The notes beneath the pieces were generated by a model. The model was not told where the DNA came from. It worked only from the letters and a program-made list of their open reading frames with translations, and ran no database searches. Positions 1-64,000 of a stretch of DNA of 64,000 nucleotides are shown here, piece by piece. Origin of the DNA: a virus; IMG/VR virus record IMGVR_UViG_3300042330_000854, positions 32,001 to 96,000 of that record; one strand, written 5' to 3'. The translations under genes were made by a program, and so were the position numbers. Positions within the stretch are counted from its first letter, which is position 1. The number at the start of each line of letters is the position of its first letter.

Positions 1-39
1 GAGGATGGATGACAATGGGTTCGATGCCCTCAGAGGTCG
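1..39 (+). tRNA. 3' part of a tRNA truncated by the window start (anticodon not visible)
   Basis: T-arm GGG-TTCGATG-CCC followed by an acceptor-like 3' strand. Confidence 0.6.
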
Positions 40-197
40 CGTTAATATAGTAAAATTATAAAGAATAGATTTAAATCTATTCTCACAATTCGGGGATAAA
101 AACAGCAGCCTCTTTTTGTAGTAACGATTTCCCTGAATTTTAATTTTGACAATTAAAGAAAATTATGATAAATTATACTTTATAGTATAATTCTTAT

Positions 198-268
198 GCT
201 CTGGTAGTTTAATGGTTTAAAACTTTTACTACTATCATATCTTTGGACCTGTAATTCAACAGTAGAAA
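198..268 (+). pseudogene. Two tRNA 5'-half fragments (GCTCTGGTAGTTTAATGGTTTAAAAC; GGACCTGTAATTCAACAGTAGAA)
   Basis: Acceptor 5' strand plus D-arm patterns with no matching anticodon or T arms downstream. Confidence 0.5.
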
Positions 269-330
269 TAATAAATATATAAATAAAATATTTCTTGTTA
301 ATTTAAAAGTAAAATTGACAAACATATATT

Positions 331-401
331 GCTTCCATGTTGTAATAGTAGCAAAAATTCCTCATAAGAATTTAGATTTGGGGCAGAACCAAATGGAAGT
401 A
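331..401 (+). tRNA. tRNA with CAT anticodon (Met or Ile2)
   Basis: Acceptor GCTTCCA/TGGAAGT, anticodon arm AATTC-CTCATAA-GAATT, T-stem TTTGG/CCAAA with loop GGCAGAA. Confidence 0.85.
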
Positions 402-426
402 CACGTTATACATAAACAAAAAAGAT

Positions 427-575
427 TTATACAAGTCTCTTTTTCATACCTCTTCTAAATCCATCTGGTATTGGATCAGTTTTTAAAATACGTATATTAA
501 TAATTTCATCAGTAATATACCAATATTTTGAATTAGTTTCAGATATTTTTTGTTTGGTTAATAATCCAAAATTAG
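427..575 (-). pseudogene. C-terminal remnant of a homing endonuclease
   Basis: Start-less frame LTKQKISETNSKYWYITDEIINIRILKTDPIPDGFRRGMKKRLV*, a typical HEG DNA-binding tail; in-frame stop upstream. Confidence 0.6.
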
Positions 576-604
576 ATTATTAAATTTAATTAGTAAAAAA
601 GTTC

Positions 605-633
605 TTGACAAAGAATATAAGTTGTAGTAATTT
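605..633 (+). promoter_or_regulatory. Sigma70-type promoter
   Basis: TTGACA-17-TAATTT; near-identical copy at 825-854. Confidence 0.7.
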
Positions 634-635
634 AA

Positions 636-811
636 TATATAAAAAATATACCTTATCCGGTAATAAGTTTTAAAGATAATTTTGATATTTTATAATCTTT
701 AAAAGTAGTTACATCAATGCGGTTTTAGTTAATAGTAAAAAAAACTAACAACTGCATTCGGCAAATACATTTGTATTTCGCGGTATTAAAAAATATCAAG
801 TTTTTTATATA
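636..811 (+). ncRNA. Structured ncRNA candidate with a 10-bp pseudoknot
   Basis: Terminal stem TATATAAAAAA/TTTTTTATATA, four internal hairpins, loop TTGATATTTT (682-691) complementary to AAAATATCAA (790-799); own promoter. Confidence 0.55.
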
Positions 812-856
812 CCTAAAATTCTTTTGACAAAAGAATATAAGTTGTAGTAAATTAAG

Positions 857-927
857 ATAAGAATTAAAACCTGAGGTCAGGCAACTTGGCAAAGTTGAAT
901 TAGGTTCGAGTCCTCTTTAATTCTTAT
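857..927 (+). ncRNA. tRNA-like RNA with a 12-bp terminal stem and a non-standard anticodon arm
   Basis: ATAAGAATTAAA/TTTAATTCTTAT, hairpins CCTGA/TCAGG and CAACTT-GGCA-AAGTTG, T-arm AGG-TTCGAGT-CCT. Confidence 0.6.
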
Positions 928-930
928 TAT

Positions 931-1001
931 GCGGGATTAGCATAAAATTAATGTGCTTGGCTTCCACCCAAGATAAATCGGAGAGTTACCGATATTCCGC
1001 T
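931..1001 (+). tRNA. tRNA-Gly(TCC)
   Basis: GCGGGAT/ATTCCGC, CTTGG-CTTCCAC-CCAAG, T-loop AGAGTTA, U73. Confidence 0.9.
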
Positions 1002-1062
1002 CTTTAAAATAATAGTTGGTTTGATGATTTATCCTAATTTAAAATCATCGTTTATTTGGTGT

Positions 1063-1158
1063 GACGATTAACCACTTTGCAAAAAAGTTCATCTGCTGAA
1101 GAATAAGATAATGATCTTGGTAGTGCTTGATTAGTAGCAATTATCAAAAATAATCGTC
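1063..1158 (+). ncRNA. Structured ncRNA, family B copy 1 (paralogue at 7857-7939)
   Basis: GACGATTA/TAATCGTC closing stem, GCAA-loop hairpin, GAATAA plus a stem enclosing a 27-nt segment 22/27 identical to the second copy. Confidence 0.65.
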
Positions 1159-1241
1159 CTCTGGTGGGGTGTATATTTATTAAAAATATTTATTTTTGTT
1201 GTCTTACATTGTGTTTTATGTAAAATTTGATAAATATATTT

Positions 1242-1292
1242 ATGAAATTATCCGATTGGGTAAGAAAAGAAACCAATGATCAATTTTTTTAA
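1242..1292 (+). pseudogene. Possible IS607-family TnpA N-terminal remnant
   Basis: MKLSDWVRKE resembles the MKLSxWAK start of IS607 serine transposases; stops after 16 codons. Confidence 0.35.
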
Positions 1293-1293
1293 T

Positions 1294-1620
1294 TGGGATT
1301 TGGTAGAGGATTATTCCATGACAACTCGCAAAGTTTAAGTGCGCCGTTAATCCCATTAAAGAAATTTCTTTAATAAAGACAAGTAATAAAAATATATATT
1401 ACTTGTAACGGTGTATAGCAATATCCCTGGTTGATTAGAACCAAAATCTAATCACCATTATGGTTAGTAAATAAACCACTCGTAAGAGTTTTTCGTAAGA
1501 AAAATAAGATTATGACGAATTTTCAACTCGTTAGTAACAATAATCCTAAAAAATATTTACTGGCGGATGGTAGAGTTTACTCTACGATCTAGGTTGCTTA
1601 GAACCTTAATCTAAGCACTT
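1294..1620 (+). ncRNA. Large multi-hairpin structured RNA candidate
   Basis: Long-range pairs AGGATTATT/AATAATCCT and GTGCGCCGTTA/TAACGGTGTAT, about 10 hairpins, two GTAA tetraloops, no ORF. Confidence 0.55.
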
Positions 1621-1714
1621 TTCTTACAGAAGATTATGAAAAATTGTAAAAAAACATATCCTCTGTAAAAAAATAGTTCTTGACAAAAAGAACTATAATT
1701 AATAATATATTTTT

Positions 1715-1800
1715 ATGCTTGGAGAGTAGAATACAGGGAAACTGGCCTTGGTGTTCCAAGGAACGCAAATCACAATTGGTTCAAATCCAATCACAAGCAT
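1715..1800 (+). ncRNA. tRNA-like ncRNA, family C copy 1 (paralogue at 15739-15823)
   Basis: Terminal stem ATGCTTG/CAAGCAT, conserved GGAGAGTAGAATAC, T-arm ATTGG-TTCAAAT-CCAAT, no 7-nt anticodon loop. Confidence 0.7.
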
Positions 1801-1807
1801 AATTTAT

Positions 1808-1890
1808 GGACACAGTGATATCAGTGGTCAATATCAACGTACTTTTAATACGTCGCGTAAGCTTTCTTGGTTCAATTCCAAGTGTGTCCT
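1808..1890 (+). tRNA. tRNA-Lys(TTT) with enlarged variable region
   Basis: GGACACA/TGTGTCC, ACGTA-CTTTTAA-TACGT, 12-nt variable region, T-arm CTTGG-TTCAATT-CCAAG. Confidence 0.88.
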
Positions 1891-1941
1891 CTACAAAAAA
1901 TACTTGACAATAAATAAATATAATAGTAAAGTAAGTTTTAT

Positions 1942-2015
1942 TGCGGAGTAGAGAAAAAGACATCTCGCAGGCTTCATGCGCCTGAAATAGTTGGAGCGTT
2001 ACCAACCTCTCGCAT
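1942..2015 (+). tRNA. tRNA-Met(CAT), bulged acceptor stem
   Basis: CAGGC-TTCATGC-GCCTG, D-stem GAGA/TCTC, T-loop AGCGTTA. Confidence 0.8.
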
Positions 2016-2021
2016 CTTTAA

Positions 2022-2111
2022 TGGCGCGTACTCTAATGGTAAGAGACAAGATTGTTAATCTTGCGTATTCCGATTTTCGGTATGTTGGTTCGATCCCAAC
2101 CGTGCTAGCCA
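2022..2111 (+). tRNA. tRNA-Asn(GTT) with long variable arm
   Basis: CAAGA-TTGTTAA-TCTTG, 20-nt variable arm, TTCGATC T-loop, G73 and encoded CCA. Confidence 0.9.
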
Positions 2112-2155
2112 ATATGTTAAAATAAAGTATATTCAATTACGATATATTTTAAATT

Positions 2156-2230
2156 ATCCTTGTGGTGTAGAAGTTAACATGTCAGTCTCCAAAACTGAAG
2201 TCCAGATTGCAAAATTCTGCAAGGATGCCA
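2156..2230 (+). tRNA. tRNA-Trp(CCA)
   Basis: ATCCTTG/CAAGGAT, TCAGT-CTCCAAA-ACTGA, T-loop TGCAAAA, encoded CCA. Confidence 0.9.
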
Positions 2231-2267
2231 TAAAAATTATTAATATAATTCAATATAGGAGATTAAT

Positions 2268-2384
2268 ATGACTGATAATACAAATGATTACAAAGATGAC
2301 ATTTCAGAAGAATATATTAATTTTTTAGAAAATAAATCATCCTATTTAGATGATGAAGAATGGGAATTAGTAGATTCAATGTAA
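2268..2384 (+). CDS. 38-aa very acidic peptide (not in ORF track)
   Basis: AGGAGA RBS, MTDNTNDYKDDISEEYINFLENKSSYLDDEEWELVDSM. Confidence 0.6.
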   Translation: MTDNTNDYKDDISEEYINFLENKSSYLDDEEWELVDSM

Positions 2385-2392
2385 TTTAGTTA

Positions 2393-2421
2393 TTGACATA
2401 ATTCAATAATTGAGTTATAAT
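2393..2421 (+). promoter_or_regulatory. Consensus sigma70 promoter driving the family A array
   Basis: TTGACA-17-TATAAT. Confidence 0.85.
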
Positions 2422-2428
2422 AATTTAA

Positions 2429-2782
2429 AGATTAGTTTCAGCAAAAATAATTATTTTTTTTTGATAAAAAACAAACACTAATCTGAAATATTTTAAAGTT
2501 TAAAGAATAGGTTCTGCAAAATTTCAAATTAGCAAAATCAGATTAATCCTCTGATACCGAGGTTTTATATTTCCTCATTAATATAAAATGTAAAAAACTA
2601 TTCTGTACTAATTTTCTTTTTAGTTGTTTAAAGAATGATTTCAGCAAAATTTAGCTTGGAAATGCAAAAAACATCATTCTGATTTATTTCCTTATATTAT
2701 ACTTTCTTATTTTATAGTTTAAAGGATGAGTTCCGCAAATTTTAAAATTTCAATTTTTGGTTTGAAAAACAAAATCATCCTG
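2429..2782 (+). ncRNA. Tandem array of four family A ncRNAs (2429-2485, 2504-2605, 2632-2681, 2723-2782)
   Basis: Each: TTTAA, 7-bp covarying stem, KTTCHGCAAA, variable hairpin(s), A-tract, stem complement, G. Confidence 0.8.
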
Positions 2783-2839
2783 ATTATCTCTTTATAGTTT
2801 AATAGTTTAAAATACTAGAGGGAACATTTTTAGTTTTAT

Positions 2840-2912
2840 TCCAGAATCTTCTAACTGATAAGAAACAAGAATTTGAGTCTTGGCAATGTAGGTTTAAATC
2901 CTACTTCTGGAT
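2840..2912 (+). tRNA. tRNA-Gln(TTG)
   Basis: TCCAGAA/TTCTGGA, CAAGA-ATTTGAG-TCTTG, T-arm GTAGG-TTTAAAT-CCTAC. Confidence 0.88.
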
Positions 2913-2964
2913 CACATAAAAAATAGTTGACATGTACCTAAATCCATAGTAAATTATTTTTATT

Positions 2965-3038
2965 GCCGTTTAAGCTAACTTTAGTAGAAGCGCTTGCATG
3001 AAGAGCAAGAGGACTTGGCGCGAAACCAAGAAGCGGCA
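2965..3038 (+). tRNA. tRNA-Phe(GAA)
   Basis: GCCGTTT/AAGCGGC, CTTGC-ATGAAGA-GCAAG, T-loop CGCGAAA. Confidence 0.88.
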
Positions 3039-3040
3039 CT

Positions 3041-3170
3041 TTAATCACAGCACAAATTAATATTTTGGGCAAATATTTATAAAATATTATATTAATTTGT
3101 TAAAACGCTCTTATTATCTAGGGCAATGTAGATGTAACAATGATGGTTAAAATCTTCTACCTGTGATTAA
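3041..3170 (+). ncRNA. Cloverleaf ncRNA, family D copy 1
   Basis: TTAATCACAG/CTGTGATTAA, three arms; last arm GTAGA-TGTAACAA..AAAATCT-TCTAC. Confidence 0.7.
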
Positions 3171-3210
3171 AACTCTTGACAAGAATGAAAATCAATGATA
3201 AATTATAATC

Positions 3211-3330
3211 ATTAATTACTACAAAATTCAATGTTTTCGATTTTAGCTTAAATATTGAATTGTTAATAGCGTGAAGCAAAACGCAATGCAGATGTAACAA
3301 AGCAAACAAAATCTTCTGCTAGTAATTGAT
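3211..3330 (+). ncRNA. Cloverleaf ncRNA, family D copy 2
   Basis: Same topology with compensatory changes (GCAGA/TCTGC, GCGT/ACGC); promoter TTGACA at 3176. Confidence 0.7.
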
Positions 3331-3392
3331 AATTCAAATCAGATAGTGATTTGAAAGTTTATGGTGATAGTTTTCACGCGATAAACAAATAT

Positions 3393-3423
3393 GCGGGCAT
3401 GGCGAAATAGCAGCCGCGACAAG
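3393..3423 (+). pseudogene. 5' fragment of a tRNA-Leu-like gene
   Basis: GCGGGCATGGCGAAATAGCAGCCGCGACAAG, then breaks off. Confidence 0.55.
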
Positions 3424-3450
3424 TAAAAAATATATTTAAAATTATATTTT

Positions 3451-3592
3451 GCTCACGTATCCCAATCGGAAGAGGAAAACGACTCAATCCTGAGAAAAAG
3501 ACAAGTATTATTTAATACTTTCGGTGCAATTCCGATAAGGAAAAAAACAGAAAATCGTTTAGTTGTCGGTTCGAATCCGACCGTGAGTACCA
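3451..3592 (+). tRNA. tRNA-Leu(CAA) with a 65-nt insertion in the anticodon loop
   Basis: GCTCACG/CGTGAGT-A-CCA, anticodon stem AACGA/TCGTT, CTCAA[3488-3552]AA, canonical T-arm. Confidence 0.85.
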
Positions 3593-3604
3593 TTAGAGGA
3601 AAAA

Positions 3605-4087
3605 ATGACAAATAATAATGAAAAAACAATAGTTTCATCAAAAGTTTATAAAGATAAAAAATCTAAAAGATTAATACAACATATAAGATATTCAGATGGA
3701 ACAAGAAAAACACGTTCTTATCCAAGAACAATTATGGAAGAATATTTAGGAAGACCATTATTAGACGACGAAACAGTAGATCATATTGATGGTAATGTAG
3801 AAAATAATGATATTAGTAATTTACAATTATTGTCACGAGAAGAAAATGCCCGTAAAGGCGCTTTGGGAAATAAACATACATTAGGTCGTAAACAATCTGA
3901 AGAACATAAACGAAATGGTGCTAAAAACGGCCAAGCAAAATTAACAAATGAACAAGTAATTTATTATAGAAAATCTTATGAAGATAAATCTCTTACTAAA
4001 AATCAAATAATAGAATTAACAAACATGAGTAGGCCCGCTATTGAAAATATTTTAAATTACAAATCATATGTAAATACTAAAAACTAA
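3605..4087 (+). CDS. HNH homing endonuclease
   Basis: IMEEYLGRPL..VDHIDGNVENNDISNLQLLSREEN; C-terminal AKLTxEQV DNA-binding tail. Confidence 0.9.
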   Translation: MTNNNEKTIVSSKVYKDKKSKRLIQHIRYSDGTRKTRSYPRTIMEEYLGRPLLDDETVDHIDGNVENNDISNLQLLSREENARKGALGNKHTLGRKQSEEHKRNGAKNGQAKLTNEQVIYYRKSYEDKSLTKNQIIELTNMSRPAIENILNYKSYVNTKN

Positions 4088-4223
4088 TTTAACCTAGGGC
4101 CAATGAAAGATTAATAATCTAAGGTTAAACATGCATTATGATAAATAATGTTGATCTGTGATCACGTAAGATGGTTTGGTGCGTAATGTAAATTACAAAG
4201 ATAATCTTTTCGGAGATTATTTT

Positions 4224-4295
4224 CGGGGTATAGCTCAGAAGTAGAGTGTTCGCTTTGGAAGCGAAAGGCCGAAATTGCAAAATTTTCTACCCCGA
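4224..4295 (+). tRNA. tRNA-Pro(TGG)
   Basis: CGGGGTA/TACCCCG, TTCGC-TTTGGAA-GCGAA, T-loop TGCAAAA. Confidence 0.9.
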
Positions 4296-4297
4296 CT

Positions 4298-4396
4298 TTA
4301 GCAGTATCATGATTTCATGATAAAGAAATTAACCAACTTTTAGCAACGTCCTTTGGTCCCATCTGGTAAGTGCTAATCTCTTTAAGAGTCTGCTAA
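4298..4396 (+). ncRNA. Structured RNA candidate
   Basis: TTAGCAG/CTGCTAA enclosing three stems (TATCATGA/TCATGATA, TTAGCA/TGCTAA, CTCTT/AAGAG). Confidence 0.45.
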
Positions 4397-4406
4397 TAAT
4401 TTTTTA

Positions 4407-4471
4407 TTCCTACGAGCAAACATAGTGACTGCAATCGGCTGTTAACCGATTATTACGTGGAACGTAGGAAG
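4407..4471 (+). pseudogene. tRNA-Asn(GTT) lacking a T-arm
   Basis: TTCCTAC/GTAGGAA-G and ATCGG-CTGTTAA-CCGAT intact; only 13 nt where variable loop and T-arm should be. Confidence 0.7.
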
Positions 4472-4513
4472 CTTTTATAAAGATTTAAAATGTATAATTA
4501 AAGGAATAATTTA

Positions 4514-4801
4514 ATGCAACTAGAAAAATGTTTACCGATTAAACAAAGAGATTGGAAAAATTGGCGGGCAAAAAATGAAAAACTTAATGCTGATATTGTT
4601 TTAAAAATTGGTATGAAAGTTCGTGATTGTTTTGGAACTGTTGGGATTATTCAACGTATTGAGGAAGGTTACGATATAGAAGAACATGGCACTATAGAAG
4701 TTTTTCGTTTAGATACAACTGACTATGGCCTTAATAATTGTGAACATTTTTGTTTTTATGATTGGCAAAAACATTTAAGAATTTTAGATATGAATGAATA
4801 A
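4514..4801 (+). CDS. Hypothetical protein
   Basis: ORF with AAGGA RBS. Confidence 0.7.
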   Translation: MQLEKCLPIKQRDWKNWRAKNEKLNADIVLKIGMKVRDCFGTVGIIQRIEEGYDIEEHGTIEVFRLDTTDYGLNNCEHFCFYDWQKHLRILDMNE

Positions 4802-4854
4802 TATTTGTTATTCTAACTTAAATACTCAATTAATAAAACTTCTAGGAAAATTAA

Positions 4855-5145
4855 ATGCTCGTATATTATCATAATACTAATCATGCTAGTTTATCTAGCC
4901 TAGTGCTATTAAGTATTCATAAAATAATACAAAAATATAGAGATAACCTTGATCATACGTATATTATTCTTAACAATAATACTTTTGAATTTATAACAAT
5001 AAATTGCCCAAGTGTATTTGGACTTACAAATTTATTAAAAGATCGAATATTTGTTCAAATAAAAATAAATTCTAATATAGAAGACAATGTTATAGAAATA
5101 CATTATGGAGAACATGTATTATTTGACACAATAACTATTCAATAA
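4855..5145 (+). CDS. Hypothetical protein
   Basis: ORF with AGGA RBS. Confidence 0.6.
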   Translation: MLVYYHNTNHASLSSLVLLSIHKIIQKYRDNLDHTYIILNNNTFEFITINCPSVFGLTNLLKDRIFVQIKINSNIEDNVIEIHYGEHVLFDTITIQ

Positions 5146-5178
5146 TTTTATAGTTGTCAATTTTATAAAGGTTTTATT

Positions 5179-5544
5179 ATGTATTATTATAAATTAAACG
5201 ATGAAATAAAAAGTTGTAAAAAATATTCTGAAATACCATTTGAACAATTAATTGTTGAAAATGAATCAACTCATTGGAAAGTAACTGCGGATGATGGTAC
5301 TTTTTATTATAATAAAAATAAAATTCATAGAAAAAATTTACCAGCAAGAATAGATGATTTATTTGTTTGTTATTATGAAAATAACCAACCACATAAAGAA
5401 GATGGTCCTGCATTAATTTTTAATAACGGTTATTATTCTTTTTGGTTATATGGAAAAAACTATCTTAATGTAAAAGATTGGTTGACCTATCATCCAAATC
5501 AAGATAAAGTATTTGAAGTTGAAATGTTATTGCGTTATAGTTAA
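5179..5544 (+). CDS. HRLTGPA-family protein (divergent, B-type tail)
   Basis: HRKNLPA, HKEDGPA, ends HPNQDKVFEVEMLLRYS. Confidence 0.8.
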   Translation: MYYYKLNDEIKSCKKYSEIPFEQLIVENESTHWKVTADDGTFYYNKNKIHRKNLPARIDDLFVCYYENNQPHKEDGPALIFNNGYYSFWLYGKNYLNVKDWLTYHPNQDKVFEVEMLLRYS

Positions 5545-5566
5545 AATTCATAGAAAGGAATTAAAA

Positions 5567-6070
5567 ATGTCATCAGATGAAATTAAAACAGTATTATTAA
5601 GTTATGCTCGTGCATTTAAAGATCATACTGAAAAGCAAATTAAACGAATTTCTAAGAAGAAAGTTGATCAAAATGTAATTCGTATTTTTAAATCAACTAT
5701 TACTGATGAAAAATGGCTAGTTATTTCATATGATGGCGACGATGAAGATTATTCTATGTTTCCTTTTGCTGAAACCGCAAACGAGTGGACAGCATATGTT
5801 CAACATTCACAAGACAATATTGATTCAGACGAAGAAGCTGTAGTAATTATGTTTGCACCTAATTGGTGGAAAGTAAAAGAAAGATATTTTTATGATCAAC
5901 ATTTAGAATTTGTTTTTGGTGATATTTTAAAAGCATTTATTCAAGATGAATATGAAGAAATACAAGAAAATACTTTTATATCCAATATTGGGAATTTAGA
6001 AGAAACTATTGCTGATTTAAAAAATCGCGGATTTAATGTTGAAATGTTTGATGAAAATACATTGCCTTAA
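5567..6070 (+). CDS. Acidic hypothetical protein
   Basis: ORF; start moved to the ATG after AAAGGA. Confidence 0.7.
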   Translation: MSSDEIKTVLLSYARAFKDHTEKQIKRISKKKVDQNVIRIFKSTITDEKWLVISYDGDDEDYSMFPFAETANEWTAYVQHSQDNIDSDEEAVVIMFAPNWWKVKERYFYDQHLEFVFGDILKAFIQDEYEEIQENTFISNIGNLEETIADLKNRGFNVEMFDENTLP

Positions 6071-6102
6071 AAATTTTCAAAATAAAAAAAGGATAATTAA
6101 TA

Positions 6103-6327
6103 ATGAATATTAAAGAAATGGTATCAGATAATAAAAAAGTTACATTTGAATATTTTCGTGATAATGAATTATGGTATAAAACAGAAAACGATTTCTTATT
6201 TCCTGTTCCAACTGATGATGTTGGTAATGCTGTTTTTATGAAAGAAGATAAAGCTTTATTGTTTATGCGATGGATTCGTAAACATATTCAAAAATTAGAA
6301 GATGCAAGAAAAAATCAAAATTTATGA
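6103..6327 (+). CDS. Small conserved-type phage protein
   Basis: LWYKTE..FLFPVP..D.GNA.F..EDKA..FMRWIRK pattern. Confidence 0.7.
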   Translation: MNIKEMVSDNKKVTFEYFRDNELWYKTENDFLFPVPTDDVGNAVFMKEDKALLFMRWIRKHIQKLEDARKNQNL

Positions 6328-7001
6328 TTAATTTATCATTAAATTCTTTTTCTAATATTGATATAGATCAATTATTAAAATTAATTAAAAATTATGCAGT
6401 TGATAATTTAGAGTTATCAACTGCACTTTCTTTAAAACATATTGATGGGTTTGAAAGATTTGCTTCTGTTGATTTTATTAATTTGTTTAATAAAAAATTA
6501 AAAGAAAATAATATAAAAACCTCAATACACGTATTTGGTGAATTAGCTAAACAATTAGGAAACGACAGAATAAATAATATTCCAAAAATCAATTGGGAGC
6601 TATTAGAACGAGTACAATTGAATAGATTTTCAGTTGATATTAATATTGCTTTAGAAAATCTTGAAAATTTAGGCTTTAATGGGCGGTTGATTTTACCAGC
6701 CAATAAAAAAGATTTGGTTATATCTGAATTGCCAATTGACGATAGAATTGATTGGTTATATGATTGTTCTCATGGTAAAGGAATTGAAATAAACTCATAT
6801 CCAATTGATCCTTTGATTAATCGACAAGGTAAAATTGGATTTGCTGGTGGAATTAATAAAAATAATATTTTAAAAATAAATAATAAAATTTTAACATTAG
6901 GTTTTAAAAATTATTATTTGGATATTGAAAGTGGCATACGTGAAAATGATCGAATATCATTTGAAAAAATAAAAAATATATTAGAAATAATAAACAAATA
7001 A
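6324..7001 (+). CDS. TrpF-like (phosphoribosylanthranilate isomerase-like) TIM-barrel protein
   Basis: VQLN, LYDCSHGKG, GFAGGI, LDIESGIR motifs. Confidence 0.7.
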   Translation: MINLSLNSFSNIDIDQLLKLIKNYAVDNLELSTALSLKHIDGFERFASVDFINLFNKKLKENNIKTSIHVFGELAKQLGNDRINNIPKINWELLERVQLNRFSVDINIALENLENLGFNGRLILPANKKDLVISELPIDDRIDWLYDCSHGKGIEINSYPIDPLINRQGKIGFAGGINKNNILKINNKILTLGFKNYYLDIESGIRENDRISFEKIKNILEIINK

Positions 7002-7055
7002 TTGTTGACATAAATTTTTATTATGTTATCCTTTTTTAAACAAAGGAGAAAAAAT

Positions 7056-7460
7056 ATGCTAGAAAATGTTTATTTAGAATTTAATGATAATTTTAGCGGT
7101 TATCATGAACCTGATTATAAGAAAAATAATGAATTATTAACTAAATTAGAAAATTATAAGTTAATTAATAATTTTAATTTATTTTCTAATTTAGTTAATT
7201 TACTTCCAAATTGTATTATATTTGTTTGGTCTGAAACACCTTCTGATGATTTTGATTTATTTGATGTACAATTTGACGAAGATGAATGGGAAACTTATGA
7301 AGATTATTTATTGGCGTGTAGCAACAATAAATATGCTTCTATTTTGTTTTATGTTAACCCAAATTGTTTTATGACATTTTGTGGCAGTAATGCTGATATT
7401 GCTTTCTCATTACTATTAAAACAATTGAAAAAAATTAATGAAATTAGATTTATTGACTAA
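7056..7460 (+). CDS. Hypothetical protein
   Basis: AGGAG RBS, upstream TTGACA promoter. Confidence 0.7.
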   Translation: MLENVYLEFNDNFSGYHEPDYKKNNELLTKLENYKLINNFNLFSNLVNLLPNCIIFVWSETPSDDFDLFDVQFDEDEWETYEDYLLACSNNKYASILFYVNPNCFMTFCGSNADIAFSLLLKQLKKINEIRFID

Positions 7461-7500
7461 TTAATTGTTGACATGATTAAGAAATTTTGGTATAAATAAT

Positions 7501-7606
7501 TTAAGTTAATTAGAAGTGGGCTTCCGTAGCGACGGCTATAGATTTTTGTTCGATTCAAAATTAAATCATGGATGATTAACGTGGTTCGATTCCACAATTA
7601 ACTTAA
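7501..7606 (+). ncRNA. tRNA-like RNA with two T-arms
   Basis: 11-bp terminal stem; TTTTG-TTCGATT-CAAAA and GTGG-TTCGATT-CCAC; promoter TTGACA-17-TATAAA at 7468. Confidence 0.7.
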
Positions 7607-7701
7607 TTTGGTCCTGTAGTTTACTCTTATCAGGACTACTTTGTTAAATAAAATGTTATGATTTGTCACATATTTTTAATATGCAAAAAGACAAATCCTT
7701 T

Positions 7702-7773
7702 GGGCCTAAAGTGTTGTTGGGGGCATAACAGATTTGCATTCTGTAGGGCGGGTTTCGAATACCCGTGGGTCCA
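7702..7773 (+). tRNA. tRNA-Ala(TGC)
   Basis: G3:U70, ACAGA-TTTGCAT-TCTGT, TTCGAAT T-loop. Confidence 0.9.
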
Positions 7774-7847
7774 CTATCGTAATATGGCGAGGGTTACAAT
7801 AAAATCGTTGACAAACGTTATCATTTATAGTAAAAAAGAATAAGGAC

Positions 7848-7988
7848 TGCCCATCGTTCTCCTAGCAATAGGTTTGGTAAATACCGAATAAAATTATGAT
7901 CTTAGTGGCGTTAGATTAGTAGCAATAATTAAAATAGAAGAGAGGCATGTATGGTGAGCTATTGGAAGAGATAGACTAGGTGATGGCA
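7848..7988 (+). ncRNA. Structured ncRNA, family B copy 2
   Basis: CCTA-GCAA-TAGG, GAATAA-AATTAT-[27 nt]-ATAATT-AAAA; outer CCATC/GATGG; promoter at 7808. Confidence 0.65.
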
Positions 7989-8041
7989 TTACCAAATAAT
8001 TATGCTAAAAGTTTTGATAGTTTCTTTAAAAAACTATCTAT

Positions 8042-8114
8042 GGTAGTTGTGGCAGAAAAGTTATGCGACAGATTGTGAGTCTGTAATAAGCGAGAGCGTT
8101 ACTCGTCAACTACC
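8042..8114 (+). tRNA. tRNA-His(GTG)
   Basis: G-1:C73, ACAGA-TTGTGAG-TCTGT, T-loop AGCGTTA. Confidence 0.9.
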
Positions 8115-8137
8115 CGAAATTTATTGGGGATTTATCA

Positions 8138-8422
8138 ATGCTAATTTGGTCTAATGAAAGCCGTGAACTTTTTAAAAATGTTGTAATTGAAAATAATATT
8201 GGTACTTTATCTTTACCAAGCGAAAACCCATTCAATATTGAATGGTCTAACCAATGTAAAATATTAGATAATAATCAAAGTACACCAGCTAATGAATATA
8301 AACAATATAATTTACAATTAAATAATGGTAAAATAGCTACTGGTGTTTTTATAAAACAAATTGAATTTTTTGGTGATAAAGATAAGAAAATTTTTACATT
8401 TGTAATTGATACTATTTCTTAA
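8138..8422 (+). CDS. Hypothetical protein
   Basis: ORF with GGGGA RBS. Confidence 0.65.
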   Translation: MLIWSNESRELFKNVVIENNIGTLSLPSENPFNIEWSNQCKILDNNQSTPANEYKQYNLQLNNGKIATGVFIKQIEFFGDKDKKIFTFVIDTIS

Positions 8423-8449
8423 TAAAAATATATTATAGAAAGAAAAACA

Positions 8450-8608
8450 ATGTTTCCATTATTTTTATTACTATTAAATTTTATATTGTTTAGTGGAATA
8501 ATTTATATGATGATTAAAATAGGTTTTTGGTTGTCTGTTTTTTGTATTTTACTTAGTTCTATAGTATGGATACCAGTTATTGTACTTCTTTACATGCATC
8601 GCAAATAA
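8450..8608 (+). CDS. Small membrane protein (not in ORF track)
   Basis: MFPLFLLLLNFILFSG..., hydrophobic 52 aa. Confidence 0.5.
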   Translation: MFPLFLLLLNFILFSGIIYMMIKIGFWLSVFCILLSSIVWIPVIVLLYMHRK

Positions 8609-8613
8609 TCTAA

Positions 8614-8853
8614 ATGTTAAGTGATATTAAATTTTCACATCAATTAGAACAAAGTTTACATTTTATTGTTGAAAATTTAGAAGATAAATCTTCAAATAAT
8701 ATTATGATAAATTTTAATATTTTCTTTAAATTGTTAATTAATTGTAAAGATGTAAAAAATGTGTATTTGAATTTTATTGATAATATTTTTGTTATAAATT
8801 ATACATATAATAAACAAAATTTTTGTATTAACTTTTTCTATAAAACAACTTAA
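8614..8853 (+). CDS. Hypothetical protein
   Basis: ORF in + strand run. Confidence 0.55.
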   Translation: MLSDIKFSHQLEQSLHFIVENLEDKSSNNIMINFNIFFKLLINCKDVKNVYLNFIDNIFVINYTYNKQNFCINFFYKTT

Positions 8854-8865
8854 AAAGGAAATAAA

Positions 8866-9600
8866 ATGAGTTTAGCTTTATTTGATACAGAGGGGTTGCG
8901 TTTTCGACGCCAAACTGAATTACGATTACGTGAACAAATTAAAAATGAATTAGTAGAAAATATTCAACAAATTTTATTAGATATGAATCAAATGTGGCGT
9001 TTTGAAGAAGTTGAAACGCCATTAATTATGCCTAAAGAATTAATGAATGCAAGTTATGATCTTGATGATATTTTTGTTTTACAAAATAAAATAGCCAATA
9101 AAGATTATGCTTTACGTGCAGAAACAACATTAGGTTCTTATTTAATGGCTGTTGAATTACTTAAAACAACTTCAATTCGTGCTCCTTTGTGTGTTTATAC
9201 ACATGGGCCAAGTTTTCGAGTTGAAAATTCAGATGGGGCAACTGCTGCTAAATTACGGTTTAATCAATTTTATCAATTGGAATTTCAATTAATTTATGGT
9301 GCTGATACCAAAGCGCCGATTATTGAAACAATGATTGAAAAATTACCTACGGTAGTAAATAAAATTCTTAATAAATCTGTTAGAACAATTGAAAGTGATC
9401 GTTTGCCTTCTTATTCGATAGAAACAATTGATATTGAAGTTGAATGGTATTCTGAAACAGCAAAAAAGATGGAATTTAAAGAAATTGCCAGTATGAGTTT
9501 ACGCAAAGATTTTCCTTTAATTCCAGGCCATAAACCGTATCGTGTTTTTGAAATTGCTTTTGGAACTGATCGATTATTGGCTATGAAAAATGGCATTTGA
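8866..9600 (+). CDS. Stand-alone class II aminoacyl-tRNA synthetase catalytic core (alpha2 GlyRS-like), no anticodon-binding domain
   Basis: Motif 1 EVETP, LRAETT, motif 2 SFRVE..LRFNQFYQLEFQ, motif 3 EIAFGTDRLL; 244 aa. Confidence 0.85.
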   Translation: MSLALFDTEGLRFRRQTELRLREQIKNELVENIQQILLDMNQMWRFEEVETPLIMPKELMNASYDLDDIFVLQNKIANKDYALRAETTLGSYLMAVELLKTTSIRAPLCVYTHGPSFRVENSDGATAAKLRFNQFYQLEFQLIYGADTKAPIIETMIEKLPTVVNKILNKSVRTIESDRLPSYSIETIDIEVEWYSETAKKMEFKEIASMSLRKDFPLIPGHKPYRVFEIAFGTDRLLAMKNGI

Positions 9601-9880
9601 TTTACATGAATTGAATCAATTAAAATTTGATTTAAAAAATCTAAATGTAAATATTAAAATATGTTCTCCTGATAATAAATTGGGAGAACATTTTATTGAT
9701 TTTTATATTGATGATAAAAGAATTTTAACTATTGTTTATAAATTAAAATTTGGTTTCGGATTTTTTAGTGAAGATGCAATAATGTTTGAAGGCCCAAGTG
9801 AAATTTTAAATTATGAAAATGCATTAATAAAAATTCGAGAATTTTTAGCTGATAAAAATTTGTTAAATAAATCTACATAG
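9590..9880 (+). CDS. Hypothetical protein
   Basis: Overlaps the aaRS stop. Confidence 0.65.
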   Translation: MAFDLHELNQLKFDLKNLNVNIKICSPDNKLGEHFIDFYIDDKRILTIVYKLKFGFGFFSEDAIMFEGPSEILNYENALIKIREFLADKNLLNKST

Positions 9881-9889
9881 TTTCAGAGT

Positions 9890-10325
9890 TAGAAAAAGGG
9901 AATCGCTCTTCCCAAAAACATTTTCAGAATACAGGACTGAGGAAATGAGTTAGAAACAAACGAACGGTTACGATTAACCGGAATAGAAAAAATTCTATTC
10001 ACTAATCCGTCTATCGAGTAGAATTGGTAGGCGAAAAGATTCTAGCAATGTTTGTTCATTAACAACTAGAAGTTATCATAATTTTAATACATGAGAATTA
10101 TGATAATCCCGTTTTGAGAAATTTAAAATCAATTTCTGAAGATTTATCACGAGTAGGTACAGCAAAACCGCCTGCGCTTTATTTTATAATGTAGTGAGTC
10201 ATGTATGAAATTTACGCCGATGCTTTTATACGTAAGGTGCAAAATTTGATCTTCCCTATGTCATTATTATTTTATTAGTTTTGGCATGGGGAAGAATGAA
10301 ATATGTCCTCAGCAATTGCCGTATG
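9890..10325 (+). ncRNA. About 430-nt structured RNA candidate
   Basis: ORF-free, relatively GC-rich, about 10 hairpins, long-range CTGAGGA (9937)/TCCTCAG (10306). Confidence 0.6.
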
Positions 10326-10472
10326 GGCTTTAGAAATAAAGAAAAAAATCAAGTAAAAAACAAAAAAAATAAAATTTTTCTTCTAATAAGATTTATAGCA
10401 GAAATTCTTTTTTTATTGAAAATTTTTTTACATGATATTATATTAACTTTTTAATGAAAGAAAAAATAAAAA

Positions 10473-10676
10473 ATGACAAAACCTTATACTTGTGAAATCA
10501 CTCAACAAACTTTTGAAAATGTTGAAGCCGCTAATTTTTATTTTACTCAACAAAATAAAATGGTTTCTATTCTTCCAGTTGGTTCAATAGTAACTATGGA
10601 ATTTAGACCTAATCGAGTTAGAATTTATCATGATTTAGAAGATAAAAATATCATCATAGATATTACTTTTGGTTAA
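10473..10676 (+). CDS. Serine protease inhibitor, potato inhibitor I (I13)/I78 fold
   Basis: ILPVGSIVTMEFRPNRVRIY vs barley CI-2 [20 protein letters not shown]; C-terminal G. Confidence 0.8.
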   Translation: MTKPYTCEITQQTFENVEAANFYFTQQNKMVSILPVGSIVTMEFRPNRVRIYHDLEDKNIIIDITFG

Positions 10677-10731
10677 AATTAATTGATAAAAACATGTTGA
10701 CAAGCTAATAAAAACATAGTAAGTTATATAC

Positions 10732-10831
10732 ATAAGCATGGGATATGAAAAGAAGGTTCGAGTCCTTCGCCGCAACGTTGACAACAACGGGGTGGATGTT
10801 GTTCGCCGGAAAGAAGCTTTTCTGTGCTTAT
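10732..10831 (+). ncRNA. Circularly permuted tRNA mimic (YrlA-like order T, acceptor-like, D)
   Basis: Terminal stem ATAAGCAT/GTGCTTAT, T-arm GAAGG-TTCGAGT-CCTTC first, capped stem, then TTC-GCCGGAAA-GAA; promoter at 10697. Confidence 0.6.
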
Positions 10832-10833
10832 AT

Positions 10834-10906
10834 CACGCATTCGAATAATCAGTTAATTCAACAGACTTTCAATCTGTAAACGAGAGGGCAGAACTCTCAT
10901 GCGTGA
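10834..10906 (+). tRNA. tRNA-Glu(TTC)
   Basis: CACGCAT/ATGCGTG, ACAGA-CTTTCAA-TCTGT, T-loop GGCAGAA. Confidence 0.88.
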
Positions 10907-10930
10907 CTTTTTAAAATATAGGAATAAAAT

Positions 10931-11107
10931 ATGGAAAATGTATTAATTCTTCTGTTATTACCAATTATTGTAATATTAATTGGGTTAATTTTATTTGTTT
11001 ATATTTACTTACCATTATCTATTCCATTTTTACTACCAAGTTTAACTGTAATTATAATTTCTATTCTAATTTTTATTGTTATACATTATATTGGAAAAAT
11101 AATTTAA
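10931..11107 (+). CDS. Small membrane protein (not in ORF track)
   Basis: AGGA RBS, hydrophobic MENVLILLLLPIIVILIG... Confidence 0.5.
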   Translation: MENVLILLLLPIIVILIGLILFVYIYLPLSIPFLLPSLTVIIISILIFIVIHYIGKII

Positions 11108-11191
11108 AAATTAAATAAAATGCTTTAATTAATGTAGTTGTGATAGATAAATAATGTACAAATTTATGCCGATTTAATAAGAGAAAATAAT

Positions 11192-11341
11192 ATGAATAAT
11201 AATTTTAATTTAGAACATGTTGGAAGTTCTTTTGAAGATTGGCTTGAATACGAAGGATTTGCTGAAGAAGTTTATGCAAGTGCTTTAAAAGAATTACAAT
11301 TTGAACAAATTGAAAAAACATTAAAGAAATTACAAAAATAA
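11192..11341 (+). CDS. 49-aa peptide resembling the N-terminus of XRE/HigA-type antitoxins (not in ORF track)
   Basis: HVGSSFEDWLEYEGFAEEVYASALK matches the HIGSSFDDFLxEEG..EEV..AIK pattern; no HTH follows. Confidence 0.65.
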   Translation: MNNNFNLEHVGSSFEDWLEYEGFAEEVYASALKELQFEQIEKTLKKLQK

Positions 11342-11355
11342 TTAGAAAGTTTTTT

Positions 11356-11892
11356 ATGATATTTAAAATAGAAAAAAATGTTAATTTAAATAATAGTTTT
11401 ATTCCAAGAAAATACGAAGAACTATATAAAATTGTAGATGGTATGAAAATAGGAGATAATATAAAGTTATCTTCTACAATGTTTAATAAAAATAATTTGA
11501 GAAAATATCAAATTACAATTCAAAATTGTCTTAAAAATAAATATCCAGAAAAAAAGTTTATAACTTCTATTATCAACGACGATATTTATTTATGGTATGC
11601 TAATAAAGAAAACACCAACGACATTAAAAAATTAATTCATCAGGTTAAAAAACAAATTTATTTAAATAAAAAAAATTCTAATTGGTTTATTGTTAATGAT
11701 ATTTTAATAGAAAAAGATATACTTATTGATGATATTGAACATAAAATATTACAAATCGGCGATAGTTTTATGGTTGACACTGAATTAAAAAGACAATGTT
11801 GTCTTGATAAGTTAAGACGTATGTACCCATCATATAAATTTAAAAGTAAAAAAATAACAATTAATGAGTATAGAATTTGGAGAATATCATGA
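11356..11892 (+). CDS. Hypothetical protein, two copies of a KIEKN..IGD(S)..R(I/V)WR domain
   Basis: Internal repeat shared with the next ORF. Confidence 0.7.
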   Translation: MIFKIEKNVNLNNSFIPRKYEELYKIVDGMKIGDNIKLSSTMFNKNNLRKYQITIQNCLKNKYPEKKFITSIINDDIYLWYANKENTNDIKKLIHQVKKQIYLNKKNSNWFIVNDILIEKDILIDDIEHKILQIGDSFMVDTELKRQCCLDKLRRMYPSYKFKSKKITINEYRIWRIS

Positions 11893-12179
11893 AAATTGAT
11901 AAAAATATTCCATTACTAAATAACAATCAAAATACACCTAGTAAATATATTTTACCAGAAATGGAAATCGGTGATAGTATTTTGTTTACTGTTCCAGAAA
12001 ATGAAAGGTTTAATGCGTTTAAACAAAGAACTATTGCTGGATTAAAACATCATAATCCAGACTATGTTTTGTCTTTAAGAAATGAAGGTAAAAATAGTTT
12101 CAGAGTTTGGCGCGTAGCAGAAAAACCTAAAAATGTATTTGTTGTTATTAATAAAGAAATGATAGAAAAAATTAATTAA
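11889..12179 (+). CDS. Hypothetical protein, one KIDKNIP..MEIGDS..FRVWR domain (putative DNA-binding)
   Basis: Motif similarity to the preceding ORF; ATGA overlap. Confidence 0.7.
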   Translation: MKIDKNIPLLNNNQNTPSKYILPEMEIGDSILFTVPENERFNAFKQRTIAGLKHHNPDYVLSLRNEGKNSFRVWRVAEKPKNVFVVINKEMIEKIN

Positions 12180-12329
12180 ATGTTTGAAACAAAAATGCGA
12201 TTATAAAGATTTATACTGAATTAAATCATTATTTATAATTCCCATTGTTTCACTTATTTTATGCTATATTCAGACATTATTTAGTTTAAGGTTGTAAGAT
12301 AATGGGTATATAAGTCAGCAACCTTTTTA

Positions 12330-12401
12330 CGCGGGATAGTGAAGTGGTTATCACACAGGATTCATGCTCCTGTATCCTAGGTTCAAATCCTAGTTCCGCT
12401 A
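12330..12401 (+). tRNA. tRNA-Met(CAT), possibly initiator-like
   Basis: C1/U72 mismatch, CAGGA-TTCATGC-TCCTG, TTCAAAT T-loop. Confidence 0.9.
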
Positions 12402-12503
12402 CAATTAAATTTTATAATACCATAAGTCTGTTTAAGTGATTATGACGATTAACAAATAGTTAATTCATCTATGTACAAAATCCTTTTCAGCAGGTTATTT
12501 TAA

Positions 12504-12553
12504 AGAATGATTTCCGCAAAATTTAGCTTGGATATGCAAAAAACATCATTCTG
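12504..12553 (+). ncRNA. Family A ncRNA, copy 5
   Basis: Differs from 2632-2681 at two positions. Confidence 0.8.
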
Positions 12554-12583
12554 TTTTAAACATTTTATATGAAGGAAAAAATA

Positions 12584-12778
12584 ATGCACAAATATACAAA
12601 TTTAATTATTAAAAAAACATACGACGAAACAACAAATACTTATACTGAAGTACCATTTACTGTCGTTGAAGATCAAAACGATGTTTGGACTTTACTAAAT
12701 TATTTTGCTAGAGATAATAATGATCCAAAAATTACATTTATAATTAAACCTATTACTGTTTCTGATGTTCCAAAATAA
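12584..12778 (+). CDS. Hypothetical protein
   Basis: GAAGGA RBS. Confidence 0.65.
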   Translation: MHKYTNLIIKKTYDETTNTYTEVPFTVVEDQNDVWTLLNYFARDNNDPKITFIIKPITVSDVPK

Positions 12779-12779
12779 T

Positions 12780-13013
12780 TTAATCTTTTAAATCAGGATT
12801 CATTATTAACATGATTTTATTAGCTATTTCTAATGAAATAGCATCTTTTTCTTTTTGTTTAATTTGTTGAAACGCTTGAATTTCCCATTTCATTAACCCT
12901 AAATTATCAAAATTATCATAAGAATTTATATTTTCTAAAATTTCTTTTATTTTGAAATTAGTTTGTGATTTTTTAAGTAAAATTTTATATTGATTGTTTT
13001 CTGTGTATCTCAT
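12780..13013 (-). CDS. Hypothetical protein
   Basis: Fills the gap between + genes. Confidence 0.45.
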   Translation of the reverse strand: MRYTENNQYKILLKKSQTNFKIKEILENINSYDNFDNLGLMKWEIQAFQQIKQKEKDAISLEIANKIMLIMNPDLKD

Positions 13014-13034
13014 CGATTATTTAAAGGTTATAAA

Positions 13035-13352
13035 ATGAATTTATTAAAAAATTCTAAATTTAAAAAATTAATTAATAATTCTAATATTTATTGGATTGAT
13101 TTGCCGATTATTGATGGGAATTTAGATTATACATACTCAGTTTTAAACTCAGAAGATTTTCTAAAAAAATTTGAAAATGGTTATTATAAATATACCTATT
13201 TTACAAATGATGGTAGAGATTATAATGAAATACAAACCGATTTACCATCACTTAGAACTAAATTACAACAATTTTTTATTGATGATAATTATCATTTAAT
13301 TTATGTTGAATTAAACAATACTGATTATTTATTATATATATTAGGAAAATAA
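13035..13352 (+). CDS. Hypothetical protein
   Basis: ORF, start adjusted. Confidence 0.65.
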   Translation: MNLLKNSKFKKLINNSNIYWIDLPIIDGNLDYTYSVLNSEDFLKKFENGYYKYTYFTNDGRDYNEIQTDLPSLRTKLQQFFIDDNYHLIYVELNNTDYLLYILGK

Positions 13353-13353
13353 A

Positions 13354-13734
13354 ATGAACTTTGAAGATTTTAAAAAATTAGTTAAAGAAATTAAAAATGA
13401 TGATGAAGATTATTTTTATATTGAAAAAAATATATTTGATAAAGATGCTAATTTTTATTCATTTGATGATTGCTTAACTTATGAAGGCAATTATATGGGC
13501 GATAGTTGGGATTATCCAGACAGTTCAAAATACCCAACAGAAATTAAAAAAATTGATTTATTTTTAGAAAAATATGTTCAAAATATTTCTTTTATTCAAT
13601 ATAAAAAACTAACAAACAAATATCGACATATTAGTCATGAAACTCGTGATATTTATTCTAATACAGTTTATAAGATAACATATATTTCAATAAAAGAATT
13701 TTATGATTTTCTTCTTGAAAATAAATTAATTTAG
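13354..13734 (+). CDS. Hypothetical protein
   Basis: ORF with AGGA RBS. Confidence 0.7.
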   Translation: MNFEDFKKLVKEIKNDDEDYFYIEKNIFDKDANFYSFDDCLTYEGNYMGDSWDYPDSSKYPTEIKKIDLFLEKYVQNISFIQYKKLTNKYRHISHETRDIYSNTVYKITYISIKEFYDFLLENKLI

Positions 13735-13925
13735 GTTGCTAAGATTATAATTGTTTAGTATATTATAATCTTAATAAAGGAGATATTAAATGAAAATTTA
13801 TTTTGATGTAAAATATAATGATAATGTAATTGCCACAAAAGATAAATTTATTTTTCTGCATGAAAAATTAAAGCATAAAATTCTTTATTCCAAAGAATCT
13901 ATTTTGCGTTTAGTTGAGAAAACCA

Positions 13926-14312
13926 ATGAATAAATTATCAATAAAAGAATTAGAATTTTTATATAATATTTTAAATATTGAATATCATAATATGGTTAAT
14001 CAAAACAAAGATGATTTTGATGATAGATTTTATAATATTTGTATGGAAAAAATTTTACAATATCATGACAATAATAAAACATGTTTGAAATTATTAAAAG
14101 AAAAACATCAACAAATCAATTATTTTAATTCCAATATTAGAGTTATAAATCATAATTTTAACTTTAATAATTTTAATTCAATTGATGAAAATGAACTAAA
14201 TTACATCGTTATTTTAGAGCATAAAATATTAATTGTTGATTTACTATTGATTAATCCAGGATGTTATGATAAAATGAACATGAACCAAATTGTTGATATT
14301 TTACAAAATTGA
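13926..14312 (+). CDS. Hypothetical protein
   Basis: ORF. Confidence 0.6.
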   Translation: MNKLSIKELEFLYNILNIEYHNMVNQNKDDFDDRFYNICMEKILQYHDNNKTCLKLLKEKHQQINYFNSNIRVINHNFNFNNFNSIDENELNYIVILEHKILIVDLLLINPGCYDKMNMNQIVDILQN

Positions 14313-14665
14313 AAATAATATTATTAATTGGGCTGCCTGGAAGTGGCCAATCAACATATGGAAAAAGTTTAATCAAAGAAAATGTTTATTTCTTTGATGA
14401 AGATTTATTTAAAATTAATAATATTCCTGAAAATACAAAACTTTTAATTTTTGCCCATCCGTTGTTTTGTATAAAAGAAAAATTAAATCAATTTAAAGAA
14501 AAAATATTTTGTGAAATTGAAGAAGTTTATTTTGAAAACAATCCAGAACAATGTTTAAAAAATACAAAAAATAGAGATGGTAAACCATGTTATTCGAGCA
14601 TAAATTATTTGACTAAACAATATGTTATACCAAATAATGCTTATATTAAAAAATGTTATGAATAA
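14309..14665 (+). CDS. P-loop kinase (polynucleotide kinase-like) with a Walker A K-to-Q change
   Basis: IILLIGLPGSGQST; CLKNTKNR lid-like motif. Confidence 0.7.
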   Translation: MKIILLIGLPGSGQSTYGKSLIKENVYFFDEDLFKINNIPENTKLLIFAHPLFCIKEKLNQFKEKIFCEIEEVYFENNPEQCLKNTKNRDGKPCYSSINYLTKQYVIPNNAYIKKCYE

Positions 14666-14675
14666 AATATTAAAT

Positions 14676-14762
14676 GGATAGTTAGTAGAGTGGTCGATTG
14701 CGCTACATTGGAAATGTAGAGAACCTGTAAAGGTTCCAGGGGTTCAAATCCTCTACTATCCG
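14676..14762 (+). tRNA. tRNA-Ser(GGA)
   Basis: CTACA-TTGGAAA-TGTAG, long variable arm, G73. Confidence 0.92.
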
Positions 14763-14811
14763 CAAAATTATTGTTGACATGTAAATAAAATAATAGTATA
14801 GTAAAATTATT

Positions 14812-15640
14812 GGTGTGTTGGCCGAGAGTATTATAGTTATTAAATTAATAGAGAGATTATAAATGTTTATATGTGAGTTTGGTTGTGGCAAGATTGCTAT
14901 TCATCAGTTTAAATCTAGTCATAAATGGTGTTGTTCAACAAACGTGAATACTTGTGTCGGTCATAGAGAAAAAATATCTAAATCAAAAAAGGGTATAAAT
15001 CCTTTTCTTGGAAGAGAACACCCAAGAGGCATGAAAGGGAAAATTCATATATTCAAGGGAAAAACTTATGAAGAAATTTTTGGAGATAGGGCTTCTATTA
15101 TTAAATCTAAAATTTCTAATAGTTTAAAAGGAAATACTAATTGGTCAAATGTCGATGAAATAATTAAAATTTTACATGCAGAACGTGCTCGTGAACGTAT
15201 ATTGAAACGATATGAAGCTGGGTGGCAACCTAAAGCTGGACGCTGCACCAAATATACATATGAGAGTAAGATAGCAGGAAAAATATTAGTAGATGGTACT
15301 TGGGAATTAGAAGTAGCAAAATGGTTAGATAGCAAATGTTTAAATTGGAAACGAAACACGAAAAGATTTCCTTATACTAATATAGAAGAAAAAATAAGTC
15401 ATTATACACCTGATTTTTGGATTGAAGAATGGGATTCATATTTAGAAATTAAGGGATACGAAACAGATTTAGATCGTTGTAAATGGGCGCAATTTAAAGA
15501 AAATTTAATAGTATGGTATAAAAAAGATATAGACAAAATTATTAAAGATAATAAACTTTTATCTAGCTACATATGCATATAGTTTTAGACGTTGAAGGTA
15601 GTAACCCTGTCTTCCAAAAGTTCAAATCTTTTACACACCG
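14812..15640 (+). pseudogene. tRNA-Ser-like gene interrupted by an endonuclease ORF
   Basis: 5' piece GGTGTGTTGGCCGAG (14812-); 3' piece ACGTT, variable arm, AAAAG-TTCAAAT-CTTTT, ACACACC-G (to 15640); acceptor strands pair perfectly. Confidence 0.8.
14863..15582 (+). CDS. Putative homing endonuclease (Zn-finger, NUMOD-like, PD-(D/E)XK)
   Basis: CEFGCG..CCS N-terminus; GTWE..YTPDFWI..YLEIKGY. Confidence 0.85.
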   Translation: MFICEFGCGKIAIHQFKSSHKWCCSTNVNTCVGHREKISKSKKGINPFLGREHPRGMKGKIHIFKGKTYEEIFGDRASIIKSKISNSLKGNTNWSNVDEIIKILHAERARERILKRYEAGWQPKAGRCTKYTYESKIAGKILVDGTWELEVAKWLDSKCLNWKRNTKRFPYTNIEEKISHYTPDFWIEEWDSYLEIKGYETDLDRCKWAQFKENLIVWYKKDIDKIIKDNKLLSSYICI

Positions 15641-15644
15641 CTTT

Positions 15645-15731
15645 GGATAATTAACTTACAGGGCTGTAAGCGCTGCCTCGAAAGCAGATGGAACGATAAT
15701 ATCGTTTGGGGATCGAGACCTCAGTTATCCG
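15645..15731 (+). tRNA. tRNA-Ser(CGA), 8/4-type cloverleaf
   Basis: 8-bp acceptor GGATAATT/AGTTATCC, 4-bp T-stem, loop CTCGAAA, long variable arm, G73. Confidence 0.85.
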
Positions 15732-15738
15732 CAATTAG

Positions 15739-15823
15739 TTTTGTTTGGAGAGTAGAATACCGTAAACTTGCGACATAGTGTCTGTTAAAGAGATAATTGG
15801 TTCAAATCCAATCACAAACAAAA
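15739..15823 (+). ncRNA. tRNA-like ncRNA, family C copy 2
   Basis: Shares TTGGAGAGTAGAATAC and AATTGGTTCAAATCCAATCACAA with 1715-1800; compensatory terminal stem. Confidence 0.7.
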
Positions 15824-15958
15824 TTAATAACATTTCTATAAAATATTTGAACTATAATCAGAAATTAGCATAACTGATTATATCAAATTATTAGTTGACT
15901 TTTGTTGATTCTTGGTCAAAGTCCTTTTAATTTGTGAAATATTTTTATAGAGCTAATT

Positions 15959-16030
15959 TCCGCTATAACTCAATGAGAGAGTAGCAGTTTTGTAAACTGA
16001 AAGCTGGGAGTTCAAATCTCTCTAGCGGCG
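15959..16030 (+). tRNA. tRNA-Thr(TGT)
   Basis: Loop TTTGTAA, T-arm GGGAG-TTCAAAT-CTCTC; 1:72 mismatch. Confidence 0.85.
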
Positions 16031-16049
16031 CTTTTTGTGGAGGCTTAAC

Positions 16050-16703
16050 ATGAGATTAGAAGATTTAAAGCGTATATTAAAAGAAAGTCCAGCGGCGGCA
16101 TATGGTAATATGTTAGCTAGTCCAAGTTATTTTTATACTGAAATTAGCGCTCAATTTTTTCGTGAAAATTGGAATATTGTTGGTGAAATTACTATAAATA
16201 ATGATATATTAACAATAGGTCATATGAAAAATAATGATTTAGATGTTTATGTTGCCGGGTATTTTGACGAAAAAATAGAAGACTTTGGAAGTTATAAAGA
16301 AACTAAAGAAATATTTTTTGTTTTATTACAAGCATATTTAAAAAAAGATAATTATGTTGAACAACATTTTCCTTATAAAAATGTTTATTCTATGGCAGCA
16401 ATTAAAGTTAGCTCCGATGCACAAACTCAAGGAATTGCATCAGGATTTTATACTTGGTTATTAAACCAAGGAATTATTTTACGCTCAGATCAATTACAAT
16501 ATAATGGTGCTAGAAGATTATGGGCGAAATTATCAAAATACGATCATTTGGTTGTTGATGTTTTAGATATTAAAAATAATAAAATCGTAGCTAAAAATGA
16601 ACAATTATATCATGGTTTTAAAGAAGACGATTTTGATAAACGTTACTGGTCGAGAAACGATGATAAAAAAGATATTGTTTTTATTTTAACAAAAGTAGTT
16701 TAA
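16050..16703 (+). CDS. GNAT-like acetyltransferase-fold protein
   Basis: QTQGIASGFY..SDQLQYNGARRLWAKL; GGAGG RBS. Confidence 0.55.
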   Translation: MRLEDLKRILKESPAAAYGNMLASPSYFYTEISAQFFRENWNIVGEITINNDILTIGHMKNNDLDVYVAGYFDEKIEDFGSYKETKEIFFVLLQAYLKKDNYVEQHFPYKNVYSMAAIKVSSDAQTQGIASGFYTWLLNQGIILRSDQLQYNGARRLWAKLSKYDHLVVDVLDIKNNKIVAKNEQLYHGFKEDDFDKRYWSRNDDKKDIVFILTKVV

Positions 16704-16706
16704 AAA

Positions 16707-16889
16707 ATGAATAATTTAGAATTATGTTTTAATCAATTTGTTGATTTGATTGATTATTGTTTTAATAACGATAAAACTTTATTAAAACAAAAAATTGATA
16801 ATTATACAAAAAATTATAAAAATTTAGGATTTGAACATCAAGGCGAATTAAGTTTGTTAATCAACGATTATTATAAATTTGACAAATAA
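16707..16889 (+). CDS. Hypothetical protein
   Basis: ORF. Confidence 0.55.
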   Translation: MNNLELCFNQFVDLIDYCFNNDKTLLKQKIDNYTKNYKNLGFEHQGELSLLINDYYKFDK

Positions 16890-16932
16890 ATTAATTATGG
16901 TAATATCGTATTATCAACAATAGGAGATTATC

Positions 16933-17205
16933 ATGACCATTGAAAATATGTTTAATGAAATTTATCGTTTTGTTCGCAAAGACGAAAATTTTATTCCTCG
17001 TAATTATCAAACTATTGGTGGTGGTTGGACGGTTGATACTTGGAAATTGAATGATGTAACGGTTCAATTGATGGATGAAGGTTATACAATTGTTATTTTT
17101 AATGATAATGTGCATGTTCATCAAACTTGTACTAATCCTTTGGTTTTTACCAAAGGCGATGAAGAAAATATTAAAAATATTTATATTGAACTGTTTCAAG
17201 AATAA
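16933..17205 (+). CDS. Hypothetical protein
   Basis: AGGAG RBS and promoter. Confidence 0.7.
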   Translation: MTIENMFNEIYRFVRKDENFIPRNYQTIGGGWTVDTWKLNDVTVQLMDEGYTIVIFNDNVHVHQTCTNPLVFTKGDEENIKNIYIELFQE

Positions 17206-17212
17206 GTTATTA

Positions 17213-17281
17213 TGGCAAAAGATCAGGTGATCAAACAGTTTTCATACGACTGTTAGCGTGGTTCGATTCCACGTTTTGCTA
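17213..17281 (+). tRNA. Compact tRNA with CAT anticodon
   Basis: GGCAAAA/TTTTGCT, mini D-arm GATC-AGGT-GATC, 7-bp anticodon stem with TTCATAC loop, canonical T-arm. Confidence 0.75.
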
Positions 17282-17302
17282 CTATTGTTTAAAGGATAAA
17301 AT

Positions 17303-17629
17303 ATGTCAACATTAGTAATTTTTAGTAGAGATTGGGCCGACGAATTCCAATGCGAAGAATTTATCATTACTGAATTATCAAAAGATGATGCAGAAAAACT
17401 AATTTTCAATAAACTTGAAAAATCATATGAATATTATTTTGGAACCAATGAAGGTTTTGAAACAAATGATTTAAGTATTCAAGATTTTGAAATTAAAGAA
17501 ATTTCTGATCAAGAAAAAGAAACCTTAACCAAATTAATTGGTGAGCGATTTGGTACAGGTATTCTTTATACTATGTTTAATGATGAAGAAGAGTATGAAG
17601 AAGAAGATGAGGATGAAAATGAATATTAA
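17303..17629 (+). CDS. Acidic hypothetical protein
   Basis: ORF, poly-D/E tail. Confidence 0.7.
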   Translation: MSTLVIFSRDWADEFQCEEFIITELSKDDAEKLIFNKLEKSYEYYFGTNEGFETNDLSIQDFEIKEISDQEKETLTKLIGERFGTGILYTMFNDEEEYEEEDEDENEY

Positions 17630-18239
17630 TAAAAATGAAGTGCAATTTATAATGGCATTAGCTAGAATTTTAGAACATGAAGAAATTGATACGGTTGATG
17701 AAATTTCTGATGATACGATACAACAATTATTAGAAGATTATAATATTTCTGAAAAAAAATTTACACAAATAAAAAAATTAATGACGGAAGACGTTGATAA
17801 TGATGAAGAAAAAACATTCATTGTTAACTACAAAGACACTTTTATTACAATTAAAGAATATTCAGTTACTCGAATATATTTACACAACTTAGCTAATAGC
17901 ATTAGTGATTTTAAAGAAAATACCCCAATTAAAATTTTAGATTCTAAAACTAATGAATTGCTTGAAGAATATTTTTATAATTTAGATAAAACAAGATATA
18001 TTTGGAAAAAATATAAAAATAATAAATTATTTTCTGAACAATATTACTTTATAAAAGAATGGTATGATAGTTTAGATCGTAATGATGGTCCTGCGGAAAT
18101 TATTTATACAAATAAAAAAAATATATATAAATTTTATTGTCAAGATGCAGAATATTCATTAAAACAATGGTTAAATGTACATGAAAACCAAGATGAGAAT
18201 TTCAAAAAAGAAATGTTAGAAAAATATAAGGGAGAATAA
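17619..18239 (+). CDS. Protein with C-terminal HRLTGPA-family domain (B-type tail)
   Basis: LDRNDGPAEI...WLNVHENQDENFKKEMLEKY. Confidence 0.7.
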   Translation: MNINKNEVQFIMALARILEHEEIDTVDEISDDTIQQLLEDYNISEKKFTQIKKLMTEDVDNDEEKTFIVNYKDTFITIKEYSVTRIYLHNLANSISDFKENTPIKILDSKTNELLEEYFYNLDKTRYIWKKYKNNKLFSEQYYFIKEWYDSLDRNDGPAEIIYTNKKNIYKFYCQDAEYSLKQWLNVHENQDENFKKEMLEKYKGE

Positions 18240-18247
18240 TCTCCCTT
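18228..18247. terminator. Bidirectional intrinsic terminator
   Basis: AAGGGAGA-ataa-TCTCCCTT between convergent genes. Confidence 0.8.
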
Positions 18248-18956
18248 ATTTTATTGCCTTATTTAATTTTTCCATCATTGTTTCATCAAATTTAAATGAA
18301 CAAATAATATAGCGTTTATTTGGTTCTGGCGCATCTGTCATTTGGATATGAGAAAAATCACTTAAATTTAATTTTTCTGTTTCAACAATATACTTAAATT
18401 CAGACTCTTGAATAAACATATAATCAGCACGCCCAAGTAAAATTTGTTTTACTCTTGCAGTGTTTTCTTCAGTTGATTCAACCATTTTTGTATTATTTGT
18501 TTTTAATAAATTATCCAAATAATTACCATAAGATAATTCTACTTTACGAGCAAATCGCAAATTTTCATCTTTTGTTAAATCAGCAAAAGTTTTATGTGCT
18601 TTTATTTTTTCATTTGAGTTACTCAATAACACCCCAATTGGGTTATCAGTTAAAACAGGTTCGGAAAACTTACCAATTTTTTCACGCTCTGCACGTTTAA
18701 AATAATTCAATGCACAAACTGGTTCGACATTTTCTTCTAAAGCAATTAATTGGCGAGCTAATGGTAATTCTACAAATACAGGTTTAAATCCAGCTTTAAT
18801 AAAAGCATCAGAAGATGCTTGACCAACCGAACCTGTAATTCCTGTTTCAGTTTTCATAATTAATGGCGCACGTTGAGAATAAACAACTTTTATTTCTTGT
18901 GCAAACACGGGAAAAGCAAATAATAAAGTAAGTAAAAATGTGGTTAATAATTTCAT
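18246..18956 (-). CDS. Amino-acid ABC transporter substrate-binding protein (family 3-like)
   Basis: Signal peptide, ELPLARQL, ER..GKFSEP, SYG, ILLGRADY. Confidence 0.8.
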   Translation of the reverse strand: MKLLTTFLLTLLFAFPVFAQEIKVVYSQRAPLIMKTETGITGSVGQASSDAFIKAGFKPVFVELPLARQLIALEENVEPVCALNYFKRAEREKIGKFSEPVLTDNPIGVLLSNSNEKIKAHKTFADLTKDENLRFARKVELSYGNYLDNLLKTNNTKMVESTEENTARVKQILLGRADYMFIQESEFKYIVETEKLNLSDFSHIQMTDAPEPNKRYIICSFKFDETMMEKLNKAIK

Positions 18957-19003
18957 GTTTTTGTTCCTTAAAAAAGTATTTATCAATTTTAGAAAGAGTT
19001 AAA

Positions 19004-19339
19004 ATGAGATTTATTTATTATATTGATGGTGAAAAATTTACAACTAACAATTATGATGAAGTTCCGATTTATGAAATTTCATTTTTAGATGAAAATACAC
19101 CTGCTTTAGAGGATTTAAAAACTGGTCATAAACGTTGGTGTTTTAAAGGAAGAATTTTACATCGATTAACTGGTCCTGCACATATTGCAGATAATGGAGT
19201 AGAAGATTTTTGGTTAAATGGAATTTATTACCGAAGAATAAAAGAATGGATTAAGGTTCATCCAAATCCTGATCTTTATTTTGATGCAATCGGGATAAAA
19301 ACAGAAACCGATAAAGTTATTTGGTACTTACAAAATTAA
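19004..19339 (+). CDS. HRLTGPA-family protein, A-type tail
   Basis: YYIDGEKFTT..ENTPA..HRLTGPA..HPNPDLYF..WYLQN. Confidence 0.9.
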   Translation: MRFIYYIDGEKFTTNNYDEVPIYEISFLDENTPALEDLKTGHKRWCFKGRILHRLTGPAHIADNGVEDFWLNGIYYRRIKEWIKVHPNPDLYFDAIGIKTETDKVIWYLQN

Positions 19340-19342
19340 TCC

Positions 19343-19371
19343 TTGACAAAAAACAGAATATTTTCTATATT
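19343..19371 (+). promoter_or_regulatory. Stereotyped strong (early-type) promoter
   Basis: TTGACA-AAAAACAGAATATTTTC-TATATT. Confidence 0.8.
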
Positions 19372-19401
19372 AAATTTATCAACTAATTAACGGAGAATGA
19401 T

Positions 19402-19593
19402 ATGTCCTATTTTACTGAAGAAAATATGGTTGGCCTCTCTAAAGAAGACCTTGAAATTCTAAATAAAACTTTTTCTAAAGAACTGAAAAAATATTATGAA
19501 GAGCATCGTGAAGTTGATACCGTGATTATTGATTCAATTGCTACAAAAGTTTTTGATGATTTTTGTGAAAAGTATGATGCAATTTGTCAATAA
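19402..19593 (+). CDS. Small acidic early protein
   Basis: GGAG RBS, own promoter and terminator. Confidence 0.7.
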   Translation: MSYFTEENMVGLSKEDLEILNKTFSKELKKYYEEHREVDTVIIDSIATKVFDDFCEKYDAICQ

Positions 19594-19625
19594 AAAAGGG
19601 GGGAGAAACAATTCTCCCCCTTTTT
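19592..19625. terminator. Bidirectional intrinsic terminator
   Basis: GGGGAGAA/TTCTCCCC flanked by A and T tracts. Confidence 0.85.
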
Positions 19626-19642
19626 GTTTAATTAATTAACGA

Positions 19643-20062
19643 TTAAACTAATGAATCATTAATTGTTACGCTTACATTGTTGCCAGTTGTTACATCTGGT
19701 GCTAATTTGTAAACAAAACCGTTTTGGCCGTCTAAGCTTTTAGCTAAACCAGGAGTTGCAGTTGACCATGAAGCTTTATGTTCTACAATAAATTTCACAA
19801 CATAAACTGTATTGCCTGTTGACGCAGCAGGAAGATCAGTATCACCAGCGGCATAAAGCGCAGTTTCAACATCACCTAATACTACTGGTTGACCACGAAG
19901 AGAAACAGTACGCATTAAGGCATCAAATGCTAATTGTGTTGTTGCACCAAACGCAGCAGGAGTAATATTTACAAGTGTACGAACAGTGTAATAATCAACA
20001 TTACCTGTTAAGTTTTGTCCTGGGATTGCTTTACCAGCATATTTTAAACCATTATCAATCAT
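19643..20062 (-). CDS. Probable virion structural protein
   Basis: A/T/G/V-rich composition, highly biased codons. Confidence 0.6.
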   Translation of the reverse strand: MIDNGLKYAGKAIPGQNLTGNVDYYTVRTLVNITPAAFGATTQLAFDALMRTVSLRGQPVVLGDVETALYAAGDTDLPAASTGNTVYVVKFIVEHKASWSTATPGLAKSLDGQNGFVYKLAPDVTTGNNVSVTINDSLV

Positions 20063-20105
20063 TTTATATATCCTCTATTTTTAGGAATAATTTATTCCAT
20101 TATAT

Positions 20106-21539
20106 TTATTTAATGTTTTTCTTAAATTTTGGTCTTTTATATATTGAATTTTCTGGATAAGGATTTGTATTACTTCCAAATGGAATAGCAGATGATGCTA
20201 CACTTGATGCGGTAGTTGATTCTTTTATTATTATATTATTTTTTTCAATAAAATTTAAAATTTCATCTTTAATTTTCTTTATTTGTGGATTCTCATCAAA
20301 ATATTTTGATTGATTTATTGCTGTAAAACCAACCAAATCATTTTTATTTTTTATAATAAATTTTTTAAAATCAAAGATGAAATTTTTATCTAATTTAGAA
20401 TAATCTAATTCATTTTTAATGTTTAATAAAATATAATATAAATTTGTTATTTTATTAATATATGGATTATTTTTCATTTCATTAATTATATTGGTAAATG
20501 AAACAACTTCTTCATTATTTTCTTTATCAATATATTTTGATATTTTTTTCAAATATTCACTACGATAAGCATTTGGATCAATGGCAACTGTTAATGCTCT
20601 TTGAACTCGTTCCATTAATTTTAAAACAACATCTAATTTTTCTTCGTAACCTATGCCACCAGGGGCGCGGATTTCTAAATAACCCAAATCTTTAAATTTT
20701 CTAAAATTTACAGCTTGATATTTTTTTCCCATATTATCTAAAACCCATTGATTAGTAAATGAATTATCTTTTGTTATTTCATCGTTTTTATTTTGTCCAT
20801 TTAAATAACCATCCAAATCAGAAATTTTATTTGAAATTATTTTTGCATAACCATTACTTTCTCTATTAAATAATTTTACAACAAAAACATCATCAAAAAA
20901 TACTAAAAATTTTAATAAATCAATTTTATCAAATTCAAATGTTCCAACATTTAAATGTAAACCTGTTGTTGAATTAGTTGATAAATTATCATCATCTTGA
21001 ATCATAAAAAATATTTGTTCTAATGCAACTTTGGCTTCATTATAATTTAAAACAGGTGTGACAATTTCTCTGCCTTGTGGATTAATACTATCATCGGTAA
21101 CAATTTGCCATTCATTTTGTTTTGGAAGTTCTAATTCTTCTAATTTATTTGTAAAATAAGTTTGTAAATTATGTTTGTTTTTGAATAAACTTAATTGTTC
21201 ATAAAATAAATCATCAATTATTTCTTTTAAGTTATAATATTCATTAACATCATAAAAACCCCAATTAAGCATATTATGCTCGCCATTATCCCAGGGAATC
21301 ATATAACTTATACTTTTACTAATTAATGGCGTATCGGAATATTCAGCATACATTTTTTTAAATTTATCTTTTTGACCACGAATATAAATGTCATAAAAAT
21401 GTTCATATAAATCATCATCATCATCTACTTCATCTAAATCACAAGCTATTTCAAATTCAAACCCCCAAGTTAAATCTAAACTTGATTGATTTTTTCTGTT
21501 TTGTGCCATATTTCTTTCTTGTAATTGTATTAAACGCAT
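20106..21539 (-). CDS. Amidoligase (COOH-NH2 ligase type 2) family protein
   Basis: WGFEFE, WQIVTDDSI, EIVTP, TGLHLN, KYQAVN, LEIR motifs. Confidence 0.85.
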   Translation of the reverse strand: MRLIQLQERNMAQNRKNQSSLDLTWGFEFEIACDLDEVDDDDDLYEHFYDIYIRGQKDKFKKMYAEYSDTPLISKSISYMIPWDNGEHNMLNWGFYDVNEYYNLKEIIDDLFYEQLSLFKNKHNLQTYFTNKLEELELPKQNEWQIVTDDSINPQGREIVTPVLNYNEAKVALEQIFFMIQDDDNLSTNSTTGLHLNVGTFEFDKIDLLKFLVFFDDVFVVKLFNRESNGYAKIISNKISDLDGYLNGQNKNDEITKDNSFTNQWVLDNMGKKYQAVNFRKFKDLGYLEIRAPGGIGYEEKLDVVLKLMERVQRALTVAIDPNAYRSEYLKKISKYIDKENNEEVVSFTNIINEMKNNPYINKITNLYYILLNIKNELDYSKLDKNFIFDFKKFIIKNKNDLVGFTAINQSKYFDENPQIKKIKDEILNFIEKNNIIIKESTTASSVASSAIPFGSNTNPYPENSIYKRPKFKKNIK

Positions 21540-22204
21540 TAACGGTTCCTCCTCAAATAAGTTGCACCAATTGCAGCTAACAATGCTTGTGTTTCTGGAT
21601 TTTTATGATTTTTCAGCCATGTTTCTAAATTACCACTGCGACGAATGTTCTTTTTTAAATAATCAACTTCTGTTTGATCGATCCCCATATTTTTTAATAA
21701 ACGATAAATTTCATTACTATCCATATTTTTAGGTTGGGGATTTACATGTTTATCTCTAAAATTATCAGTTGAGTTTTGGCGAGTATTTTGTTTTGATGAA
21801 TTATCACTTAATTCATCTTTTGCTGCAACTTTAGCGGCTCCTGTTTCAAAAGCTTTTTTAGCAATTTGTAATAATAACTTTCTTAAATTATTATCAGAAA
21901 TTTGATGTTGTTCAAACAAAACACTTTCGCGTAAATTTGATGTAATATATTTTAAAATTTTTTCTTGATCAGCATTAGTTCCAAGTTTTTTTAAAGCCTT
22001 ATGAACCCAAGAATTAGCTTGGCGACGATCCATATCATAATGTTTTAATAAAAAATCAGCAGAAGCTTTTGCATCATACGTAAAAGATTGTCCAGTATCA
22101 GTTGTATCAACGCCCAAATAATCTAAAATATCATTTATTTTTTTCTCATCATGCGAAAGTTTATTATAAATTTCTTCGGCTATTTTTAATGCATTAAATT
22201 CCAT
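21539..22204 (-). CDS. Hypothetical (possible head) protein
   Basis: Coupled ORF. Confidence 0.7.
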   Translation of the reverse strand: MEFNALKIAEEIYNKLSHDEKKINDILDYLGVDTTDTGQSFTYDAKASADFLLKHYDMDRRQANSWVHKALKKLGTNADQEKILKYITSNLRESVLFEQHQISDNNLRKLLLQIAKKAFETGAAKVAAKDELSDNSSKQNTRQNSTDNFRDKHVNPQPKNMDSNEIYRLLKNMGIDQTEVDYLKKNIRRSGNLETWLKNHKNPETQALLAAIGATYLRRNR

Positions 22205-22722
22205 TATTTTTTACCTTTTAACATAAGTTCTTGTAATTCGCGCGCAATTAACATTTTTTGTTTGTCAGTGTAATTTTGTTTTTTTAAATGCTCTAATGTA
22301 GAATAATTTCTTTCTTGTGGACCTTTATCTGGTTGTTTTACTTGATTATCTGTAAATTTAGGTTCTGTTTTTTTAATTTCTTCTGAAGGTTTATTTTCTG
22401 AATTATCAGGTTTATTTTCTAATTCATTATCGTCATTAGTTTTTGTGTTATTTTCTTTTTCAGATGAATTATTTTTAATTGCATTTATAACAAATTTTTT
22501 ATCAAACCCAATTTCATTAACTAAAAAATTAGCTAAAGTTTGATAATCTTTATATCCGCCAGTTTGACCTAAATATTTTTTATATTTGTCGTACATTGTA
22601 GTTGCTAACATTTGAGCATCTAATTTACCTTCTGCATTTTTACTACCTAATTTACTCATGGCACTTAAGCCACGAGTTTTTAAATTTGTCATTAATGCAT
22701 CCCAAAACCCTTCGTTTAGCAT
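22204..22722 (-). CDS. Hypothetical (possible head) protein
   Basis: LNE-G start resembling prohead-protease substrates. Confidence 0.65.
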   Translation of the reverse strand: MLNEGFWDALMTNLKTRGLSAMSKLGSKNAEGKLDAQMLATTMYDKYKKYLGQTGGYKDYQTLANFLVNEIGFDKKFVINAIKNNSSEKENNTKTNDDNELENKPDNSENKPSEEIKKTEPKFTDNQVKQPDKGPQERNYSTLEHLKKQNYTDKQKMLIARELQELMLKGKK

Positions 22723-22994
22723 TTTTTCTTTCCTTTTATTAATTTAGCTTCATCTATTTTTACCTGTTGTAATTTTCTTACAACTTTATCAACATCATTT
22801 TGATCGATTGCGCGAATTAATCTTCCTAAAATATCTTGACTATCTTCGCTATTATAATTTTCTTGTATGTAGGTTTTTAAGTTTTGATAAGCAGCAATCA
22901 AATTAATTGATTTTTGTTCAATAAAAACATCTTTATCGCAAAAATTTTGTCTGCGATCTAATTCTGCTAAAATACTCTCAAATTTATTCGCCAT
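22716..22994 (-). CDS. Hypothetical protein
   Basis: Coupled ORF. Confidence 0.7.
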   Translation of the reverse strand: MANKFESILAELDRRQNFCDKDVFIEQKSINLIAAYQNLKTYIQENYNSEDSQDILGRLIRAIDQNDVDKVVRKLQQVKIDEAKLIKGKKKC

Positions 22995-23250
22995 TTTTTA
23001 AATCCTGTAAAGCATTATCAATAATTTCATTTAATAAAACAACAGCTTTAATAAAACCTTGTTGTTCTTCTAATGTCATAGTTTCGTCGTAAAATGAATT
23101 CATTTTATCTTTTATCATCTCTAATTTTTCATACTCAGGATTTATTTTTGTTTCAATGGGTTTTTCATGTTCATGATGCACAAACAAATAATCATCCCAA
23201 TCTTCGTAAAATAATTCCTCAATTATTTGATTTACATTTATATCAGTCAT
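22984..23250 (-). CDS. Hypothetical protein
   Basis: Coupled ORF. Confidence 0.65.
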   Translation of the reverse strand: MTDINVNQIIEELFYEDWDDYLFVHHEHEKPIETKINPEYEKLEMIKDKMNSFYDETMTLEEQQGFIKAVVLLNEIIDNALQDLKNGE

Positions 23251-23271
23251 ATTTATTATTTAAAATATTTT

Positions 23272-24594
23272 TTATGTTCTTGCTAATTTAATCTTATCCA
23301 AGATACTAGATGATTGATTATTTTGTAATATTGGTTGATTATTAGAATTTTGATTGTTTGGATCAGTAATAGTTTCATCTACATTTAAAATTCTCATTGT
23401 ATTTGGATCATAACCAAAAGTTAAACGATCACCTGTGCAACCACTACTGCGAACTTTTAAAAATTCTAATTGCATTTTACCATTAATTTTCATAACTTGA
23501 GTAGCATGAATACCAAATAAATTATCAGCAGTATTCACTTTGCTCATACCACCTGCGATATCACTATGAGAAAAACTATCACCTTGTTTTTCAACACTTC
23601 CACGATTAAATTGACTTGCTGTAACTAATGGAATATCTAATTCACCTGCTAAAGCACGTAACTCTTCACAAACAAATTTATCTTTAATAAACAAATTGCC
23701 ACTATCAATTTTTTTATCATTTGGATACATTAAGTCCAAATAATCAACTACTAAAACATCTGGTCGAACATTATTTTGTATTTCAAATTCTTTTACTAAA
23801 CTTCTTAATGTATTAGTTGTTGTTCCTGCTTCTGGCATTTTAACAACTTGAATTCTACCAGCTTGTTTACCTTGTAATGCAACTTTTAATGCAACTGAAT
23901 TTAAATTTTTGAAAATTTCTTTTGTTGGAGTTTCTGTAAACATTGTATCTAAACGTAAAGCAATTAATTCTTCAGATAATTCCAAACTAATATAAATTAC
24001 ATTCAATCCATTTAATGCCCAATTTAAAGTTAGGTTTTGTAACCATAAACTTTTACCTACACCTGAGTTAGCTGCAAAGATGTTTAAAGAGCCTTTAGAG
24101 AAGCCACCATAGAGTTTAGTGTCTAAGGCGTCATAATATGTAGGAACCATGTTATCGCGCTGTAACATGCCTTCAAGGCGGTTTAAAGGGCTATCCCAAT
24201 AATTAATACCCATAGTTCGTTGTAAGGAAATTGAAATTGCTTCTTTTATTCTTTTTTCAATTTCAGAATATTTTTCTTCATCTAATAAATCAACGCTATC
24301 AAGAATAACTTCTTTCATTGCTTGATAACGAGAAAATTTTTCAATATTATCCAAATACCATTCTCGATTTAATACACCTGAATTAGTTGGAATCTGGGTA
24401 TTAGTTTCAGCATAAATTTGTTCTCTTGAAGGTAATGATTTATATTGTTCAGTATAAGTTAAAATATATTTTAATGAATTTTTTACTTGTTGATCCCAAT
24501 GTTTAAAATTTAAAATACTTTGACTTCTTAGAAATAATTCTGGATCATCTAACATATAAGATAAAAATATTTTTTGTGTTTCTAAATTAGCCAT
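23272..24594 (-). CDS. DnaB-like replicative helicase (T4 gp41-like)
   Basis: Walker A ANSGVGKS, YISLELSE, VVDYLDL, TASQFNR. Confidence 0.95.
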   Translation of the reverse strand: MANLETQKIFLSYMLDDPELFLRSQSILNFKHWDQQVKNSLKYILTYTEQYKSLPSREQIYAETNTQIPTNSGVLNREWYLDNIEKFSRYQAMKEVILDSVDLLDEEKYSEIEKRIKEAISISLQRTMGINYWDSPLNRLEGMLQRDNMVPTYYDALDTKLYGGFSKGSLNIFAANSGVGKSLWLQNLTLNWALNGLNVIYISLELSEELIALRLDTMFTETPTKEIFKNLNSVALKVALQGKQAGRIQVVKMPEAGTTTNTLRSLVKEFEIQNNVRPDVLVVDYLDLMYPNDKKIDSGNLFIKDKFVCEELRALAGELDIPLVTASQFNRGSVEKQGDSFSHSDIAGGMSKVNTADNLFGIHATQVMKINGKMQLEFLKVRSSGCTGDRLTFGYDPNTMRILNVDETITDPNNQNSNNQPILQNNQSSSILDKIKLART

Positions 24595-25585
24595 CTTTTT
24601 TCTCCAAATATTTTATTATGTTTTTTATTGTTACTTTGTTCATTGTTGCATGTTGTAATAAAGAATAAACTGTATATATTCTTCCCATTGTTGTTGCTGC
24701 TTGATTTGCGTCTTTTATATTATCTTCCCAATAACAATTTTGTTTTGGATTTAAACCCGGATAACTTATACCAAAATTATATTTTAATGCTTGCTCACAT
24801 AATGGAATTCCTGATTTTTCTGCATCGGGAACAATAATAATTCTCTTATTTGAATTTTTTAATTGTTCAATTTGGTTTTCATTCATTTGATTACCCATTA
24901 TTGCAACACCATTAATACTCATTGCATCAAACACGCCTTCAGTTACAAAAATTGTTTTTATTGGGGATTTAAGTATATCTTGATTGAATAAATTCTTATC
25001 TTCATAATTTGCAAAATATTTTGGTGTTTTGTTTAAAACTGTTCTACCAATCCAACCAACAGTATCCATATCTTTTATTATAGGGATGATTAATAAATCA
25101 GGATAAGTTTTGCTCCAATAAAGTTTTGTATTGTCCCAATCGGGGATTCTATTTAACCAACTTTCTACTACTTTTTCTGATTCTAAAACTTCATTTTGAA
25201 TACAATTGAAAATTGATACTGAATCTTCTGGTAATTTAAAAATTTTATTTGATTGCTTTTCTTGATTGAATATGCTAGTTTGAGGTAATAAAGTTTTTAA
25301 ATTGAGAAATTTTATTTCTTGATCTGAAATACCCAAAGCACTCATAAATTGTTTTAATTTTGTTCCTAAACGACTTCCAGGTTCATAACCTGTTACAAAA
25401 CCACAATTAAAACAATGTATGCGTAAAGAACCAGCTTGATGTTTAATTCCACAACGAAATCTTTTATCTGGTTTCTTTTGTCCACCTAAAGTAGTACAAA
25501 CCGGACAACAAATATTATAACCATAAGATTTTCTTTGTTTTGCTATTGGTAAATGTTGTTCAATTGTTTGATATAATGAAGTCAT
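24587..25585 (-). CDS. DNA primase (T4 gp61-like)
   Basis: CPVC..HCFNC Zn ribbon, TOPRIM VTEGVFDA, VPD. Confidence 0.92.
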   Translation of the reverse strand: MTSLYQTIEQHLPIAKQRKSYGYNICCPVCTTLGGQKKPDKRFRCGIKHQAGSLRIHCFNCGFVTGYEPGSRLGTKLKQFMSALGISDQEIKFLNLKTLLPQTSIFNQEKQSNKIFKLPEDSVSIFNCIQNEVLESEKVVESWLNRIPDWDNTKLYWSKTYPDLLIIPIIKDMDTVGWIGRTVLNKTPKYFANYEDKNLFNQDILKSPIKTIFVTEGVFDAMSINGVAIMGNQMNENQIEQLKNSNKRIIIVPDAEKSGIPLCEQALKYNFGISYPGLNPKQNCYWEDNIKDANQAATTMGRIYTVYSLLQHATMNKVTIKNIIKYLEKKDG

Positions 25586-25651
25586 AAAAATAATATATAT
25601 AAAAATTTAAATTAAACCAATATGAATTTTAAAAATATTTGAGAGGTAAAA

Positions 25652-25981
25652 ATGACATACGTTTACTATGTTGATGGTGAAAAATTTACAACCGATAATT
25701 ATGATGATATTCCTTGGGATGATATTTCTTCACCCAATGAAAATACACCAGCGTTTGAAGATTTATCAACAGGTGAAAAAATTTGGTGTGAAAAAGGGTA
25801 TCGTTGGCATCGATTAACTGGACCGGCGTACTTTGATAATGATAGATTTTGTTTTTGGCTAAATGATAAAGAATATGAAAATATTGAAGAATGGATAAAA
25901 GATCATCCAAATCCCGATCTATACTTTGATGTATTAGGTTTAAATGAAACCGAAAGAGTTTTGTGGTTTTTACAAAATTAA
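25652..25981 (+). CDS. HRLTGPA-family protein, A-type tail
   Basis: Family motifs. Confidence 0.9.
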   Translation: MTYVYYVDGEKFTTDNYDDIPWDDISSPNENTPAFEDLSTGEKIWCEKGYRWHRLTGPAYFDNDRFCFWLNDKEYENIEEWIKDHPNPDLYFDVLGLNETERVLWFLQN

Positions 25982-25995
25982 ATTTAAAAAACTGC

Positions 25996-26024
25996 TTGAC
26001 AAGAATTAAAAAATTTTCTATGTT
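25996..26024 (+). promoter_or_regulatory. Stereotyped strong promoter
   Basis: TTGACA-AGAATTAAAAAATTTTC-TATGTT. Confidence 0.75.
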
Positions 26025-26050
26025 GGTTTTATCAAGTAAGAATTAATTCA

Positions 26051-26152
26051 AATGGACAATATTATGGGATGTTAGAAGATTTTTTGAAAGATAATCCAAA
26101 TAAAAATAGAATTTTTAAAATAATAATGAGATTGAAATATAAAAATGTATAA
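26051..26152 (+). pseudogene. Orphan B-type tail of the HRLTGPA family
   Basis: NGQYYGMLEDFLKDNPNKNRIFKIIMRLKY with no N-terminal domain. Confidence 0.55.
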
Positions 26153-26771
26153 TATTACTAATGAAGAATTATCAACTGCAACATATGTAAGTTTAGATCA
26201 ATCGTATGTTTATTGGATGTTGAACAATGAATTTTTTCATAGAGAAAATGGACCAGCAGAAATTATTACTATAGAAAAAACAAATAGTAGACAATTTTTA
26301 TTTTATCTGTATGGTCAACATTATGTCACTATTGACGAAAATAATCCTATTAATGATCAAACTTTACATAATTTTAATCGTTATCTAAAAAATATTCCCA
26401 ATCAAAATAAAAAATTTCAAAAAGAAATGATTGAAAAATTTGTATATAATTTTTCAAATAACAAAATGGATATTATTTATTGGACTAAAAAAGGAAGATT
26501 TGAAACTAATGATGTAGATAATATTCCTTGGAATGAATTACACTCACCAAATGATCTTCTGCCTGCTTATGTTTATTATCCTAATAATTATAAAGAATGG
26601 CGTTCAAACGCCAAAAAACATCGATTAACTGGACCAGCAATAATTAACCCAAATGGAAAGATCATATTTTATCTTGACGGTATAAAATATGATTCTTTAG
26701 AAGAATGGCTATCAATTCATCCAAATCAAAGTGAAATTTTTAAAAAAGAAATGATTAAACGATGGAGTTAA
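26145..26771 (+). CDS. HRLTGPA-family protein, tandem double domain
   Basis: HRENGPA..PNQ..KEM, then HRLTGPA..HPNQ..KEMIKRWS. Confidence 0.85.
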   Translation: MYNITNEELSTATYVSLDQSYVYWMLNNEFFHRENGPAEIITIEKTNSRQFLFYLYGQHYVTIDENNPINDQTLHNFNRYLKNIPNQNKKFQKEMIEKFVYNFSNNKMDIIYWTKKGRFETNDVDNIPWNELHSPNDLLPAYVYYPNNYKEWRSNAKKHRLTGPAIINPNGKIIFYLDGIKYDSLEEWLSIHPNQSEIFKKEMIKRWS

Positions 26772-26773
26772 AC

Positions 26774-26800
26774 AAAAGAGGGTAATTTCCCCTCTTTTTT
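26774..26800. terminator. Bidirectional intrinsic terminator
   Basis: AAAAGAGGG/CCCTCTTTT. Confidence 0.8.
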
Positions 26801-27590
26801 AATATGTTAATAATTTTATTTCTGGAACAGTATTTCCATGATATTTAAATCGAACAAATTCAAAACTACCAGAAATTTCATAGCCTGTTGTTCCAGTTGA
26901 ACTTTCATTTATTACTAAATCATCATTATCATCAAATGGATTTATGTCTAAATCAAACCAATCACTGTTACCCATCGGGTCTAATGTTGCTTGCATTGTA
27001 ATTGTACCAATAAAATTATCCAATGTTATTTGAACTGATTGAACAGTTTTATCATACCATGCTTTAGCAGCCCCAGGTAATTTATCGCTCGTCCAAACAA
27101 TTGTACTCATTTCAAGCACATCGGATGAAATCCAATTAAATGTTTTGGGGAATAATGTTTTAGGTGCTGGATTTTTAATTAATTCTAACCATCCGCTTGT
27201 ATTGTTATTTTGATCAGTATAAAGATAAGTTTCAATACCATCGTTTATTAATGAAACATGATAAGAAAGATAACCTAATTCCCAATTTACAGTATCTGAA
27301 TTATCGATAATAATTGAAACTTTGCCTTCGTAATCGTTTTCAACTGTCATAGGTTTTTCAAATATAACATAATTTAATTTTGGTTGAACTATCTTAAAAA
27401 TAGGAGTTTGACCTAATAAATTAACAGACTTTCTATCTGAATTTTTAACAAAAAATGTTAATTTATTATGTTGGTTTTGCAAGAGTTGAAAATCAACTCT
27501 GTTTAAGGGAGAGTTATAAAGCATATTTGTTGTTTCTAATAAAAATAAAAACCCCACTTTTGGTTTTTGATAAATAGTTTGAATTATCAC
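26799..27590 (-). CDS. Probable virion structural protein (Ig-like N-terminus)
   Basis: Beta-rich; TATAAATA immediately upstream. Confidence 0.6.
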   Translation of the reverse strand: MIIQTIYQKPKVGFLFLLETTNMLYNSPLNRVDFQLLQNQHNKLTFFVKNSDRKSVNLLGQTPIFKIVQPKLNYVIFEKPMTVENDYEGKVSIIIDNSDTVNWELGYLSYHVSLINDGIETYLYTDQNNNTSGWLELIKNPAPKTLFPKTFNWISSDVLEMSTIVWTSDKLPGAAKAWYDKTVQSVQITLDNFIGTITMQATLDPMGNSDWFDLDINPFDDNDDLVINESSTGTTGYEISGSFEFVRFKYHGNTVPEIKLLTY

Positions 27591-27612
27591 TAATTATTTA
27601 TAGGTTTTTACA

Positions 27613-27996
27613 ATGAACATAGACAAAATTTTAGAACAACATCCGTTTTTATCTTATGGAATATATGCAGAACAAGAAATCTTGGGAATTATCCAAGATT
27701 CAAGTGCTTTAATTATAAGCATTTACGATATTTCTAAAATCAAAGATGAAGAATCAAGATTAAGATTTTTAGAATTAGGAAATATATGGTGGTGGGAAAG
27801 TAATCGCTTAGACCCAATCGATATATTTGTTAAAAAACAATTTGAAGAATTTTATTATTGTTTAATTCATTTAAATCAAAAAGAATTTAATTTAATAAAA
27901 GGACATGTTGTTAGTTTAACAGATGTTTGTTATAATCGTAAAAAAAGAAAAACATACATTAGTTTATCTGGTTCAACTCATCAAAAGAAAAATTAA
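27613..27996 (+). CDS. Conserved-type hypothetical protein
   Basis: PFLSY..FLELG..WWWESNR..PIDIF pattern. Confidence 0.7.
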   Translation: MNIDKILEQHPFLSYGIYAEQEILGIIQDSSALIISIYDISKIKDEESRLRFLELGNIWWWESNRLDPIDIFVKKQFEEFYYCLIHLNQKEFNLIKGHVVSLTDVCYNRKKRKTYISLSGSTHQKKN

Positions 27997-28546
27997 TTTT
28001 ATATTTATTACAAAAATAATAAATTTCTTTTTTATTTTTAAAATACTCAATATGTGGAATATTAATATTTTTTATATTAAACGTATTCTTTGGTATTGTT
28101 AAATTTTCATAGATAAATTCTTTTTTAAAATAATTTAAAAAAGAATTATAAAATAGTCTTCTTTTAAAAAAACTTCTAAATCTTTGTTCAGGAATAATAA
28201 GAGAGTTTAAATCAGGTTTTATTATTTTGTTATTAACTGTATTTGCCCATTGATTTAAAGAAAATGATATTTCTCTACTTAAAATAGAATTTAATTCGTT
28301 TTGTCTTTTAAGACCAAATACATCAAATTGTTTTAATAACAAATTTGTTTCATTATAATTTAAATTTTTACTATGTAACTTAGCAACAAATGTATTTTTT
28401 ATTTCTTTTAATTTTAACAAAATATTACTATAAGAATCATTAAAAAATTCTTCTTTATTTTCAATATTAAGATTATTTGATAATATTTCACATAATATTG
28501 ATGAACCAGAACGAGGATAAATTGTAAAAATTAATATATTTTTCAT
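27959..28546 (-). CDS. Sulfotransferase-family P-loop protein
   Basis: PRSGSS PAPS loop, EEFF, LKR..L..ILS, IYE. Confidence 0.7.
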   Translation of the reverse strand: MKNILIFTIYPRSGSSILCEILSNNLNIENKEEFFNDSYSNILLKLKEIKNTFVAKLHSKNLNYNETNLLLKQFDVFGLKRQNELNSILSREISFSLNQWANTVNNKIIKPDLNSLIIPEQRFRSFFKRRLFYNSFLNYFKKEFIYENLTIPKNTFNIKNINIPHIEYFKNKKEIYYFCNKYKINFSFDELNQIN

Positions 28547-28547
28547 A

Positions 28548-28853
28548 TTAGCTGTATTTTAAAAGCATTTCAACTTGGAATGTATTGTCTTGATTAGGGT
28601 GGTCTTTTAACCAAGAATGAATATTATTAAAATAATACCCAGATAACCAAAATTGTACTCTGTCGTCAGTATAAATAACCGCTGGGCCAGTTAATCGATG
28701 ATAAATTCTTCCTTTTTTACACCAAAATTTAAATCTTGATTCTTTTTCATAAGCAGGTGTACTTTCATCAGGTGATGATATTTGATAAATAATAATTTCA
28801 CTGGGATAATTTGTTGTAAATTTTTCACCATCAATATAATAAATATATTTCAT
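28548..28853 (-). CDS. HRLTGPA-family protein, B-type tail
   Basis: Ends HPNQDNTFQVEMLLKYS. Confidence 0.9.
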   Translation of the reverse strand: MKYIYYIDGEKFTTNYPSEIIIYQISSPDESTPAYEKESRFKFWCKKGRIYHRLTGPAVIYTDDRVQFWLSGYYFNNIHSWLKDHPNQDNTFQVEMLLKYS

Positions 28854-29263
28854 TGTTTAAGAGCCAACAAAACAGGCATTGTATCATCTTTAAAATAAAA
28901 TCTATAAATTGTTTTAACTGTAACATAAGCATGAGGGTCTTTATCTAAATCTAAAGCTTTATCGATTTTGAATCCCCATTTATTACAATCTTTAACATCA
29001 TCAATGATAAAAATTTCACTATCATAATAATAAGGAGATATAAAATCTTTATCAAAATTTTTAAATCTTCCATCGTTTAAATTTAGTTCATTTAGGTTTA
29101 ATGAAATAATGGTAATATCATTGATGGTTTTATTAGTAATTTCTTTTTCTTTAATTTTATATTTTAATATTGATTTATCAACATAACGGTCAATATACAT
29201 TGTATGTTCAAATTTTTTAAAATCTAATAATCCAAAACTTCCAAATGTAAAATACTTGCTCAT
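28850..29263 (-). CDS. Hypothetical protein with shared C-terminal tag
   Basis: Ends FYFKDDTMPVLLALKQ. Confidence 0.7.
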   Translation of the reverse strand: MSKYFTFGSFGLLDFKKFEHTMYIDRYVDKSILKYKIKEKEITNKTINDITIISLNLNELNLNDGRFKNFDKDFISPYYYDSEIFIIDDVKDCNKWGFKIDKALDLDKDPHAYVTVKTIYRFYFKDDTMPVLLALKQ

Positions 29264-29838
29264 TGTTGTTCCTTTAATGTTGAAAGTTGTATTATAATTG
29301 CAGCAGCATATGCAAACGCATGTGATTTTTTAAATCCAACATATCCTTCTTCTACTTCCCAAATTTTATTTGAAAATTCTTCATTAGTTAAATTACTGTT
29401 AATTAATTTTTGTCCCCAAGGTCGAATTATAGCTAAAACTAACGCTAAATCATCAATTGATTTTGGTTTAAATTCTTTTAATAAATTAGCATGTTCATGA
29501 ATATGAAATAATTGTTCTACAATTTCTGGATATTCAAACAATTCCCATTCATCGAAGGTTTCCAATAAAAGTCTTTTATTTTTATTTTTTAAATTTTCAT
29601 ACGGAACGGGATTATTAAGAATATCTAATTTCCAATAACCTCGTTGTTTGGCTTCTTGATAATCAAAAGAACATAAATTTGTTTTAAAATCAGCAGAAAT
29701 TCTTTGAACATGAATGCCAGGGCCATGTTCAATTAAAATGTCATCTTTTTTTCTACTTGCATTTACATGTGGTATTAAAGATAACAAATGCTTACGATCT
29801 AAAACATCTATGTCAATATCTGGTAAATTACAAGTCAT
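29260..29838 (-). CDS. dnaE: DNA polymerase III alpha-like catalytic fragment (C-half of split DnaE)
   Basis: PDIDID, KLDIL, LAIIRP, FKKSHAFAYA. Confidence 0.88.
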   Translation of the reverse strand: MTCNLPDIDIDVLDRKHLLSLIPHVNASRKKDDILIEHGPGIHVQRISADFKTNLCSFDYQEAKQRGYWKLDILNNPVPYENLKNKNKRLLLETFDEWELFEYPEIVEQLFHIHEHANLLKEFKPKSIDDLALVLAIIRPWGQKLINSNLTNEEFSNKIWEVEEGYVGFKKSHAFAYAAAIIIQLSTLKEQQ

Positions 29839-30274
29839 TATCTACTACCAATTTTGGTGAGAATTTTTTTGGTGTTTTAGGCCATTGAACATGTAAAGAA
29901 ACATTAGCGTTAAAAATAACATCAGTTTCTTTTAAACGTTGAATGTTTAAACAATCAATATTTACATTTGTATGTTCTTTTAAAATACAAACATAACTTG
30001 TACAACAAAATAGAAAATCATCTAAGTGTTCTTTTGAAGTTTTATTTTTTAAAAATTCTAATGTGGAAAATACTAATATTCCAGTATGATTTTTGGGTGT
30101 TATATCAGACCATTTTTTAACATTTTGATAATTAATATTTCTTTTTGCTAAATCAATAAGAAAAAAATCATCAATATCTTTTCTGGTATGCCAAAAATCA
30201 ATTAAATTTTGTTGAACATGAAAATTTGATTTTTGATTTATTTCGTGATCTTGTAATGTAATAAAAAAACTCAT
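29828..30274 (-). CDS. Hypothetical protein
   Basis: Coupled ORF. Confidence 0.65.
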   Translation of the reverse strand: MSFFITLQDHEINQKSNFHVQQNLIDFWHTRKDIDDFFLIDLAKRNINYQNVKKWSDITPKNHTGILVFSTLEFLKNKTSKEHLDDFLFCCTSYVCILKEHTNVNIDCLNIQRLKETDVIFNANVSLHVQWPKTPKKFSPKLVVDNDL

Positions 30275-30283
30275 TGTTTATCC

Positions 30284-30592
30284 TTAACTATATTTTAATA
30301 ACATTTCTACTTGAAAAGCATTATCTTGATTTGGATGTTCTTCTAACCAATCCTTAACATTATTATATCTTTTATTGTTTAAATCAAAATATTCTATTCC
30401 GTCACCCGCAATAACTGCTGGTCCCGTTAATCGATGACAACGCCAACCTTTTAAACACCAAAATTTAAACCCATTTGATAAATTTTCATAAGCAGGCGTA
30501 CTTTCATCTGGGGAAGAAATATCATCTAAAGGAATTTCATAATAATTATCGGTTGTATATTTTTCATCATCAACGTAATAAATAAAATTCAT
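30284..30592 (-). CDS. HRLTGPA-family protein, B-type tail
   Basis: Family motifs. Confidence 0.9.
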   Translation of the reverse strand: MNFIYYVDDEKYTTDNYYEIPLDDISSPDESTPAYENLSNGFKFWCLKGWRCHRLTGPAVIAGDGIEYFDLNNKRYNNVKDWLEEHPNQDNAFQVEMLLKYS

Positions 30593-30837
30593 CTAAACGT
30601 CTTTCTTTGATTTTGTAAATCGTTAATCTTTCGTTCCAAATCATCCAAACGATTTAATCTTAAAATTTTCTGTTCTAAAAAAGCAATTCTTGTTTCTAAA
30701 TTTTTTATTGTTAATTCTAAATTATTAACAACAATTCCCTGAGTAACAATTAATTTTTTATTATCATCTAAAGGTTCTTTTTGCTTTACTTTTTTTCTAG
30801 GAAACTTTTTATCTAATTTTGAATATATGCCGCTCAT
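30589..30837 (-). CDS. Coiled-coil hypothetical protein
   Basis: Heptad pattern. Confidence 0.65.
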   Translation of the reverse strand: MSGIYSKLDKKFPRKKVKQKEPLDDNKKLIVTQGIVVNNLELTIKNLETRIAFLEQKILRLNRLDDLERKINDLQNQRKTFR

Positions 30838-31511
30838 TATAAACCTTCTTCTAATAATAAATTATGAATTAAATCGAATTCAGCTTTTTTTAAATTAAAC
30901 ATTTGAAACCAATACTCAGAATCCATTGTATTTTTAATATATGCTTTTTGTTCTTCTGCCATATTAGCGATTTTTTGTAATCCATTTTCGCTACCATAAA
31001 CTACCCAAGGACTTATCATCCCTTGGTTTAATAATAAAGCTAGATAACTATCACCAATTTTATTAAAAAAATCTTTTAATTCTACTTGATTAGTATAACA
31101 CCAGTTTAAGATAAATTCAATACTTCTTTTAGCTGCGTCTAAATAATTTTCATTTCTTACAAAATGTTTTATAAAACTATTCCAAGTTTCAGGACGTTTC
31201 CATTTTGTTGTTGGTATATTTTTTTCAATGATATAATCAAAAAATTCTCGATAAGAATGCGAATAATTTTTCAATACAAAATCAGAAAATTCATAAAACA
31301 CATTGTAAAAACGATTGTTAATAAAAGTTTCAAATAATGGATTTTTTAAATTTTGATTTTTCTTCATCCAAATTGACCAAAAATCAAACGCAATTTTAGA
31401 AACTTCTAAATCTTTTTTTTCAAATCGCTCTTTTTGTAAGCAATGATGAGAATTTAATGTGGTTTCTTTTTTAAATTCTTTTTGGCAATAATTACATTTG
31501 TACACTTTCAA
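30837..31511 (-). CDS. N-terminal Zn-finger protein
   Basis: YKCNYCQKEF..L..HHC. Confidence 0.75.
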   Translation of the reverse strand: MKVYKCNYCQKEFKKETTLNSHHCLQKERFEKKDLEVSKIAFDFWSIWMKKNQNLKNPLFETFINNRFYNVFYEFSDFVLKNYSHSYREFFDYIIEKNIPTTKWKRPETWNSFIKHFVRNENYLDAAKRSIEFILNWCYTNQVELKDFFNKIGDSYLALLLNQGMISPWVVYGSENGLQKIANMAEEQKAYIKNTMDSEYWFQMFNLKKAEFDLIHNLLLEEGL

Positions 31512-31977
31512 ATTCCTTTAAAATCTTTTTAATTAAATCATCATCAATGGCATTTCTTTGTAAAAAATCTTCTAATTGATCTTTTGTTATAATTTTAATC
31601 ATCATATCAATTTCTTGATCTTTAGCATGAGGATAAACATTATACATAAAATTGTATAAATTAGAACTTGATTTATTTTTTGATATTGGATTAATCCAAT
31701 GATGGCGTTGTTTTCTACCAATACCAATTGCGCTCATTAATTTCCAAAATAATTCTGGATGTTTTGTTAATAATTGATTATCTACATTTAATAATTCATT
31801 TACGCTTGTTAGATAATATTCGCTTAAATGCCCATCTATTCCAGAAAACCATCTCATGATTTGAAATGGCGAAAATTGTTTTTTTTCTTCATCTGTTAAA
31901 TTATTATAATAATTTTTATTATTTAAATCTGCTTTTTCAAGCAATTCAAAAATATTTATTTTGTATTCTTTGCTCAT
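31492..31977 (-). CDS. Probable clamp-loader small subunit (T4 gp62-like)
   Basis: KQFSPFQIMRWFS..VNE..HPEL..W pattern. Confidence 0.6.
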   Translation of the reverse strand: MSKEYKINIFELLEKADLNNKNYYNNLTDEEKKQFSPFQIMRWFSGIDGHLSEYYLTSVNELLNVDNQLLTKHPELFWKLMSAIGIGRKQRHHWINPISKNKSSSNLYNFMYNVYPHAKDQEIDMMIKIITKDQLEDFLQRNAIDDDLIKKILKEFESVQM

Positions 31978-32047
31978 AAATTTACCTCTAATCTAATTCT
32001 ATCTTAAATAAAAAGAGATACTTTATCAATTTCTTTTGGAGAAAAAC

Positions 32048-32857
32048 ATGACTATTGATCGTAAAATTTTAGGAAACATTGCCAACACAGGACAACAATT
32101 AACTGTAACTGAATTTTGGCTTCCTGGTGAAATAAGTTCTGCCACAAATGGCTGGATTAAAAAACAATTAGGTGTTAGTAAATTCTTAGTTGTTAATCCT
32201 AACACAAGCAATGAAGGTATTGTTGTTTTACAAAACAGCACTTTAACCGCTGCTGGACAAGCTAGAATAGCAGTTGTGCCAAGTGGCAATGGTAGTGGTG
32301 CCGTTTTATCACCACGCTATCGTGCGCTTTCAGGAACGGTTGCTGCTGGTGGTAGCGGTTATGCAGTTAATGATACCTTAACCGTAACGGGTGGTGTTGT
32401 ATTAACTGTTGCAACGGTAAATGGCGGTGGCGCTATTTTAACCTTTACTGTTACTACAAAAGGCAACGTAACAAATATTCCTGCTGATCCTGTAACTCCA
32501 ACTGGAACTTCTGGGGCAGGTGTAAATGCCACAGTTAATTTAACTTGGGAAGTTAATACTGTAACTATTTCAAATGGTGGTACTGGTTATACAGCAGCTA
32601 ATGTTGTATTTTCTGGCGGAACATCAAATGCAACTGGTACAGCAACAATTACATCTGGTGTAGTAACTGGTATTACTGTTGCAACTCGTGGCAGCTATGA
32701 AGCAAATGGAACTGCTGTAATTACAACTGTTGGTACAACTGAATATTTAAAATCTTTACAATATCGCAAAGCTATTACTTTTAATGGTAATAGTTATATT
32801 TGGGATAAAAACGAAACCGCCGATGAAGTTGGTGAAGCAAACGTAGATTTTTCATAA
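32048..32857 (+). CDS. Virion structural protein with GGxGY repeats
   Basis: AGGSGYAVND, SNGGTGYT, G/T/V-rich. Confidence 0.7.
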   Translation: MTIDRKILGNIANTGQQLTVTEFWLPGEISSATNGWIKKQLGVSKFLVVNPNTSNEGIVVLQNSTLTAAGQARIAVVPSGNGSGAVLSPRYRALSGTVAAGGSGYAVNDTLTVTGGVVLTVATVNGGGAILTFTVTTKGNVTNIPADPVTPTGTSGAGVNATVNLTWEVNTVTISNGGTGYTAANVVFSGGTSNATGTATITSGVVTGITVATRGSYEANGTAVITTVGTTEYLKSLQYRKAITFNGNSYIWDKNETADEVGEANVDFS

Positions 32858-32861
32858 AACT

Positions 32862-32890
32862 AAAAAGGGGAGAATTAATTCTCCCCTTTT
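32862..32890. terminator. Bidirectional intrinsic terminator
   Basis: AAAAGGGGAGAATT/ATTCTCCCCTTTT. Confidence 0.85.
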
Positions 32891-32892
32891 AA

Positions 32893-33219
32893 TTAAAACC
32901 GAACTAGAATCCGATATTTAAAAATATCACAATAATCTTGTTCCCAAGCAGTTTCGGCATTATGTCCCAATTCTTTTAGTTTGTTTACCACAAACAAAGA
33001 ATAATCTTGAGTTGTTTCCCAATTACCAACTTCAACAAAATCTTCACCTTCACGATAAGCTTTTACAATTTTATCAAAATATTTTTGTTTTGTTTTTTCA
33101 TACCTAAGTTCAAATTTTTGTTCTTTAGTAAGAACCGATTTTTGTTTATTACTTGTGATCTTAGACAAACTTTGCTTACGGGCAGAAACATGTTGGGAAA
33201 TCAAATCATCATAATTCAT
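32893..33219 (-). CDS. Early hypothetical protein
   Basis: AGGAG RBS, stereotyped promoter. Confidence 0.7.
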   Translation of the reverse strand: MNYDDLISQHVSARKQSLSKITSNKQKSVLTKEQKFELRYEKTKQKYFDKIVKAYREGEDFVEVGNWETTQDYSLFVVNKLKELGHNAETAWEQDYCDIFKYRILVRF

Positions 33220-33266
33220 TATTATTCTCCTTGTTTGTAGTTTGACATTTCCGTCTTGATGAACTC

Positions 33267-33295
33267 ATAATAGAAAATTTTACTGTTTTTGTCAA
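33267..33295 (-). promoter_or_regulatory. Stereotyped strong promoter
   Basis: TTGACA-AAAACAGTAAAATTTTC-TATTAT. Confidence 0.8.
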
Positions 33296-33309
33296 GCAGT
33301 TTTTTAAAT

Positions 33310-33627
33310 TTAATTTTGTAAAAACCACAAAATTTTATCGGTTTCATTCATACCTAAAGCATCAAAATATAAATCTGGATTTGGGTGTTCATTAATCCAT
33401 TCTTTTACATTGTTATAACGTTTATTATGTAACCAATATGATTTTTCACCTGTACAATCAATATATGCTGGTCCCGTTAAACGATGCCAACAACAGTTTT
33501 CACTCCAAATTTTCTCCCAATAAGAAATGTTTTCAAATACAGGCGTATCAACATCCGATGGATTATCCCCATGTTTTTCAAACGTATATCTTTTATAATC
33601 AATGTAATATATAAATCTATATTTCAT
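33310..33627 (-). CDS. HRLTGPA-family protein, A-type tail
   Basis: Family motifs. Confidence 0.88.
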   Translation of the reverse strand: MKYRFIYYIDYKRYTFEKHGDNPSDVDTPVFENISYWEKIWSENCCWHRLTGPAYIDCTGEKSYWLHNKRYNNVKEWINEHPNPDLYFDALGMNETDKILWFLQN

Positions 33628-35670
33628 TTAATCACCAAAATATTCTTTTAAATCTCTTAATTTTTTATTATCAACAATTATTTGTCCCCATTTTGATAAT
33701 AATATATTAACTAATGGATAATCATCAATTAATTTTAAACATTGATTTTTATAACATTCATCTGTTTTTATATCAATTAATGAAAAGTATTGTAATAACT
33801 CAATTGTTGATTGTTCATCAATGGTTAAACTATTTTGTTGCTTGTTTTTAAAAATATCTTGCCAACAATTAACATCTTTAAAGTTTTGTTCAAATTCTTC
33901 AATTTCATAAGAACCTAAACTAAAAATACTATAAAATTGATTATAGTTTAAACTTTTATTATGTTTTTCTAATAATTCATCAGTAATTTTTTCTTTTAAT
34001 TGTTCAATTAATTTATCATTCATTACTGTAAATTTAAATTGTTTAGATAATTTTTTATACATTGTTTCATTAATAAATAAATCATTTTTATTAATCAAAT
34101 TCAATCGCATTAATTTAGTTAAATTAAGCGGACTTAATGTTCGATCATTAATTGTTAATTCATTTCTTTCAGTAATCCAAACATTATATTCTTCTTGTTC
34201 CTCTAAAGAATACATTTTATAAAAACAACCAATAGACGATAGTTTATTAACTACAATAGAAGGCGAAATTAATTTTTCATTTTTCTCTTCAGAAAAAGAT
34301 TTTGCTTGTTTAAAAGTCCAACCAATTAATTTTTCTTTAAATTGATTTAATTCACGCAATGCTAATTCATATAATGATTTATTTTTATATTCGCCCTTTT
34401 TTAAAACAATACCAACGTAGTCGCCAATACGATTACATATTTGTTTTTTATTTGGATTTCTACCTAAATCAAAAACAACAAATTTTTGATTTGCTTTCGC
34501 ATGATAAAATTTATTGCTTTCATATTTTTTATAATTAACTTCAATTAATTCCCAATGAGTTAAATTATTTGAGATTTTAATAGTATTGAAGCCACTTAAT
34601 TCTTCAAATTTATTTTTAATATAAAAATGATTTTTATCCCATAAAATTTTTAATAAAATAGATTCTTTATAATAAGAATCAGTTAATTTTAAATAATCAT
34701 AAACAGTTGAACAATTATCAACTAATAATTCAGCACTATCAATAATTTTTTGATGAATTTGTTTTAATCGATTTTGTAAAACATTATGAGTTGAAAATTC
34801 ACTAATATTTCTTACATCGAAGTCTAAATTTTCTCTACTTGGAGAAACTTGTAATTCACCAATATCAAATTTAATTGCTAATTTTTTTGTTAAATCATAT
34901 CGAAAGAAATTTAAAATATCATCTTGAAATGGAATTTCATCAAAATTAACTTCATAAGGAATTTCACCAATAATACAAATACAAGAATTATAAGTTATAT
35001 TACTATGATTTATAAGATAAAAATCTTTAAAATTAAAATCAATAATATCATTATTAAAATTATTAAAAGGATTTACGCCAATAAATTCTGGTTTTACATC
35101 CCACCATTTAAAAATTTTAATTGCATTGGGGATAAATTCACTGATGTTTTGTTGAGGAACGATCATTGAAATTTTCACACCATTTGTTTTATCAGTTTTT
35201 TCTTCGCTGATTAAACTATAATCTGGCTCACCTGAACCAGCTTTAAAACAAGAATAAGTGTACATTTTACCGTTATATCGATTTTCAACAGTAAAATTAT
35301 TCACTAGGCAAAATGGTACTTTAAATCCTAATCCAAACCCACCAATTAATTGATTGCTTTTTGTTTTATCAGATGCAAAATATGTACAAACTTCAGAAAA
35401 TCTTTCTGGATCAATTCCAGTTCCACGATCTTCAACCCAAAAAATAGGATTATCAACCGTTGGTAAATTAATTTTAATTGGAGTATTAGGATCGAGTTGT
35501 TGCTGTGCATCTTTTGCATTGCTTGCAACTTCACGAATGATTGCTTCAACTTTTCTTGAATATAATTTATTTGATAAAATATCAAATGCTTTACCGTTAA
35601 TTGAAATCCCAAATGATTTAGTATTGTCAAATGGTGAATTTAATTTTTCTTGATGTTCGTCTAACTTCAT
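33628..35670 (-). CDS. rIIA: rIIA-like protein with GHKL ATPase domain
   Basis: FDILSNKLYS..IIREVASNAKDA, VEDRGTGI, GGFGLGFK, SPSRENL. Confidence 0.88.
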   Translation of the reverse strand: MKLDEHQEKLNSPFDNTKSFGISINGKAFDILSNKLYSRKVEAIIREVASNAKDAQQQLDPNTPIKINLPTVDNPIFWVEDRGTGIDPERFSEVCTYFASDKTKSNQLIGGFGLGFKVPFCLVNNFTVENRYNGKMYTYSCFKAGSGEPDYSLISEEKTDKTNGVKISMIVPQQNISEFIPNAIKIFKWWDVKPEFIGVNPFNNFNNDIIDFNFKDFYLINHSNITYNSCICIIGEIPYEVNFDEIPFQDDILNFFRYDLTKKLAIKFDIGELQVSPSRENLDFDVRNISEFSTHNVLQNRLKQIHQKIIDSAELLVDNCSTVYDYLKLTDSYYKESILLKILWDKNHFYIKNKFEELSGFNTIKISNNLTHWELIEVNYKKYESNKFYHAKANQKFVVFDLGRNPNKKQICNRIGDYVGIVLKKGEYKNKSLYELALRELNQFKEKLIGWTFKQAKSFSEEKNEKLISPSIVVNKLSSIGCFYKMYSLEEQEEYNVWITERNELTINDRTLSPLNLTKLMRLNLINKNDLFINETMYKKLSKQFKFTVMNDKLIEQLKEKITDELLEKHNKSLNYNQFYSIFSLGSYEIEEFEQNFKDVNCWQDIFKNKQQNSLTIDEQSTIELLQYFSLIDIKTDECYKNQCLKLIDDYPLVNILLSKWGQIIVDNKKLRDLKEYFGD

Positions 35671-35721
35671 AATAACCCTCTTAATTTGGTTTATTATGCT
35701 TTAAACTAATAATTTGTCAAG

Positions 35722-35747
35722 AAAAAAGGAGGAAATTTCCTCCTTTT
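35722..35747. terminator. Intrinsic terminator
   Basis: AAAAGGAGGAAA/TTTCCTCCTTTT. Confidence 0.8.
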
Positions 35748-35750
35748 AAA

Positions 35751-36068
35751 TTAACCCCAACGTTCAAGCATTTCTTTTTGAAATGTTTCATCTTGGTTTG
35801 GATGGTGTTTTAAAAAATCTTGAATTGTACGGAATTGGCGATGATTATACCAATAAACTTTAGTGCCATCAACAAACATAGCAGCCGGGCCATTTTCTCG
35901 ATGCCAAATCCATCCTTTTTTACACCATAATGAAAATCCTAATTTGCGATTAATCAAAGCAGGCGTTTCATCATTGGGCGAGCAAAGTTCAAAAATTCCT
36001 GGTAATTCATTAATATCATTAGTGTTAATTTCTTCACCATCAACATAACAAGTATATAAAAATTCCAT
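35751..36068 (-). CDS. HRLTGPA-family protein, B-type tail
   Basis: HRENGPA..HPNQDETFQKEMLERWG. Confidence 0.88.
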   Translation of the reverse strand: MEFLYTCYVDGEEINTNDINELPGIFELCSPNDETPALINRKLGFSLWCKKGWIWHRENGPAAMFVDGTKVYWYNHRQFRTIQDFLKHHPNQDETFQKEMLERWG

Positions 36069-36081
36069 TATTATTTCCTTT

Positions 36082-36237
36082 TTAATCTTTAAGTTCATTA
36101 ACAAGTTCAGCCTTCAGCTTCCGACGAATTTTACGGAATTCTTTCTTCCGTTTGCCAGCAGCAGGAAAACAACAACTGCATTTGATGCCGCCAGGACCAA
36201 CATTCAAATGCTTCATGAAATTACGCTTTGCGCTCAT
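36082..36237 (-). CDS. 51-aa basic protein with GPGG-x2-CxCC motif (not in ORF track)
   Basis: AGGAG RBS; MSAKRNFMKHLNVGPGGIKCSCCFPAAGKRKKEFRKIRRKLKAELVNELKD. Confidence 0.75.
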   Translation of the reverse strand: MSAKRNFMKHLNVGPGGIKCSCCFPAAGKRKKEFRKIRRKLKAELVNELKD

Positions 36238-36266
36238 TGTTAATCTCCTAATCAGTTGATAAATTT

Positions 36267-36295
36267 ACTATAAAAAATTTTTTGATTATTGTCAA
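36267..36295 (-). promoter_or_regulatory. Stereotyped strong promoter
   Basis: TTGACA-17-TATAGT plus ATCAACTGATTAGGAGA leader. Confidence 0.8.
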
Positions 36296-36308
36296 CTTTA
36301 TTTGTTTT

Positions 36309-36614
36309 TTAGTTAATATATTTTATTAGCTTCATATACACCGAAACCCGAAAGTTAAACCAATTTATTTTTAGTTCTTGTAGATTGCTTACCTTGCACA
36401 AATAATTAATAATCTCCGCTATTGTCATAATAGGTAACATGATCATCACACCCAATCCAAAAATTGGGCTGAGAATGATTGTACTTACTACGTTAAAAAA
36501 CAAAATTCCAGGACTAGATTTGCGGCGTTCAAACAACATGCGGATCATACCGACTACACCAATAACACAACAAACAACGTAATAAATTACGACTACGTAA
36601 TCAGATATACTCAT
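36309..36614 (-). CDS. Two-TM membrane protein
   Basis: Hydrophobic segments, AGGAG RBS. Confidence 0.7.
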   Translation of the reverse strand: MSISDYVVVIYYVVCCVIGVVGMIRMLFERRKSSPGILFFNVVSTIILSPIFGLGVMIMLPIMTIAEIINYLCKVSNLQELKINWFNFRVSVYMKLIKYIN

Positions 36615-36664
36615 TTGATTTCTCCTTGGTTGTGTTTTGATGTTTTTACCTTGTTGATGAAACC

Positions 36665-36693
36665 ATTATAGAAAATTTTCCTGTCTTTGTCAA
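36665..36693 (-). promoter_or_regulatory. Stereotyped strong promoter
   Basis: TTGACA-AAGACAGGAAAATTTTC-TATAAT. Confidence 0.85.
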
Positions 36694-36995
36694 ATACTTT
36701 TTACAAAAAATTCTTGAAGACTGGCCCCAAAATCAATCAGTTGTTCTTTAGTTAATTCCTTACCACGAAATTCTTGTGGAAGATTTTTAATAGAGAGATA
36801 AATAAATCGAGCACCCCGGTTGTTAATTTCAGCAATAATATCGATTGGTAAAATACCAATAACAATATCGCCTTGTTTTAGTTTAGAAGTATTATTATCA
36901 ACCCAATGCGTAATAATTTCTGGCGCATCAAAACCTTTTTCGTTAAGCCATTCCAATGCCCCAGAATGGCGGGTAATAAAATAAACATTGCTCAT
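36690..36995 (-). CDS. csx16: Csx16 (VVA1548)-family protein, putative cOA ring nuclease
   Basis: YFITRHSGALEW, GDIVIGILP, GARFIYL, LPxExRGKELT..L..FGASLQEF. Confidence 0.88.
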   Translation of the reverse strand: MSNVYFITRHSGALEWLNEKGFDAPEIITHWVDNNTSKLKQGDIVIGILPIDIIAEINNRGARFIYLSIKNLPQEFRGKELTKEQLIDFGASLQEFFVKSI

Positions 36996-37024
36996 TTCAT
37001 TTCTCCTAATCAGTTGATAAACTT

Positions 37025-37053
37025 ACTATAGAAAATTTTTTAATTGTTGTCAA
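37025..37053 (-). promoter_or_regulatory. Stereotyped strong promoter of csx16
   Basis: TTGACA-ACAATTAAAAAATTTTC-TATAGT plus ATCAACTGATTAGGAGA leader. Confidence 0.85.
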
Positions 37054-37055
37054 CA

Positions 37056-37271
37056 TTATTGTTTAAAAATAACTTCTAAATATTTTTCATAAAAATAATA
37101 AGTAGAAGAAAGTAAAACGGATGATATTAAACAACATAAGATGAAAATAAATGTATTTGATCCAAATAACATAAAAATCGTTATAGGCAAGAAAATAGTT
37201 AAAAAATATAAAATTGTTAATAAAACAAAATATTTTTTCTTTAATTTAGTTAAATCCGTAAATTTATTCAT
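37056..37271 (-). CDS. Two-TM membrane protein
   Basis: Hydrophobic. Confidence 0.6.
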   Translation of the reverse strand: MNKFTDLTKLKKKYFVLLTILYFLTIFLPITIFMLFGSNTFIFILCCLISSVLLSSTYYFYEKYLEVIFKQ

Positions 37272-37272
37272 T

Positions 37273-37677
37273 TTATGAAAAATTATTTTGATTAATATTT
37301 TTAACAACGTGATAAACTTCACTTGAAATTTGCATTTTTACTTTATCAATTTCTTTTATTTTGTTGTTTAAATATCGATCAACTTCATTAAAAACATCTT
37401 CAAAAAATTTGTCTTGAATAAAAACTTTATTTTTATCAACAAATAACGAATGAAACAATCCGTCTTTTCGATAATAGCTATAAATTTCTGTTTTTTGTAC
37501 AGAAATTGAAATTTCTGGTGGAATATGTGCAAATCGTTGAATAACTGTAAAACAAAATTCTGTTTTAACACCATCAATTTCACGAGTAAAAAAATAATTA
37601 AAAAACCTAGATGGATTGTTTACAATCTTAGCTTTTTGTAAAATTTCATCAAATTGTTTATATGTAATACCTGACAT
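37273..37677 (-). CDS. Hypothetical protein
   Basis: AAGGA RBS. Confidence 0.7.
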   Translation of the reverse strand: MSGITYKQFDEILQKAKIVNNPSRFFNYFFTREIDGVKTEFCFTVIQRFAHIPPEISISVQKTEIYSYYRKDGLFHSLFVDKNKVFIQDKFFEDVFNEVDRYLNNKIKEIDKVKMQISSEVYHVVKNINQNNFS

Positions 37678-37739
37678 GTTAATATCCTTTATGTTAATAA
37701 GCTACATAAAATATTACATATTGTGTTTTTTGTCAATAA

Positions 37740-38192
37740 TTATTTTATTAAGCCTACTTGAGTGCCTTTTGAATTTATGGTTAAAGTTTGACTTCTTGGA
37801 TTATCTGTATATGAAACATGAACCCAACCAGAATTTTTACCTTTAGCACTTTCATAAAATTCTAAAATCAATTGATCAAATGGAAAATTTTCTTCTATAA
37901 ATTTTGCTAAATCATAATTACTCATACCATTAATTTCAATATCGGCTGCTTGACCTTTTACATGTTGTGATGTTGGTTTGCTTCCAACCGCACTATTAAC
38001 TAATAAACTACGATAACCAGAATTAATTGTTAATTTCTGATTTAACAAATCAGTTAAAGGATCAAGAATAGCTTGACATAATTTTTTTATATTTTCTATT
38101 TCTTGTTGTCCTGGCGTATTGTCTAAATTTCTTCTTGTTGCTTCATAAGAACGAGTAAAATCTTGTAAAGTATAATATTTGCTAATTTCCAT
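37740..38192 (-). CDS. Peptidase M15A-family endolysin
   Basis: INSGYRS, SQHVKGQAADI, WVHVS. Confidence 0.92.
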   Translation of the reverse strand: MEISKYYTLQDFTRSYEATRRNLDNTPGQQEIENIKKLCQAILDPLTDLLNQKLTINSGYRSLLVNSAVGSKPTSQHVKGQAADIEINGMSNYDLAKFIEENFPFDQLILEFYESAKGKNSGWVHVSYTDNPRSQTLTINSKGTQVGLIK

Positions 38193-38231
38193 CTAAATAA
38201 CCTCTTGTTTAAGATTATTTAGATTTTTATT

Positions 38232-38540
38232 TTATCCATATTTTAACAACATTTCAATTTGAAAAGCATTATCTTGATTTGGATGCGCGTTTAACCAAGC
38301 TTGAAAATTTTTATATTCTTTCCCATTTAACCAAAAATATTCAGTCCCATCAAAATCAATTAAAGCTGGTCCAGTTAATCGATGCCAAATTCTTCCTTTT
38401 TTACACCATTCTTTAGACCCATCAGTTAAATCTTCCCAAGCTGGTGTGTTTTCATCTAGCGATGACATTTCATCCCAGGGTATTTCATCCCAAACATCAG
38501 TTGTAAATTTTTCACCATCGACGTAATAAATAAACTTCAT
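38232..38540 (-). CDS. HRLTGPA-family protein, B-type tail
   Basis: Family motifs. Confidence 0.9.
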   Translation of the reverse strand: MKFIYYVDGEKFTTDVWDEIPWDEMSSLDENTPAWEDLTDGSKEWCKKGRIWHRLTGPALIDFDGTEYFWLNGKEYKNFQAWLNAHPNQDNAFQIEMLLKYG

Positions 38541-38908
38541 TTTTTCAACTCCCAAAGAACATAATCAGTATTATTTTCAAAAATAACTTCAATCCAATAA
38601 ATTAAAAAACAAGAATTAAATCCTTGACTTTTATGTTTCATACAAAATTTAATTTTACCTAATGGTAAAATTTCAATTAAAAAATTATGCAAATTATGCA
38701 AACTTAAAGTTAATCCATAATAACTAGATAATAACGTTATTAAATCATCATTATCAATAAATTTATCAAATAATTTTAAAATATAATCTTCATCATCCGA
38801 ATGATACTCAAAAACATTTATTGATTGGCGATTTTCAATTACTGTTAATTCTTCAATTAATTCTTTTAAAAAATACTGATTTTCTTTTTGTAAAAGTATA
38901 AATCTCAT
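38537..38908 (-). CDS. Hypothetical protein with shared C-terminal tag
   Basis: Ends IFENNTDYVLWELKK. Confidence 0.7.
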   Translation of the reverse strand: MRFILLQKENQYFLKELIEELTVIENRQSINVFEYHSDDEDYILKLFDKFIDNDDLITLLSSYYGLTLSLHNLHNFLIEILPLGKIKFCMKHKSQGFNSCFLIYWIEVIFENNTDYVLWELKK

Positions 38909-39531
38909 TTTTTCTTTAATAATAAATCATAAACTGTCGCCAAATAAGGCTCTAAACCAATGGTTTCAATTTTACTTGTATGCGGAATTGAATTTTTCAT
39001 AATTTGGCTTAAACTAATTGTACGTTTTACTGTAGTTTGTTTACCACGTAATAAATCATTTATTGTTGTTCCTGAAACTTTAAAACCAGTTATGATTTTA
39101 CATAAATCAACTGAATATAAAACAACACCTGTTGTTTTATTATGATGTTGATGATCAGTTCCATTATGAACTTCAAAATTAACTCTTAATGTTTTAGCAA
39201 AACTATCATTATTATAAAACAAAGATTTTTTTTCGCTTAAAGAAAAATTCTTTGCTTTCATACAAATTAATTTTACTTCCATTGTTTCACCATTTGCAGC
39301 AATAACATCATCACCGGATAAATGATCGATTGCTAAACTATCCCAATAAAGACCAGCTACCCAATCTTCCCAACGTTGAGGAAAATTTCCTGATTTTTTT
39401 GCTGCGTTTGTGTTTGGGCACCAAAGTTTAGCATTTTGATAATCATGATTACGTAAGGCTAAAGGCAAAATTGCTTGCTGTTCACGAATTGTTCTATCCA
39501 ATAATTTGTTTTTTGAGAATTTCAATGTCAT
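38905..39531 (-). CDS. Hypothetical protein, possible PD-(D/E)XK nuclease fold
   Basis: WED..GDDVI..MEVK spacing. Confidence 0.45.
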   Translation of the reverse strand: MTLKFSKNKLLDRTIREQQAILPLALRNHDYQNAKLWCPNTNAAKKSGNFPQRWEDWVAGLYWDSLAIDHLSGDDVIAANGETMEVKLICMKAKNFSLSEKKSLFYNNDSFAKTLRVNFEVHNGTDHQHHNKTTGVVLYSVDLCKIITGFKVSGTTINDLLRGKQTTVKRTISLSQIMKNSIPHTSKIETIGLEPYLATVYDLLLKKK

Positions 39532-39841
39532 GTGTTTCTAGCTTTCTGTTTAATTGAATTGTTGTGTTTGGTATTTGAGGGAAAATATTAATTAAGATAT
39601 TATTTTCATCATAACAAAAAATTTTATGTTCTAAATTATCTACTGATTTAGTATTTTTTTTAGGTATTTCTAAAATTAAATGTGATTTTGTTTTTTTAAT
39701 TGGAAAAGTGTTTTTTTCAAAATCAATTAAAATTTTATCATTTAAAATTGTATATGAAAAAAATTGATGTTTATTCCATTCTGGCAATTTTGATAATTTT
39801 AAAATTGTTTTTGTTGTTAATCTTGTAATTTGTGCATTCAT
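39494..39841 (-). CDS. Hypothetical protein
   Basis: GAGG RBS. Confidence 0.65.
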   Translation of the reverse strand: MNAQITRLTTKTILKLSKLPEWNKHQFFSYTILNDKILIDFEKNTFPIKKTKSHLILEIPKKNTKSVDNLEHKIFCYDENNILINIFPQIPNTTIQLNRKLETHDIEILKKQIIG

Positions 39842-39919
39842 TCTTACATCCTCATTTTTAATGATAATAAATGAATATTTTAAAAATTACAAAATAAAAA
39901 AGAGAGGGAATCCCCTCTC

Positions 39920-40096
39920 TTAATTAATTTCAGACTTTAATTCTTGTTTTAAACGATGACGACCAATTCGGTGCATAAGTTTATTATCACGAGAATGGGC
40001 ACGTTTAGAACGGCGACTATTATAAGTTTCACGAGGAAAACGATCATGACCAGGACAACAGCCATGATCTTCGCGTTTCATACCATAAGGTTTCAT
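39920..40096 (-). CDS. 58-aa Arg/His-rich protein with CCPGH motif (not in ORF track)
   Basis: AGGAG RBS; MKPYGMKREDHGCCPGHDRFPRETYNSRRSKRAH...; terminator 39896-39921. Confidence 0.75.
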   Translation of the reverse strand: MKPYGMKREDHGCCPGHDRFPRETYNSRRSKRAHSRDNKLMHRIGRHRLKQELKSEIN

Positions 40097-40102
40097 TTTT
40101 TA

Positions 40103-40225
40103 TCACTCCTTGTCATTGTTATTATAAACATCGCTCATGTCATAAACCGAATAATCTTCTTTATCACCTAGCCCTTGTAACAGAAACATAATGACAAAAA
40201 ATAAGAGGCCGATTGTAATAAACAT
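40103..40225 (-). CDS. Small membrane peptide
   Basis: AGGAG RBS, MFITIGLLFFVIMFLL. Confidence 0.6.
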   Translation of the reverse strand: MFITIGLLFFVIMFLLQGLGDKEDYSVYDMSDVYNNNDKE

Positions 40226-40271
40226 AATATTCTCCTTGTTTTTATTTTGACATTTCTGTCTTGATGTATTT

Positions 40272-40300
40272 ATTATAGAAAATTTTTTATTTCTTGTCAA
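40272..40300 (-). promoter_or_regulatory. Stereotyped strong promoter
   Basis: TTGACA-AGAAATAAAAAATTTTC-TATAAT. Confidence 0.85.
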
Positions 40301-40306
40301 GTATTT

Positions 40307-40501
40307 TTAAAGAAATTGAAGAATAATTCCTAAAACTAAAAAACTAATAATCCAAAATTTTGCGAGTTTATCTCCTTGTTCTTTTGAAATGTTTTTAGTT
40401 TTTAATTGTTTATAATAAATTTCTCGTTTAAATGTAAACTGATAAGTTAGAAAAGCGGAAAACGCAATCATTAAAATACCAATGATGTTAAAAATAATCA
40501 T
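40307..40501 (-). CDS. Two-TM membrane protein
   Basis: AGGAG RBS. Confidence 0.7.
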   Translation of the reverse strand: MIIFNIIGILMIAFSAFLTYQFTFKREIYYKQLKTKNISKEQGDKLAKFWIISFLVLGIILQFL

Positions 40502-40512
40502 AATTAATCTCC

Positions 40513-40860
40513 TTAAATATTTGCTGTATTTGTTTTAATACATTGACGAAGTTGTAGATAAGTATCATAAAACAATTTTGCTTGTTCTTGATCAATTGTT
40601 TTTTGAATTCCTGTTTCAATTGCGATTTTTTGCATTGAAAATTCAATCCATGATAAACTACAAATTTTTGGAATTTTAATTTGAGTAATATCATAATCAA
40701 TATCAGGAATAACCAAATTTACAGCAGATTGTAATTTTTGTGCTGCTTGCTTACTTTCATAAACCGTTGTTTGAGTTGTAATAGTTGCATTACGATTATC
40801 TTGATAATTAACCGAACAACCAGCCAACAAAATCATCGACAAAACAGAAAAAATCTTCAT
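40513..40860 (-). CDS. Lipoprotein
   Basis: Lipobox LAGC. Confidence 0.8.
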   Translation of the reverse strand: MKIFSVLSMILLAGCSVNYQDNRNATITTQTTVYESKQAAQKLQSAVNLVIPDIDYDITQIKIPKICSLSWIEFSMQKIAIETGIQKTIDQEQAKLFYDTYLQLRQCIKTNTANI

Positions 40861-40892
40861 TTGTTATCTCCTTGTTAAGTTTCAATAACATT

Positions 40893-40921
40893 ATATTAGA
40901 AAATTTTCTGTTTTTTGTCAA
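40893..40921 (-). promoter_or_regulatory. Stereotyped strong promoter
   Basis: TTGACA-AAAAACAGAAAATTTTC-TAATAT. Confidence 0.8.
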
Positions 40922-40924
40922 TGA

Positions 40925-41254
40925 TTAATTTTGTAAAAACCACAAAACTCTTTCAGTTTCATTTAAACCAATGGCATCAAAATAAATATCGGGATTTGGA
41001 TGATCTTTAATCCAATCATGAACGTTATCGTAATCTTTTCCATTTAAAAAATATTGTTCTATTCCATTTCTCGAAATATAAGCAGGGCCAATTAATCGAT
41101 GTAAAATTCTTCCTTTTTTACACCACAATTTTGTACCACTTGTACTTTCATAAGCAGGCGCATTTTCATCTAAAGAAGATATGTCTTTCCAAGGAATTTC
41201 TCCATACTTATTTGTAGTAAATTTCTTTTTATCAATAAAATAAATATAAGTCAT
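40925..41254 (-). CDS. HRLTGPA-family protein, A-type tail
   Basis: Family motifs. Confidence 0.9.
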   Translation of the reverse strand: MTYIYFIDKKKFTTNKYGEIPWKDISSLDENAPAYESTSGTKLWCKKGRILHRLIGPAYISRNGIEQYFLNGKDYDNVHDWIKDHPNPDIYFDAIGLNETERVLWFLQN

Positions 41255-41300
41255 TTTGTATTTCTTAAATAAAATTAAGGGCTTTAACAAGCCCTTAATC

Positions 41301-41537
41301 TTACCGATCTTTTAATTTGTTTTGTTTTTGTGCAAGTTTTTGTCGCGCAATACTTTTTTCTTTTTCTTGGCGGCGAGATTCACCAGGGCGAACGTAAAAT
41401 TCTCTACGACGCAATTCTTCCATTAACCCATCATTGCGAATTTTTTTATTTAATACTCGTAATGCTGAACTTACATCATTACCAAATACTTGTACACTTA
41501 AACCTGACATATTACCCCAATTTTTTACATGTTTCAT
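41301..41537 (-). CDS. rpsU: Ribosomal protein bS21
   Basis: VQVFGNDVSSALRVLNKK..DGLMEELRRREFYVRPGESRR. Confidence 0.9.
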   Translation of the reverse strand: MKHVKNWGNMSGLSVQVFGNDVSSALRVLNKKIRNDGLMEELRRREFYVRPGESRRQEKEKSIARQKLAQKQNKLKDR

Positions 41538-41549
41538 ATTTTTCTCTTT

Positions 41550-41948
41550 CTAAGATTTTAAAATTACATCTAAATTACATTTTAATGTTACTGGATTATC
41601 TGAAGCATAATCTAAACCAACAGAATAATTCAATAATCCATTTTCTACAACAACGATGGTATCTAAAATTTTATCACCATTATCTAAAAATTCAATTTGA
41701 TATTTACTAATATTTCTTAACTCATCAACGATTTCCTTTATTGTTTTAATTTGTGGAACCCTTAACTCAAAAAATAATTTAGCTGATCCATTTTCTACAA
41801 CCAAATTACTTTTTTCAACTTGTTGTGTTAACAACAAGTTATTATTATTTTCTTTATCGTAAAACATAACTCTAAAACGCCATTGTGGATTAGGAGCTAA
41901 TATTCCTGAACCCTGAGTTGGTACTCCAAACTTTTCTAATGTTGCCAT
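41550..41948 (-). CDS. Tail tube-like protein (short, divergent)
   Basis: LEKFGVP..GIL.P..WRFRV, LDYAS..PVT; T4 gp19-like pattern. Confidence 0.6.
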   Translation of the reverse strand: MATLEKFGVPTQGSGILAPNPQWRFRVMFYDKENNNNLLLTQQVEKSNLVVENGSAKLFFELRVPQIKTIKEIVDELRNISKYQIEFLDNGDKILDTIVVVENGLLNYSVGLDYASDNPVTLKCNLDVILKS

Positions 41949-42014
41949 TTTTATTCCTCTAATTTTTATTATCTTAATTGACTAAAATTGTTAATTCAAT
42001 AATAATTTGAAAAA

Positions 42015-42341
42015 TTAATTTTTTTGTAAATCAAATAAAATTAAATCAACATATTCTAATTCTACAATTATTAAACAAAAAACATTAGAACCATTCGGCA
42101 TACCAACAACGGGTATATAATCTAAGCGCTCATCACAATAATAAATTTCAAACTCTTTATCTTTTAAAACTTTAGACAACAATGAAATATTTTTAATTTG
42201 TTCTATCCATCGATCATTTATAATCGAAAAATAATCTTGTATATAATATTTTTCGTCAAACTTTTCTTTTGAATAAACTCCACGATAACTATCTATTAAA
42301 TTATCATGTCGGTCTAAATTAACAAGTATGTATGATTTCAT
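42015..42341 (-). CDS. Hypothetical protein with shared C-terminal tag
   Basis: Ends LEYVDLILFDLQKN. Confidence 0.65.
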   Translation of the reverse strand: MKSYILVNLDRHDNLIDSYRGVYSKEKFDEKYYIQDYFSIINDRWIEQIKNISLLSKVLKDKEFEIYYCDERLDYIPVVGMPNGSNVFCLIIVELEYVDLILFDLQKN

Positions 42342-42646
42342 GATTGCAATAATGCCAATGTTTGATCTACTTGACGATAAAAATTTAATTTTACTAAAAT
42401 ACTATAACAAAGCGTTCCTCTTATATCACTGTAAAATTTTAATTTTATATTTCTTGTTTTATAAATTTTATATAAATGTTCAATTATTAAATCTTCTATT
42501 TTATAATAAGAAAAATAATATTTAGTATAAATGGTACTTTTTTGTTTTTCTTTATTTAATTCACGAAAATATTTACGAGAAATTTTTTCAATATCATAAT
42601 GATTGTTCATTATATCGGCTTTAACTAATAAAAATATTGGATACAA
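42338..42646 (-). CDS. Hypothetical protein with shared C-terminal tag
   Basis: Ends FYRQVDQTLALLQS. Confidence 0.6.
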   Translation of the reverse strand: MYPIFLLVKADIMNNHYDIEKISRKYFRELNKEKQKSTIYTKYYFSYYKIEDLIIEHLYKIYKTRNIKLKFYSDIRGTLCYSILVKLNFYRQVDQTLALLQS

Positions 42647-42716
42647 ATTCTTATTTCCTTATTCATATATTTTATCAACTCCAATTTAAATAATAGTATA
42701 TATTTGGAGTTTTAAA

Positions 42717-45596
42717 ATGGCATTATTATCACCCGGCGTTGAAGTGCAAATTATTGATGAAAGTTTTTCTGGTTCCGCACCAGCAGGAACAATTCCTTTA
42801 ATTATCGTAGCAACTCAACAAGACAAAATTATAGCAAATTCTAACACAATTGCTCAAGGAACGCAAACTGTTAATAACGATAAAGTTTGGAATATTTCTT
42901 CACAACGCGAATTAAGAGAAATTTTTGGTGATCCTGTTTTTTATAATGTGCAAGGTACTCCTATGCATGGTTATGAATTAAATGAACAAGGATTGTTTGC
43001 TGCTTATTCCGTTTTAGGCTTATCAAATAGTTGTTATGTGTTGCGTGCTGATATTGACACCAAACAATTAGAACCAAGTGTAGAAGCCCCAAGAGGACCA
43101 GCATTGCCAGGAACTTATTGGCTTGATACCTCAAATACTGTTTGGGGATTATTTGTTAGTAATGGTAATTCTGTTCCTGGTTCAGCTTGGCAACCTCAAA
43201 CAGTTAAAGTAGTTAATTCAACTGATTATACAGATAACGTTTTTGTTCCATTACCTTCATATGGAAATAATGGCGAGTATGCAGTTGTAACATTAGATGA
43301 TTCAAATAGAATTTATCAAAAAATTTCTGGAAATTGGTATCGTTTAGGTTCAACCGCTTGGAAAACCGCAAATCCAACAGTTATTACTGGATCAAATACT
43401 GTTTCTGCAACTACTCCTGGTGATCAATTAACAATTAATACAGTTAAGGTTACTTTAACTGGTACAACTGTAGCACAAGCAATTGTTAACATTAATAATG
43501 CTGCAATTGCAAATATTACAGCAAGTGCATTTGGTGCAGCTATTAGAATTACTAATACAGCAGGCGAAACAATTACAATTACAGATTTTAACGGTACTCC
43601 TTTGAATAATTTAGGATTGGTTCCCCAAACTAAAAAAGGCTTAACCGTAAAATATTCACCACATTTTCAAGTGCCAACTGGTTCTGTTGCTGGCGATATT
43701 TGGTTTAAAACAACTAATCCAAACTTAGGTGCAAATATAGTTGTTAAATTTATGAATGCTGCTACAAACGCTTGGCAATTGCTTTCAGCGCCACTTTATG
43801 AAAACGATGCTGCTGCCAATGCTTCAACTGCTTTGGGAAGTAATCCTGCAACTGGAACAGTTTATGTTCGTTATAATTTAGATGGTACAACAAATAACCC
43901 ATTAGCAAGTATGCAATTACGTAGATGGAATGGCAACGTTTGGGAAGCTTTAACTTATGAAGCCAATGCTGAAGAACCAAGCACAAGACCTGAAGCAAAT
44001 ACTCTTTGGTATAATACTGATTTCAGGGCCGATATTATGGTTGGTGATGGTCAAAATTGGATTTCTTATCGTAGAAAATTCCCATTAACAAATAAATTTG
44101 GGCCAATTATTAGCGGTTCACAACCAATTTTACAAGATGATGGTAATCCCTTAGTTGAAAATGATCTTTGGATTAATTCAAGTGATTTAGAAAATTATCC
44201 TAAAATTTATCGCTATTCAACTACAACTAGAAAATGGAATTTGATTGATAATACTGATCAAACAACTCCATTTGGTATTGTTTTTGCTGATGCTCGTGAA
44301 AATTCAGGAACAACTTTTACTGGTATTCCAAATCCTGGCACTTATGCTTATGAAAGTGAAGATAGAGAAGCAATGACTTTATCTGATTTCTTAGACCCTG
44401 ATGCGCCTGATCCAAGAGTTTACCCGGACGGTATGCTTTTATTCAATACTCGTTACTCAACTTACAACGTAAAACGTTGGTTGCCAACTTGGTTTGAAGC
44501 TGGTGGTTATGATGAAAATCAAGACTTTACAAATGATTCTTATACTGTTGGCGATCCACTTTATGAATTCCCACCACTTTATTCAAATGGCGGACGTTGG
44601 GTTACAGCAAGTGGTAATCGTGAAAACGGTAGTCCTTATATGGGTAGAAAAGCACAACGTAGAATGATTGTTACTGCAATGCAAGCGGTAGTTACAACCA
44701 ATGAAAATATTCGTTCAGAATTGGTTTATTATAACTTACTTGCTGCCCCAGGTTATCCAGAATTATTGGATGAATTACGTACATTAAACGTAGATCAAAA
44801 ACAATATTCATTTATCGTTGGCGATACACCTTCACGTTTAAAACCAAATTCAACCTCAATTCAATATTGGGCTAAAAATCAAGGTAATTCTGCAACAATG
44901 GGAGAAGATGGATTAACAATTAGTTCTGAATACATTGGCGTTTATTACCCTTGGGGATTAAGTACAAATACTGATGGTTTGGAAATTATGATTGCACCAA
45001 GCACAATGGGATTACGTACTTTAATTTATAATGATAGTGTAGCTTATCCTTGGTTTGCTCCATTTGGCTATAATCGCGGTATTGTAACAAACGCGCAAAG
45101 TGTTGGTTATTTGAACGGTGAAGGTGAATACACACCAGTTATTCTTAATCAAGGACAACGCGATACTCTTTATGTCAATAAAATTAATCCAATTGCTTTT
45201 GAACCAAATCGTGGATTGATTGTAATGGGTCAAAAAACACTTTATGCTTTGGAAACTTCTGCACTTTCACGTATAAATGTTGCTCGTTTAACCAATTATC
45301 TTCGTTATTACTTAGAACGTTTAACAAAACCATTCTTAGGTGAACCAAACGATGATCAAACAAGATTGGCTGCAAAAACCGTAGTTGAACGTTTTTATGT
45401 TGGCTTAGTTGGCTTACGCGCATTAGAAGACTTTGCTGTTGTTTGCGATTTAAGTAATAATACTCCTGAAAGACGTAATAGAAATGAACTATATATCGAC
45501 TCAGCAATTATACCCGTTAAGTCGATTGAGTTCATATTCCTTCCTGTAAGAATTCGTCCTTCAGGAGATAGTTTAGAGTTCAATTTTACACAATAA
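42717..45596 (+). CDS. Contractile tail sheath protein
   Basis: LLSPGVEVQIIDES, PWFAP.G..RG, LY..KINPI, GQKTL..ALSRINVARL, IEFI. Confidence 0.96.
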   Translation: MALLSPGVEVQIIDESFSGSAPAGTIPLIIVATQQDKIIANSNTIAQGTQTVNNDKVWNISSQRELREIFGDPVFYNVQGTPMHGYELNEQGLFAAYSVLGLSNSCYVLRADIDTKQLEPSVEAPRGPALPGTYWLDTSNTVWGLFVSNGNSVPGSAWQPQTVKVVNSTDYTDNVFVPLPSYGNNGEYAVVTLDDSNRIYQKISGNWYRLGSTAWKTANPTVITGSNTVSATTPGDQLTINTVKVTLTGTTVAQAIVNINNAAIANITASAFGAAIRITNTAGETITITDFNGTPLNNLGLVPQTKKGLTVKYSPHFQVPTGSVAGDIWFKTTNPNLGANIVVKFMNAATNAWQLLSAPLYENDAAANASTALGSNPATGTVYVRYNLDGTTNNPLASMQLRRWNGNVWEALTYEANAEEPSTRPEANTLWYNTDFRADIMVGDGQNWISYRRKFPLTNKFGPIISGSQPILQDDGNPLVENDLWINSSDLENYPKIYRYSTTTRKWNLIDNTDQTTPFGIVFADARENSGTTFTGIPNPGTYAYESEDREAMTLSDFLDPDAPDPRVYPDGMLLFNTRYSTYNVKRWLPTWFEAGGYDENQDFTNDSYTVGDPLYEFPPLYSNGGRWVTASGNRENGSPYMGRKAQRRMIVTAMQAVVTTNENIRSELVYYNLLAAPGYPELLDELRTLNVDQKQYSFIVGDTPSRLKPNSTSIQYWAKNQGNSATMGEDGLTISSEYIGVYYPWGLSTNTDGLEIMIAPSTMGLRTLIYNDSVAYPWFAPFGYNRGIVTNAQSVGYLNGEGEYTPVILNQGQRDTLYVNKINPIAFEPNRGLIVMGQKTLYALETSALSRINVARLTNYLRYYLERLTKPFLGEPNDDQTRLAAKTVVERFYVGLVGLRALEDFAVVCDLSNNTPERRNRNELYIDSAIIPVKSIEFIFLPVRIRPSGDSLEFNFTQ

Positions 45597-45621
45597 AAAA
45601 TAATTTAAATTTATTTTAATT

Positions 45622-45651
45622 AAAAAGAGCTTGACTTTCAGGCTCTTTTTT
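45622..45651 (+). terminator. Intrinsic terminator overlapping a TTGACT..TATACT promoter
   Basis: AAAAAGAGCTTGA/TCAGGCTCTTTTT. Confidence 0.75.
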
Positions 45652-45688
45652 CTTTATACTATAAGAAATTAATGAAAGCAAATAAAAA

Positions 45689-46162
45689 ATGATATTAAAT
45701 GAAAAAATAAATTGTGCAGTATGTGGGAAAGAAATGAGTTTAATAACTAATACTCATTTAAAATCTCATAATATGACATTAGATGAATACCGAACAACAT
45801 ATCCAAATGCTCGTTGGCGTAGTGAAAAAATTGAAGAACAACAAAAAATTCATGGTAAAATTTCAAATGAAAAAAGAATCAATGTTCCTCGTTCAGATGA
45901 AACAAAAAAGAAAATTTCTGAAAAATCTAAAGGTCATATTTCACCAACAAAAGGTTTAACTATGACACCAGAACAAAAAATTAATCATCAAAAAGCAATT
46001 GATTTACGAGAACAAAAACGATTAGAAGAAAATAAAAATGGAAATCGTAAAGGTGAAAAACATACTGAAGAAACAAAAGAAAAAATACGTCAAGCTAATT
46101 TAGGAAAAATATTATCAAATGAAACTAAAGAAAAAATGAGTAAAGCAAAAAAGGGAGAATAA
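45689..46162 (+). CDS. Zn-finger plus NUMOD3-repeat protein (nuclease-less HEG remnant)
   Basis: CAVC..HLKSH, RSDETKKKISE, HTEETKEKIR, LSNETKEKMS. Confidence 0.8.
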   Translation: MILNEKINCAVCGKEMSLITNTHLKSHNMTLDEYRTTYPNARWRSEKIEEQQKIHGKISNEKRINVPRSDETKKKISEKSKGHISPTKGLTMTPEQKINHQKAIDLREQKRLEENKNGNRKGEKHTEETKEKIRQANLGKILSNETKEKMSKAKKGE

Positions 46163-46178
46163 CTATTCTCCCTTTTTT
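46147..46178. terminator. Bidirectional intrinsic terminator
   Basis: AAAAAAGGGAGAATA/TATTCTCCCTTTTTT. Confidence 0.85.
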
Positions 46179-46196
46179 ATTAATTATAAAAGAAAA

Positions 46197-46685
46197 TTAA
46201 TCTCCTTTTTCTACTTTACAAATAGCATAATATTCATCAAGTAAACTTGTTTTTGTCGTTCGATACCAAAGAGTTAATAAAATATGTTTCTGTTCTTCAA
46301 AAACATTGAGGAAAAAACTGTTTATTTTGTCATTATATTCTTCGATTCTTTTATGATGCTCTTTATTAATTATTTTCTTTTTTGTATTATATTCAAATAA
46401 TTCTTTTTCAAAATTAGGATTATTATGATAATTTGGTTTAGTTAAACTTGAATAATCAATAACAGGTTTTGGATTATTTTTGATATATTCTTTTAATTCA
46501 GCATTTGCAATTTGACGTGATTCATCAATAATTTTAGATTTCTCAATTTCTAATTTTTTCTTTTTTTCATTTAAAGATAAAAGATATTCATCTGCTTTTG
46601 TTTCGTCATCAAAAACTTTTGCAATAGATTCAATATCACCAAATTTAGAATATTTTGATACTACTACATATGAATAATTAGGCAT
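46197..46685 (-). CDS. Hypothetical protein
   Basis: AGGAG RBS; promoter 46714-46742. Confidence 0.7.
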   Translation of the reverse strand: MPNYSYVVVSKYSKFGDIESIAKVFDDETKADEYLLSLNEKKKKLEIEKSKIIDESRQIANAELKEYIKNNPKPVIDYSSLTKPNYHNNPNFEKELFEYNTKKKIINKEHHKRIEEYNDKINSFFLNVFEEQKHILLTLWYRTTKTSLLDEYYAICKVEKGD

Positions 46686-46742
46686 TTTATATCTCCTTTA
46701 AAATGATAAAATCATAATATCAAAAAATTTTCTATCTGTCAA

Positions 46743-47087
46743 CTAATTTTGTAACAACCATAAACTTTCATCCAATTCATTTTTAAACTCAAGCCATAAA
46801 TGTATGTAATTAATATTATCATTTTTATTATTAATAATATCATAACATAAATTCATATTTAATTTTTTAGTTGCTAATATTAATCCGATAATAAACGGCA
46901 TATTATCAGCTTGAAATTCATAATAATTTAGGATTACGTTTTCAATAAAAATATTATTATTTGTATATTTTTTAAAATTATTAATATCATCATCATTAAC
47001 TTTATATCTATAACTTTCTGATATATCAATTTTAGATAATTTTAATTTATCTAATCTTATTCTATCATTTAATGTAAATTTTAACAT
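46743..47087 (-). CDS. Hypothetical protein with shared C-terminal tag
   Basis: Ends FKNELDESLWLLQN. Confidence 0.7.
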   Translation of the reverse strand: MLKFTLNDRIRLDKLKLSKIDISESYRYKVNDDDINNFKKYTNNNIFIENVILNYYEFQADNMPFIIGLILATKKLNMNLCYDIINNKNDNINYIHLWLEFKNELDESLWLLQN

Positions 47088-47737
47088 TTATCGTCTTTCA
47101 AGTTATTCTGAGTCCAATTTTTACTCCAATGTTCATTTGTTTGAACATGATTTTTTCTAACATATTTTGCCACATTTAATTTAAAATTATCATAATGAAA
47201 ACTATCGACTGTTCTAATTACAAATCCTTCATTGTTAATTGTATCAAAATTTTTAATTAATTGTTGGATAGTTTTTTCAGAATAAATTCCACGATAAATT
47301 GTTTCTACTGAAACGATATTTAATAATTCAAACCATTCTAATGTAGTGTTCCAATCAAGACAAATCTTATTATCCCAAACTGAAAAACTATAAAAGAAAG
47401 ATTTCAAATCTTGATAATCGATACTATGTTTTGCAAATAAATTTTCACCACAAATACGAAAATTTTCTGGAATATTATGTTTTATTTGAGAATGGTAATT
47501 TTTAACCCAATCTCTACTTGGATGATGTTTTGAATCCAAAGAACGTGCATGAAAATAATCATGATAAAAATTTGTATTTTCCCCATCCATTTTCAAAGTT
47601 ATAACAACTTCTTTATTTTCAAAGAAAGAAATATCTGGATGAATTTTATCGTCATCGGTAAATCCTTCGCTTAAAGGATGATGATAAGTTCTTGGATATT
47701 TTATTTTTTCAGAAACCATGATTTTATTTCTTTCCAA
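47081..47737 (-). CDS. ATP-dependent RNA ligase family protein
   Basis: KYPRTYH, motif I KMDGEN, CGEN, EGFVIR, AKYVR. Confidence 0.88.
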   Translation of the reverse strand: MERNKIMVSEKIKYPRTYHHPLSEGFTDDDKIHPDISFFENKEVVITLKMDGENTNFYHDYFHARSLDSKHHPSRDWVKNYHSQIKHNIPENFRICGENLFAKHSIDYQDLKSFFYSFSVWDNKICLDWNTTLEWFELLNIVSVETIYRGIYSEKTIQQLIKNFDTINNEGFVIRTVDSFHYDNFKLNVAKYVRKNHVQTNEHWSKNWTQNNLKDDKC

Positions 47738-47928
47738 ATTGAAATCTTTTCTTTTTCTTCAATAATTTCAATGTAACAATCTACAATATACATTTCAGGA
47801 AAAGAATCCATAGTGTTTTTAAAATATTGTAAAAATTGATTTGCCTCTTCTGAACTTTTTTTAATAGCTATTGTGATTTCTTTATTATCAAAACGACTAC
47901 GAACTTTAATAGCATATTTTTTATTCAT
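47701..47928 (-). CDS. Hypothetical protein
   Basis: AGGAG RBS. Confidence 0.65.
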   Translation of the reverse strand: MNKKYAIKVRSRFDNKEITIAIKKSSEEANQFLQYFKNTMDSFPEMYIVDCYIEIIEEKEKISIWKEIKSWFLKK

Positions 47929-47956
47929 AATTTTTCTCCTTTAAAATGATAATAAT

Positions 47957-47985
47957 ATATTAGAAAATTTTCTGATTTTTGTCAA
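47957..47985 (-). promoter_or_regulatory. Stereotyped strong promoter
   Basis: TTGACA-AAAATCAGAAAATTTTC-TAATAT. Confidence 0.8.
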
Positions 47986-47988
47986 TGT

Positions 47989-48720
47989 TTATTTCCAAGG
48001 ATGATTACGTTGATCTGGACTACGAACTGACATATCCCAATTATAATCAAAAAGATTATTTTTTGTATTACCAATTCGAGAATATTTTTTAGTTGAAAAA
48101 GAAACTTTTAAGAAAGTTCTATAATGATCTTCTTCAACAATTGCACAACGATGAACAACATAAGGTGTCATTTTCAATAAAGTAAAATTATCATATGTGA
48201 TTGGCGTTGTTTCATTTGCAATTTCATCAAATGTTTTCAAAGAACCTTGACAAGTTGTATTTTCCAATGGAAAAGGAACTGCAAAAAATTCTGTAGGAGT
48301 TGAAGAATGTGCAATATAAGTATGTGATACTTTTTCATCGATTGTTTTAATAAAATCAGCATGATCTAATGTTACATCAATTTGTGCATTTTCTTTTTCA
48401 ATGTATGCGTCTGAATGAGCACCAGCACGCCGACCAGTTTTTCCTTTTTTAACTTGTTTTTGATCAACCGTAACATAAACAAAATGGTCAATTGAAAAAC
48501 CATAATTATTTTCTTCAAAATTTAAAGCCATAAAAATAGGCTCTAAAAATGGTTGTAAGATATGTGGAATGCGAAGTCCTTGATCGGGCATGTAAATTGG
48601 CATGTCCAAAACTCTAACATCGTTTTCAGTTGAAAAAGGAATAGGTGAAAATTTCCCAATTACTTCGGGAAGATTAATTTGATTAAAAAGATTATAATCA
48701 AAATTTTCACGAACTTTCAT
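47989..48720 (-). CDS. 2OG-Fe(II) dioxygenase-like protein
   Basis: RRAGAHSD..VHR..RTFLK (HxD..H..R). Confidence 0.65.
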   Translation of the reverse strand: MKVRENFDYNLFNQINLPEVIGKFSPIPFSTENDVRVLDMPIYMPDQGLRIPHILQPFLEPIFMALNFEENNYGFSIDHFVYVTVDQKQVKKGKTGRRAGAHSDAYIEKENAQIDVTLDHADFIKTIDEKVSHTYIAHSSTPTEFFAVPFPLENTTCQGSLKTFDEIANETTPITYDNFTLLKMTPYVVHRCAIVEEDHYRTFLKVSFSTKKYSRIGNTKNNLFDYNWDMSVRSPDQRNHPWK

Positions 48721-48748
48721 GATTTTCTCCTAACTGATTAATAAAATT

Positions 48749-48777
48749 ATTATAGAAAATTTTCTGATTTTTGTCAA
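48749..48777 (-). promoter_or_regulatory. Stereotyped strong promoter
   Basis: TTGACA-AAAATCAGAAAATTTTC-TATAAT. Confidence 0.85.
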
Positions 48778-48780
48778 GGA

Positions 48781-49116
48781 TTAATTTTTCAAATACCACA
48801 AGATTTTATCGGTTTCAGTAAAAACACCAATTTTATGAAAATACAAATCGGGATTTGGATGATCTTTAATCCATTCTTTAATATTGTCATAATGTTTGTC
48901 GTTTAACCAAAATCCTTCTTTTCCATTAGACCAAATATATACCGGGCCGGATAATCGATGATAAATCCACCATTTGTTACACCAATATTTTTCACCTGTT
49001 TGTGTATTCTCAAAAGCGGGCGTATCTTCATTTGGCGAAGAAATCCAACGCCAATAAATATCATCAGCATTATCAGTTGTATATTTCTTACCGTCAACAT
49101 AATATATAAATTTCAT
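48781..49116 (-). CDS. HRLTGPA-family protein, A-type tail
   Basis: Family motifs. Confidence 0.9.
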   Translation of the reverse strand: MKFIYYVDGKKYTTDNADDIYWRWISSPNEDTPAFENTQTGEKYWCNKWWIYHRLSGPVYIWSNGKEGFWLNDKHYDNIKEWIKDHPNPDLYFHKIGVFTETDKILWYLKN

Positions 49117-49328
49117 TTTTGTAATAACCACAAAATATTTTTACCTTCCTTATAACAACTTTTTAATTCTCCTAAATTATGAATTTTATTTATTTTTTGC
49201 TTTTCTCGATGTACTATTCTTTGATAAAATTTTTCTTTATCAATTTTTATAAAATCTTTATGTTCGCAATAATATTCTGTTTCTTCTTCGGTTAAATTTC
49301 TATAATAGTCAAGATAAAGTTTAATCAT
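49113..49328 (-). CDS. Hypothetical protein with shared C-terminal tag
   Basis: Ends EGKNILWLLQK. Confidence 0.65.
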   Translation of the reverse strand: MIKLYLDYYRNLTEEETEYYCEHKDFIKIDKEKFYQRIVHREKQKINKIHNLGELKSCYKEGKNILWLLQK

Positions 49329-49366
49329 AATTTGTAATTTCTTTTAATATTTGATATACATAATAT

Positions 49367-49945
49367 ATGAAAAATGTTAGAAATGCAACAAAAAACCAAT
49401 TAGATTACTATCCAACACCACCATCAGCAACATATGCGTTATGTGAAGATGTTTTAAAAGATTTTGATTTAAAAAATTACTCATGTTGGGAACCGGCTTG
49501 TGGTGAAAATTATATGAGTGATATTTTAAAAAAATATTTTAAAACTGTAAGAAACTCAGATATTGAAAATTATGGCAATAATGAAATAATTGATTTTTTA
49601 AATCATAAAGAACAAAATTATGATTGGGTTATTACTAATCCACCATATAATTTAAGTTTAGAATTTGCTTTAAAAAGTTTAGACAGCGTTAATGTTGGTG
49701 TTAGTTTTCTTGTAAGAACTGCTTGGTTGGAAAGTAAAACTCGTTATGATAATTTATTTTCAAAACATCCACCTTTTAGAATTTCACAATTTGTTCAAAG
49801 AGTGCAAATGCAGAAAAATACAATTGAAAAAACATCTGGAAGTTCAACAATAGCATATTGTTGGATTACTTGGCTTAAAAATTATACTGGAAAAACAGAA
49901 TTTACCTGGATTGAACCACATGTAGAAAAATTTAAAGGAAGATAA
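49367..49945 (+). CDS. DNA amino-methyltransferase (orphan)
   Basis: DYYPTP, WEPACG, TNPPY. Confidence 0.9.
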   Translation: MKNVRNATKNQLDYYPTPPSATYALCEDVLKDFDLKNYSCWEPACGENYMSDILKKYFKTVRNSDIENYGNNEIIDFLNHKEQNYDWVITNPPYNLSLEFALKSLDSVNVGVSFLVRTAWLESKTRYDNLFSKHPPFRISQFVQRVQMQKNTIEKTSGSSTIAYCWITWLKNYTGKTEFTWIEPHVEKFKGR

Positions 49946-49957
49946 TTATCTTCCTTT
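49933..49957. terminator. Bidirectional intrinsic terminator
   Basis: AAAGGAAGATAA/TTATCTTCCTTT. Confidence 0.8.
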
Positions 49958-50420
49958 AATCATAATAATTATGTGGTTGAAATTTTTTCCACTTTAAGCA
50001 ATATTCAATATCATCTCGATTTATTAGATATAAAACTTTACCATCTTTCTTACCTGTACCAAAGCGATAAATTATACTTAGTGATTGAAAACCGTCAACA
50101 AAATTATCAATAGCTTCTAAAGCTGAACAAATATTCTTTTCATCAATACCTTCAATGTTAGATTGTTTTTGAGGATCACGAGAATTTATTGCAGACCTAA
50201 TCCAATTGTTTTTCATAGCTGCATATAAAACTTCACCATTATAATCTGTATATTCAGTGATATTATCCATATTAATTTTAGACAAATCAACATTAAAAAT
50301 ATCAGGATGATTTAATACATCCTGAGTATGATTTCTACTACCTTCTTCTAATACAAATCTCATTGTTTTTGTTGGCACATGATACCAAATTCTAGTTTGA
50401 TTTCTTGAATTAAATTTCAT
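49956..50420 (-). CDS. Hypothetical protein
   Basis: ORF. Confidence 0.7.
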   Translation of the reverse strand: MKFNSRNQTRIWYHVPTKTMRFVLEEGSRNHTQDVLNHPDIFNVDLSKINMDNITEYTDYNGEVLYAAMKNNWIRSAINSRDPQKQSNIEGIDEKNICSALEAIDNFVDGFQSLSIIYRFGTGKKDGKVLYLINRDDIEYCLKWKKFQPHNYYD

Positions 50421-50421
50421 T

Positions 50422-51039
50422 TTAAATCCATAATCCTAAATATTCTAATTTTAAAGACTCAATTTGTGATGTTGGAACAGCAATCCCTTGCAAATAAAAA
50501 TTTTCTGAAATTGCATCTTTTTCATCTTTTCCACGTTGAAATTTAAAACGGCGCTTTTTTAGTCCAGAATAAATATCTCCCAAATCAGATTGAGTTAATT
50601 GATTGGTATTACCAATTTTAACAAATACATAAGGCGTTGCCGTTTCAATAGCATTAACAAATTTTTGATCACCAAATAATAATGCTTCTTGATTGAATTG
50701 TTTTGCTAATTCAATTGCAAAATCTAAAAATTCACTTGGAGTTAAATTGGCTTTTGCCAATAAAGGCACAAAAAAACTTAATTCTTCTACCTTGTTAGTT
50801 TCACCATTTTCTAAGGTTTCAATCCAGTGTCCAACCAATTGAATTCCGCCGTAACCTAATCGATTACGAACTTTATTAATCAATTGATTAGTTCGTTTCA
50901 AATTTTCTTCTCGTGTAAATTCTGATCGAAATGCACTAAGAATAAAAAATTCTGTTGAATTCATAAAATGATAAAGACGTGAAAGTTTTGCCCCACCAGT
51001 TTCATTAATTGAATTATCGCCAATTTTTTTAATTTTCAT
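50422..51039 (-). CDS. Conserved-type phage protein (SAFR..EN..R..G.W.E..E.SF..F.Q)
   Basis: Motif pattern; AGGAG RBS. Confidence 0.7.
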   Translation of the reverse strand: MKIKKIGDNSINETGGAKLSRLYHFMNSTEFFILSAFRSEFTREENLKRTNQLINKVRNRLGYGGIQLVGHWIETLENGETNKVEELSFFVPLLAKANLTPSEFLDFAIELAKQFNQEALLFGDQKFVNAIETATPYVFVKIGNTNQLTQSDLGDIYSGLKKRRFKFQRGKDEKDAISENFYLQGIAVPTSQIESLKLEYLGLWI

Positions 51040-51102
51040 TAATTTTCTCCTTTAATATTTAATAAATTATATATGAAAAATTTTAATTTGTAAACCTAAA
51101 AA

Positions 51103-51402
51103 TTAGCTGTATTTTAACAACATTTCAATTTGAAAAGAATTGTCTTGATTTGGGTGATCTTTTAACCAATCATGAATATTTTCATATCTTTTCCCATTTA
51201 AATAAAAATATTTAGTTCCATTTGATGCAATATATGCGGGTCCAGTTAATCGATGATAAGTATAACCTTTAACAACCCATTCTTTTACACCTGTAATTAA
51301 GTTTTCAAGTGCTGGTGTTTGTTCATTTGGGGATGATATCTCAAACCAAAGAACTTTATCTGAAATAAATTTTTCACCATCAATATAATAAATATATGTC
51401 AT
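51103..51402 (-). CDS. HRLTGPA-family protein, B-type tail
   Basis: Family motifs. Confidence 0.9.
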   Translation of the reverse strand: MTYIYYIDGEKFISDKVLWFEISSPNEQTPALENLITGVKEWVVKGYTYHRLTGPAYIASNGTKYFYLNGKRYENIHDWLKDHPNQDNSFQIEMLLKYS

Positions 51403-51420
51403 TTCTTTTTAAATACTTTC

Positions 51421-51933
51421 ATGGATAATAATTTACTTGAAAAAATCGAAAATAATCCACACTTAAAAGATATTCTTGTTTCTTTAGAAGATGTATTGGA
51501 TAATTTCGATATTTATGTTTATAAAAATTGGTATAAAGGAATATTAGTTAATGGTCCTTTATTTCGTCGCCATTGGATTAGTATTATTTTAGAATATGAT
51601 TTAGATAGTAAACCTGATCCTCTTTTTGCTGAAAGAGTTGAACCATTAGGTATTAAAATAAATACTAAAAAACGAATAATAAAATTACAACAACCAAAAC
51701 CACAATTATTAGTTAAACCTTTAGGAACAGAAGATAGCTTAACTGATTTAAACAATCAAGAAGAAAAAGAAACAAAAACAACTTGGCTTGTTGAACTTAT
51801 GTTTCCTAAAAGATTAATTGGCGATGTTACAGGTTTGGATTTAGAACAATATGATCAACACTTTGATTTAAGCGATTTAGAACAAGCAGAAGAACAAAAT
51901 ATTGATAATACAGCAATGGCAGAAGAACGATGA
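51421..51933 (+). CDS. Conserved-type hypothetical protein
   Basis: LDNFDIYVYKNW..GP..RHW..PDP. Confidence 0.7.
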   Translation: MDNNLLEKIENNPHLKDILVSLEDVLDNFDIYVYKNWYKGILVNGPLFRRHWISIILEYDLDSKPDPLFAERVEPLGIKINTKKRIIKLQQPKPQLLVKPLGTEDSLTDLNNQEEKETKTTWLVELMFPKRLIGDVTGLDLEQYDQHFDLSDLEQAEEQNIDNTAMAEER

Positions 51934-52433
51934 TAACAGAAGGATTACATAATAAAGATTTGGAATATATGGTTAGACCTGTTATTTCATTAGATGAATA
52001 TATTAGTAAAATTGATACAACTGCAATTGTAGTTGGTTTTTATTGTGATGACCGCGATAGCGCTAATGATTTAAATAAATTTATTCAACGTTGCCCAATA
52101 AACCTTTTAGATTCTGAAGTTTCATTAAGTCCAAACGCACAAGGCGAATATATGGTTTTTGTTGAATTTTTAAATAATAAAAATTTGATTAATGAATTAA
52201 AAAAAGTATTTTCACATTTAAAAAACTTAACTAATATAAATGATTGGCAAATAAGATATAAAACTAAAACTTATTCAATTGATAATTTACAATTATCAGA
52301 AACTTTAACATATAATAATATTCAAAGATTTGATTTAATTGAATCTATTAGTTATAATAATAAATTGATTATGAAATTAAAAAATGGCTATTTTGTTTTA
52401 GAAAATAACATTATTAGAAAGGTTATTAAATGA
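51930..52433 (+). CDS. Conserved-type hypothetical protein
   Basis: ISLDEY.SK..A.DL..F..D.EVS..G.Y.VFVE. Confidence 0.7.
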   Translation: MITEGLHNKDLEYMVRPVISLDEYISKIDTTAIVVGFYCDDRDSANDLNKFIQRCPINLLDSEVSLSPNAQGEYMVFVEFLNNKNLINELKKVFSHLKNLTNINDWQIRYKTKTYSIDNLQLSETLTYNNIQRFDLIESISYNNKLIMKLKNGYFVLENNIIRKVIK

Positions 52434-52636
52434 TTGTAGATGTTCCTTTTGATCGAGCAACTGTATTAAAAACTCAACCTTTGTTTAAACAAATTCATTT
52501 TGAATTAAAACCTGAATTAGAAAAATATTTAAATCACGCAAAAATAGAACATATCGTTGAAAACAAACATCATTTTATCCGTTTTGTTTTCAACGATATT
52601 ACAGATTTTACTGTTTTTGCATTGCAATTTAGTTAA
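52430..52636 (+). CDS. Small protein with shared C-terminal tag
   Basis: Ends FNDITDFTVFALQFS. Confidence 0.7.
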   Translation: MIVDVPFDRATVLKTQPLFKQIHFELKPELEKYLNHAKIEHIVENKHHFIRFVFNDITDFTVFALQFS

Positions 52637-53282
52637 TAGTTAATTTAACAATTTTCAAAATTTCATCAACAGGTTTTTTATATTGAACTATATTTCCTAA
52701 ATTTTGTTCGTGTGGAATAAAATACCCAACTTTTACATTTTGATTAATTACAATGCTGTAAAAATATTTTGGAATAACAACACCATTTATAGCGCCAATT
52801 TCACCATAAGTTCCTTTGATTACCAAAGAAGGAGTTTGACGATAAATTTTCTGAATTTCATTGTCAATGCGATTCCAAATTCCACGATTAAAATTTGGCA
52901 ATTGAGGAACAATGTTACTCATCAGATATGTTTCTTTGCGTAATTGATTATTTCCACAAAAATCTTCATCTGAAACCATATGTCCACGATCATAACCTGA
53001 ATTAGAATAATTAGAACTTAAACTGCGCGAACCTGGAACAATTCGATCATCAATGATAAATTGATTGTTTTCACGAACCGAACATTTACCCCAATCTTTT
53101 CCTAAAAAAGCAACAAATTCAGGAATCTTTTTTCTATTATTATATCCAACTTCATAACCTTGATTACAAAGTAATACAATTTGATCAGTTGATTGGATAT
53201 CGTACTTTAAACCCAAATTACATGTTTGGGCTAAAGATAAATTACTAAACAATAATACAACAAAAAACAAAACATATTTCAT
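52629..53282 (-). CDS. Secreted DNA/RNA non-specific endonuclease (NucA/EndoG type)
   Basis: Signal peptide, SGYDRGHM, TYLMSNIVPQ..FNRGIW. Confidence 0.92.
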   Translation of the reverse strand: MKYVLFFVVLLFSNLSLAQTCNLGLKYDIQSTDQIVLLCNQGYEVGYNNRKKIPEFVAFLGKDWGKCSVRENNQFIIDDRIVPGSRSLSSNYSNSGYDRGHMVSDEDFCGNNQLRKETYLMSNIVPQLPNFNRGIWNRIDNEIQKIYRQTPSLVIKGTYGEIGAINGVVIPKYFYSIVINQNVKVGYFIPHEQNLGNIVQYKKPVDEILKIVKLTIN

Positions 53283-53418
53283 CGTTTTCTCCTTTAATGA
53301 ATTTTCATCTTACCGATATTTTTTCTAATAATCAACAAAATAATTTAAAAATTTTTTCTCTTGTTTAAAAAAAGATTGATGTTAAGATTTTCCAATAAAC
53401 AAAAAGGAGGAATTTAAA

Positions 53419-53811
53419 ATGCGATTTAACGATAAACTTCAAAGAAAATTTTATCAATTAGAACGAGAAAAGCGTTTGGTGGAACAAAATTATCAATGCT
53501 TTTATTGTAAAGAAATTATCACTAAAAATGAAGTAACTGCCGATCATGTAATTCCAATTAAACAAACAAAACGACATAGCGATTGTAATATTGTTGCTAG
53601 TTGCATAAATTGTAATAGAAAAAAAGCAGCAATGACAATTGACGAATTTAAAAATTATAATTTTAAAAAAGTTCCTAATGAACTAAAAGAATTTTTTGAA
53701 ATTTTAGAAACAAGAACGCGCAAAGCAGAATTTAATCTTGATATTAAAACTCACTTTACAAGTTTTCGCCATTGGCAAACTTATTGGCAAAAAAGGAATA
53801 AATGGAAATGA
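53419..53811 (+). CDS. HNH endonuclease
   Basis: CFYC..DHVIP..N.VASCINCN. Confidence 0.88.
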   Translation: MRFNDKLQRKFYQLEREKRLVEQNYQCFYCKEIITKNEVTADHVIPIKQTKRHSDCNIVASCINCNRKKAAMTIDEFKNYNFKKVPNELKEFFEILETRTRKAEFNLDIKTHFTSFRHWQTYWQKRNKWK

Positions 53812-54143
53812 GTAAAGTTTTTTATATTGATGGAATGAAAGTACCAGATGATGAATTTCCAGTTACTCCTTGGGAACTTATTTCTTCACCCGACGAAAAC
53901 ACACCTGCTTTTGAAAATTTAGAAACAGGTTTTAAATCTTGGTGCTTAAAACATTATGTCTTGCATCGATTAACTGGACCAGCAAGAATTTTACCAAATG
54001 GGGCTTGTCAATTTTATCTTAATGGTAAAAATTATGAAACCGTAAAAGAATGGATTGTGGATCATCCAAATCCCGATTTATATTTTCATAAAATTGGTGT
54101 TTTTACAGAAACCGATAAAATTTTGTGGTTTTTACAAAATTAG
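53808..54143 (+). CDS. HRLTGPA-family protein, A-type tail
   Basis: Family motifs. Confidence 0.9.
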   Translation: MSKVFYIDGMKVPDDEFPVTPWELISSPDENTPAFENLETGFKSWCLKHYVLHRLTGPARILPNGACQFYLNGKNYETVKEWIVDHPNPDLYFHKIGVFTETDKILWFLQN

Positions 54144-54260
54144 TTTTAAAGCGATTTAAAGCCTATTAATCTAATTAGCTACCCAACTACCTAAATCAAT
54201 TTAAAACTGCTGTAACATGCCTCTAAATGCAATTAAACACCTATTTGAAAGAAAATATAA

Positions 54261-54590
54261 ATGATCATTTATTATATCGATGGCAAAAAATATATAGCTA
54301 AAAAATATCAAAATATTCCTATATATAAAATTTCTTCACCTGATGAAAATATACCTGCTTATGAAAATTTAGATTCAGGTTTTAAATATTGGTGTAAAAA
54401 AGGAGATATTTTTCATCGATTAACTGGGCCATCAACAATTTTGGCTGATGGAACAAATTATTTTTATCTTAATAATAAAAGATATATGAATATTCGAGAA
54501 TGGATTAATAACCATCCAAATCCAGATTTATACTTCGATGCAATTGGATTGAATGAAACCGATAAAGTTTTATGGTTTTTACAAAATTAA
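54261..54590 (+). CDS. HRLTGPA-family protein, A-type tail
   Basis: Family motifs. Confidence 0.9.
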   Translation: MIIYYIDGKKYIAKKYQNIPIYKISSPDENIPAYENLDSGFKYWCKKGDIFHRLTGPSTILADGTNYFYLNNKRYMNIREWINNHPNPDLYFDAIGLNETDKVLWFLQN

Positions 54591-54613
54591 AACTGATATT
54601 TGAAAGAAAATAA

Positions 54614-54928
54614 ATGACAATTATTTATTATATTGATGGTGAAAAATTTATTGTTGATGATTGGTTTAAAATTGAAAACATGCTATTTGATTTTTCTTCA
54701 CCAAATGAAGAAACGCCCGCTTGGGAAAACTTAGAAACTGGTAAAAAAGTATGGTGCTTAAAAGGATATCGTTATCATCGCTTAACAGGACCAGCAATTT
54801 ATTGGGCATCTGGTGATTATTCTTTTGGGCTATATGGTATTTTTTATGATGATATTTATGATTGGTTAAAAATACATCCAAATCAAGATAACTCTTTTCA
54901 AATTGAAATGTTGTTAAAATACACATAA
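54614..54928 (+). CDS. HRLTGPA-family protein, B-type tail
   Basis: Family motifs. Confidence 0.9.
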   Translation: MTIIYYIDGEKFIVDDWFKIENMLFDFSSPNEETPAWENLETGKKVWCLKGYRYHRLTGPAIYWASGDYSFGLYGIFYDDIYDWLKIHPNQDNSFQIEMLLKYT

Positions 54929-55036
54929 TTTGATTATATGAATAAATTTTCTATTCATGGAGAGCCGCAGAAAACAAAGAAATATTGAGAGTGTTCGTAC
55001 AACTGCAACTTAACAAAAATTAAATTTAAAAATTAC

Positions 55037-55109
55037 TTGACAAAGATCAGAAAATTTTTAATATTGGGTTCACGTCTAAATTAATGGGAGCTTATAATCT
55101 CCCATTTTT
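55037..55109 (+). promoter_or_regulatory. Stereotyped promoter followed directly by a terminator (empty cassette)
   Basis: TTGACA-AAGATCAGAAAATTTT-TAATAT, then ATGGGAG/CTCCCAT-TTTT. Confidence 0.6.
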
Positions 55110-55124
55110 CTTTTAAATATTCTT

Positions 55125-58100
55125 ATGTCAAATAGTTTAAAACAATCAGAATTATACGCGGCACAAGATTGGCGCACACTTTATCAAGCATTTACAAATA
55201 TTAATTTTAATGCAACTGATCCAGTTAGTATAAATCAAAGTTTACGTGAGTATGCACAAAAAGCTTATCCAGAAGATTTTAATGATTGGAATGAAGCTTC
55301 TAGCTTTGTTGCTCATATAGATTTATTAAGTTGGTTAGCTGGTACAGTTGCTTTTCGTCAAGATGTTGCCGCAAGAGAAAATTTTCTTGAAACTGCGGAA
55401 TCAAGAGAAAGTATTTTAAAATTAGCTAGATTTTTAAGTTATGTGCCAAGTAGAAATATTCCTTTACGTGGATTAGCTAAAATAGTTCAAATTCAATCAG
55501 ATGATGATTTAATTGATTCAAGTGGTAATAATTTAAACAATCAAATTGTATTATGGAATGATCCTGATAATTTAGATTGGTATGAACAATTTACTTTAAT
55601 TATGAATTCGGCTTTTATTCAAACTAACCCGTTTGGTGTTCCATTAGAAACAGCAAATATTGGTAATATTAAAACACAAAATTATCGCGTTAATACACCA
55701 AATACTGCATTGCCTTTATATGGTTTTCAATGTCAAGTTAATTCAAGAAATTTACCTTTTGAATTAACTACAGTTGATATTTCAGCATCAAATGGATTTA
55801 CAGAATTATTCCCAAGCAATAATAATAGTTTTCAATTAACTTATAGAAATGATGGTCAAGGTTTTGCCAGTAACAATACTGGTTTTTTTGCATATTGGAC
55901 TCAAGGTACTTTACAAAATCAAGTATTTAATATTGATAATCCAAGAGAAAATACTATTATAGATGTTAATGTTCCTAATATTAATAATAATGATATTTGG
56001 GTTGAAACAATTGATGAAAATGGAAATAGTTTAATCACTTGGACTAAAGTTCCCGGCTTGTTTACAGATAATGTTGTTTTTAATGCGGTTCCGCCAGCTA
56101 ATAGAAATATTTTTCAAGTTATTACAAGAGATAATGATCAAATTTCATTAAAATTTTCTGATGGTTTATTTGGAAATATCCCAACAGGCAGAATTAGAGT
56201 TTGGTATCGTGTTTCAAATGGTGATAATCAAATTTTATATCCAAAAGATATGACAAGAACAACTGTAACAATTCCTTATGTTAATTCTGCTGGATTATTA
56301 AAAAGATTATTTGTTTATTTTTCATTAACTTCATCAGTTGCAAATTCTGCACCTTCTGAAACTACAGAACAAATTCGTCGCAGAGCCAATCAAACATATT
56401 TGGCACAAGGAAGAATGGTTACTGGTGAAGATTATAATTTATTTCCATTGCAAACAAATTTAGCAACAAAAATAAAATCGGTTAATAGAACTTATAGTGG
56501 ACACAGTACATACTTGGATTTAAATGATCCAACTGGAAATCATAATACAGTAAACATTTTAGGTTCAGATGGTATTTTAGCTTATGAAATGGTTGAAGAA
56601 TATAACGAATATTTTGATATTGGTAGCGTTGATATTGATTTAGTTATTGCTAATACATTAAATCAAATGTTAATTAAATCAACTGTAAAAACTTATATGC
56701 TAAATGAAATGAAAAAATTAAATATTATTCCAAGTACGCCGCTATATTGGAAAAATGTTATTGTTGATAATGATTCATCATCTGGTGTTTTTTCAGATAC
56801 AAGAAATTCTCAATATTTTCCTTTTTCTGTTGGCGTAGGTGTTGGTTTAGGTCAACAATTTATTTCATCAGGCAGTTATTTAATATTTGATGATAAAGTT
56901 TGTTATGTTAATAATTTATCAGGAAATGGAACAAATCAAGAACAAGGTGGAATTGTTGTACTTCCTGCCATTGAAAATAATCGTGAATTAACACAAATTA
57001 TTCCTGCTTGGAGAAATTCATTTAATGCTTTAGAATATTCAACATTAGTTTCTTTATTAACTAATCGTGCAAATACTGAAATTTTTTGGGATTATTTAAG
57101 TCAAAATTATATTATAAGAGAAATTGTATTAAATCAACAAAATCCAATGAATAGTATTTTAATTGGTACTGTAAAATACATAGGTAATAGTTGGTGTTTT
57201 ACCTTGTTTGGTTTAAGAATGTTTTTTGAAAGTGTGCAAGAAACACGTTGGTATTTTGAAAATGAAAATTTAGGATTAGACCCAAATACAGGTGAATTAA
57301 AAAGAGATACTATAACTTTATTACCTCAAAATTTAATAAAAATTGTAGGTGAAAATTGGCAACAAAATAAATCTTATCAAAAAAATGATATTGTTTATTA
57401 TAATAATCAAACTTTTGAATGCTTGACCAATCATGTTTCTGGTAATATCTTTGTTGAACAATTAACTGATATTGATAGTTTAAAAGTAAATCCACAACCA
57501 TTTGATGTAACTGTAACCAATATTGATGTTCCAGATATTTTCATTCCAAATAATACAAATATCGGCTATTTTGTAAGATTTTTAGAATTTACTGCAACAT
57601 CATTAGAAGATGATAATGATATTTCTATTAATACAGTTGAAATAGAATTTAATATTCCAATATTAACTACAACTCAAACATTAGTTTTAAATCCAATTGT
57701 TCAAATTTTAGACGGCATTAATACAACAATTACTGCTAGAATTAATATTGATAACTTATCAGTTACTATTTCAATTGATGATATTGCTGTAACTGATATT
57801 TCAGGAACCGTTAATTTTTCATTTCCAACATTAACTTTTAATCGAGATGATTTAACAGAAACTAATTTACAAAATAATCCTCTTAAAATATCAAATAATA
57901 GTGGAGAAGTTTATTATAAAAATACCCAAGAATTAACAGTTCCGCCATTTTCTATAATTAAAAATGTTGATTTGGGTGTTATTGAAATTGATCCAAGTAG
58001 TGAATTATCAATTACTACTTTATGGAAACCAATTGTTTATCAAAATAATAAAGAAAGTAATTTAGTTATTGAACGATTATATGAATATTTGGATGGATAT

Positions 58101-59135
58101 TCTGAACCAAGAAGAATTATTGTTAATTCAACAGATGAAAATAATGATGGGCAGTTAGATGAACCTTTTGTTTATTTGAAATATTTGGCTGAAAATAACG
58201 AAAATTTTAATTTATTATTTTGGGAAAAATACACAGATCAAAACGATTATGTTTATCGTAAACCTTTGATTGACGTTTGGGTGTTTGATTTATTATCGAG
58301 CAAAGACGATTATAATAGTATTTTAACTGGCGTTGCTCCAAGTGTTAATACTATTGCTTATGTTATTGAAAATAAAACTTTTTGGAAATTTAATGTAGAT
58401 AATGAATGGGAACAAATATCATCCGATAATTATTTTGTTGGTCAAGGTTATGGTTTGAATAACCCAAAATATTTTATTACTGAAAATAATTTTTATAGTA
58501 TCGATCCAAAAGGATTATATTATAGATGGAAACGATATGCTCCATTTGAAAATAGAATTGATCCTTCGGTTAGTAATATAATTGATATTTTCGTATTATC
58601 AAATGAATATGATCAATTATATCGTAATTGGATCGGTTCTGGTGCTGACATTAATTCTCGCCCTATTCCACCAACTGCTACAGATTTAAAAATAGCTTTT
58701 TCTTCTTTTGAACAATTTAAAATGTTTTCTGATGAAATTGTTTGGCGACCTGTTATGTTTAAAGATATTTTTGGTGATAGTTCTTTGCCTGAATATCAAG
58801 GTAAATTTGTTGTGGTAAAAAATCCAACTTCACAATTAAGTGATGGTGAAATTAAATCAAGAATTTTAAATGCAATTGCTGAATTTTTTGATGCAAGTCG
58901 TTGGGATTTTGGCGAAACTTTTTATTTTCAAACAATGAGTGCTTATGTAATGTTAAGTTTAGCTACACACATTGATAGCTTTACCGTTGTGCCAATGATG
59001 CAAAATAGTGCTTATGGTAATTTATTTGAAATGAAATGTAATTCAGATGAATTGTTTATTAGTACAGCACAACCAAAAGATATACAGTTTGTTAAATCAA
59101 ATACTGCTGATATATTACGTGTTGGTAAAATATAA
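55125..59135 (+). CDS. Baseplate wedge subunit (T4 gp6-like) with internal carbohydrate-binding-like module
   Basis: PEDFND, ENFLETA..RESIL.LAR.LSY.P, FSDGLFG.IP, Q.RMVT.EDY, WDFGE; WQQNKSY..DIVYY..F.C..H. Confidence 0.92.
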   Translation: MSNSLKQSELYAAQDWRTLYQAFTNINFNATDPVSINQSLREYAQKAYPEDFNDWNEASSFVAHIDLLSWLAGTVAFRQDVAARENFLETAESRESILKLARFLSYVPSRNIPLRGLAKIVQIQSDDDLIDSSGNNLNNQIVLWNDPDNLDWYEQFTLIMNSAFIQTNPFGVPLETANIGNIKTQNYRVNTPNTALPLYGFQCQVNSRNLPFELTTVDISASNGFTELFPSNNNSFQLTYRNDGQGFASNNTGFFAYWTQGTLQNQVFNIDNPRENTIIDVNVPNINNNDIWVETIDENGNSLITWTKVPGLFTDNVVFNAVPPANRNIFQVITRDNDQISLKFSDGLFGNIPTGRIRVWYRVSNGDNQILYPKDMTRTTVTIPYVNSAGLLKRLFVYFSLTSSVANSAPSETTEQIRRRANQTYLAQGRMVTGEDYNLFPLQTNLATKIKSVNRTYSGHSTYLDLNDPTGNHNTVNILGSDGILAYEMVEEYNEYFDIGSVDIDLVIANTLNQMLIKSTVKTYMLNEMKKLNIIPSTPLYWKNVIVDNDSSSGVFSDTRNSQYFPFSVGVGVGLGQQFISSGSYLIFDDKVCYVNNLSGNGTNQEQGGIVVLPAIENNRELTQIIPAWRNSFNALEYSTLVSLLTNRANTEIFWDYLSQNYIIREIVLNQQNPMNSILIGTVKYIGNSWCFTLFGLRMFFESVQETRWYFENENLGLDPNTGELKRDTITLLPQNLIKIVGENWQQNKSYQKNDIVYYNNQTFECLTNHVSGNIFVEQLTDIDSLKVNPQPFDVTVTNIDVPDIFIPNNTNIGYFVRFLEFTATSLEDDNDISINTVEIEFNIPILTTTQTLVLNPIVQILDGINTTITARINIDNLSVTISIDDIAVTDISGTVNFSFPTLTFNRDDLTETNLQNNPLKISNNSGEVYYKNTQELTVPPFSIIKNVDLGVIEIDPSSELSITTLWKPIVYQNNKESNLVIERLYEYLDGYSEPRRIIVNSTDENNDGQLDEPFVYLKYLAENNENFNLLFWEKYTDQNDYVYRKPLIDVWVFDLLSSKDDYNSILTGVAPSVNTIAYVIENKTFWKFNVDNEWEQISSDNYFVGQGYGLNNPKYFITENNFYSIDPKGLYYRWKRYAPFENRIDPSVSNIIDIFVLSNEYDQLYRNWIGSGADINSRPIPPTATDLKIAFSSFEQFKMFSDEIVWRPVMFKDIFGDSSLPEYQGKFVVVKNPTSQLSDGEIKSRILNAIAEFFDASRWDFGETFYFQTMSAYVMLSLATHIDSFTVVPMMQNSAYGNLFEMKCNSDELFISTAQPKDIQFVKSNTADILRVGKI

Positions 59136-59159
59136 AGGGGAGCTAAATAGCTCCCCTTT
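59134..59159. terminator. Bidirectional intrinsic terminator
   Basis: AAAGGGGAGCTA/TAGCTCCCCTTT. Confidence 0.85.
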
Positions 59160-59454
59160 ATTTTGAAATTTTAATTGTTTTAAAATATCTATATTCATCT
59201 AAATCACCTTCAATACTTTCATGTTGTTCAACTTTCCAACCATTGTTTTTCAGGTAATCAATAACAAGATCAATTAACTCTTGATCATCATCAAAAATAT
59301 CACCAAAAGTATCACCTTTAGAATTTCGTTCAACAAAATTAATAAGATGATAATAAAGTTGTGGTAAAATAATATTGAATTTATCATAAATCGTCATTGT
59401 AAATTCTCGATTTACAATGCTTTTAATATTTTCTCGTGATAAGTCATAATGCAT
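59158..59454 (-). CDS. Hypothetical protein
   Basis: AAGGA RBS. Confidence 0.7.
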   Translation of the reverse strand: MHYDLSRENIKSIVNREFTMTIYDKFNIILPQLYYHLINFVERNSKGDTFGDIFDDDQELIDLVIDYLKNNGWKVEQHESIEGDLDEYRYFKTIKISK

Positions 59455-59472
59455 TTTTGTTTCCTTCTTTTA

Positions 59473-59838
59473 TTAATTTAACATATCATTATAACCAAAT
59501 AAATTAGTCATTTTTGATTTAAAAGATTCACTTTTATTTGGGTGATCTTTAAGCCAATCTTGTAAATTATTATAATAACATTTATCATTTAAATAAAATT
59601 CATATGTTGCATTATAGCGAATAGCTGCTGGTCCAGTTAAGCGATGAAATTTATTTCCTTTTAAACACCAAATTTTTTCACCTGTTTTTAAATTTTCAAA
59701 AGCAGGTGTATTTTCATTTGGTGATGAAATTTTATACCAAGGAATTACCAAATAATTATCGCTTGAAAATTTCTTACCATCGATATAGTAAATATATCGA
59801 TTATTTTTTTTAAATAAATTAAAAATGTATTTTAACAT
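59473..59838 (-). CDS. HRLTGPA-family protein, B-like tail
   Basis: Family motifs. Confidence 0.88.
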   Translation of the reverse strand: MLKYIFNLFKKNNRYIYYIDGKKFSSDNYLVIPWYKISSPNENTPAFENLKTGEKIWCLKGNKFHRLTGPAAIRYNATYEFYLNDKCYYNNLQDWLKDHPNKSESFKSKMTNLFGYNDMLN

Positions 59839-59865
59839 AATATTTTATCCTTCTTGTATTATTTT

Positions 59866-59894
59866 ATAATAGAAAATTTTTTATAATTTGTCAA
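59866..59894 (-). promoter_or_regulatory. Stereotyped strong promoter
   Basis: TTGACA-AATTATAAAAAATTTTC-TATTAT. Confidence 0.8.
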
Positions 59895-59898
59895 CTAA

Positions 59899-60240
59899 TT
59901 AATTTTGTAAAAACCATAAAACTCGTTCTGTTTCTGTTAAATTGATTACATCAAAATAAAGATCGGGATTTGGATGATTATTAAGCCAATCCTGAATATT
60001 TTTATATGGTTTTCCATTTAAATAAAATTCTCCAAAACCATCACCCCAAATTCTTGCTGGGCCGCTTAATCGATGCAAATACGAATGTTTATTGCGCCAT
60101 TCTTTATATCCAGTTTCTAAATCTTCTAAAGCAGGTGTATTATCATCAGGCGAGGAAATTTTAATATAAGTTCTGAGGTTATAAAGTATATTAGTTTTAT
60201 TTTGAATACCGTTTTCATAATATACATAAATATATTTCAT
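59899..60240 (-). CDS. HRLTGPA-family protein, A-type tail
   Basis: Family motifs. Confidence 0.88.
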   Translation of the reverse strand: MKYIYVYYENGIQNKTNILYNLRTYIKISSPDDNTPALEDLETGYKEWRNKHSYLHRLSGPARIWGDGFGEFYLNGKPYKNIQDWLNNHPNPDLYFDVINLTETERVLWFLQN

Positions 60241-60314
60241 AAAATTTTATCCTTTTTTATTGATTTATAAAACAAATATTAGCATAATCAAAGAAATAAA
60301 ACAATAGGTTAAAA

Positions 60315-61028
60315 ATGGAAAATTTAGAAACAGAAGATATTGATTATATTACCGAATTAAAACTAAAAACCACAGTAGTTAGAATAATCGATAAAATGTT
60401 TATTCCTTGCACATTAAGATTAAAAGCAGAATTGTTTATTAATCCAGATAGTGATCCAGAACAAACAGATTTGGCCTTAACAAAAATAAAATACTGGTTT
60501 GAACATATTGTTAGCCGTTGTGTTATTTTTGATCATCTTAATAGTTTCGCAATTAATGCATTAATAAAAGATGGCAAATCTTTAACAACAAATATTTTAA
60601 TGGTAACACCTAGAAATCCAAACGATCAACACTTAGCTGAATTATTTCAATGTAAAGCTGAATTATTTCAATGTAAATTAGCGGCATTAAGTGCAGGACA
60701 TTTGGGAATTGGTATGGTTGAAATTACATCAGATAACGTTATGGGATTAACTTTTACTTTTATTGGAAGTGGTTTTGAATCATTACCAACAATTGAACAA
60801 TGGGTTGGAAAAATTCGTTATTTTGATGAACCTTGGTGGGCAAGAGATGATTCTAGTACATTAGATATTCAACCAAACGAAGATGCAGATTTAAACATAA
60901 AACCCGCATTTGCTCAAAATTTAGATTTCTTAGGAAATATTATGAACCCATCAAATATTCCTCAAGATTCAAAAATTATTAAAACAACTTTTAAACCAAA
61001 AATTATAAATCCAAATGACAGAAAATAA
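60315..61028 (+). CDS. Conserved-type hypothetical protein
   Basis: ORF coupled to the DnaE N-half; PWW.R.D.ST.D motif. Confidence 0.75.
   Translation: MENLETEDIDYITELKLKTTVVRIIDKMFIPCTLRLKAELFINPDSDPEQTDLALTKIKYWFEHIVSRCVIFDHLNSFAINALIKDGKSLTTNILMVTPRNPNDQHLAELFQCKAELFQCKLAALSAGHLGIGMVEITSDNVMGLTFTFIGSGFESLPTIEQWVGKIRYFDEPWWARDDSSTLDIQPNEDADLNIKPAFAQNLDFLGNIMNPSNIPQDSKIIKTTFKPKIINPNDRK
60635..60676 (+). repeat. Perfect in-frame 21-bp tandem duplication
   Basis: AGCTGAATTATTTCAATGTAA x2 (AELFQCK x2). Confidence 0.95.
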
Positions 61029-61470
61029 TACTATTTTAGGTTTATTAAATGGATTAGATTTAGAAATGATTGTTTGTGAAAAACAAACAATCATTTCTTT
61101 AAATGAACAAATGAAAAAACATTATAATGATATTTTTAAATTTGAAGATTATTCAGATAGAGAAAATCAAAAAATTTGGATGATGCCTGAAAAATATTAT
61201 AATCTTGATATTGAAAATTATTTTGAAAAATTTAAAAATAATAAAAATAAAATAAGAATCGAAGAAGAGTTACAAATTTATAAAGAAAAAGATTTGTTTG
61301 TTCTTTTAAAATATTTAATTTTTTTGGTTGATGTTATGAAAGAAAACAATGTTGTTTGGGGAGTAGGTCGTGGAAGTAGTTGTGCAAGTTATTTGCTATA
61401 TTTAATTGAACTACATGATATTGATTCGGATAAATATGATATATCTATAAATGAATTTTTAAGAGGATAA
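61015..61470 (+). CDS. dnaE: DNA polymerase III alpha-like N-palm fragment (N-half of split DnaE)
   Basis: RIEEELQI, WGVGRGSSCASYLLYLI..HDID..KY.I...EFLR. Confidence 0.88.
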   Translation: MTENNTILGLLNGLDLEMIVCEKQTIISLNEQMKKHYNDIFKFEDYSDRENQKIWMMPEKYYNLDIENYFEKFKNNKNKIRIEEELQIYKEKDLFVLLKYLIFLVDVMKENNVVWGVGRGSSCASYLLYLIELHDIDSDKYDISINEFLRG

Positions 61471-61473
61471 CAA

Positions 61474-61791
61474 ATGGCTCAAATTTACACTTCAATTAAA
61501 CGCATACCAGTTCCAGAAACACTTTTTCAAAATTCCGACACTTTGGCTATTAGTCATGGTGGCAGATTTAACGCAGCAGGCGATTTAATAGGCCCAAACG
61601 GTAGAATAATTAAAACTTATGAAGATTTTAATGCTGAATATAATCGTAATAACCCACAATCAGTTGTAAAAGCAGATTTAACACCAAATACCGAACCTAA
61701 AGAAGATATGGTTTTTGAAACCCCTCAACAAGCATTACAACGTTTAGAAAAAATGATGATGGATGAAAAAGCCAAAGCGAAAAGAAAATAA
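61474..61791 (+). CDS. Hypothetical protein
   Basis: NAAGDLIGPNGRIIK pattern, GAGGA RBS. Confidence 0.7.
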   Translation: MAQIYTSIKRIPVPETLFQNSDTLAISHGGRFNAAGDLIGPNGRIIKTYEDFNAEYNRNNPQSVVKADLTPNTEPKEDMVFETPQQALQRLEKMMMDEKAKAKRK

Positions 61792-62240
61792 TGATTAAAC
61801 AAAACTTATCAGGAACTACATTAGATACATTTCAAATAGGAAAAAACGGCCCTACAATGCGTTGGGGATTAATAATGCCTGTTACATTATTTAATGATGG
61901 CGATTATTATTTTAAAACCGCTTATCCTCAAGGATTATATCAACAAATTGATAATTCTTGGAAATTAATTGGTGCAAATTATTCAATTGAAGTTCCGGTT
62001 AATTTTGGAACTAATAAACATTTTGTAAAAACAACCGTTAGTGTTGATTGGGCTGAATTTGTTTCCGATATTTTTGTTTCCGATATTTATGTTGGTAATT
62101 CTAGTAAATCAGCCGAAGATTTGTTATTAGAACAAATCTCATTTAAAATAACAAATATTACCAATACGGGTTTTGATTTGTTGGCTTATGCGCCAACTGG
62201 AACTTTTGGTATTTTTAATTTAATTATAAGAGGAAAATAA
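61791..62240 (+). CDS. Probable tail/structural protein
   Basis: GTT..FQIGK.G start; 15-bp duplication at 62058-62087. Confidence 0.6.
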   Translation: MIKQNLSGTTLDTFQIGKNGPTMRWGLIMPVTLFNDGDYYFKTAYPQGLYQQIDNSWKLIGANYSIEVPVNFGTNKHFVKTTVSVDWAEFVSDIFVSDIYVGNSSKSAEDLLLEQISFKITNITNTGFDLLAYAPTGTFGIFNLIIRGK

Positions 62241-62241
62241 A

Positions 62242-63669
62242 ATGTCAATTCAAGTTGAAAATGGAAGTACCAATGCTCAATTAACTATTACCAATGGTGC
62301 TGCAAATATTAAAGATGTAACACCAAGAGAGGCGGGATTTTCAGCTTTAATAGCAGAAAGCGATGCTGGTACGGTTACTGGAACAAGAAAACTTCGTGAA
62401 TTAGAAGCAAGTGAGGATTTTCGTTTACGTGTTGGTGTAGATAGCATCTTATGGCAAGATGCTTTTCATTATAGTTCAGTTAATGCGCGTCGTTATCGTA
62501 TAGTTAATTCTGGTATGACTATTATTCAAGCAGGCGGTTTTTTAATTCTTAATTCCAATAACTCAGTTACTGCTAATCAATTTGTTAATTTAAGAACTGC
62601 TCGAACATTTCCAATTTTTGGTTCGTACTCTCTTTATTGCCAATTTGACGCATTGGTTATTAATTCGGCTGCTTCAAATGTATTTGGTGAAGTAGGACTT
62701 GGTTATTCTACTCAGGGTAATGTCCCTACAGATGGCGCATTTTTTCGTTGGGGTATAAACGGAACCTTAAAAGGTGTAGTTGTTAATAATAACGTGGCAG
62801 TTGAAACTGCCGAAATAACACTGCCTCCTGATAATGAAACTCATCAATATCTTATTGTTGTTGGTGATAAAAGTGTTCATTTTTGGATTGATCAAGTTTT
62901 AGTTGGAACAATTGAATTATTGGTTAACGTTAGTGGCGCAGGATCAGTACTAATCGCCGAACAACCATTTATGGCTCGTATGTTCGTTAACGGCGTACCA
63001 ACTGCTGCAAAACGTATTCAGATTGCTAATCTTAATATTTCTTTAGGTGACGCCAACATCACCCGCTCATGGGCTACTACAATGGCTGGAATGGAACTAG
63101 GTAGTTATCAAAGTATTCCTGGGGCTGCTGCTACACAAACTGCACAATGGGCAAATAGTGCGGCTCCTGCAAACGCCACATTATCAAATACAGCAGCAGG
63201 TTATACTACATTGGGTGGTCAATTTTCTTTTGCAGCGGTTGCTGGTGCAGAAACAGATTATGCTCTTTTTGCTTTCCAAATTCCAGTAGGTTCAGTAGCA
63301 CAACCAGGAAAAAATTTAATTATTAGAAATATTCGTATTGATACATTTAATACCGGGGCAGCAGTAGCAACTACCGGCCATGTTTTAATGTGGGCATTGG
63401 GTGTTGGATCAACTCTGGCTAACTTGGCTACCGTAGATAATGGAAATACTGGCGTCACCTCGCCAGTTAGGATACCTCTTGGCGTCCAATCAATGCCTGT
63501 TGGCGCGGCTATTGGTTATCGTGCAGAAACTATTGACGTTAATTTAGATGCTGCTGTTTATGTGCCAAATGGTACATTCGTTCATGTCATATTGCGTATG
63601 CCAATTGCAACTGCAACTGCTTCTCAAGTAATAAGAGGAATTGTTCATATAAATGGATTTTATGAATAA
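62242..63669 (+). CDS. Probable virion protein with lectin/LamG-like beta-sandwich
   Basis: DGAFFR, H.Y.I..V.FWID..LV; A/G/T-rich. Confidence 0.65.
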   Translation: MSIQVENGSTNAQLTITNGAANIKDVTPREAGFSALIAESDAGTVTGTRKLRELEASEDFRLRVGVDSILWQDAFHYSSVNARRYRIVNSGMTIIQAGGFLILNSNNSVTANQFVNLRTARTFPIFGSYSLYCQFDALVINSAASNVFGEVGLGYSTQGNVPTDGAFFRWGINGTLKGVVVNNNVAVETAEITLPPDNETHQYLIVVGDKSVHFWIDQVLVGTIELLVNVSGAGSVLIAEQPFMARMFVNGVPTAAKRIQIANLNISLGDANITRSWATTMAGMELGSYQSIPGAAATQTAQWANSAAPANATLSNTAAGYTTLGGQFSFAAVAGAETDYALFAFQIPVGSVAQPGKNLIIRNIRIDTFNTGAAVATTGHVLMWALGVGSTLANLATVDNGNTGVTSPVRIPLGVQSMPVGAAIGYRAETIDVNLDAAVYVPNGTFVHVILRMPIATATASQVIRGIVHINGFYE

Positions 63670-63699
63670 AAAAAGGGAGAATTAATTCTCCCTTTTTTT
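63668..63699. terminator. Bidirectional intrinsic terminator
   Basis: AAAAAAGGGAGAAT/ATTCTCCCTTTTTT. Confidence 0.85.
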
Positions 63700-64000
63700 A
63701 TAATTTGTTTTTACATTGAATGATCATATGATTAATCGCCATATGAACGATTTCACGATGATTAATTTTTTCTTCATCATTTTTAATGTCAATTGTTTGT
63801 TTTTCTTTATCAATAAAAACAGTTGCAATTGTTTTTGATTTATAATTAGTGCCTCTTGTTAATAGACTAATATCAAATGATGTATAATATGGATCACGAG
63901 GACTGCTACTCAAATATATAGGTTCTCGTGTATTTTTATACCAGTAATTGCCAATTTTATAATATGAAGAGCGACTACTAAAATCGCGCGCATTACTTCT
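63698..64000 (-). CDS. Hypothetical protein, 5' end outside the window
   Basis: Frame open to position 64000. Confidence 0.6.
   Translation of the reverse strand, partial: RSNARDFSSRSSYYKIGNYWYKNTREPIYLSSSPRDPYYTSFDISLLTRGTNYKSKTIATVFIDKEKQTIDIKNDEEKINHREIVHMAINHMIIQCKNKL

What the first reader, a model, noticed from the sequence alone, without database searches (positions are those of the whole stretch)
2429..2782. Array of small RNAs with a constant scaffold displaying anticodon-loop mimics (family A; 5th copy at 12504-12553)
Seen: four tandem units behind a perfect TTGACA-17-TATAAT promoter, plus one distant copy. Each has a 7-bp terminal stem that covaries (AGATTAG/CTAATCT, AGAATAG/CTATTCT, AGAATGA/TCATTCT, AGGATGA/TCATCCT), a fixed KTTCHGCAAA strand, an A-tract and a variable inner hairpin. 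The inner loops read like tRNA anticodon loops: TTTTGAT and TTTTGGT (Gln), TTGGAAA (identical to the loop of the tRNA-Ser at 14676), and CTGATAC plus CTCATTA (Ile and Met) in the double-hairpin unit. Some stems or loop sizes are imperfect. No D/T arms or CCA, so these are not tRNAs. Inference: a protein-bound handle carrying a swappable anticodon stem-loop, acting as decoys or sensors for host anticodon nucleases (PrrC, RloC, VapC, PARIS AriB types). The layout resembles Y RNAs tethered by Ro60/TROVE proteins, but no such gene is in this window.
Basis: partly seen in the sequence, partly recalled or inferred. Interest (0 to 1): 0.88.

Follow-up and report, generated by a model that had tools for sequence, protein, structure and literature searches.

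The report
Phage Y-like RNAs with CAGCAA handle
The five small RNA genes are real members of a widespread phage RNA family, absent from Rfam and from the papers I could search, whose constant "handle" travels with a Ro60-shaped RNA-binding protein that this phage also encodes, so they are most likely that protein's partner RNAs, a new branch of the Ro60/Y-RNA particle.

Summary
Four tandem units (2429-2782) sit behind the only perfect sigma-70 promoter in 16.5 kb, and a fifth lies at 12504-12553. All share a covarying 7-bp closing stem, an unpaired 3' G, an NUWCNGCAA strand and an A-rich linker.

The family is widespread in phage tRNA arrays. In relatives the variable middle holds anticodon-like hairpins, whole tRNAs or YrlA-like permuted tRNA bodies.

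The same contig encodes a DUF2828/DUF7788 protein about 19 kb upstream whose model matches Ro60 over its full length (Z 14-22). A sixth, cargo-less handle sits 12 nt before its start codon.

In 80 independently collected DUF2828 loci my model finds 48 handles, all on the gene's strand. It finds none in 822 kb of control phage DNA.

The anticodon-mimic reading is only partly supported. It is enriched family-wide (8/80 versus 0.8 expected), but only one local unit fits. The nuclease-decoy function is untested.

The handle also matches Dictyostelium Class I RNAs, below Rfam's threshold. Earlier notes of this scan found the same family on other DNA. I found it in neither Rfam nor the papers I searched.

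The parts
2393..2421 (+). sigma-70-type promoter TTGACA-17-TATAAT driving the four-unit array; predicted start at about 2428-2430, the first base of unit 1
   Evidence: the only 12/12 match in window 1-16500. Sequence.
2429..2485 (+). Unit 1. Stem AGATTAG/CTAATCT plus G, strand UUUCAGCAA, A/U-only cargo that can form a 5-bp/7-nt loop (UUUUGAU).
   Evidence: CM R1 53.7 bits. Rfam RF01414 28 bits, below threshold.
2504..2605 (+). Unit 2. Stem AGAATAG/CTATTCT plus G, strand GUUCUGCAA, long cargo with two hairpins.
   Evidence: fold z -2.9. It was not in the training set, yet R1 finds it at 32.9 bits, E 2e-4.
2632..2681 (+). Unit 3. Stem AGAATGA/TCATTCT plus G, strand UUUCAGCAA, cargo AGCUUGGAAAUGC (GGA type).
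   Evidence: R1 58.4 bits. The GGA-type cargo recurs in other phages.
2723..2782 (+). Unit 4. Stem AGGATGA/TCATCCT plus G, strand GUUCCGCAA, cargo a 6-bp hairpin with an 8-nt loop.
   Evidence: R1 62 bits.
12504..12553 (+). Unit 5. A 95% identical copy of unit 3, about 100 nt after tRNA-Met (12330-12402).
   Evidence: R1 54.7 bits.
2840..2912 (+). tRNA-Gln(UUG)-like gene immediately after the array, with no terminator between them; probably co-transcribed.
   Evidence: Partial Rfam tRNA match. Cloverleaf read from the sequence. No terminator-like site in 2429-2912.
2156..2227 (+). tRNA upstream of the array; shows that the array lies inside a tRNA cluster.
   Evidence: Rfam tRNA 46.9 bits.

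Best explanation
The five units are small non-coding RNAs of a widespread phage family that I call CAGCAA-handle RNAs.

Anatomy:
- The 5' and 3' ends pair into a 7-bp stem whose first, second and fifth pairs are nearly fixed (A-U, G-C, U-A).
- The stem is followed by an unpaired G.
- Next to its 5' half lies the single-stranded N-U-W-C-N-G-C-A-A strand.
- An A-rich linker precedes its 3' half.

This constant part is most likely the docking site for the phage's own Ro60-shaped ring protein. That protein has a DUF2828 helical-repeat ring plus a DUF7788 vWA domain with a complete MIDAS motif. It is 460 aa and is encoded at G000:C1:12095-13477 on the minus strand, about 19 kb upstream of the window. 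The variable middle is cargo held on the protein.

By analogy with Ro60/Rsr and Y RNAs, the RNAs would gate the ring or tether it to other factors. Published precedents include host PNPase, as shown for Thermus phage phiLo Ro60. In relatives the tRNA-like cargo suggests tRNA-handling enzymes.

The sixth, cargo-less copy ends 2 nt before the Shine-Dalgarno sequence of the protein's own gene. It probably lets the protein repress its own translation.

Shown here: a real, covarying RNA family; its residence in tRNA arrays; strand-specific linkage to DUF2828 genes; the Ro60 fold of the protein.

Inferred: physical binding, autoregulation, and what the particle does during infection.
For: (1) Structure. 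All five local stems are perfect, with compensatory changes. On 42 distinct homologues gathered around DUF2828 genes, 99% of cells pair and all 7 pairs change on both sides. The covariation score is 0.75 against 0.18 for shuffles (0/500) and at most 0.14 for slid registers.

(2) Family. The pattern scan plus the stem filter gave 42 distinct units in IMG/VR phages spanning 17-46% GC. CM R1 finds unit 2, which was left out of its training set.

(3) Context. Homologues lie on the tRNA strand, a few nt from flanking tRNAs. One unit encloses a whole tRNA (L135).

(4) Protein link.
- PF11443 is present in the window's own contig and in 10 of 17 RNA-positive records, including both complete genomes. 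It is present in 2 of 13 records that had no R1 match over their whole length at E <= 0.001 or, for one, an R1 match found only later.
- In 80 loci collected through the protein alone, R1 gives 48 hits in 32 loci, 48/48 on the gene's strand. It gives 0 hits in 91 control loci covering 822 kb.
- A looser descriptor gives 111 units on the gene strand against 20 on the other strand. 45 loci have a unit within 600 nt downstream of the gene, and 16 have one within 200 nt upstream.

(5) Own genome. A sixth handle (stem AGATTAA/TTAATCT, strand UUACAGCAA) lies 12 nt before the P0001 start codon and away from any tRNA.

(6) Fold. The AF2 model has pLDDT 79 and pTM 0.71.
- The Foldseek top 10 are all Ro60/TROVE chains (E 2e-10 to 1e-6, TM 0.48-0.61).
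- VIA-align gives Z 21.6 to phage phiLo Ro60 (393 residues aligned), 16.7 to Xenopus Ro60 and 14.3 to Deinococcus Rsr. The best non-Ro60 rows cover only the vWA domain, at Z <= 11.8.
- Invariant Arg/Lys in the ring and the DxSxS...T...D MIDAS residues are conserved.

(7) Long-cargo relatives next to DUF2828 genes give sub-threshold YrlA matches (38 bits, E 2e-5).

(8) Precedent. Ro60 with Y RNAs in bacteria and phages (PMC4201824); phage phiLo Ro60 binds Yrl RNAs and host PNPase (PMC12135203).
Against: - No binding or expression data exist; the link is genomic only.
- In this phage the array lies 21 kb from the protein gene and on the other strand.
- Pfam TROVE is absent everywhere. The profile search against PDB sequences gives TROVE only at E 0.14, so the kinship to Ro60 rests on a predicted fold.
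- The handle does not resemble the canonical Ro60-binding bulged helix, and no unit matches Rfam Y_RNA or YrlA.
- Two DUF2828-positive, nearly complete phages gave no R1 hit, and one RNA-positive fragment lacks the gene.
- DUF2828 genes often sit near tRNA arrays, so part of the co-location could be indirect.
Confidence: 0.7

Rival explanations
1. One reading: free-standing decoys or sensors. The scaffold displays anticodon stem-loops that soak up or report host anticodon nucleases (PrrC, RloC, VapC, PARIS AriB).
For: - Canonical anticodon-arm geometry (stem of at least 5 bp, 7-nt loop, U at position 2, purine at position 6) occurs in 8 of 80 short cargos against 0.8 expected from shuffles.
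- Examples: CUUGUAA, CUGUUAA (both pass the test). CUUUUAA and AUCCAAA were read by eye on 4-bp stems and RNAfold did not predict them.
- Some relatives carry whole tRNAs.
- Phage tRNAs are known to counter tRNA-cleaving defences (PMC11464382).
- This could coexist with Ro60-like tethering.
Against: - About 85-90% of short cargos are not anticodon-like.
- In this window only unit 1 fits, and only with an all-A:U stem that is not the minimum-energy fold.
- Units 3 and 5 carry a different conserved GGA-type motif.
- The observed 'anticodons' show no bias towards known nuclease targets.
- It does not explain the cargo-less copy in the 5' UTR of the protein gene.
Confidence: 0.12
2. Elements of tRNA-array biogenesis, independent of DUF2828. 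They would be acceptor-stem-like minihelices or decayed tRNAs acting as processing punctuation (RNase E/P/Z sites) or as spacers in polycistronic tRNA transcripts.
For: - They always lie inside tRNA arrays, a few nt from the neighbouring tRNAs.
- They have a 7-bp stem plus one unpaired base, like an acceptor stem with its discriminator.
- The flanks are A/U-rich.
- Some units contain T-arms or whole tRNAs.
Against: - Decay would not keep an invariant xUxCxGCAA strand and fixed stem pairs across phages of 17-46% GC.
- Handles also occur away from tRNAs, directly before or after DUF2828 genes. All 48 hits are on the gene's strand and there are none in the controls.
- The window's own sixth copy is 3.3 kb from the nearest tRNA.
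Confidence: 0.1
3. Purely regulatory operator copies. The handle would be only the translational operator of the DUF2828 gene, and the dispersed copies would be sponges that titrate the protein, with the cargo irrelevant.
For: Cargo-less handles abut the ribosome-binding site of the gene in this phage and in several others (L231, L283, L299, L302, L305).
Against: - Cargo shows conserved, recurring modules: YrlA-like tRNA bodies, anticodon arms, the GGA type and a 'GAACCUUUCUGG...' module.
- Array units are driven by a consensus promoter of their own.
Confidence: 0.06

Closest known systems
Ro60 (Rsr/TROVE) with Y RNAs, especially bacterial and phage YrlA (Rfam RF02553; Chen et al. 2014, PMC4201824) and Thermus phage phiLo Ro60 with Yrl1/Yrl2 (PMC12135203)
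   Same: - A ring-plus-vWA protein of the Ro60 fold.
- Small RNAs whose ends pair into a stem, with a variable, often tRNA-like module.
- RNA genes clustered beside the protein gene, on its strand.
- Relatives with T-arm, closed acceptor hairpin and D-arm cargo score sub-threshold on the YrlA model.
   Different: - The protein is not detected by Pfam TROVE; it belongs to DUF2828/DUF7788 and is shorter, at 460 aa.
- The handle is a plain 7-bp stem plus a CAGCAA strand, not the bulged Ro60-binding helix.
- The window's units lack any tRNA-like domain.
- Many copies are dispersed in tRNA arrays rather than placed next to the gene.
Dictyostelium Class I RNAs (Rfam RF01414; Kjellin et al. 2021, PMC7919456)
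   Same: - About 50-65 nt long.
- A short covarying terminal stem.
- A conserved motif next to the 5' half. The D. discoideum model consensus reads CUUACAGCAA; the copy before the DUF2828 gene here reads UUACAGCAA.
- The RNAs start AAG and end CUG(U), and the rest is variable.
- The Rfam model's 10 best hits in 26 phage records all fall on handle RNAs (22-36 bits, E <= 0.006). The records without a known handle give nothing below E 0.018.
   Different: - Every score is below Rfam's gathering score of 41.5.
- Class I RNAs are eukaryotic, have a DUSE promoter and were reported as unique to Dictyostelia.
- Their known direct binder is the RRM protein Rnp1A.
- I did not test whether dictyostelids carry a DUF2828 protein.
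- Homology versus convergence remains open.
Phage T4 tRNA-cluster stable RNAs (species 1 and 2, rnaC/rnaD); from my own knowledge, not checked here
   Same: Small stable non-tRNA RNAs of unknown function, encoded inside a phage tRNA cluster and presumably processed with the tRNAs.
   Different: No sequence or structure comparison was made. T4 is not known to carry a DUF2828 protein or a CAGCAA handle.

Membership tests
   All five window units and the sixth copy. Family logo and pair counts.
   U, C, G, C and A are invariant in 42 of 42 distinct homologues; the last A is in 39 of 42.
   P0001 in the same contig: PF11443 at 101 bits and PF25043 at 185 bits.
Y RNA / YrlA (Rfam RF00019, RF02553) | Reaches the Rfam gathering score | tested here: not met
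   No Y_RNA or YrlA match on the window units even at E <= 10. Relatives reach 38 bits against a gathering score of 69.
Y RNA / YrlA (Rfam RF00019, RF02553) | Partner protein is a TROVE-domain Ro60 orthologue | tested here: not met
   PF05731 is absent from the window's own contig and from 30 other records. The partner candidate has the Ro60 fold only.
Y RNA / YrlA (Rfam RF00019, RF02553) | tRNA-like domain (T-arm, closed acceptor-like hairpin, D-arm) | tested here: not met
   Absent from the window's units. Present in some relatives.
Y RNA / YrlA (Rfam RF00019, RF02553) | RNA is bound by the Ro60-type protein | not testable with these tools
   Needs EMSA, RIP or a solved structure.
Dictyostelium Class I RNA (RF01414) | Short terminal stem, conserved motif next to its 5' half, AAG start and CUGU end, length about 60 nt | tested here: met
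   Sequence, set against the description in PMC7919456.
Dictyostelium Class I RNA (RF01414) | Reaches the Rfam gathering score (41.5 bits) | tested here: not met
   Unit 1 scores 28 bits, the 5' UTR copy 22.6 bits, and the best relative 35.6 bits.
Dictyostelium Class I RNA (RF01414) | DUSE promoter about 60 nt upstream; dictyostelid genome | tested here: not met
   A phage contig with a sigma-70-type promoter.
tRNA | Cloverleaf with D and T arms, detected by ARAGORN or Rfam RF00005 | tested here: not met
   No hit on any unit.
Ro60/TROVE protein (for P0001) | Helical-repeat ring plus C-terminal vWA domain with MIDAS, matching solved Ro60 structures over the full length | tested here: met
   Z 21.6 with 393 residues aligned to 9KOP, 16.7 to 1YVR, 14.3 to 2NVO. 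MIDAS residues are invariant.

The most novel reading that the evidence does not exclude
The phage CAGCAA-handle RNAs and the Class I RNAs of social amoebae are the same ancient RNA class. On this reading both are partners of DUF2828-type Ro60-like proteins found in phages, bacteria and eukaryotes. That would make a second Ro/Y-RNA lineage. [quoted passage not shown]
Probability: 0.3. Interest if true: 0.9.

Novelty: new variant of a known kind. Interest (0 to 1): 0.75.

Why it matters
Ro60/Y-RNA particles are known in animals, some bacteria and a few phages. Their RNA partners have been found only beside recognisable TROVE genes.

Here a very large and well-conserved protein family of unknown function gains a fold and a specific RNA partner. 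The family is DUF2828/DUF7788, with at least 7,959 relatives in one capped search. I found the RNA family in neither Rfam nor the papers I searched.

The cargo is modular: anticodon arms, whole tRNAs, permuted tRNA bodies and other motifs. It sits in the tRNA arrays of large phages. This points to a phage-run system for handling tRNAs or other structured RNAs during infection.

The match to Dictyostelium Class I RNAs gives a directly testable hypothesis for abundant eukaryotic RNAs whose function is still poorly understood.

Tried and rejected
- The first collection scan used a pattern with one N too many and returned only chance matches in coding DNA. The corrected scan is.
- Megablast of 4 kb around the array against GenBank phages found nothing.
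- The tail sheath found no close relative in IMG/VR. In GenBank it is only about 49% identical to Agrobacterium phage Atu_ph07.
- Pfam TROVE found nothing in 31 records.
- Sequence searches of P0001 and its profile against PDB gave nothing significant. TROVE chains appear only at E 0.14.
- Ideas rejected on reading the sequence:
  - a C/D-box k-turn, because the 'AUGA...CUGA' letters are fully paired and units 1 and 2 lack UGA;
  - a hammerhead core, because CUGA varies to CUGU;
  - a T-loop reading of UUCNGCA;
  - pairing between the UUC of the handle and the GGA of the cargo, which is not kept in UUACAGCAA members.
- ORFs next to P0001 show no RNA-repair genes.
- The 2011 paper listing the four Class I RNA-associated proteins is not held.
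- I did not test whether a dictyostelid encodes DUF2828.

Full report
**What is there.**
The window comes from a 108-kb IMG/VR contig of a large AT-rich myophage, about 26% GC and estimated 33% complete. It carries RIIA, a T4-type baseplate wedge, and a tail sheath about 49% identical to that of Agrobacterium phage Atu_ph07.

The first 16 kb of the window are a tRNA cluster dense with TTGACA-type promoters. Four tandem units lie at 2429-2485, 2504-2605, 2632-2681 and 2723-2782. A fifth lies at 12504-12553, about 100 nt after tRNA-Met.

Each unit has:
- a perfect 7-bp terminal stem,
- an unpaired G after the stem,
- the strand K-UUC-H-GCAA(A) after the 5' half,
- an A-rich run before the 3' half.

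Among the local copies, four stem positions change on both sides.

The promoter at 2393-2421 is the only 12/12 consensus match in 16.5 kb. It puts the start at the first base of unit 1. No terminator-like site separates the array from the tRNA-Gln-like gene at 2840-2912.

**The inner hairpins.**
The minimum-energy folds keep the terminal stem, but the inner hairpins are weak. Unit 1 can form a 5-bp all-A:U stem with the loop UUUUGAU. Units 3 and 5 have an 8-nt loop on 2 bp. Unit 4 has an 8-nt loop. TTGGAAA is indeed the anticodon loop of the tRNA-Ser at 14676, but in unit 3 it is not presented as a 7-nt loop.

**A family.**
A corrected pattern scan of IMG/VR, filtered for a complementary 7-mer followed by G, gave 42 distinct units including the window's five, in phages of very different base composition.

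A covariance model (R1) built from 22 short members finds unit 2, which was left out of the training set, at E 2e-4. It finds nothing else in the window.

In every locus the units lie on the tRNA strand, a few nt from flanking tRNAs. The cargo varies:
- Textbook anticodon arms, such as UUCAA-CUUGUAA-UUGAA.
- A whole tRNA: L135 4099-4207 encloses a tRNA that scores 50 bits on Rfam.
- T-arm, closed acceptor hairpin and D-arm in the YrlA order.
- A recurring 'YUNGGAWA' type, to which units 3 and 5 belong.
- A 'GAACCUUUCUGGAGGGG...' module.

Counts:

| Feature | Observed | Expected from shuffles |
|---|---|---|
| Strict anticodon geometry in short cargos | 8 of 80 | 0.8 |
| GGA-type motif in short cargos | 13 of 80 | 1.7 |
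| T-loop-like GUUCRANNC in long cargos | 24 of 79 | not computed |

The descriptor used for these counts is loose and admits some chance hits. One search gives its background as about 15-20 per strand per 800 kb.

**The protein partner.**
Notes of earlier agents in this scan named a 'CAGCAA handle' linked to a DUF2828 Ro60-like protein on other DNA. I treated this as a lead and tested it.

Pfam TROVE is absent from the window's own contig and from 30 other records.

Pfam DUF2828 (PF11443) is present in:
- the window's own contig;
- 10 of 17 RNA-positive records, including both complete genomes;
- 2 of the 13 records taken as controls.

None of these 13 controls had a handle in the stretch first fetched. 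Over the whole records, R1 then found nothing at E <= 0.001 in 12 of them and one match in G030.

The local gene is G000:C1:12095-13477 on the minus strand, about 19 kb before the window. It encodes P0001, 460 aa, with DUF2828 followed by DUF7788 (vWA-like).

A sixth handle lies 12 nt before its start codon. It has the stem AGATTAA/TTAATCT and the strand UUACAGCAA, with almost no cargo. It ends 2 nt before the Shine-Dalgarno sequence and lies 3.3 kb from the nearest tRNA.

I then collected 80 loci through the protein alone.
- R1 finds 48 handles in 32 of them, all 48 on the gene's strand.
- It finds none in 91 unrelated phage loci covering 822 kb.
- On these independently gathered sequences all seven stem pairs show double changes and 99% of cells pair.
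- A looser descriptor gives 111 units on the gene strand against 20 on the other strand.
- 45 loci have a unit within 600 nt after the gene, and 16 have one within 200 nt before it. Several of the latter are cargo-less copies abutting the ribosome-binding site.

**The fold.**
An AlphaFold2 model of P0001 from a 23-sequence alignment has pLDDT 79 and pTM 0.71. It shows a helical-repeat N-terminal part and a vWA domain.

The Foldseek top ten are all Ro60/TROVE structures over the full length.

VIA-align scores:

| Chain | Z |
|---|---|
| Thermus phage phiLo Ro60 (9KOP; 393 residues aligned, rmsd 3.8) | 21.6 |
| Thermus phage phiLo Ro60 (9L5Y) | 19.8 |
| Xenopus Ro60 (1YVR) | 16.7 |
| Deinococcus Rsr (2NVO) | 14.3 |
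| Best non-Ro60 rows (vWA domain only) | <= 11.8 |

The MIDAS residues and many Arg/Lys of the ring are invariant. The family is very large and well conserved: at least 7,959 relatives in a capped search, many about 60% identical and on contigs of 200-390 kb. I found no paper that gives DUF2828 a function.

**How it most likely works.**
The handle is probably the docking site of this Ro60-like ring, and the middle is cargo.

Published Ro60 systems give the model. Y RNAs bind the outer rim through their terminal stem. They gate the central cavity and tether the ring to effectors such as PNPase. The bacterial and phage YrlA RNAs carry a tRNA-like module (PMC4201824). Phage phiLo Ro60 binds two phage Y-like RNAs and host PNPase (PMC12135203).

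Relatives with long cargo next to DUF2828 genes even give sub-threshold YrlA matches. The cargo-less copy over the gene's ribosome-binding site suggests translational autoregulation.

Binding, autoregulation and the biological target are inferences. However, most cargos are not anticodon-like, and those of this window barely are.

**Class I RNAs.**
The only Rfam match to the array is Dicty_Class_I_RNA: unit 1 at 28 bits, E 0.004, against a gathering score of 41.5.

Run over 26 phage records, that model's ten best hits (22-36 bits, E <= 0.006) all coincide with R1 handles. They include unit 1 and the 5' UTR copy. The 13 records taken as controls give nothing below E 0.018.

The published description of Class I RNAs fits the phage handle closely: a 6-bp covarying terminal stem, an 11-nt motif next to its 5' half, an AAG start, a CUGU end, a length of about 60 nt and a variable remainder. 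That paper reports the class as unique to Dictyostelia (PMC7919456). All scores are below Rfam's threshold, and I could not test whether dictyostelids have the protein. Shared ancestry is a hypothesis, not a result.

**Verdict.**
This is a real, conserved RNA family, one more instance of something this scan has met repeatedly on other DNA. It is best read as Y-like partner RNAs of a Ro60-fold DUF2828 protein. It is a new variant of a known kind, found in neither Rfam nor the papers I could search.

The anticodon-mimic claim is only weakly supported for this window. The nuclease-decoy role is untested.

Noticed in passing
window 56-87: A hairpin with the same stem as unit 2 (AGAATAG/CTATTCT) and the 5' flank UAUAA, but no CAGCAA strand; R1 scores 16 bits. 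It may be a decayed handle or a plain hairpin following a tRNA end.
   Followed up: no
window 2790-2811: A repeat of the 'TATAGTTTAA(A)' lead-in that precedes units 3 and 4 (repeat family D3), with no unit behind it. It may be the remnant of a further unit or a shared processing signal.
   Followed up: no
window 2156-2227, 2840-2912 and 4224-4295: tRNAs with non-canonical T-loops: UUGCAAA twice and UUUAAAU. The tRNA-Gln(UUG)-like gene at 2840-2912 is missed by ARAGORN and by Rfam at gathering score.
   Followed up: partly
window 8866-9600: A 244-aa ORF with weak class II aminoacyl-tRNA-synthetase core matches (tRNA-synt_2b E 8e-6, HisRS-like E 0.003, both below the cut-offs), inside the tRNA cluster.
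   Followed up: no
window 3605-4087 and 14863-15582: An HNH_3 homing-endonuclease ORF and an ORF with a NUMOD3 motif, both embedded among the tRNA genes.
   Followed up: no
L135 4099-4207 and 5163-5237 (same sequence in L136): This phage carries a tRNA with a UCA anticodon enclosed in a handle unit and a tRNA with a CUA anticodon next to another unit. These are suppressor-type tRNAs, hinting at stop-codon recoding.
   Followed up: no
L226 1259-1377, L227 3127-3236, L228 4270-4374, L229 3589-3701: A conserved cargo module ('GAACCUUUCUGGAGGGGAAAGCAAAAACUCGCC') recurs inside handle units upstream of DUF2828 genes in four different phages. It is a second structured domain of unknown kind.
   Followed up: no
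G020 and G024 (records behind L137 and L169): Two nearly complete phages have a DUF2828 gene but no R1 hit at E <= 0.001. They may carry a diverged handle that the narrow model misses.
   Followed up: partly

Follow-up and report, generated by a model that had tools for sequence, protein, structure and literature searches.

In Bacteria and their viruses, tRNA introns are generally regarded as group I introns that splice themselves, whereas introns spliced by proteins are characteristic of the tRNAs of Archaea and Eukarya. Group I introns of the self-splicing kind measure about 200 nt or more and are built on a P3-P9 core with a G-binding site; group II introns have six domains, among them domain V. 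Those of cyanobacterial tRNA-Leu(UAA) and Azoarcus tRNA-Ile interrupt the anticodon loop, often of a tRNA-Leu, and are associated with mobility and homing endonucleases. Archaeal and eukaryal tRNA introns are cut by EndA or Sen at a bulge-helix-bulge, in which a 4-bp helix at the splice sites is flanked by two 3-nt bulges, and sealed by RtcB or Trl1. Phage T4 in turn uses Pnk and Rnl1 to reseal the anticodon loop of tRNA-Lys after cleavage by the host anticodon nuclease PrrC, a reaction that repairs damage and removes no intron. Zeng, Bonocora and Shub reportedly described in 2009 a free-standing HNH endonuclease, F-CphI, encoded beside the intron-containing psbA gene of cyanophage S-PM2 and acting in collaborative homing.

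Devoto et al. (2019, PMC6784885; Table S6, Fig. 4) reported a further kind of interruption, the 'enigmatic' introns in tRNAs of the Lak megaphages, and remarked that one of them might adopt a tRNA fold of its own. These introns are highly conserved, unclassifiable by Rfam and of unknown mode of removal (PMC6784885). The intron in the Lak tRNA-Tyr, as given in Table S6 of that paper, is 93 nt long and carries a canonical T arm beside an acceptor-like stem (PMC6784885). This remark appears to be the only published precedent that we found for the element presented here.

Here we present a tRNA gene of an uncultured phage that is split in its anticodon loop by a short structured insert, together with a second copy of this insert in another tRNA gene of the same genome. 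The window, that is the whole stretch of 64,000 nucleotides analysed, comprises bases 32001-96000 of a 108,076-bp IMG/VR virus record with a G+C content of 27% and a CheckV completeness of 33%. The record is part of the genome of a tailed jumbo phage that infects a bacterium, because it encodes a T4-type large terminase, a tail sheath and a peptidoglycan peptidase, and because it contains many promoter-like sites of the sigma-70 type (TTGACA-17-TAnnnT); a DnaB-like helicase and a primase-like protein are encoded as well. Among the sequencing runs searched, DNA matching this phage was found in lake-water metagenomes only, and none of the runs that contain it is an RNA run. Tail-sheath and terminase searches returned no close kin. 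The relatives recovered with a terminase profile share about 40% identity, and their 1.1 Mb of flanking sequence holds no comparable split tRNA; terminases at 43-48% identity (P0002, P0004, P0005 and P0006) sit on contigs of 320-517 kb.

The split gene was recognized by both Rfam and ARAGORN. Window positions 3451-3589 match the Rfam tRNA family (RF00005) end to end, over model positions 1-71, with 39.8 bits against a gathering score of 29, the alignment placing 69 nt as an insertion at the anticodon loop. When introns are allowed, ARAGORN calls a tRNA of 77 nt that has the anticodon CAA and is interrupted by an intron of 65 nt. Both results bear out a sequence-only reading of this DNA, which had proposed a tRNA interrupted by a 65-nt insert in the anticodon loop, and a base-by-base check of the coordinates of the split tRNA and of the insert parts (Table 1) found the canonical T-loop, the encoded CCA and the insert elements at the positions which that reading had given. 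The D arm of the gene consists of 3 bp plus a C13.A22 mismatch and a 9-nt loop, AAUCGGAAG; its T arm is canonical (GUCGG UUCGAAU CCGAC); and its variable loop, UAGUU, has 5 nt, so that a long (type II) arm is absent. Contigs from four independent lake-water runs carry the locus with zero differences and without any insert-less form. Since these independent assemblies cover the locus unchanged, the possibility of an assembly error, raised in the earlier reading, is excluded. A joined, insert-free form of the locus was found neither in the DNA contigs of the four runs nor in the collections scanned. Between a promoter-like site (3177-3205) and the split tRNA lies a further structured element (3271-3380, closed by CGTGAA...TTTCACG), which is probably co-transcribed with the split tRNA and the HNH gene downstream.

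Table 1. Features of the split tRNA locus and associated genes. Positions refer to the window, except those preceded by G000:C1, which refer to the phage's own record.
Feature	Position	Strand	Details
Relic of upstream tRNA-Leu gene	3381..3402	+	22 nt; 96% identical to leader plus first 10 nt of upstream tRNA-Leu gene (blastn within genome)
5' exon	3451..3486	+	Acceptor 5' strand, D arm, AACGA, CUCA (Rfam alignment, ARAGORN cloverleaf)
5' exon end, alternative	3484	+	If cut follows U33
Acceptor stem	3451-3457 with 3582-3588	+	7 bp
Anticodon stem	3478-3482 with 3555-3559	+	5 bp; AACGA 5' strand, UCGUU 3' strand
Loop nucleotides CTCA	3483-3486	+	
Insert (putative mini-intron)	3487..3551	+	65 nt, in the register joining CUCA to AAA
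Closing stem P1, 5' strand	3487..3491	+	AUCCU; pairs with 3538-3542 (AGGAA)
Purine-rich joining strand	3492..3502	+	11 nt; GAGAAAAAGAC; upstream copy AAGAAAUAGGC
AU-rich hairpin HP1	3503..3520	+	7-8 bp; stem identical in both copies
T-arm-like hairpin HP2	3521..3535	+	UCGG / UGCAAUU / CCGA; consensus fold
Closing stem P1, 3' strand	3538..3542	+	
A-rich 3' joining strand with 3' junction	3543..3554	+	12 nt; 7 nt in upstream copy
3' exon	3552..3592	+	AAA, UCGUU, variable loop, T arm, acceptor 3' strand, A73, CCA
Encoded ACCA	3589-3592	+	
Free-standing HNH endonuclease gene	3605..4087	+	160 aa; Pfam HNH_3 5.2e-10; 15 PHROG HNH families
RNA ligase gene	47081..47737	-	218 aa, nucleotidyltransferase domain only; PF09414 105 bits; phrog_24030 1.2e-75
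Second insert copy	G000:C1:31235-31295		61 nt; splits upstream tRNA
Upstream tRNA-Leu(CAA)	G000:C1:31198-31342		Type II, 3-bp variable arm

A search of the phage's own record with the insert revealed a second copy 4.2 kb upstream, outside the window (match G000:C1:31241-31305). The two inserts are 84-85% identical and occupy the same anticodon-loop site in their tRNA genes. With its 3-bp long variable arm the upstream gene is a classical type-II tRNA-Leu; it matches the Rfam tRNA model with 28.8 bits (E 2.7e-4) while carrying two insertions. Both tRNA bodies are intact, each having an acceptor stem of 7 bp, an anticodon stem of 5 bp, a canonical T arm and a GG in the D loop, and yet their exons agree at only about 50% and the two acceptor stems differ. 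Because the inserts agree at 85% against about 50% for the exons, it would seem that the insert either moved between the genes or is under a stronger constraint of its own. A covariance model built from the two copies (R1) found no third copy in the 108-kb record. No endonuclease gene lies beside the upstream copy. The short relic upstream of the window's gene (Table 1) is a trace of duplication or recombination at the locus.

Comparison of the two copies provides direct support for an RNA fold. From the anticodon stem inwards, the order is CUCA, the closing stem P1, the 11-nt purine-rich strand, HP1, HP2, a UA dinucleotide joining HP2 to the 3' strand of P1, the A-rich strand and the other side of the anticodon stem. 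This three-helix arrangement is the minimum-energy fold of each insert alone and also the consensus of the pair, although the folding energy is unremarkable relative to shuffled sequence (z -1.2 to -1.8). In the two-copy alignment 31 of 32 cells hold standard pairs, as opposed to at most 53% when the partners are slid. The copies have diverged by 12 substitutions and one indel, and in this one pair of sequences from a single genome no pair of the window's copy is broken while three pairs have changed on both sides: two of the five in P1 (columns 12-64 and 14-62) and one in HP2, where a G-C pair of the window's copy is A-U in the upstream copy. When 12 substitutions were placed at random in simulation, at least three compensated pairs arose with P ~5e-4 and no broken pair with P ~0.004. 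The closing stem had earlier been read as TCCT/AGGA; a stem is indeed present, but is better read as five pairs, in one register in both copies. The T-arm-like TCGG-TGCAATT-CCGA hairpin is at its stated place and belongs to the fold common to both copies. Given this shared fold and the T-loop-like UGCAAUU, the module looks like a small cloverleaf without a D arm; the UGCAAUU loop resembles the UGCAAAA T-loops of the phage's own tRNA-Trp and tRNA-Pro. The start of the closing stem lies in both copies exactly 4 nt (CUCA) past the anticodon stem, and AAA precedes the 3' strand of the anticodon stem, so that one rule yields the 7-nt loop CUCAAAA in both. The D loop (3465-3471, AUCGGAA) is also perfectly complementary over 7 nt to the insert (3530-3536, UUCCGAU), and this pairing forms in the minimum-energy structure of the entire precursor; we take it as chance rather than as a functional pairing because it is reduced to 4 nt in the upstream copy.

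The insert fits no known intron or ribozyme family. Searched alone against Rfam, it matched no family at E up to 10, the tRNA model included. There was no Intron_gpI match at that threshold, and 61-65 nt without a core is far from a group I intron; the group II search yielded only a chance match to the model of a D1-D4 fragment, with 12.7-16.5 bits against a cut-off of 49. The earlier judgement that the insert is too short for a group I or II intron is therefore upheld by its size and by the Rfam result. A bulge-helix-bulge (BHB) intron was rejected because the junction strands, a 4-nt strand opposite an A-rich strand of 7-12 nt, share one single internal loop, and because the 3' end of the intron shows no complementarity to the loop. 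Covariance models of the hammerhead, hairpin, twister, pistol, hatchet and HDV ribozymes gave no match at E up to 10; the lengths of the junction strands (11, 0 and 2 nt) do not agree with a hammerhead core, and the hairpin-ribozyme layout, compared by eye and with Rfam, does not fit either. Homologues were equally absent from the collections scanned. Exact-pattern scans of viral contigs found none; in metagenome contigs the pattern had two chance matches, both inside coding sequence, and in prokaryote genomes one, on a 6,160-bp contig already among the metagenome matches. Distant blastn against cultured phages matched the tRNA exon halves and not the insert, and model R1 found no copy in five large viral records with related terminases. 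Since no known family accounts for the insert, the phage must remove or use it by a route that has yet to be demonstrated in bacteria or their viruses.

The nearest resemblance is to the Lak introns. As there, a short, ORF-less insert that belongs to no Rfam class lies in the anticodon region of tRNAs of a very large AT-rich phage, and its closing stem and T-arm-like hairpin may correspond to the acceptor-like stem and T arm seen in at least one of them. The present element has no sequence similarity to the Lak introns, is 61-65 nt long instead of the 93 nt of the tRNA-Tyr intron, and contains an additional long AU hairpin. It also differs from the tRNA-Tyr intron listed there in having a 5-bp acceptor-like stem, a 2-nt UA linker, the non-canonical loop UGCAAUU and no CCA. 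Finally, the occurrence of one element in two tRNA genes of a single genome, with an HNH gene adjoining, sets it apart from the Lak introns as far as that account describes them. With group I introns the element shares its anticodon-loop site, often in tRNA-Leu, and probably mobility and an association with homing endonucleases, but neither their length nor their P3-P9 core nor any Rfam match.

Which tRNA the window's gene encodes depends on where the halves are joined, and the A-rich 3' side of the insert leaves its register ambiguous by up to 2 nt (alternative 3485-3549). With a cut after CUCA and a 3' exon starting from AAA, both genes acquire the loop CUCAAAA and the anticodon CAA; with a cut after U33 the upstream gene still reads CAA and the window's gene reads GAA (Phe). 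The joined sequence predicted for the window's gene is ACGACTCAAAATCGTT in the leucine reading and ACGACTGAAAATCGTT in the phenylalanine reading, and that of the upstream gene is ACGTTCTCAAAAAACGT. Predicted joined lengths are 77 nt (window's gene) and 84 nt (upstream gene), the unspliced forms measuring 142 nt and 145 nt, respectively.

For the window's gene leucine is probably the better reading, for several reasons: alignments by Rfam and ARAGORN show that it has A73, A15-U48, G18G19 and A20a, the E. coli leucine identity set; tRNA-Leu accounts for 8 of the 15 annotated matches to phage tRNAs that were listed for its 3' half; its alignment with the upstream Leu gene does not stop at the insert but extends into the 3' exon, a pattern resembling the loss of part of the variable arm; and a normal tRNA-Phe(GAA) already exists at window 2965-3038, 413 nt upstream of the split gene. 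All four points count at the same time against the less likely alternative of a tRNA-Phe(GAA), in which the insert follows U33, the 3' exon supplies GAA-AA and the upstream gene stays CAA, as does a D arm of leucine type with 3 bp and N13.A22. That alternative draws on the 5 nt preceding the 3' stem strand, which are GAAAA in the window's gene and CAAAA in the upstream gene, and on the short variable loop, which makes a type-I tRNA like Phe; A73 is equally compatible with it. The E. coli leucine identity set works without a long variable arm or the anticodon, and an A36A37A38 motif, which the loop CUCAAAA holds, has been described for tRNA-Leu(CAA) (PMC9976931). A leucine tRNA with a 5-nt variable loop would nevertheless be unusual for a bacterial system. 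The original naming of the gene as tRNA-Leu(CAA) thus keeps the leucine identity set and the CAA of the CUCA register on its side, but has to reckon with the missing long variable arm and with Phe(GAA) as a candidate.

The gene directly downstream of the window's split tRNA encodes a free-standing HNH endonuclease. Its ATG, at 3605, lies exactly 12 nt past the tRNA CCA and is preceded by an AGAGGA ribosome-binding site, so that the coordinates together with the Pfam HNH_3 match confirm the adjacent gene that the sequence-only reading had pointed out. No promoter-like site was found between the tRNA and the HNH gene. The homologues of the protein are free-standing phage HNH genes, which in cultured phages lie in ordinary gene neighbourhoods and do not adjoin tRNAs. 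At about window 3658 (L006 position 4759), one contig of run X10 lacks 7 nt in the HNH frame (depth 2.6/5.6), possibly a frameshifted HNH allele in the population.

The enzymes that could act on the RNA were sought in the same genome. The RNA ligase announced from sequence is indeed encoded in the window, with a domain of the Rnl2 family, and no solved structure matches it in sequence. As a candidate for the sealing step it lies 43 kb from the tRNA, to which only the shared genome links it. In contrast, the PNK-like protein named alongside it did not hold up: what was noticed is a Walker-A N-terminus in a 118-aa ORF (14309-14665) that stays below threshold. The first 25 residues of this ORF resemble the P-loop of phage polynucleotide kinase, and it may be a truncated or split Pnk. 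It is followed by a tRNA-Ser (14676-14763) and then by a NUMOD3 gene of homing-endonuclease type (14863-15582). A metallophosphoesterase gene lies outside the window. EndA, RtcB and Rnl1 are absent from the 108-kb record, which represents a genome 33% complete, and no endonuclease candidate for excising the insert was identified.

Taking these observations together, we give about even credence to the reading of the insert as a spliced, mobile, ORF-less structured mini-intron of the Lak 'enigmatic' tRNA-intron kind. A conserved, mobile, intron-like element is favoured because a second copy occupies the same site, three pairs covary, the tRNA bodies are intact and the joined loop would be the canonical CUCAAAA. 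The account that we infer, as to mobility, the role of the HNH protein, excision, exact junctions and enzymes, is as follows. At the DNA level, the insert would have entered two tRNA(CAA) genes at one anticodon-loop spot, or have been copied between them. The HNH endonuclease abutting the window's copy probably aided this spread: in the manner of collaborative homing, it would cleave insert-free alleles at a sequence that the insert disrupts. As with F-CphI and psbA, the interrupted gene is followed immediately by a free-standing HNH gene, and the intron would shield the phage's own allele; there, however, the intron is a group I intron in a protein gene, whereas here the HNH target is predicted and the upstream copy has no endonuclease gene.

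At the RNA level, the insert would be transcribed together with the tRNA, and its module would present the junction strands, CUCA and the A-run, as an internal loop atop the anticodon stem. Proteins would cut both junction strands, and an RNA ligase, of the phage or of the host, would rejoin the halves to give the loop CUCAAAA in both genes. The proposed protein-dependent cutting and ligation resembles the removal of archaeal and eukaryal tRNA introns, from which the element differs by the lack of a BHB, a position other than 37/38, a bacterial host and the absence of EndA and RtcB from the record. It likewise resembles T4 repair in that a phage RNA ligase would reseal a broken anticodon loop, with the difference that the domain here is of the Rnl2 family and neither Rnl1 nor a supported Pnk accompanies it. 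The earlier reading had offered four alternatives, namely a protein-spliced mini-intron, a tRNA activated by nuclease cutting plus ligation, a double-elbow decoy and an insert that shields the gene from the HNH protein. The first of these is the one favoured here and the last has a precedent, which complements the intron reading because it concerns the spread of DNA and not the fate of the RNA; the PNK part is unsupported.

The geometry of the two copies bears on how such cuts might be placed. In both, the predicted 5' cut falls at the 5' base of the acceptor-like stem, which is the point at which RNase P would cleave if the substrate resembled a tRNA. Between the closing stem and the 3' junction there are 9 nt in the window's copy and 4 nt in the upstream copy, and because this distance differs the 3' site cannot be set by the module. 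Excision by RNase P and RNase Z flush with the module was considered and rejected: the 5' side fits, but the 3' cut leaves loops of 10-15 nt. RNase P and RNase Z alone would be insufficient, since the 3' site must be measured from the tRNA body. As a more tentative generalization, to which we attach clearly less confidence than to the mini-intron itself, large phages may splice tRNAs by proteins, a D-arm-less, tRNA-shaped insert marking the cuts (the 5' one RNase P-like, the 3' one measured from the body) and an Rnl2-type ligase resealing them.

Explanations that dispense with splicing are less probable. One is that the unspliced 142-nt RNA is itself the product, serving either as a scaffold or as a decoy or sponge for a tRNA-binding protein such as a host anticodon nuclease. 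The intact top half of the tRNA with its encoded CCA, the insert structure conserved between copies and the failure to identify a splicing enzyme in the record would all suit such an RNA, as would the surrounding 5 kb, an island of unusual small RNAs and non-canonical tRNAs. The tRNAs of phages can counteract defences that cleave tRNAs (PMC10264068), which would suit an unspliced product as well. A decoy would nevertheless need neither flanks that rejoin to a canonical Leu(CAA) loop nor a perfect 5-bp anticodon stem, both of which are present, although descent from an interrupted loop would also leave such flanks. Moreover, the split genes are the only leucine tRNAs among about 20 tRNAs in the 108-kb record, in which TTG accounts for 12% of leucine codons. 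We consider an unspliced product unlikely.

Still less probable is that both tRNA genes are dead, the insert being a selfish DNA element, perhaps spread by HNH-driven repair and tolerated since the host supplies tRNA-Leu. The recombination relic upstream and the adjacent HNH gene are in keeping with this, as are the lack in the window's tRNA of the long variable arm expected in bacterial tRNA-Leu and the lack of relatives that would show conservation over time. Selection on an RNA fold, as seen in 12 substitutions and one indel with zero broken and three compensated pairs, is hard to explain for junk, however; both cloverleaves are still perfect, and the insert has neither terminal inverted repeats nor a target duplication. 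For the same reasons, that is the second copy, the covariation and the intact tRNA bodies, the pseudogene that the earlier reading had allowed for is unlikely. The least probable explanation is a new and very small ribozyme that would cleave or splice itself, with no protein needed for the cutting, for which a conserved three-way junction, a purine-rich strand, an internal loop flanking the junctions and the want of an endonuclease candidate speak, but which is made very improbable by the absence of any Rfam match for the insert alone at E up to 10, by junction strands (11, 0 and 2 nt) unlike the hammerhead core, by the need for a single 61-nt RNA to cut two sites, and by a G in the 3' strand of the window's copy that is missing from the upstream copy.

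The split gene has unusual neighbours. Bacterial tRNAs with long variable arms are normally those for Leu, Ser and Tyr only; here, tRNA-Lys(UUU) at 1808-1891 (84 nt) and tRNA-Asn(GUU) at 2022-2111 (90 nt) possess long extra (variable) regions. Non-canonical T-loops occur in the tRNAs at 2156-2227, 4224-4295, 1942-2016, 8043-8115, 2965-3038 and 10834-10906; they read UGCAAAA in Trp and Pro and GCGUUAC, GCGAAAC and GGCAGAA in others, and such tRNAs are missed by default ARAGORN and detected by Rfam. At 2429-2782, four tandem small-RNA-like units follow a perfect TTGACA-17-TATAAT site, each with a terminal stem, a TTCNGCAAA strand and an inner hairpin, and without an Rfam match. A 244-aa protein (8866-9600) scores 26.5 bits, below the cut-off of 29.3, against tRNA-synt_2b, the core of class II aminoacyl-tRNA synthetases, and 18 kb upstream of the tRNA island lies a gene for a DUF2828/DUF7788 protein (L007:95-1477; G000:C1:12095-13477, minus strand).

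As a test case the locus has the weakness of belonging to an uncultured phage with no close relatives in collections. What it adds to the Lak precedent is one element in two very different tRNA bodies, which gives the fold direct covariation support, a geometric rule that predicts the 5' cut from the position of the closing stem immediately after CUCA, and a short-variable-arm tRNA that carries the leucine identity set. A folded insert without a ribozyme core in intact phage tRNA genes would imply either an undescribed route of excision, in which enzymes of tRNA processing and RNA repair are plausibly put to a second use, or a class of tRNA-framed RNAs that serve some other function. If large phages do splice tRNAs by proteins in the way proposed, this would add a third route of tRNA-intron removal to self-splicing and cleavage by the BHB endonuclease, and would establish a connection between homing endonucleases, the enzymes of RNA repair and the tRNA islands of phages.

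Follow-up and report, generated by a model that had tools for sequence, protein, structure and literature searches.

An old family of small two-tailed HRxDGPA-repeat proteins dispersed through a T4-like jumbo phage: a candidate protein-binding repertoire

Results

The window analysed here, a stretch of 64,000 nt, belongs to a 108,076-bp contig that covers about 33% of the genome of an uncultured, AT-rich, T4-like jumbo myovirus. Through it runs a family of small proteins of ~105 residues, whose genes are dispersed on both strands and within core operons at a density of about one copy per 4 kb and make up 7.8% of the contig. All 19 positions listed in a first-pass annotation turned out to be members, remnants or divergent relatives of this one family, and chance is excluded for the full copies by profile E-values of 1e-33 to 1e-50. 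The genes, named A or B after their C-terminal tails, and the associated non-coding elements are as follows:

5179..5544, plus strand: divergent member with B tail and an extra HRKNLPA repeat unit (HMM score 110.8 bits)
17619..18239 (ORF start 17538/17619), plus strand: distant relative (30.7 bits, E 5.8e-9)
19004..19339, plus strand: A-tail member; an early-type promoter (19343-19371) starts 3 nt past its TAA stop
25652..25981, plus strand: A-tail member; promoter 25996-26024; structure modelled
26051..26147, plus strand: tail-only remnant (…DFLKDNPNKNRIFKIIMRLKY) just behind a promoter
26145..26771, plus strand: two-unit gene; a degenerate unit (HRENGPA, NIPNQNKKFQKEMIEKF) comes first and is fused to a complete B-tail unit
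28548..28853, minus strand: B-tail member; ATGA overlap with the upstream gene
30284..30592, minus strand: B-tail member; ATGA overlap with the upstream gene; second structure modelled
33310..33627, minus strand: A-tail member whose start immediately follows the stop codon of rIIA; promoter 33267-33295
35751..36068, minus strand: B2-tail member with HRENGPA and the tail FQKEMLERWG; a terminator-like hairpin follows
38232..38540, minus strand: B-tail member; ATGA overlap with the upstream gene
40925..41254, minus strand: A-tail member; promoter 40893-40921
48781..49116, minus strand: A-tail member; ATGA overlap upstream; promoter 48749-48777
51103..51402, minus strand: B-tail member, full copy
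53802..54143 (listed start 53808), plus strand: A-tail member that opens an A-X-A-B-Y cassette
54144..54260, plus strand: conserved non-coding element X, between two family genes
54261..54590, plus strand: A-tail member of the same cassette, the clearest mosaic
54614..54928, plus strand: B-tail member, last gene of the cassette
54929..55065, plus strand: conserved non-coding element Y, running into an early-type promoter (55037-55065)
59473..59838, minus strand: member whose B-like tail is aberrant and longer (HPNKSESFKSKMTNLFGYNDMLN); lies downstream of the A-tail gene 59899..60240
59899..60240, minus strand: A-tail member; promoter 59866-59894

Apart from the distant relative, the tail-only remnant and the two-unit gene, all family genes listed are full copies. 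The tail-only remnant is a decayed copy, and the divergent member at 5179..5544 looks intermediate between generic repeat proteins and the family. In the distant relative, an acidic N-terminal region is followed by one RNDGPA repeat unit and a C-terminal B-like tail (HENQDENFKKEMLEKY). As the annotation had proposed, copies are wedged between their neighbours: five overlap the upstream gene by ATGA, four more are spaced from it by gaps of -1 to +1 nt, and one of these tightly spaced genes directly follows rIIA, for which the viral collection contained nothing closely related.

The whole contig contains 26 full copies (13 with tail A, 13 with tail B), all with intact frames, and a related contig of 146 kb contains 37, and the two contigs have almost no non-family genes in common. 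By extrapolation, a genome would carry ~80-100 copies, provided that the density holds. Pseudogenes and split copies are present in related contigs. In public metagenomes the family forms 386 clusters at 90% identity, all of them named "hypothetical protein". A tblastn search of one member against 50,697 phage records gave no match, nor did scans of members against PHROGs, NCBIfam and PADLOC, and Agrobacterium phage Atu_ph07, the nearest isolate by its tail sheath, showed ~5 weak generic-repeat matches and no expansion.

The earlier description holds in that the copies form a single diversified family, in which a fixed scaffold is combined with variable positions and with either of two tails, but the scaffold is not unique: the body consists of two units of a widespread viral 23-residue HRxDGPA hairpin repeat, the first of which has degenerated to DENTPA. 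Positions H53, G57 and P58 are invariant, and R54, L55, A59, L71 and N72 nearly so. A profile search gave 14,189 protein matches at E <= 1e-3 and 70 at E <= 1e-30. They are mostly long proteins with 5-27 repeat stretches that align to profile positions ~30-77 and visibly consist of HREDGPA repeats, with E-values reaching 1e-87. These repeat proteins of phages and giant viruses, which partly belong to Pfam DUF6745, thus have significant profile similarity to the family, and both have H-R-x-x-G-P-A, a G about six residues on, and then W/F-x-L-N-G. In contrast to them, the family has two units only, adds a fixed N-terminal hairpin (YYIDGEKF) as well as the SSPDENTPA segment and the HPN-helix tails, and reaches a far higher copy number per genome; the DUF6745 model is reached by the long repeat proteins only, and a Pfam scan of eight members detected no family, including DUF6745 and MORN, at E <= 1. 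A search of PDB sequences with a generic repeat protein gave no match. WD40 proteins, which came up when the profile was compared with PDB sequences, were rejected, as their score added up from 13 stretches that contributed ~2-5 bits apiece. A full-text search of about 8.4 million papers for the HRxDGPA motif and for DUF6745 returned none.

AlphaFold models of an A-tail member (25652, pLDDT 94.1) and a B-tail member (30284, pLDDT 97.0) have the same body. According to these models, the protein is a stack of beta-hairpins with a short-helix cap, followed by an HPN turn and then by the tail, which is predicted to form two helices in tail A and one in tail B. Foldseek detected no structural relative in the PDB, and a VIA-align comparison of both models with 48,161 chains gave best Z-scores of 3.9 and 3.3, within the noise range. 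The repeat resembles MORN repeats (PF02493/PF07661), which have the same 23-residue period and the same hairpin-stack architecture. The MORN core G-K-R-H-G-x-G resembles the family core G-K-x-H-(R-x-D)-G-x-A, and there are weak matches to a Harvfovirus MORN protein in BFVD (E 0.017, probability 0.91) and, in the PDB, to SET7/9 (Z 2.4) and ciliary proteins (Z ~3). The best structural matches overall reach Z 3.3-3.9, and none is convincing. Moreover, none of the eight scanned members matched a Pfam MORN model, and the C-terminal helices have no MORN counterpart.

The two tails are as distinct as they had been described, with a mean amino acid identity of 77% within tail A and 73% within tail B, compared with 51% for the body. 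When tail labels are placed on the body tree, 30 changes are needed, and shuffled labels need 30.0 on average; there are starred sister pairs on this tree that combine one A-tail and one B-tail gene, and the nucleotide distance of the N-segment (0.336) is the same within and between tail types. Tail type is thus statistically independent of body sequence. At least two mosaics are significant, one with corrected p-values of 1.7e-9 (whole gene) and 4e-4 (body only), and a second event with 7e-3. In the A-tail gene 54261..54590, identity to a B-tail gene from the related contig is 91% over the initial ~195 nt and falls to ~60% thereafter. The proposed switch at HPN is right with respect to the existence of mosaics, but HPN is not the sole breakpoint: those with the best support fall within the body, after HRLTGPxxIxxDG. 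The PHI recombination test was not significant (p 0.39 and 0.996) and probably has no power at this divergence, and in the AU test a single origin of the A-tail genes of the 108-kb contig was not rejected (p 0.098). Loss of phylogenetic signal could therefore account for part of the missing linkage between tail and body. Recent gene conversion among the copies was rejected. The closest bodies are 81% identical (median 67%), and synonymous sites are near saturation.

The regulatory surroundings differ between the two types. Six A-type genes in the window indeed end 6-17 nt before the same early-type promoter (TTGACA-N8-AAAATTTTCTATAAT), as had been noticed before, and over both contigs 12 of 31 A genes and 0 of 28 B genes (Fisher p 1.5e-4) have such a promoter at most 25 nt from their last sense codon, or 22 nt from the stop. 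Behind eight A genes the junction is fixed as TAA + 3 nt + TTGACA, and of the 47 strict promoters in 254 kb, 12-13 abut an A gene. Element X was found in eight copies on the two contigs with 77-85% nucleotide identity (seven near full length at 82-85%), and element Y in nine copies with 82-97% identity, six of them directly 3' of a called B-tail gene; both are better conserved than the family genes (~67% identical), and at least five loci contain A-X-B-Y cassettes with these non-coding elements. Rfam matches in the window were tRNAs only, with none for X or Y, and RNAalifold gave weak structures only for the two elements. None of the copies has a T4-type late promoter (TATAAATA) in the 80 nt upstream of it. 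For many copies the nearest strict early promoter is several kb away, and the timing of their expression is therefore uncertain.

This arrangement recalls the shuffling by mobile PeSL (promoter-early stem-loop) cassettes documented for T4-type phages (PMC2839356, PMC4122927), in which conserved early promoters likewise border accessory genes, and the promoters described here could act as recombination points, with a truncated copy behind one of them. It could be argued that the genes are mere passengers, and that the 3' end, the early promoter and X/Y constitute dispersed homologous DNA that drives duplication and insertion, with the proteins contributing little. The fixed junction, the share of strict promoters that adjoin an A gene, the conservation of X and Y above the coding sequence, the remnant just behind a promoter, and the pseudogenes and split copies of related contigs would all fit. 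Against this, most copies are of B type or operon-internal and have no adjoining promoter, and the A-gene/promoter junction has no stem-loop terminator—the 3-17 nt between the stop codon and the -35 box leave no room for a hairpin—so that the PeSL definition does not apply; the repeated unit here also differs in that the coding 3' end of a single gene family is part of it. Scaffold and tail residues have been kept in each copy while synonymous codons were randomised, which indicates long-term purifying selection on the protein and not on the DNA only. We regard the passenger explanation as unlikely.

Another explanation would be that A and B proteins act together, as heterodimers or mixed assemblies formed via sheet edges or tails, for instance as a scaffold or a two-part regulator, and that copy number reflects dosage or assembly diversity. 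Equal numbers of A and B genes, 13/13 in the 108-kb contig and 31/31 among the 62 full copies pooled from both contigs, point in this direction, but the probability that chance produces such equality is not very low (0.15 for one contig and 0.13 for the other). In adjacent family pairs the order is A→B in 7 of 13 and never B→A, and natural two-unit fusions exist; yet most A and B genes are not adjacent, and the one fusion examined, from the related contig, runs B→A. As MORN-type repeats self-associate, an assembly of this kind is conceivable, although on balance we find it rather improbable.

Analyses at the codon level bear on the age of the family. In columns with the same residue, the fraction of identical codon pairs was 0.70, compared with 0.63 expected from codon usage (tail A: 0.69 versus 0.64; tail B: 0.71 versus 0.72). 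The median pS is 0.47, at its plateau, and omega on conserved columns is ~0.3. As synonymous sites are near saturation and motifs are still conserved, the copies are old and under purifying selection, and the notion of a currently diversifying or rapidly spreading system had to be given up. The possibility that the ORFs are incidental to repeated DNA and no real genes had only the missing annotation of the family and its database relatives in its favor, and it is refuted by this codon pattern of conserved amino acids with varied synonymous codons; the intact frames, the coupling to neighbor genes by ATGA overlaps, and the very confident structure predictions speak against it as well.

The variable patches might also be products of a diversity-generating retroelement or a similar mechanism, and the combination of a conserved scaffold with variable patches resembles, superficially, the result of such targeted hypermutation. 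However, the reverse transcriptase family PF00078, reported before as missing, is absent from the whole 108-kb contig (~33% of the genome), there is no near-identical template/variable repeat pair with differences at adenines among bodies of the above divergence, synonymous sites vary freely throughout, conserved motifs included, and the modelled fold is neither C-type lectin nor Ig. This origin was rejected as extremely improbable.

The aromatic character of the variable patches was borne out: W, Y and F make up 22.6% of the most variable columns, compared with 10.8% in the other proteins of the phage, and the enrichment over background is 3.8x for W, 2.4x for Y, 2.1x for H and 2.0x for R. 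In this composition the variable positions resemble binding surfaces, but some of the excess of aromatic residues may stem from semi-conserved aromatic positions of the repeat itself. Along the strands, positions of high entropy alternate with positions of low entropy, and the assignment of variability to one face was judged from this sequence pattern only; as exposed strand positions vary in any beta-sheet protein, the alternation is no proof of a binding face. Omega is ~1.2 on the variable columns, a circular value, as these columns were picked for variability and dS is saturated; with pS at its plateau, positive selection cannot be judged, be it gene-wide or site-wise.

Discussion

The family is a lineage-specific expansion, and we favor the interpretation that it serves as a protein-binding repertoire, to which we assign a probability of roughly 55%. 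The family has grown by duplication of genes and of multi-part cassettes, either a gene plus its promoter or A-X-B-Y-promoter, and homologous recombination between the copies has reshuffled it, with the consequence that tail type and body are now unlinked. Purifying selection keeps the scaffold and the tail of each copy, whereas alternating strand positions vary freely. The proteins are probably made early or mid-infection, and the variable sheet face may recognise different partners, with the tail giving one of two common outputs. An anti-defence role, as was suggested before, is speculation.

A more far-reaching version of the binder interpretation, which we put forward tentatively and consider rather unlikely, is a combinatorial two-module adaptor library, in which dozens of W/Y/R-rich faces on a minimal MORN-like scaffold would be joined by recombination to two helical output tails, so that many host proteins could be routed to two common fates during takeover. 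If true, this would be the phage counterpart of the substrate-adaptor families of eukaryotic viruses and a natural small binder scaffold.

Large expansions of small proteins, such as the ankyrin, BTB, F-box and MORN families, are well known in giant viruses and poxviruses and have rarely been documented in phages. A zinc ribbon family of ~35 copies in Bacillus phage G has been called "unprecedented" (PMC7824862), and some jumbo phages have arrays of >30 similar genes (PMC13282480). In the family described here, too, a small repeat or adaptor-like protein has many paralogues per genome, and the putative repertoire would be analogous to the expansions of the eukaryotic viruses. It is, however, a different protein family, its copies are dispersed and not in one array, and it has two alternative C-terminal modules that are unlinked from the body.

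In this phage clade, 26-37 intact copies that diverged long ago are kept per 108-146 kb, all under purifying selection, and each copy therefore presumably has a distinct role. The family is therefore a concrete candidate set for host-takeover or counter-defence binders, and its confidently predicted fold of ~100 residues, which has no solved relative, might serve as a binder scaffold. It is also a clear case of joint shuffling of modules of two kinds, coding (tails A and B) and regulatory (the promoter, X and Y). Furthermore, it provides a first handle on the HRxDGPA repeat, which is present in >14,000 database protein clusters; one of the short HRxDGPA repeat proteins also ends in a B-like tail.

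Copies of the family and the phage that carries them

Our data support well that the ~105-residue proteins with the HRLTGPA motif represent an old, lineage-specific expansion that selection has maintained. The expanded unit is a minimal hairpin-repeat protein with two alternative helical tails and, equally well supported, a variable surface in which aromatic and basic residues are abundant. The source contig (108,076 bp, linear, G+C ~26%, an estimated ~33% of the genome), of which the window covers bases 32,001-96,000, belongs to a T4-like jumbo myovirus, whose 959-residue tail sheath shares 49% identity with its counterpart in the Agrobacterium phage Atu_ph07. A profile built from 17 members gave 30 matches in this contig, 26 of them full length with intact frames (E 1e-33 to 1e-50), and the family takes up 7.8% of it; that its ORFs are non-genes is effectively excluded. 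In the window, translation gave a clear family where the first-pass annotation had described about 18 dispersed paralogues, and the full-length matches lie at exactly those positions. The window also holds:

26145-26771: two-unit family gene
17538/17619-18239: ORF whose end is a distant one-repeat relative (profile match)
26051-26147: tail-only remnant

Related contigs from three metagenomes contain 43, 25, 23 and 10 matches in 146, 96, 57 and 40 kb, respectively, some of them frameshifted or stop-containing. They also hold a natural two-unit fusion of 223 residues, in the order B to A. In several other copies the frame is interrupted by stops or split in two, which suggests that fusion and decay occur in the family as well:

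L010:8070-8738 (+); G003 20661-20987 and 4578-4887; G001 99296-99605: fusion and broken copies in related contigs

In public data, ~386 clusters at 90% identity were found, every one named hypothetical. No member matched a Pfam, PHROG, NCBIfam or PADLOC model, no isolate phage matched a family member by tblastn against 50,697 phage records, and neither the HRxDGPA motif nor DUF6745 is mentioned in the literature covered by a full-text search. This is an undescribed protein family.

Repeat ancestry and predicted fold

The family profile had 14,189 matches among 1.8 billion representative proteins, mostly long proteins with 5-27 stretches that align to profile positions ~30-77. These stretches are tandem 23-residue repeats (W-x-x-N-G-x-x-H-R-E-D-G-P-A-x-E-x-x-x-G-x-x-x), and the alignment indicates that the family body is composed of a pair of them: a degenerate unit (SSPDENTPA…WC.KG) comes first and a canonical one (HRLTGPA…F.LNG) second, and an N-terminal hairpin (YYIDGEKF) stands ahead of the pair. 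In a Pfam scan of the long repeat proteins, only DUF6745 was found, with no stretch individually significant, and a PDB sequence search with a generic repeat protein as query gave no solved structure with the repeat. Period and core resemble those of MORN repeats; however, members do not match the Pfam MORN models, and structural support for the likeness is weak. AlphaFold models were obtained for both types:

25652: A-type, pLDDT 94.1, pTM 0.82; hairpins at residues 3-75, helices at 78-84, 89-95 and 99-108
30284: B-type, pLDDT 97.0, pTM 0.86; same body, helices at 79-85 and 91-101

In these predicted models, the HPN motif that joins body and tail forms the turn following the first helix, and tail A comprises two helices and tail B one. 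Foldseek detected nothing in the PDB at E ≤ 0.001 (best E 3.6), and a VIA structure search of PDB chains gave no convincing match (best Z 3.9 and 3.3). The closest predicted viral structures were small uncultured-phage proteins, five Atu_ph07 hypothetical proteins and one giant-virus MORN protein. The Atu_ph07 genome itself has only ~5 weak generic-repeat matches and lacks the family expansion.

Age, selection and the variable surface

The age of the copies was assessed from columns in which two copies have the same residue, by comparing the fraction with the same codon to the expectation from family codon usage.

Same-codon fractions, observed and expected
N-terminal segment before HRLTGPA: 0.70, 0.63
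Tail A: 0.69, 0.64
Tail B: 0.71, 0.72

As these fractions are near expectation, median pS is 0.47 and nucleotide identity of the bodies has a median of 67% (closest pair 81%), the copies are old, and their motifs and tails are kept by selection on the protein. At least three synonymous codons are used for each of the conserved Leu and Pro residues of tail A. Recent gene conversion among the copies is ruled out by this age and by the randomised synonymous codons. A diversity-generating retroelement as the source of variation is effectively excluded as well, because the copies are old with motifs and tails held by protein-level selection, no template/variable repeat pair exists, and the lack of a reverse transcriptase, first noted for the window, extends to the whole 108-kb contig (~33% of the genome).

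Omega is ~0.3 in conserved columns and ~1.2 in the 30% most variable columns, the latter being inflated by column choice and dS saturation and therefore no proof of positive selection. Entropy alternates between high and low along the strands, for example in A59-[x]-I61-[xxx]-G65-[xxx]-F69-[x]-L71, as would be expected if the variable positions formed one exposed sheet face. The variable patches had been described as aromatic-rich, and indeed W+Y+F make up 22.6% of the most variable columns versus 10.8% of the phage's other proteins, with W enriched 3.8-fold, Y 2.4-fold, H 2.1-fold and R 2.0-fold over the latter. Such a composition is typical of protein-binding surfaces and is by itself no proof of binding. 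From this composition and from analogy with the repeat-protein expansions of large eukaryotic viruses, the best available hypothesis, to which we give about even odds, is that the family may provide a repertoire of binding modules for host takeover.

Two tails and exchange between copies

The proposed two alternative tails were recovered in 31 A-tail and 31 B-tail genes when this contig and its 146-kb relative were pooled. On the body tree (59 rows, three aberrant copies excluded), tail subtype changes 30 times versus a mean of 30.0 for shuffled labels, and several A-tail/B-tail sister pairs are well supported (100/98 and 98/84 here, and 95/92 when only this contig is used for the tree). For the N-terminal segment, genes of like and of unlike tail type have equal nucleotide distances (0.336 in either case), and linkage to tail type is confined to the last ~10 codons before HPN. 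In a 3SEQ-type triplet test for mosaics, the first ~195 nt of gene 54261 (A tail) were 91% identical to a B-tail gene of the 146-kb relative, with ~60% identity thereafter; the corrected p was 1.7e-9 with the whole gene and 4e-4 with the test limited to the body. Another mosaic event, with a corrected p of 7e-3, involves the copy at contig position 101594. The PHI test for recombination was not significant, and one clade uniting the A-tail genes of this contig was compatible with the AU test (p 0.098). Despite these two results, the significant mosaics show that exchange between paralogues is real. The idea of recombination with a switch at HPN holds as far as exchange is concerned; a preference for HPN as the exact switch is not supported by these results. 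The clearest breakpoint lies after HRLTGPSxIxxDG. Every one of the more divergent relatives that carry an N-terminal extension has a B-like tail, which suggests that tail A is the derived form. A rival to a repertoire of separate binders is that A and B forms co-assemble.

Promoters, conserved elements and cassettes

Copies had been reported as wedged into operons, and this is borne out by five ATGA overlaps with the upstream gene and four further junctions at -1 to +1 nt; one copy directly follows the rIIA stop codon. The two contigs have 47 sites with an early-type promoter, TTGACA-N8-AAAATTTTCTATAAT, which occurs 23 times in the 108-kb contig. It is sigma-70-like and very uniform, with an extended conserved block in which TTGACA-N8-AAAATTTTCTATAAT is followed by TTTATCAA. 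Two conserved non-coding elements, X and Y, accompany family genes; their copies are 82-97% identical, as compared with ~67% for the genes.

Window, ~17 sites, e.g. 19343-19371, 36665-36693, 48749-48777: early-type promoter
Window 54144-54260; contig 29486-29600, 101473-101597; related contig L039-L043 (four near-full-length, one partial): element X
Window 54929-55036; contig 29928-30027, 101903-102009; related contig, six copies: element Y

That A-type genes end at a common promoter was confirmed: in 12 of the 31 A-tail genes, the promoter begins no more than 25 nt past the last sense codon, versus none of the 28 B-tail genes (Fisher p 1.5e-4). Eight A-tail genes have it 3 nt past the TAA stop, a spacing which suggests that gene and promoter were duplicated together.

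Element X (~120 nt, eight copies, one partial) is located between two family genes. It is relatively C-rich for this genome, its identity (82-85%) exceeds that of the flanking coding sequence, and it has no Rfam match and only a weak consensus fold. Element Y (~105 nt, nine copies) directly follows a called B-tail gene in six cases, and in four of these six a strict early promoter is located ~110 nt past the gene end. Its copies (82-97% identity) start with a -10-like AAATTTTCTATTCAT and contain a conserved GCCGCAG…CTGCAAC pair; three copies of this contig and one of the related contig lead into an early-type promoter. Element Y could function as a small RNA or as a leader.

The cassette A-X-B-Y is present at at least five loci, several of which continue with an early promoter, and adjacent family genes are ordered A to B seven times, A to A three times, B to B three times and B to A never. 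The family has spread both as genes and as cassettes, with copies reshuffled by recombination. A rival explanation to binding modules is that the genes are passengers of these cassettes. The T4 late promoter motif is absent from the 80 nt upstream of every copy; since many copies lie kilobases away from any strict early promoter, we can only infer the timing of their expression.

Gene expansions are known from other large phages: a ~35-copy zinc-ribbon family of phage G was termed unprecedented (PMC7824862), and some jumbo phages have arrays of >30 similar genes according to a recent review (PMC13282480). Unlike such arrays, the present family is dispersed, and it has a modular build with two alternative tails, which is tied to regulatory elements. 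In T4-type phages, shuffling is mediated by PeSL promoter cassettes (PMC2839356, PMC4122927).

Neighbouring genes

33628-35670 (-): rIIA, 680 residues (PHROG 612, E 3e-79)
55125-59135 (+): baseplate wedge protein, 1336 residues
931-16030 (+): eight tRNA genes (Rfam, gathering score)

A family member lies directly 3' of rIIA (window 33310-35670, -), a place that is usually occupied by rIIB in T4-like phages. Residues 744-772 of the baseplate wedge protein are a carbohydrate-binding module of family 5/12, and the sequence ahead of its gene contains an early-type promoter followed by a terminator-like hairpin.

Follow-up and report, generated by a model that had tools for sequence, protein, structure and literature searches.

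Type III CRISPR signalling is known to be countered by viral ring nucleases. An HPLC analysis of Csx16 shows that this enzyme degrades cA4 and neither cA3 nor cA6, even when tenfold enzyme is used, a specificity that has been measured for one cellular Csx16 (Hoikkala et al. 2025, PMC12409355). In the same work, a scan of 28,114 phage genomes identifies AcrIII-1 in 36, Csx20 in 4 and Csx16 in 2 of them. Later papers from this laboratory report that ring nucleases of viruses and plasmids can act as anti-CRISPRs; in the literature, AcrIII-1 is the only ring nuclease that we found tested in this capacity, and we found no test of a viral Csx16. The earlier note on the DNA described here had Csx16 as a type III CRISPR accessory assigned to the cOA-degrading ring nucleases, a statement that can now be made more strongly because Csx16 is cA4-specific by experiment (PMC12409355).

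The window, i.e., the whole stretch of 64,000 nucleotides analyzed here, is taken from an IMG/VR virus record of 108,076 bp, of which it covers bases 32001-96000; CheckV estimates the record to be 33% complete, so that the genome should be roughly 300 kb in size. The Csx16 protein encoded in the window resembles the cellular Csx16 (PMC12409355) in that it belongs to the same HMM family, is about 100 aa long, contains the invariant residues, and is predicted to adopt a five-strand fold and to form a homodimer. Unlike the cellular genes, the window copy is located away from type III genes, in a solitary, promoter-led phage cassette, and its product shows at most 46% identity to the cellular proteins.

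Two records of the phage collection carry Csx16, namely Methanobacterium virus Drs3, where the protein is annotated as “putative CRISPR-associated protein”, and Bacillus phage Shbh1, where it is listed as hypothetical; the two Csx16 phage genomes counted in PMC12409355 are probably the same ones. Both are stand-alone viral genes for which the same role is proposed. They differ from the window copy in sequence, as a tblastn search with the window protein against 50,697 phage records gives nothing at E 1e-3 and only Drs3 at E 0.3 (about 29% identity), with no direct match to Shbh1, and they come from other virus types and other hosts, neither of the two being a jumbo T4-like phage.

Family assignment and residue conservation

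The gene (36690..36995, minus strand, ATG start, TGA stop) encodes a 101-aa protein of the Csx16 family, a candidate cA4 ring nuclease. The protein matches PF09652 (Cas_VVA1548) end to end, with residues 5-98 aligned to positions 1-90 of the 91-position profile, at 96.5 bits (E 1.1e-27; the Pfam cut-off is 25 bits), and NCBIfam TIGR02620 (Csx16) at 78.5 bits (the cut-off is 46.35). Both scores lie above the curated cut-offs, in agreement with the claim of a full-length Csx16/VVA1548-type protein in the earlier note, and, judged by these profiles, the assignment is far beyond chance. A Pfam scan of the protein with E values up to 1 returns PF09652 as the sole family, and there is no match to it among the PHROGs. 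The start of the protein, MSNVYFITRH, lines up residue by residue with the N-termini of its relatives, which indicates that the ATG start codon is correct.

An alignment of 38 stand-alone Csx16 members (the window protein and 37 relatives) contains six invariant residues, R9, H10, D43, G47, P50 and G78, all of which are, accordingly, present in the window protein, as is every one of the positions conserved in at least 90% of the members (M1, W16, H30, G42, L49, R77 and L81). The motifs of the family, that is, the N-terminal T/S-R-H, the G-D...G-x-L-P block and R-G, are all recognizable. This pattern supports a functional protein and does not single out cleavage, given that the catalytic residues of Csx16 have no experimental mapping in the literature examined.

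Predicted fold and dimerization

The AlphaFold2 model of the window protein (pLDDT 95.6) is a single small domain with five strands (residues 4-7, 26-28, 44-47, 63-69 and 91-96) and four helices, a predicted Rossmann/CARF-like arrangement in which the five-stranded sheet is flanked by helices. Hoikkala et al. describe the Csx16 fold likewise, as a five-stranded sheet with helices at its flanks (PMC12409355); there is no solved Csx16 structure for comparison. A Foldseek search started with the model has as its top rows the Crn1 ring nucleases Sso2081 and Sis0455, which share the CARF-like core and act on cA4; these matches are weak, however (E 0.03, TM 0.45), Crn1 proteins are longer (about 180 aa), and no sequence match to them is found. 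In a wide fold search, the model matches AFV3-109, a relative of Crn2/AcrIII-1, with Z 5.0 and an rmsd of 2.6 over 74 residues, and the CARF domains of Can1, Can2 and Sso2081 with Z 4.3-4.5; these matches are scattered among generic Rossmann-like ones that reach Z 6.5. A weak likeness of Csx16 to AFV3-109 is also reported in PMC12409355. The window protein is not a member of DUF1874, the family of AcrIII-1/Crn2, and thus belongs to a different sequence family. As far as a predicted model can tell, these matches are consistent with the published fold relations of Csx16 and are not proof of them.

When two copies of the protein are modelled together, a symmetric homodimer is predicted with a score of 0.70, whereas the best of three controls scores 0.00; that mark is attained by 20 of the 30 proteins with a solved pair structure and by 1 of the 23 with a single-chain structure. 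The runs have at least 96% of their contacts in common, the partner pLDDT is at least 88, and the putative interface is formed by residues 48-55, 64-68 and 94-101. Thirteen relatives have a tandem two-domain form of Csx16, an architecture that fits a dimeric working unit.

Tandem two-domain Csx16 proteins of 200-230 aa (pseudo-dimers) score highest among the relatives of the phage protein, and in about 50 others Csx16 is fused to proteins of 300-690 aa.

Genomic context in cells and in the phage

A scan of one genome per species identifies 33 cellular relatives, e.g., from Rhodobium, Acinetobacter, Psychrobacter and Thiomicrospira, with 35-46% identity to the window protein. The flanks of 12 cellular loci, comprising 117 larger ORFs within 10 kb of Csx16, contain 13 RAMPs, Cas1 (8), Card1 CARF (6), Card1 endonuclease (5), the Cas10/Cmr2 palm (5), Cmr3 (4), Cmr2_N (4) and Cas6 (4). 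By these domain matches, the cellular Csx16 loci are type III-B systems with cA4-activated Card1/Can2 effectors.

These neighborhoods bear on the ligand of the phage protein. One alternative holds that the protein is mainly a sponge of cA4 or another cyclic oligonucleotide, or that its specificity has shifted (to cA3, cA6 or CBASS-type molecules), so that it counters another or an additional defence. There is a precedent in Csx15, the sister candidate, for which almost no cleavage is detected and a sponge function is discussed (PMC12409355), and the window protein shows at most 53% identity to any relative, with specificity known for a single Csx16. Nevertheless, the assayed Csx16 stays cA4-specific at the tenfold enzyme level (PMC12409355), the family-invariant residues, including the R9-H10 pair, are all retained in the phage copy, and its nearest cellular relatives adjoin the cA4-activated Card1/Can2 effectors, which makes this alternative unlikely. 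A broader version, in which a diverged ring nuclease or sponge with ligands wider than or other than cA4 would counter multiple cyclic-oligonucleotide defences simultaneously (type III together with CBASS-like ones), appears highly improbable.

Unlike in the cellular relatives, where they lie within 10 kb, type III CRISPR-Cas genes are absent around the phage Csx16 throughout the 108 kb. A Pfam scan of the 149 ORFs of the record yields 39 families; there is no Cas family other than Cas_VVA1548 among the 25 best of these (matches with E values to about 2e-7). Six-frame searches of the 108 kb detect no RAMP, Cas10 palm, Card1 CARF or Csx1 HEPN, and a repeat scan finds no CRISPR-like array in either the window or the 108-kb record. 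Accordingly, the claim of the earlier note that the window is free of cas genes and CRISPR arrays holds and extends to the 108 kb; the check for a type III locus beyond the window that it suggests gives the same result over the 108 kb, about 33% of the genome. The lack of type III neighbors is a feature of the context rather than of the protein family.

In principle, Csx16 could instead be an off-switch that serves a type III or another cOA system carried by the phage itself, in the remaining two-thirds of the genome. The completeness estimate of 33% leaves space for such a system, and one complete phage from IMG/VR that encodes Csx16 also contains a marginal RAMP-like frame. However, the cellular Csx16 genes lie within some 10 kb of their type III genes, whereas the phage Csx16 is solitary over more than 30 kb on each side, with no RAMP, Cas10 palm, Card1 CARF, Csx1 HEPN or array detected, and forms a promoter-led cassette of its own amid ORFans. 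Self-regulation of this kind is therefore very unlikely.

The complete phage in question (contig L008) is 55.9 kb long and bounded by terminal repeats; its RAMP-like frame, at 54058-54858 on the minus strand, scores 21.3 bits (E 6.6e-6) and may be a remnant of a phage-borne type III system. A transposase is encoded near the Csx16 gene of L008.

Organization of the Csx16 cassette

A Shine-Dalgarno sequence AGGAGA, read from the sequence, is located at 37002..37007 (minus strand), 6 nt upstream of the Csx16 ATG. Further upstream, at 37025..37053 on the same strand, there is a sigma-70-type promoter TTGACA-17-TATAGT that matches the consensus in 11 of 12 positions and contains the extended AAAATTTTC motif; its -35 hexamer TTGACA (37053-37048) and -10 hexamer TATAGT (37030-37025) are separated by a 17-nt spacer. 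The strong promoter and ribosome-binding site ascribed to this gene in the earlier note are thus both identified. The range given there, 36690-37053, comprises the gene together with its promoter, since 37053 belongs to the -35 hexamer. On the other side, the TGA stop of Csx16 falls within the -35 hexamer of the next cassette's promoter (36665..36693, minus strand), TTGACA-17-TATAAT, which agrees with the consensus in 12 of 12 positions. Hence Csx16 is a compact cassette of its own, with the 3' limit marked by the next promoter.

The same promoter architecture recurs in this DNA. The pattern TTGACA-N17-TATART is found 7 times in the window, with 0.11 occurrences expected, and the longer motif TTGACA-N8-AAAATTTT-N-TATA has 13 copies with at most 2 mismatches, 10 of which are located 30-62 nt upstream of an ORF start on the same strand; the class can also be written TTGACA-N8-AAAATTTTCTATA. 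The motif thus defines a genuine promoter class of this phage that should suit the unmodified host polymerase. By analogy with T4, promoters of this class would be active early in infection. The description of Csx16 as an early gene is accordingly weaker than in the earlier note, as its basis is a sigma-70-like promoter class common to small ORFan genes.

Other viral Csx16 genes and the origin of the phage copy

A query with the window protein alone yields no relatives in IMG/VR, and a narrow peptide pattern retrieves 12 IMG/VR contigs with Csx16, which are 20-65 kb long, have a GC content of 41-64% and, in several cases, possess terminal repeats. Portal and terminase genes are present in the Csx16-bearing contigs, and 9 of the 10 contigs searched contain no RAMP. 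Thus, phage-borne Csx16 is already on record in the literature and recurrent in IMG/VR, and the window copy is a further member of this set.

In a tree of 213 Csx16 domains, the copies from the IMG/VR contigs form a cluster of their own that does not include the window protein, and no supported clade forms around the latter, so that no donor can be named. The GC content of the Csx16 gene is 33.0% and its GC3 is 20.6%, compared with means of 26.4% and 16.4% for the genes of the phage, i.e., within about one standard deviation. With such a phage-like composition, any transfer would be old or from a low-GC donor. The notion of a captured host off-switch is weaker than originally stated, given that the tree offers no supported neighbor and that the composition is already that of the phage.

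The carrier phage and its accessory genes

The carrier is an uncultured jumbo myovirus from lake water with a GC content of about 27%. Its 959-aa tail sheath protein is 49% identical to its counterpart in Agrobacterium phage Atu_ph07 and 47% identical to those of the PA5oct group, and it also encodes a baseplate wedge protein, a DnaB-like helicase, a primase and seven tRNAs, with rIIA located directly downstream of the Csx16 cassette region. Judging by the tail sheath, baseplate wedge, rIIA, helicase and primase genes, the carrier is a real phage. A search with rIIA detects no close relatives of the phage, and the tail sheath retrieves two distant fragments only. The stretch is present in lake-water metagenomes, and four further lake-water runs contain contigs with an identical sequence across the Csx16 gene.

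Three bins of this region (37010-37243, 38180-38647 and 40286-40500) have 5-20 times the depth of their neighbors in four lake-water runs; they contain the promoter motif and a dispersed HR-x-x-GPA paralogue family and are shared with many other contigs, which points to repeats common to related lake phages. Joints within contigs (e.g., 37026 to 40254) were considered as deletion variants and rejected: their sides are about 21 nt long and link copies of the promoter motif, and the contigs are short and of low depth.

Csx16 is surrounded by small ORFans, genes for two membrane-like proteins and for an M15 peptidase or endolysin, and members of the HR-x-x-GPA family. On either side of the cassette region, a paralogue of about 110 aa from this family is encoded (35751-36104 and 38232-38555, both on the minus strand); the two have W-H-R-x-x-GPA in common as well as the tail HPNQD...F..EML at the C-terminus, and match neither Pfam nor PHROG families. 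Small, basic, Cys-containing proteins of 51 and 58 aa are encoded at 36082-36237 and 39920-40096 (both minus strand), each preceded by the promoter motif, and match the unnamed PHROGs 25404 (E 1.7e-11) and 5428 (E 4.6e-18), respectively. About 14 kb from Csx16, a 205-aa ORF (50422-51039, minus strand) contains an S-AdoMet_lyase domain (PF23780, 45.9 bits, match at 50587-50943) and is a T3 SAMase-like candidate anti-restriction gene.

The Pfam families identified in the 108 kb further include two Amidoligase_2, DUF2828 and DUF7788 (TROVE/Ro60-like), RNA ligase, NUDIX, HD_4, a PAS-domain protein, Endonuclease_NS and a DNA pol III alpha fragment. By these domain assignments, the accessory set of the record is RNA-centred, which is unusual for a phage.

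Such a gene complement is compatible with reuse of the Csx16 domain outside defence, for example in RNA or nucleotide metabolism along with the RNA ligase, NUDIX and tRNA genes, or with a neutral passenger. The phage has many RNA-related genes, and the ORFan neighbors offer no functional context. Against this, the family-specific residues are fully conserved, the phage-like composition (GC 33.0%, GC3 20.6%) suggests long retention of the gene, and cleavage of cA4 is the sole activity known for the Csx16 family (PMC12409355). A role without any link to defence thus seems quite unlikely.

Proposed function and implications

It appears reasonably likely that the gene in the window encodes a cA4 ring nuclease acting against the type III CRISPR of the host. 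For the phage copy itself, the analysis establishes the family membership, the conserved residues, a predicted fold and dimer, the organization of the cassette and the lack of type III parts in the 108 kb; its cleavage activity, with the cA4 specificity taken from PMC12409355, its early timing and its use against the host are inferred. The earlier reading of the gene as a candidate anti-type III CRISPR protein holds. Soon after infection, the host-type (sigma-70-like) promoter of the cassette would drive transcription of Csx16. The type III Cas10 of the host would sense phage RNA and make cA4; a functional, homodimeric enzyme of the Csx16 type would bind cA4 and cut it to linear products. With cA4 destroyed, effectors of the Card1/Can2 or Csx1/Csm6 type would never be turned on. 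The result would be an anti-CRISPR that works like AcrIII-1, i.e., as a small homodimer whose degradation of cA4 leaves the type III effectors without their signal, but is built on the Csx16 fold. Considering the sequence evidence, an anti-CRISPR role of this Csx16 is credible.

Csx16 was proven to be an enzyme only in 2025 and has been counted in just two cultured viruses. The window copy, although hardly surprising to a specialist, is an intact gene with clear boundaries and its own promoter, and it resides in an abundant freshwater jumbo phage, which makes it well suited for testing the function of a viral Csx16 for the first time. It adds to the growing evidence that several families of ring nucleases have been recruited by phages, and its presence hints that the low-GC lake host of this phage may defend itself with a cA4-signalling type III system.
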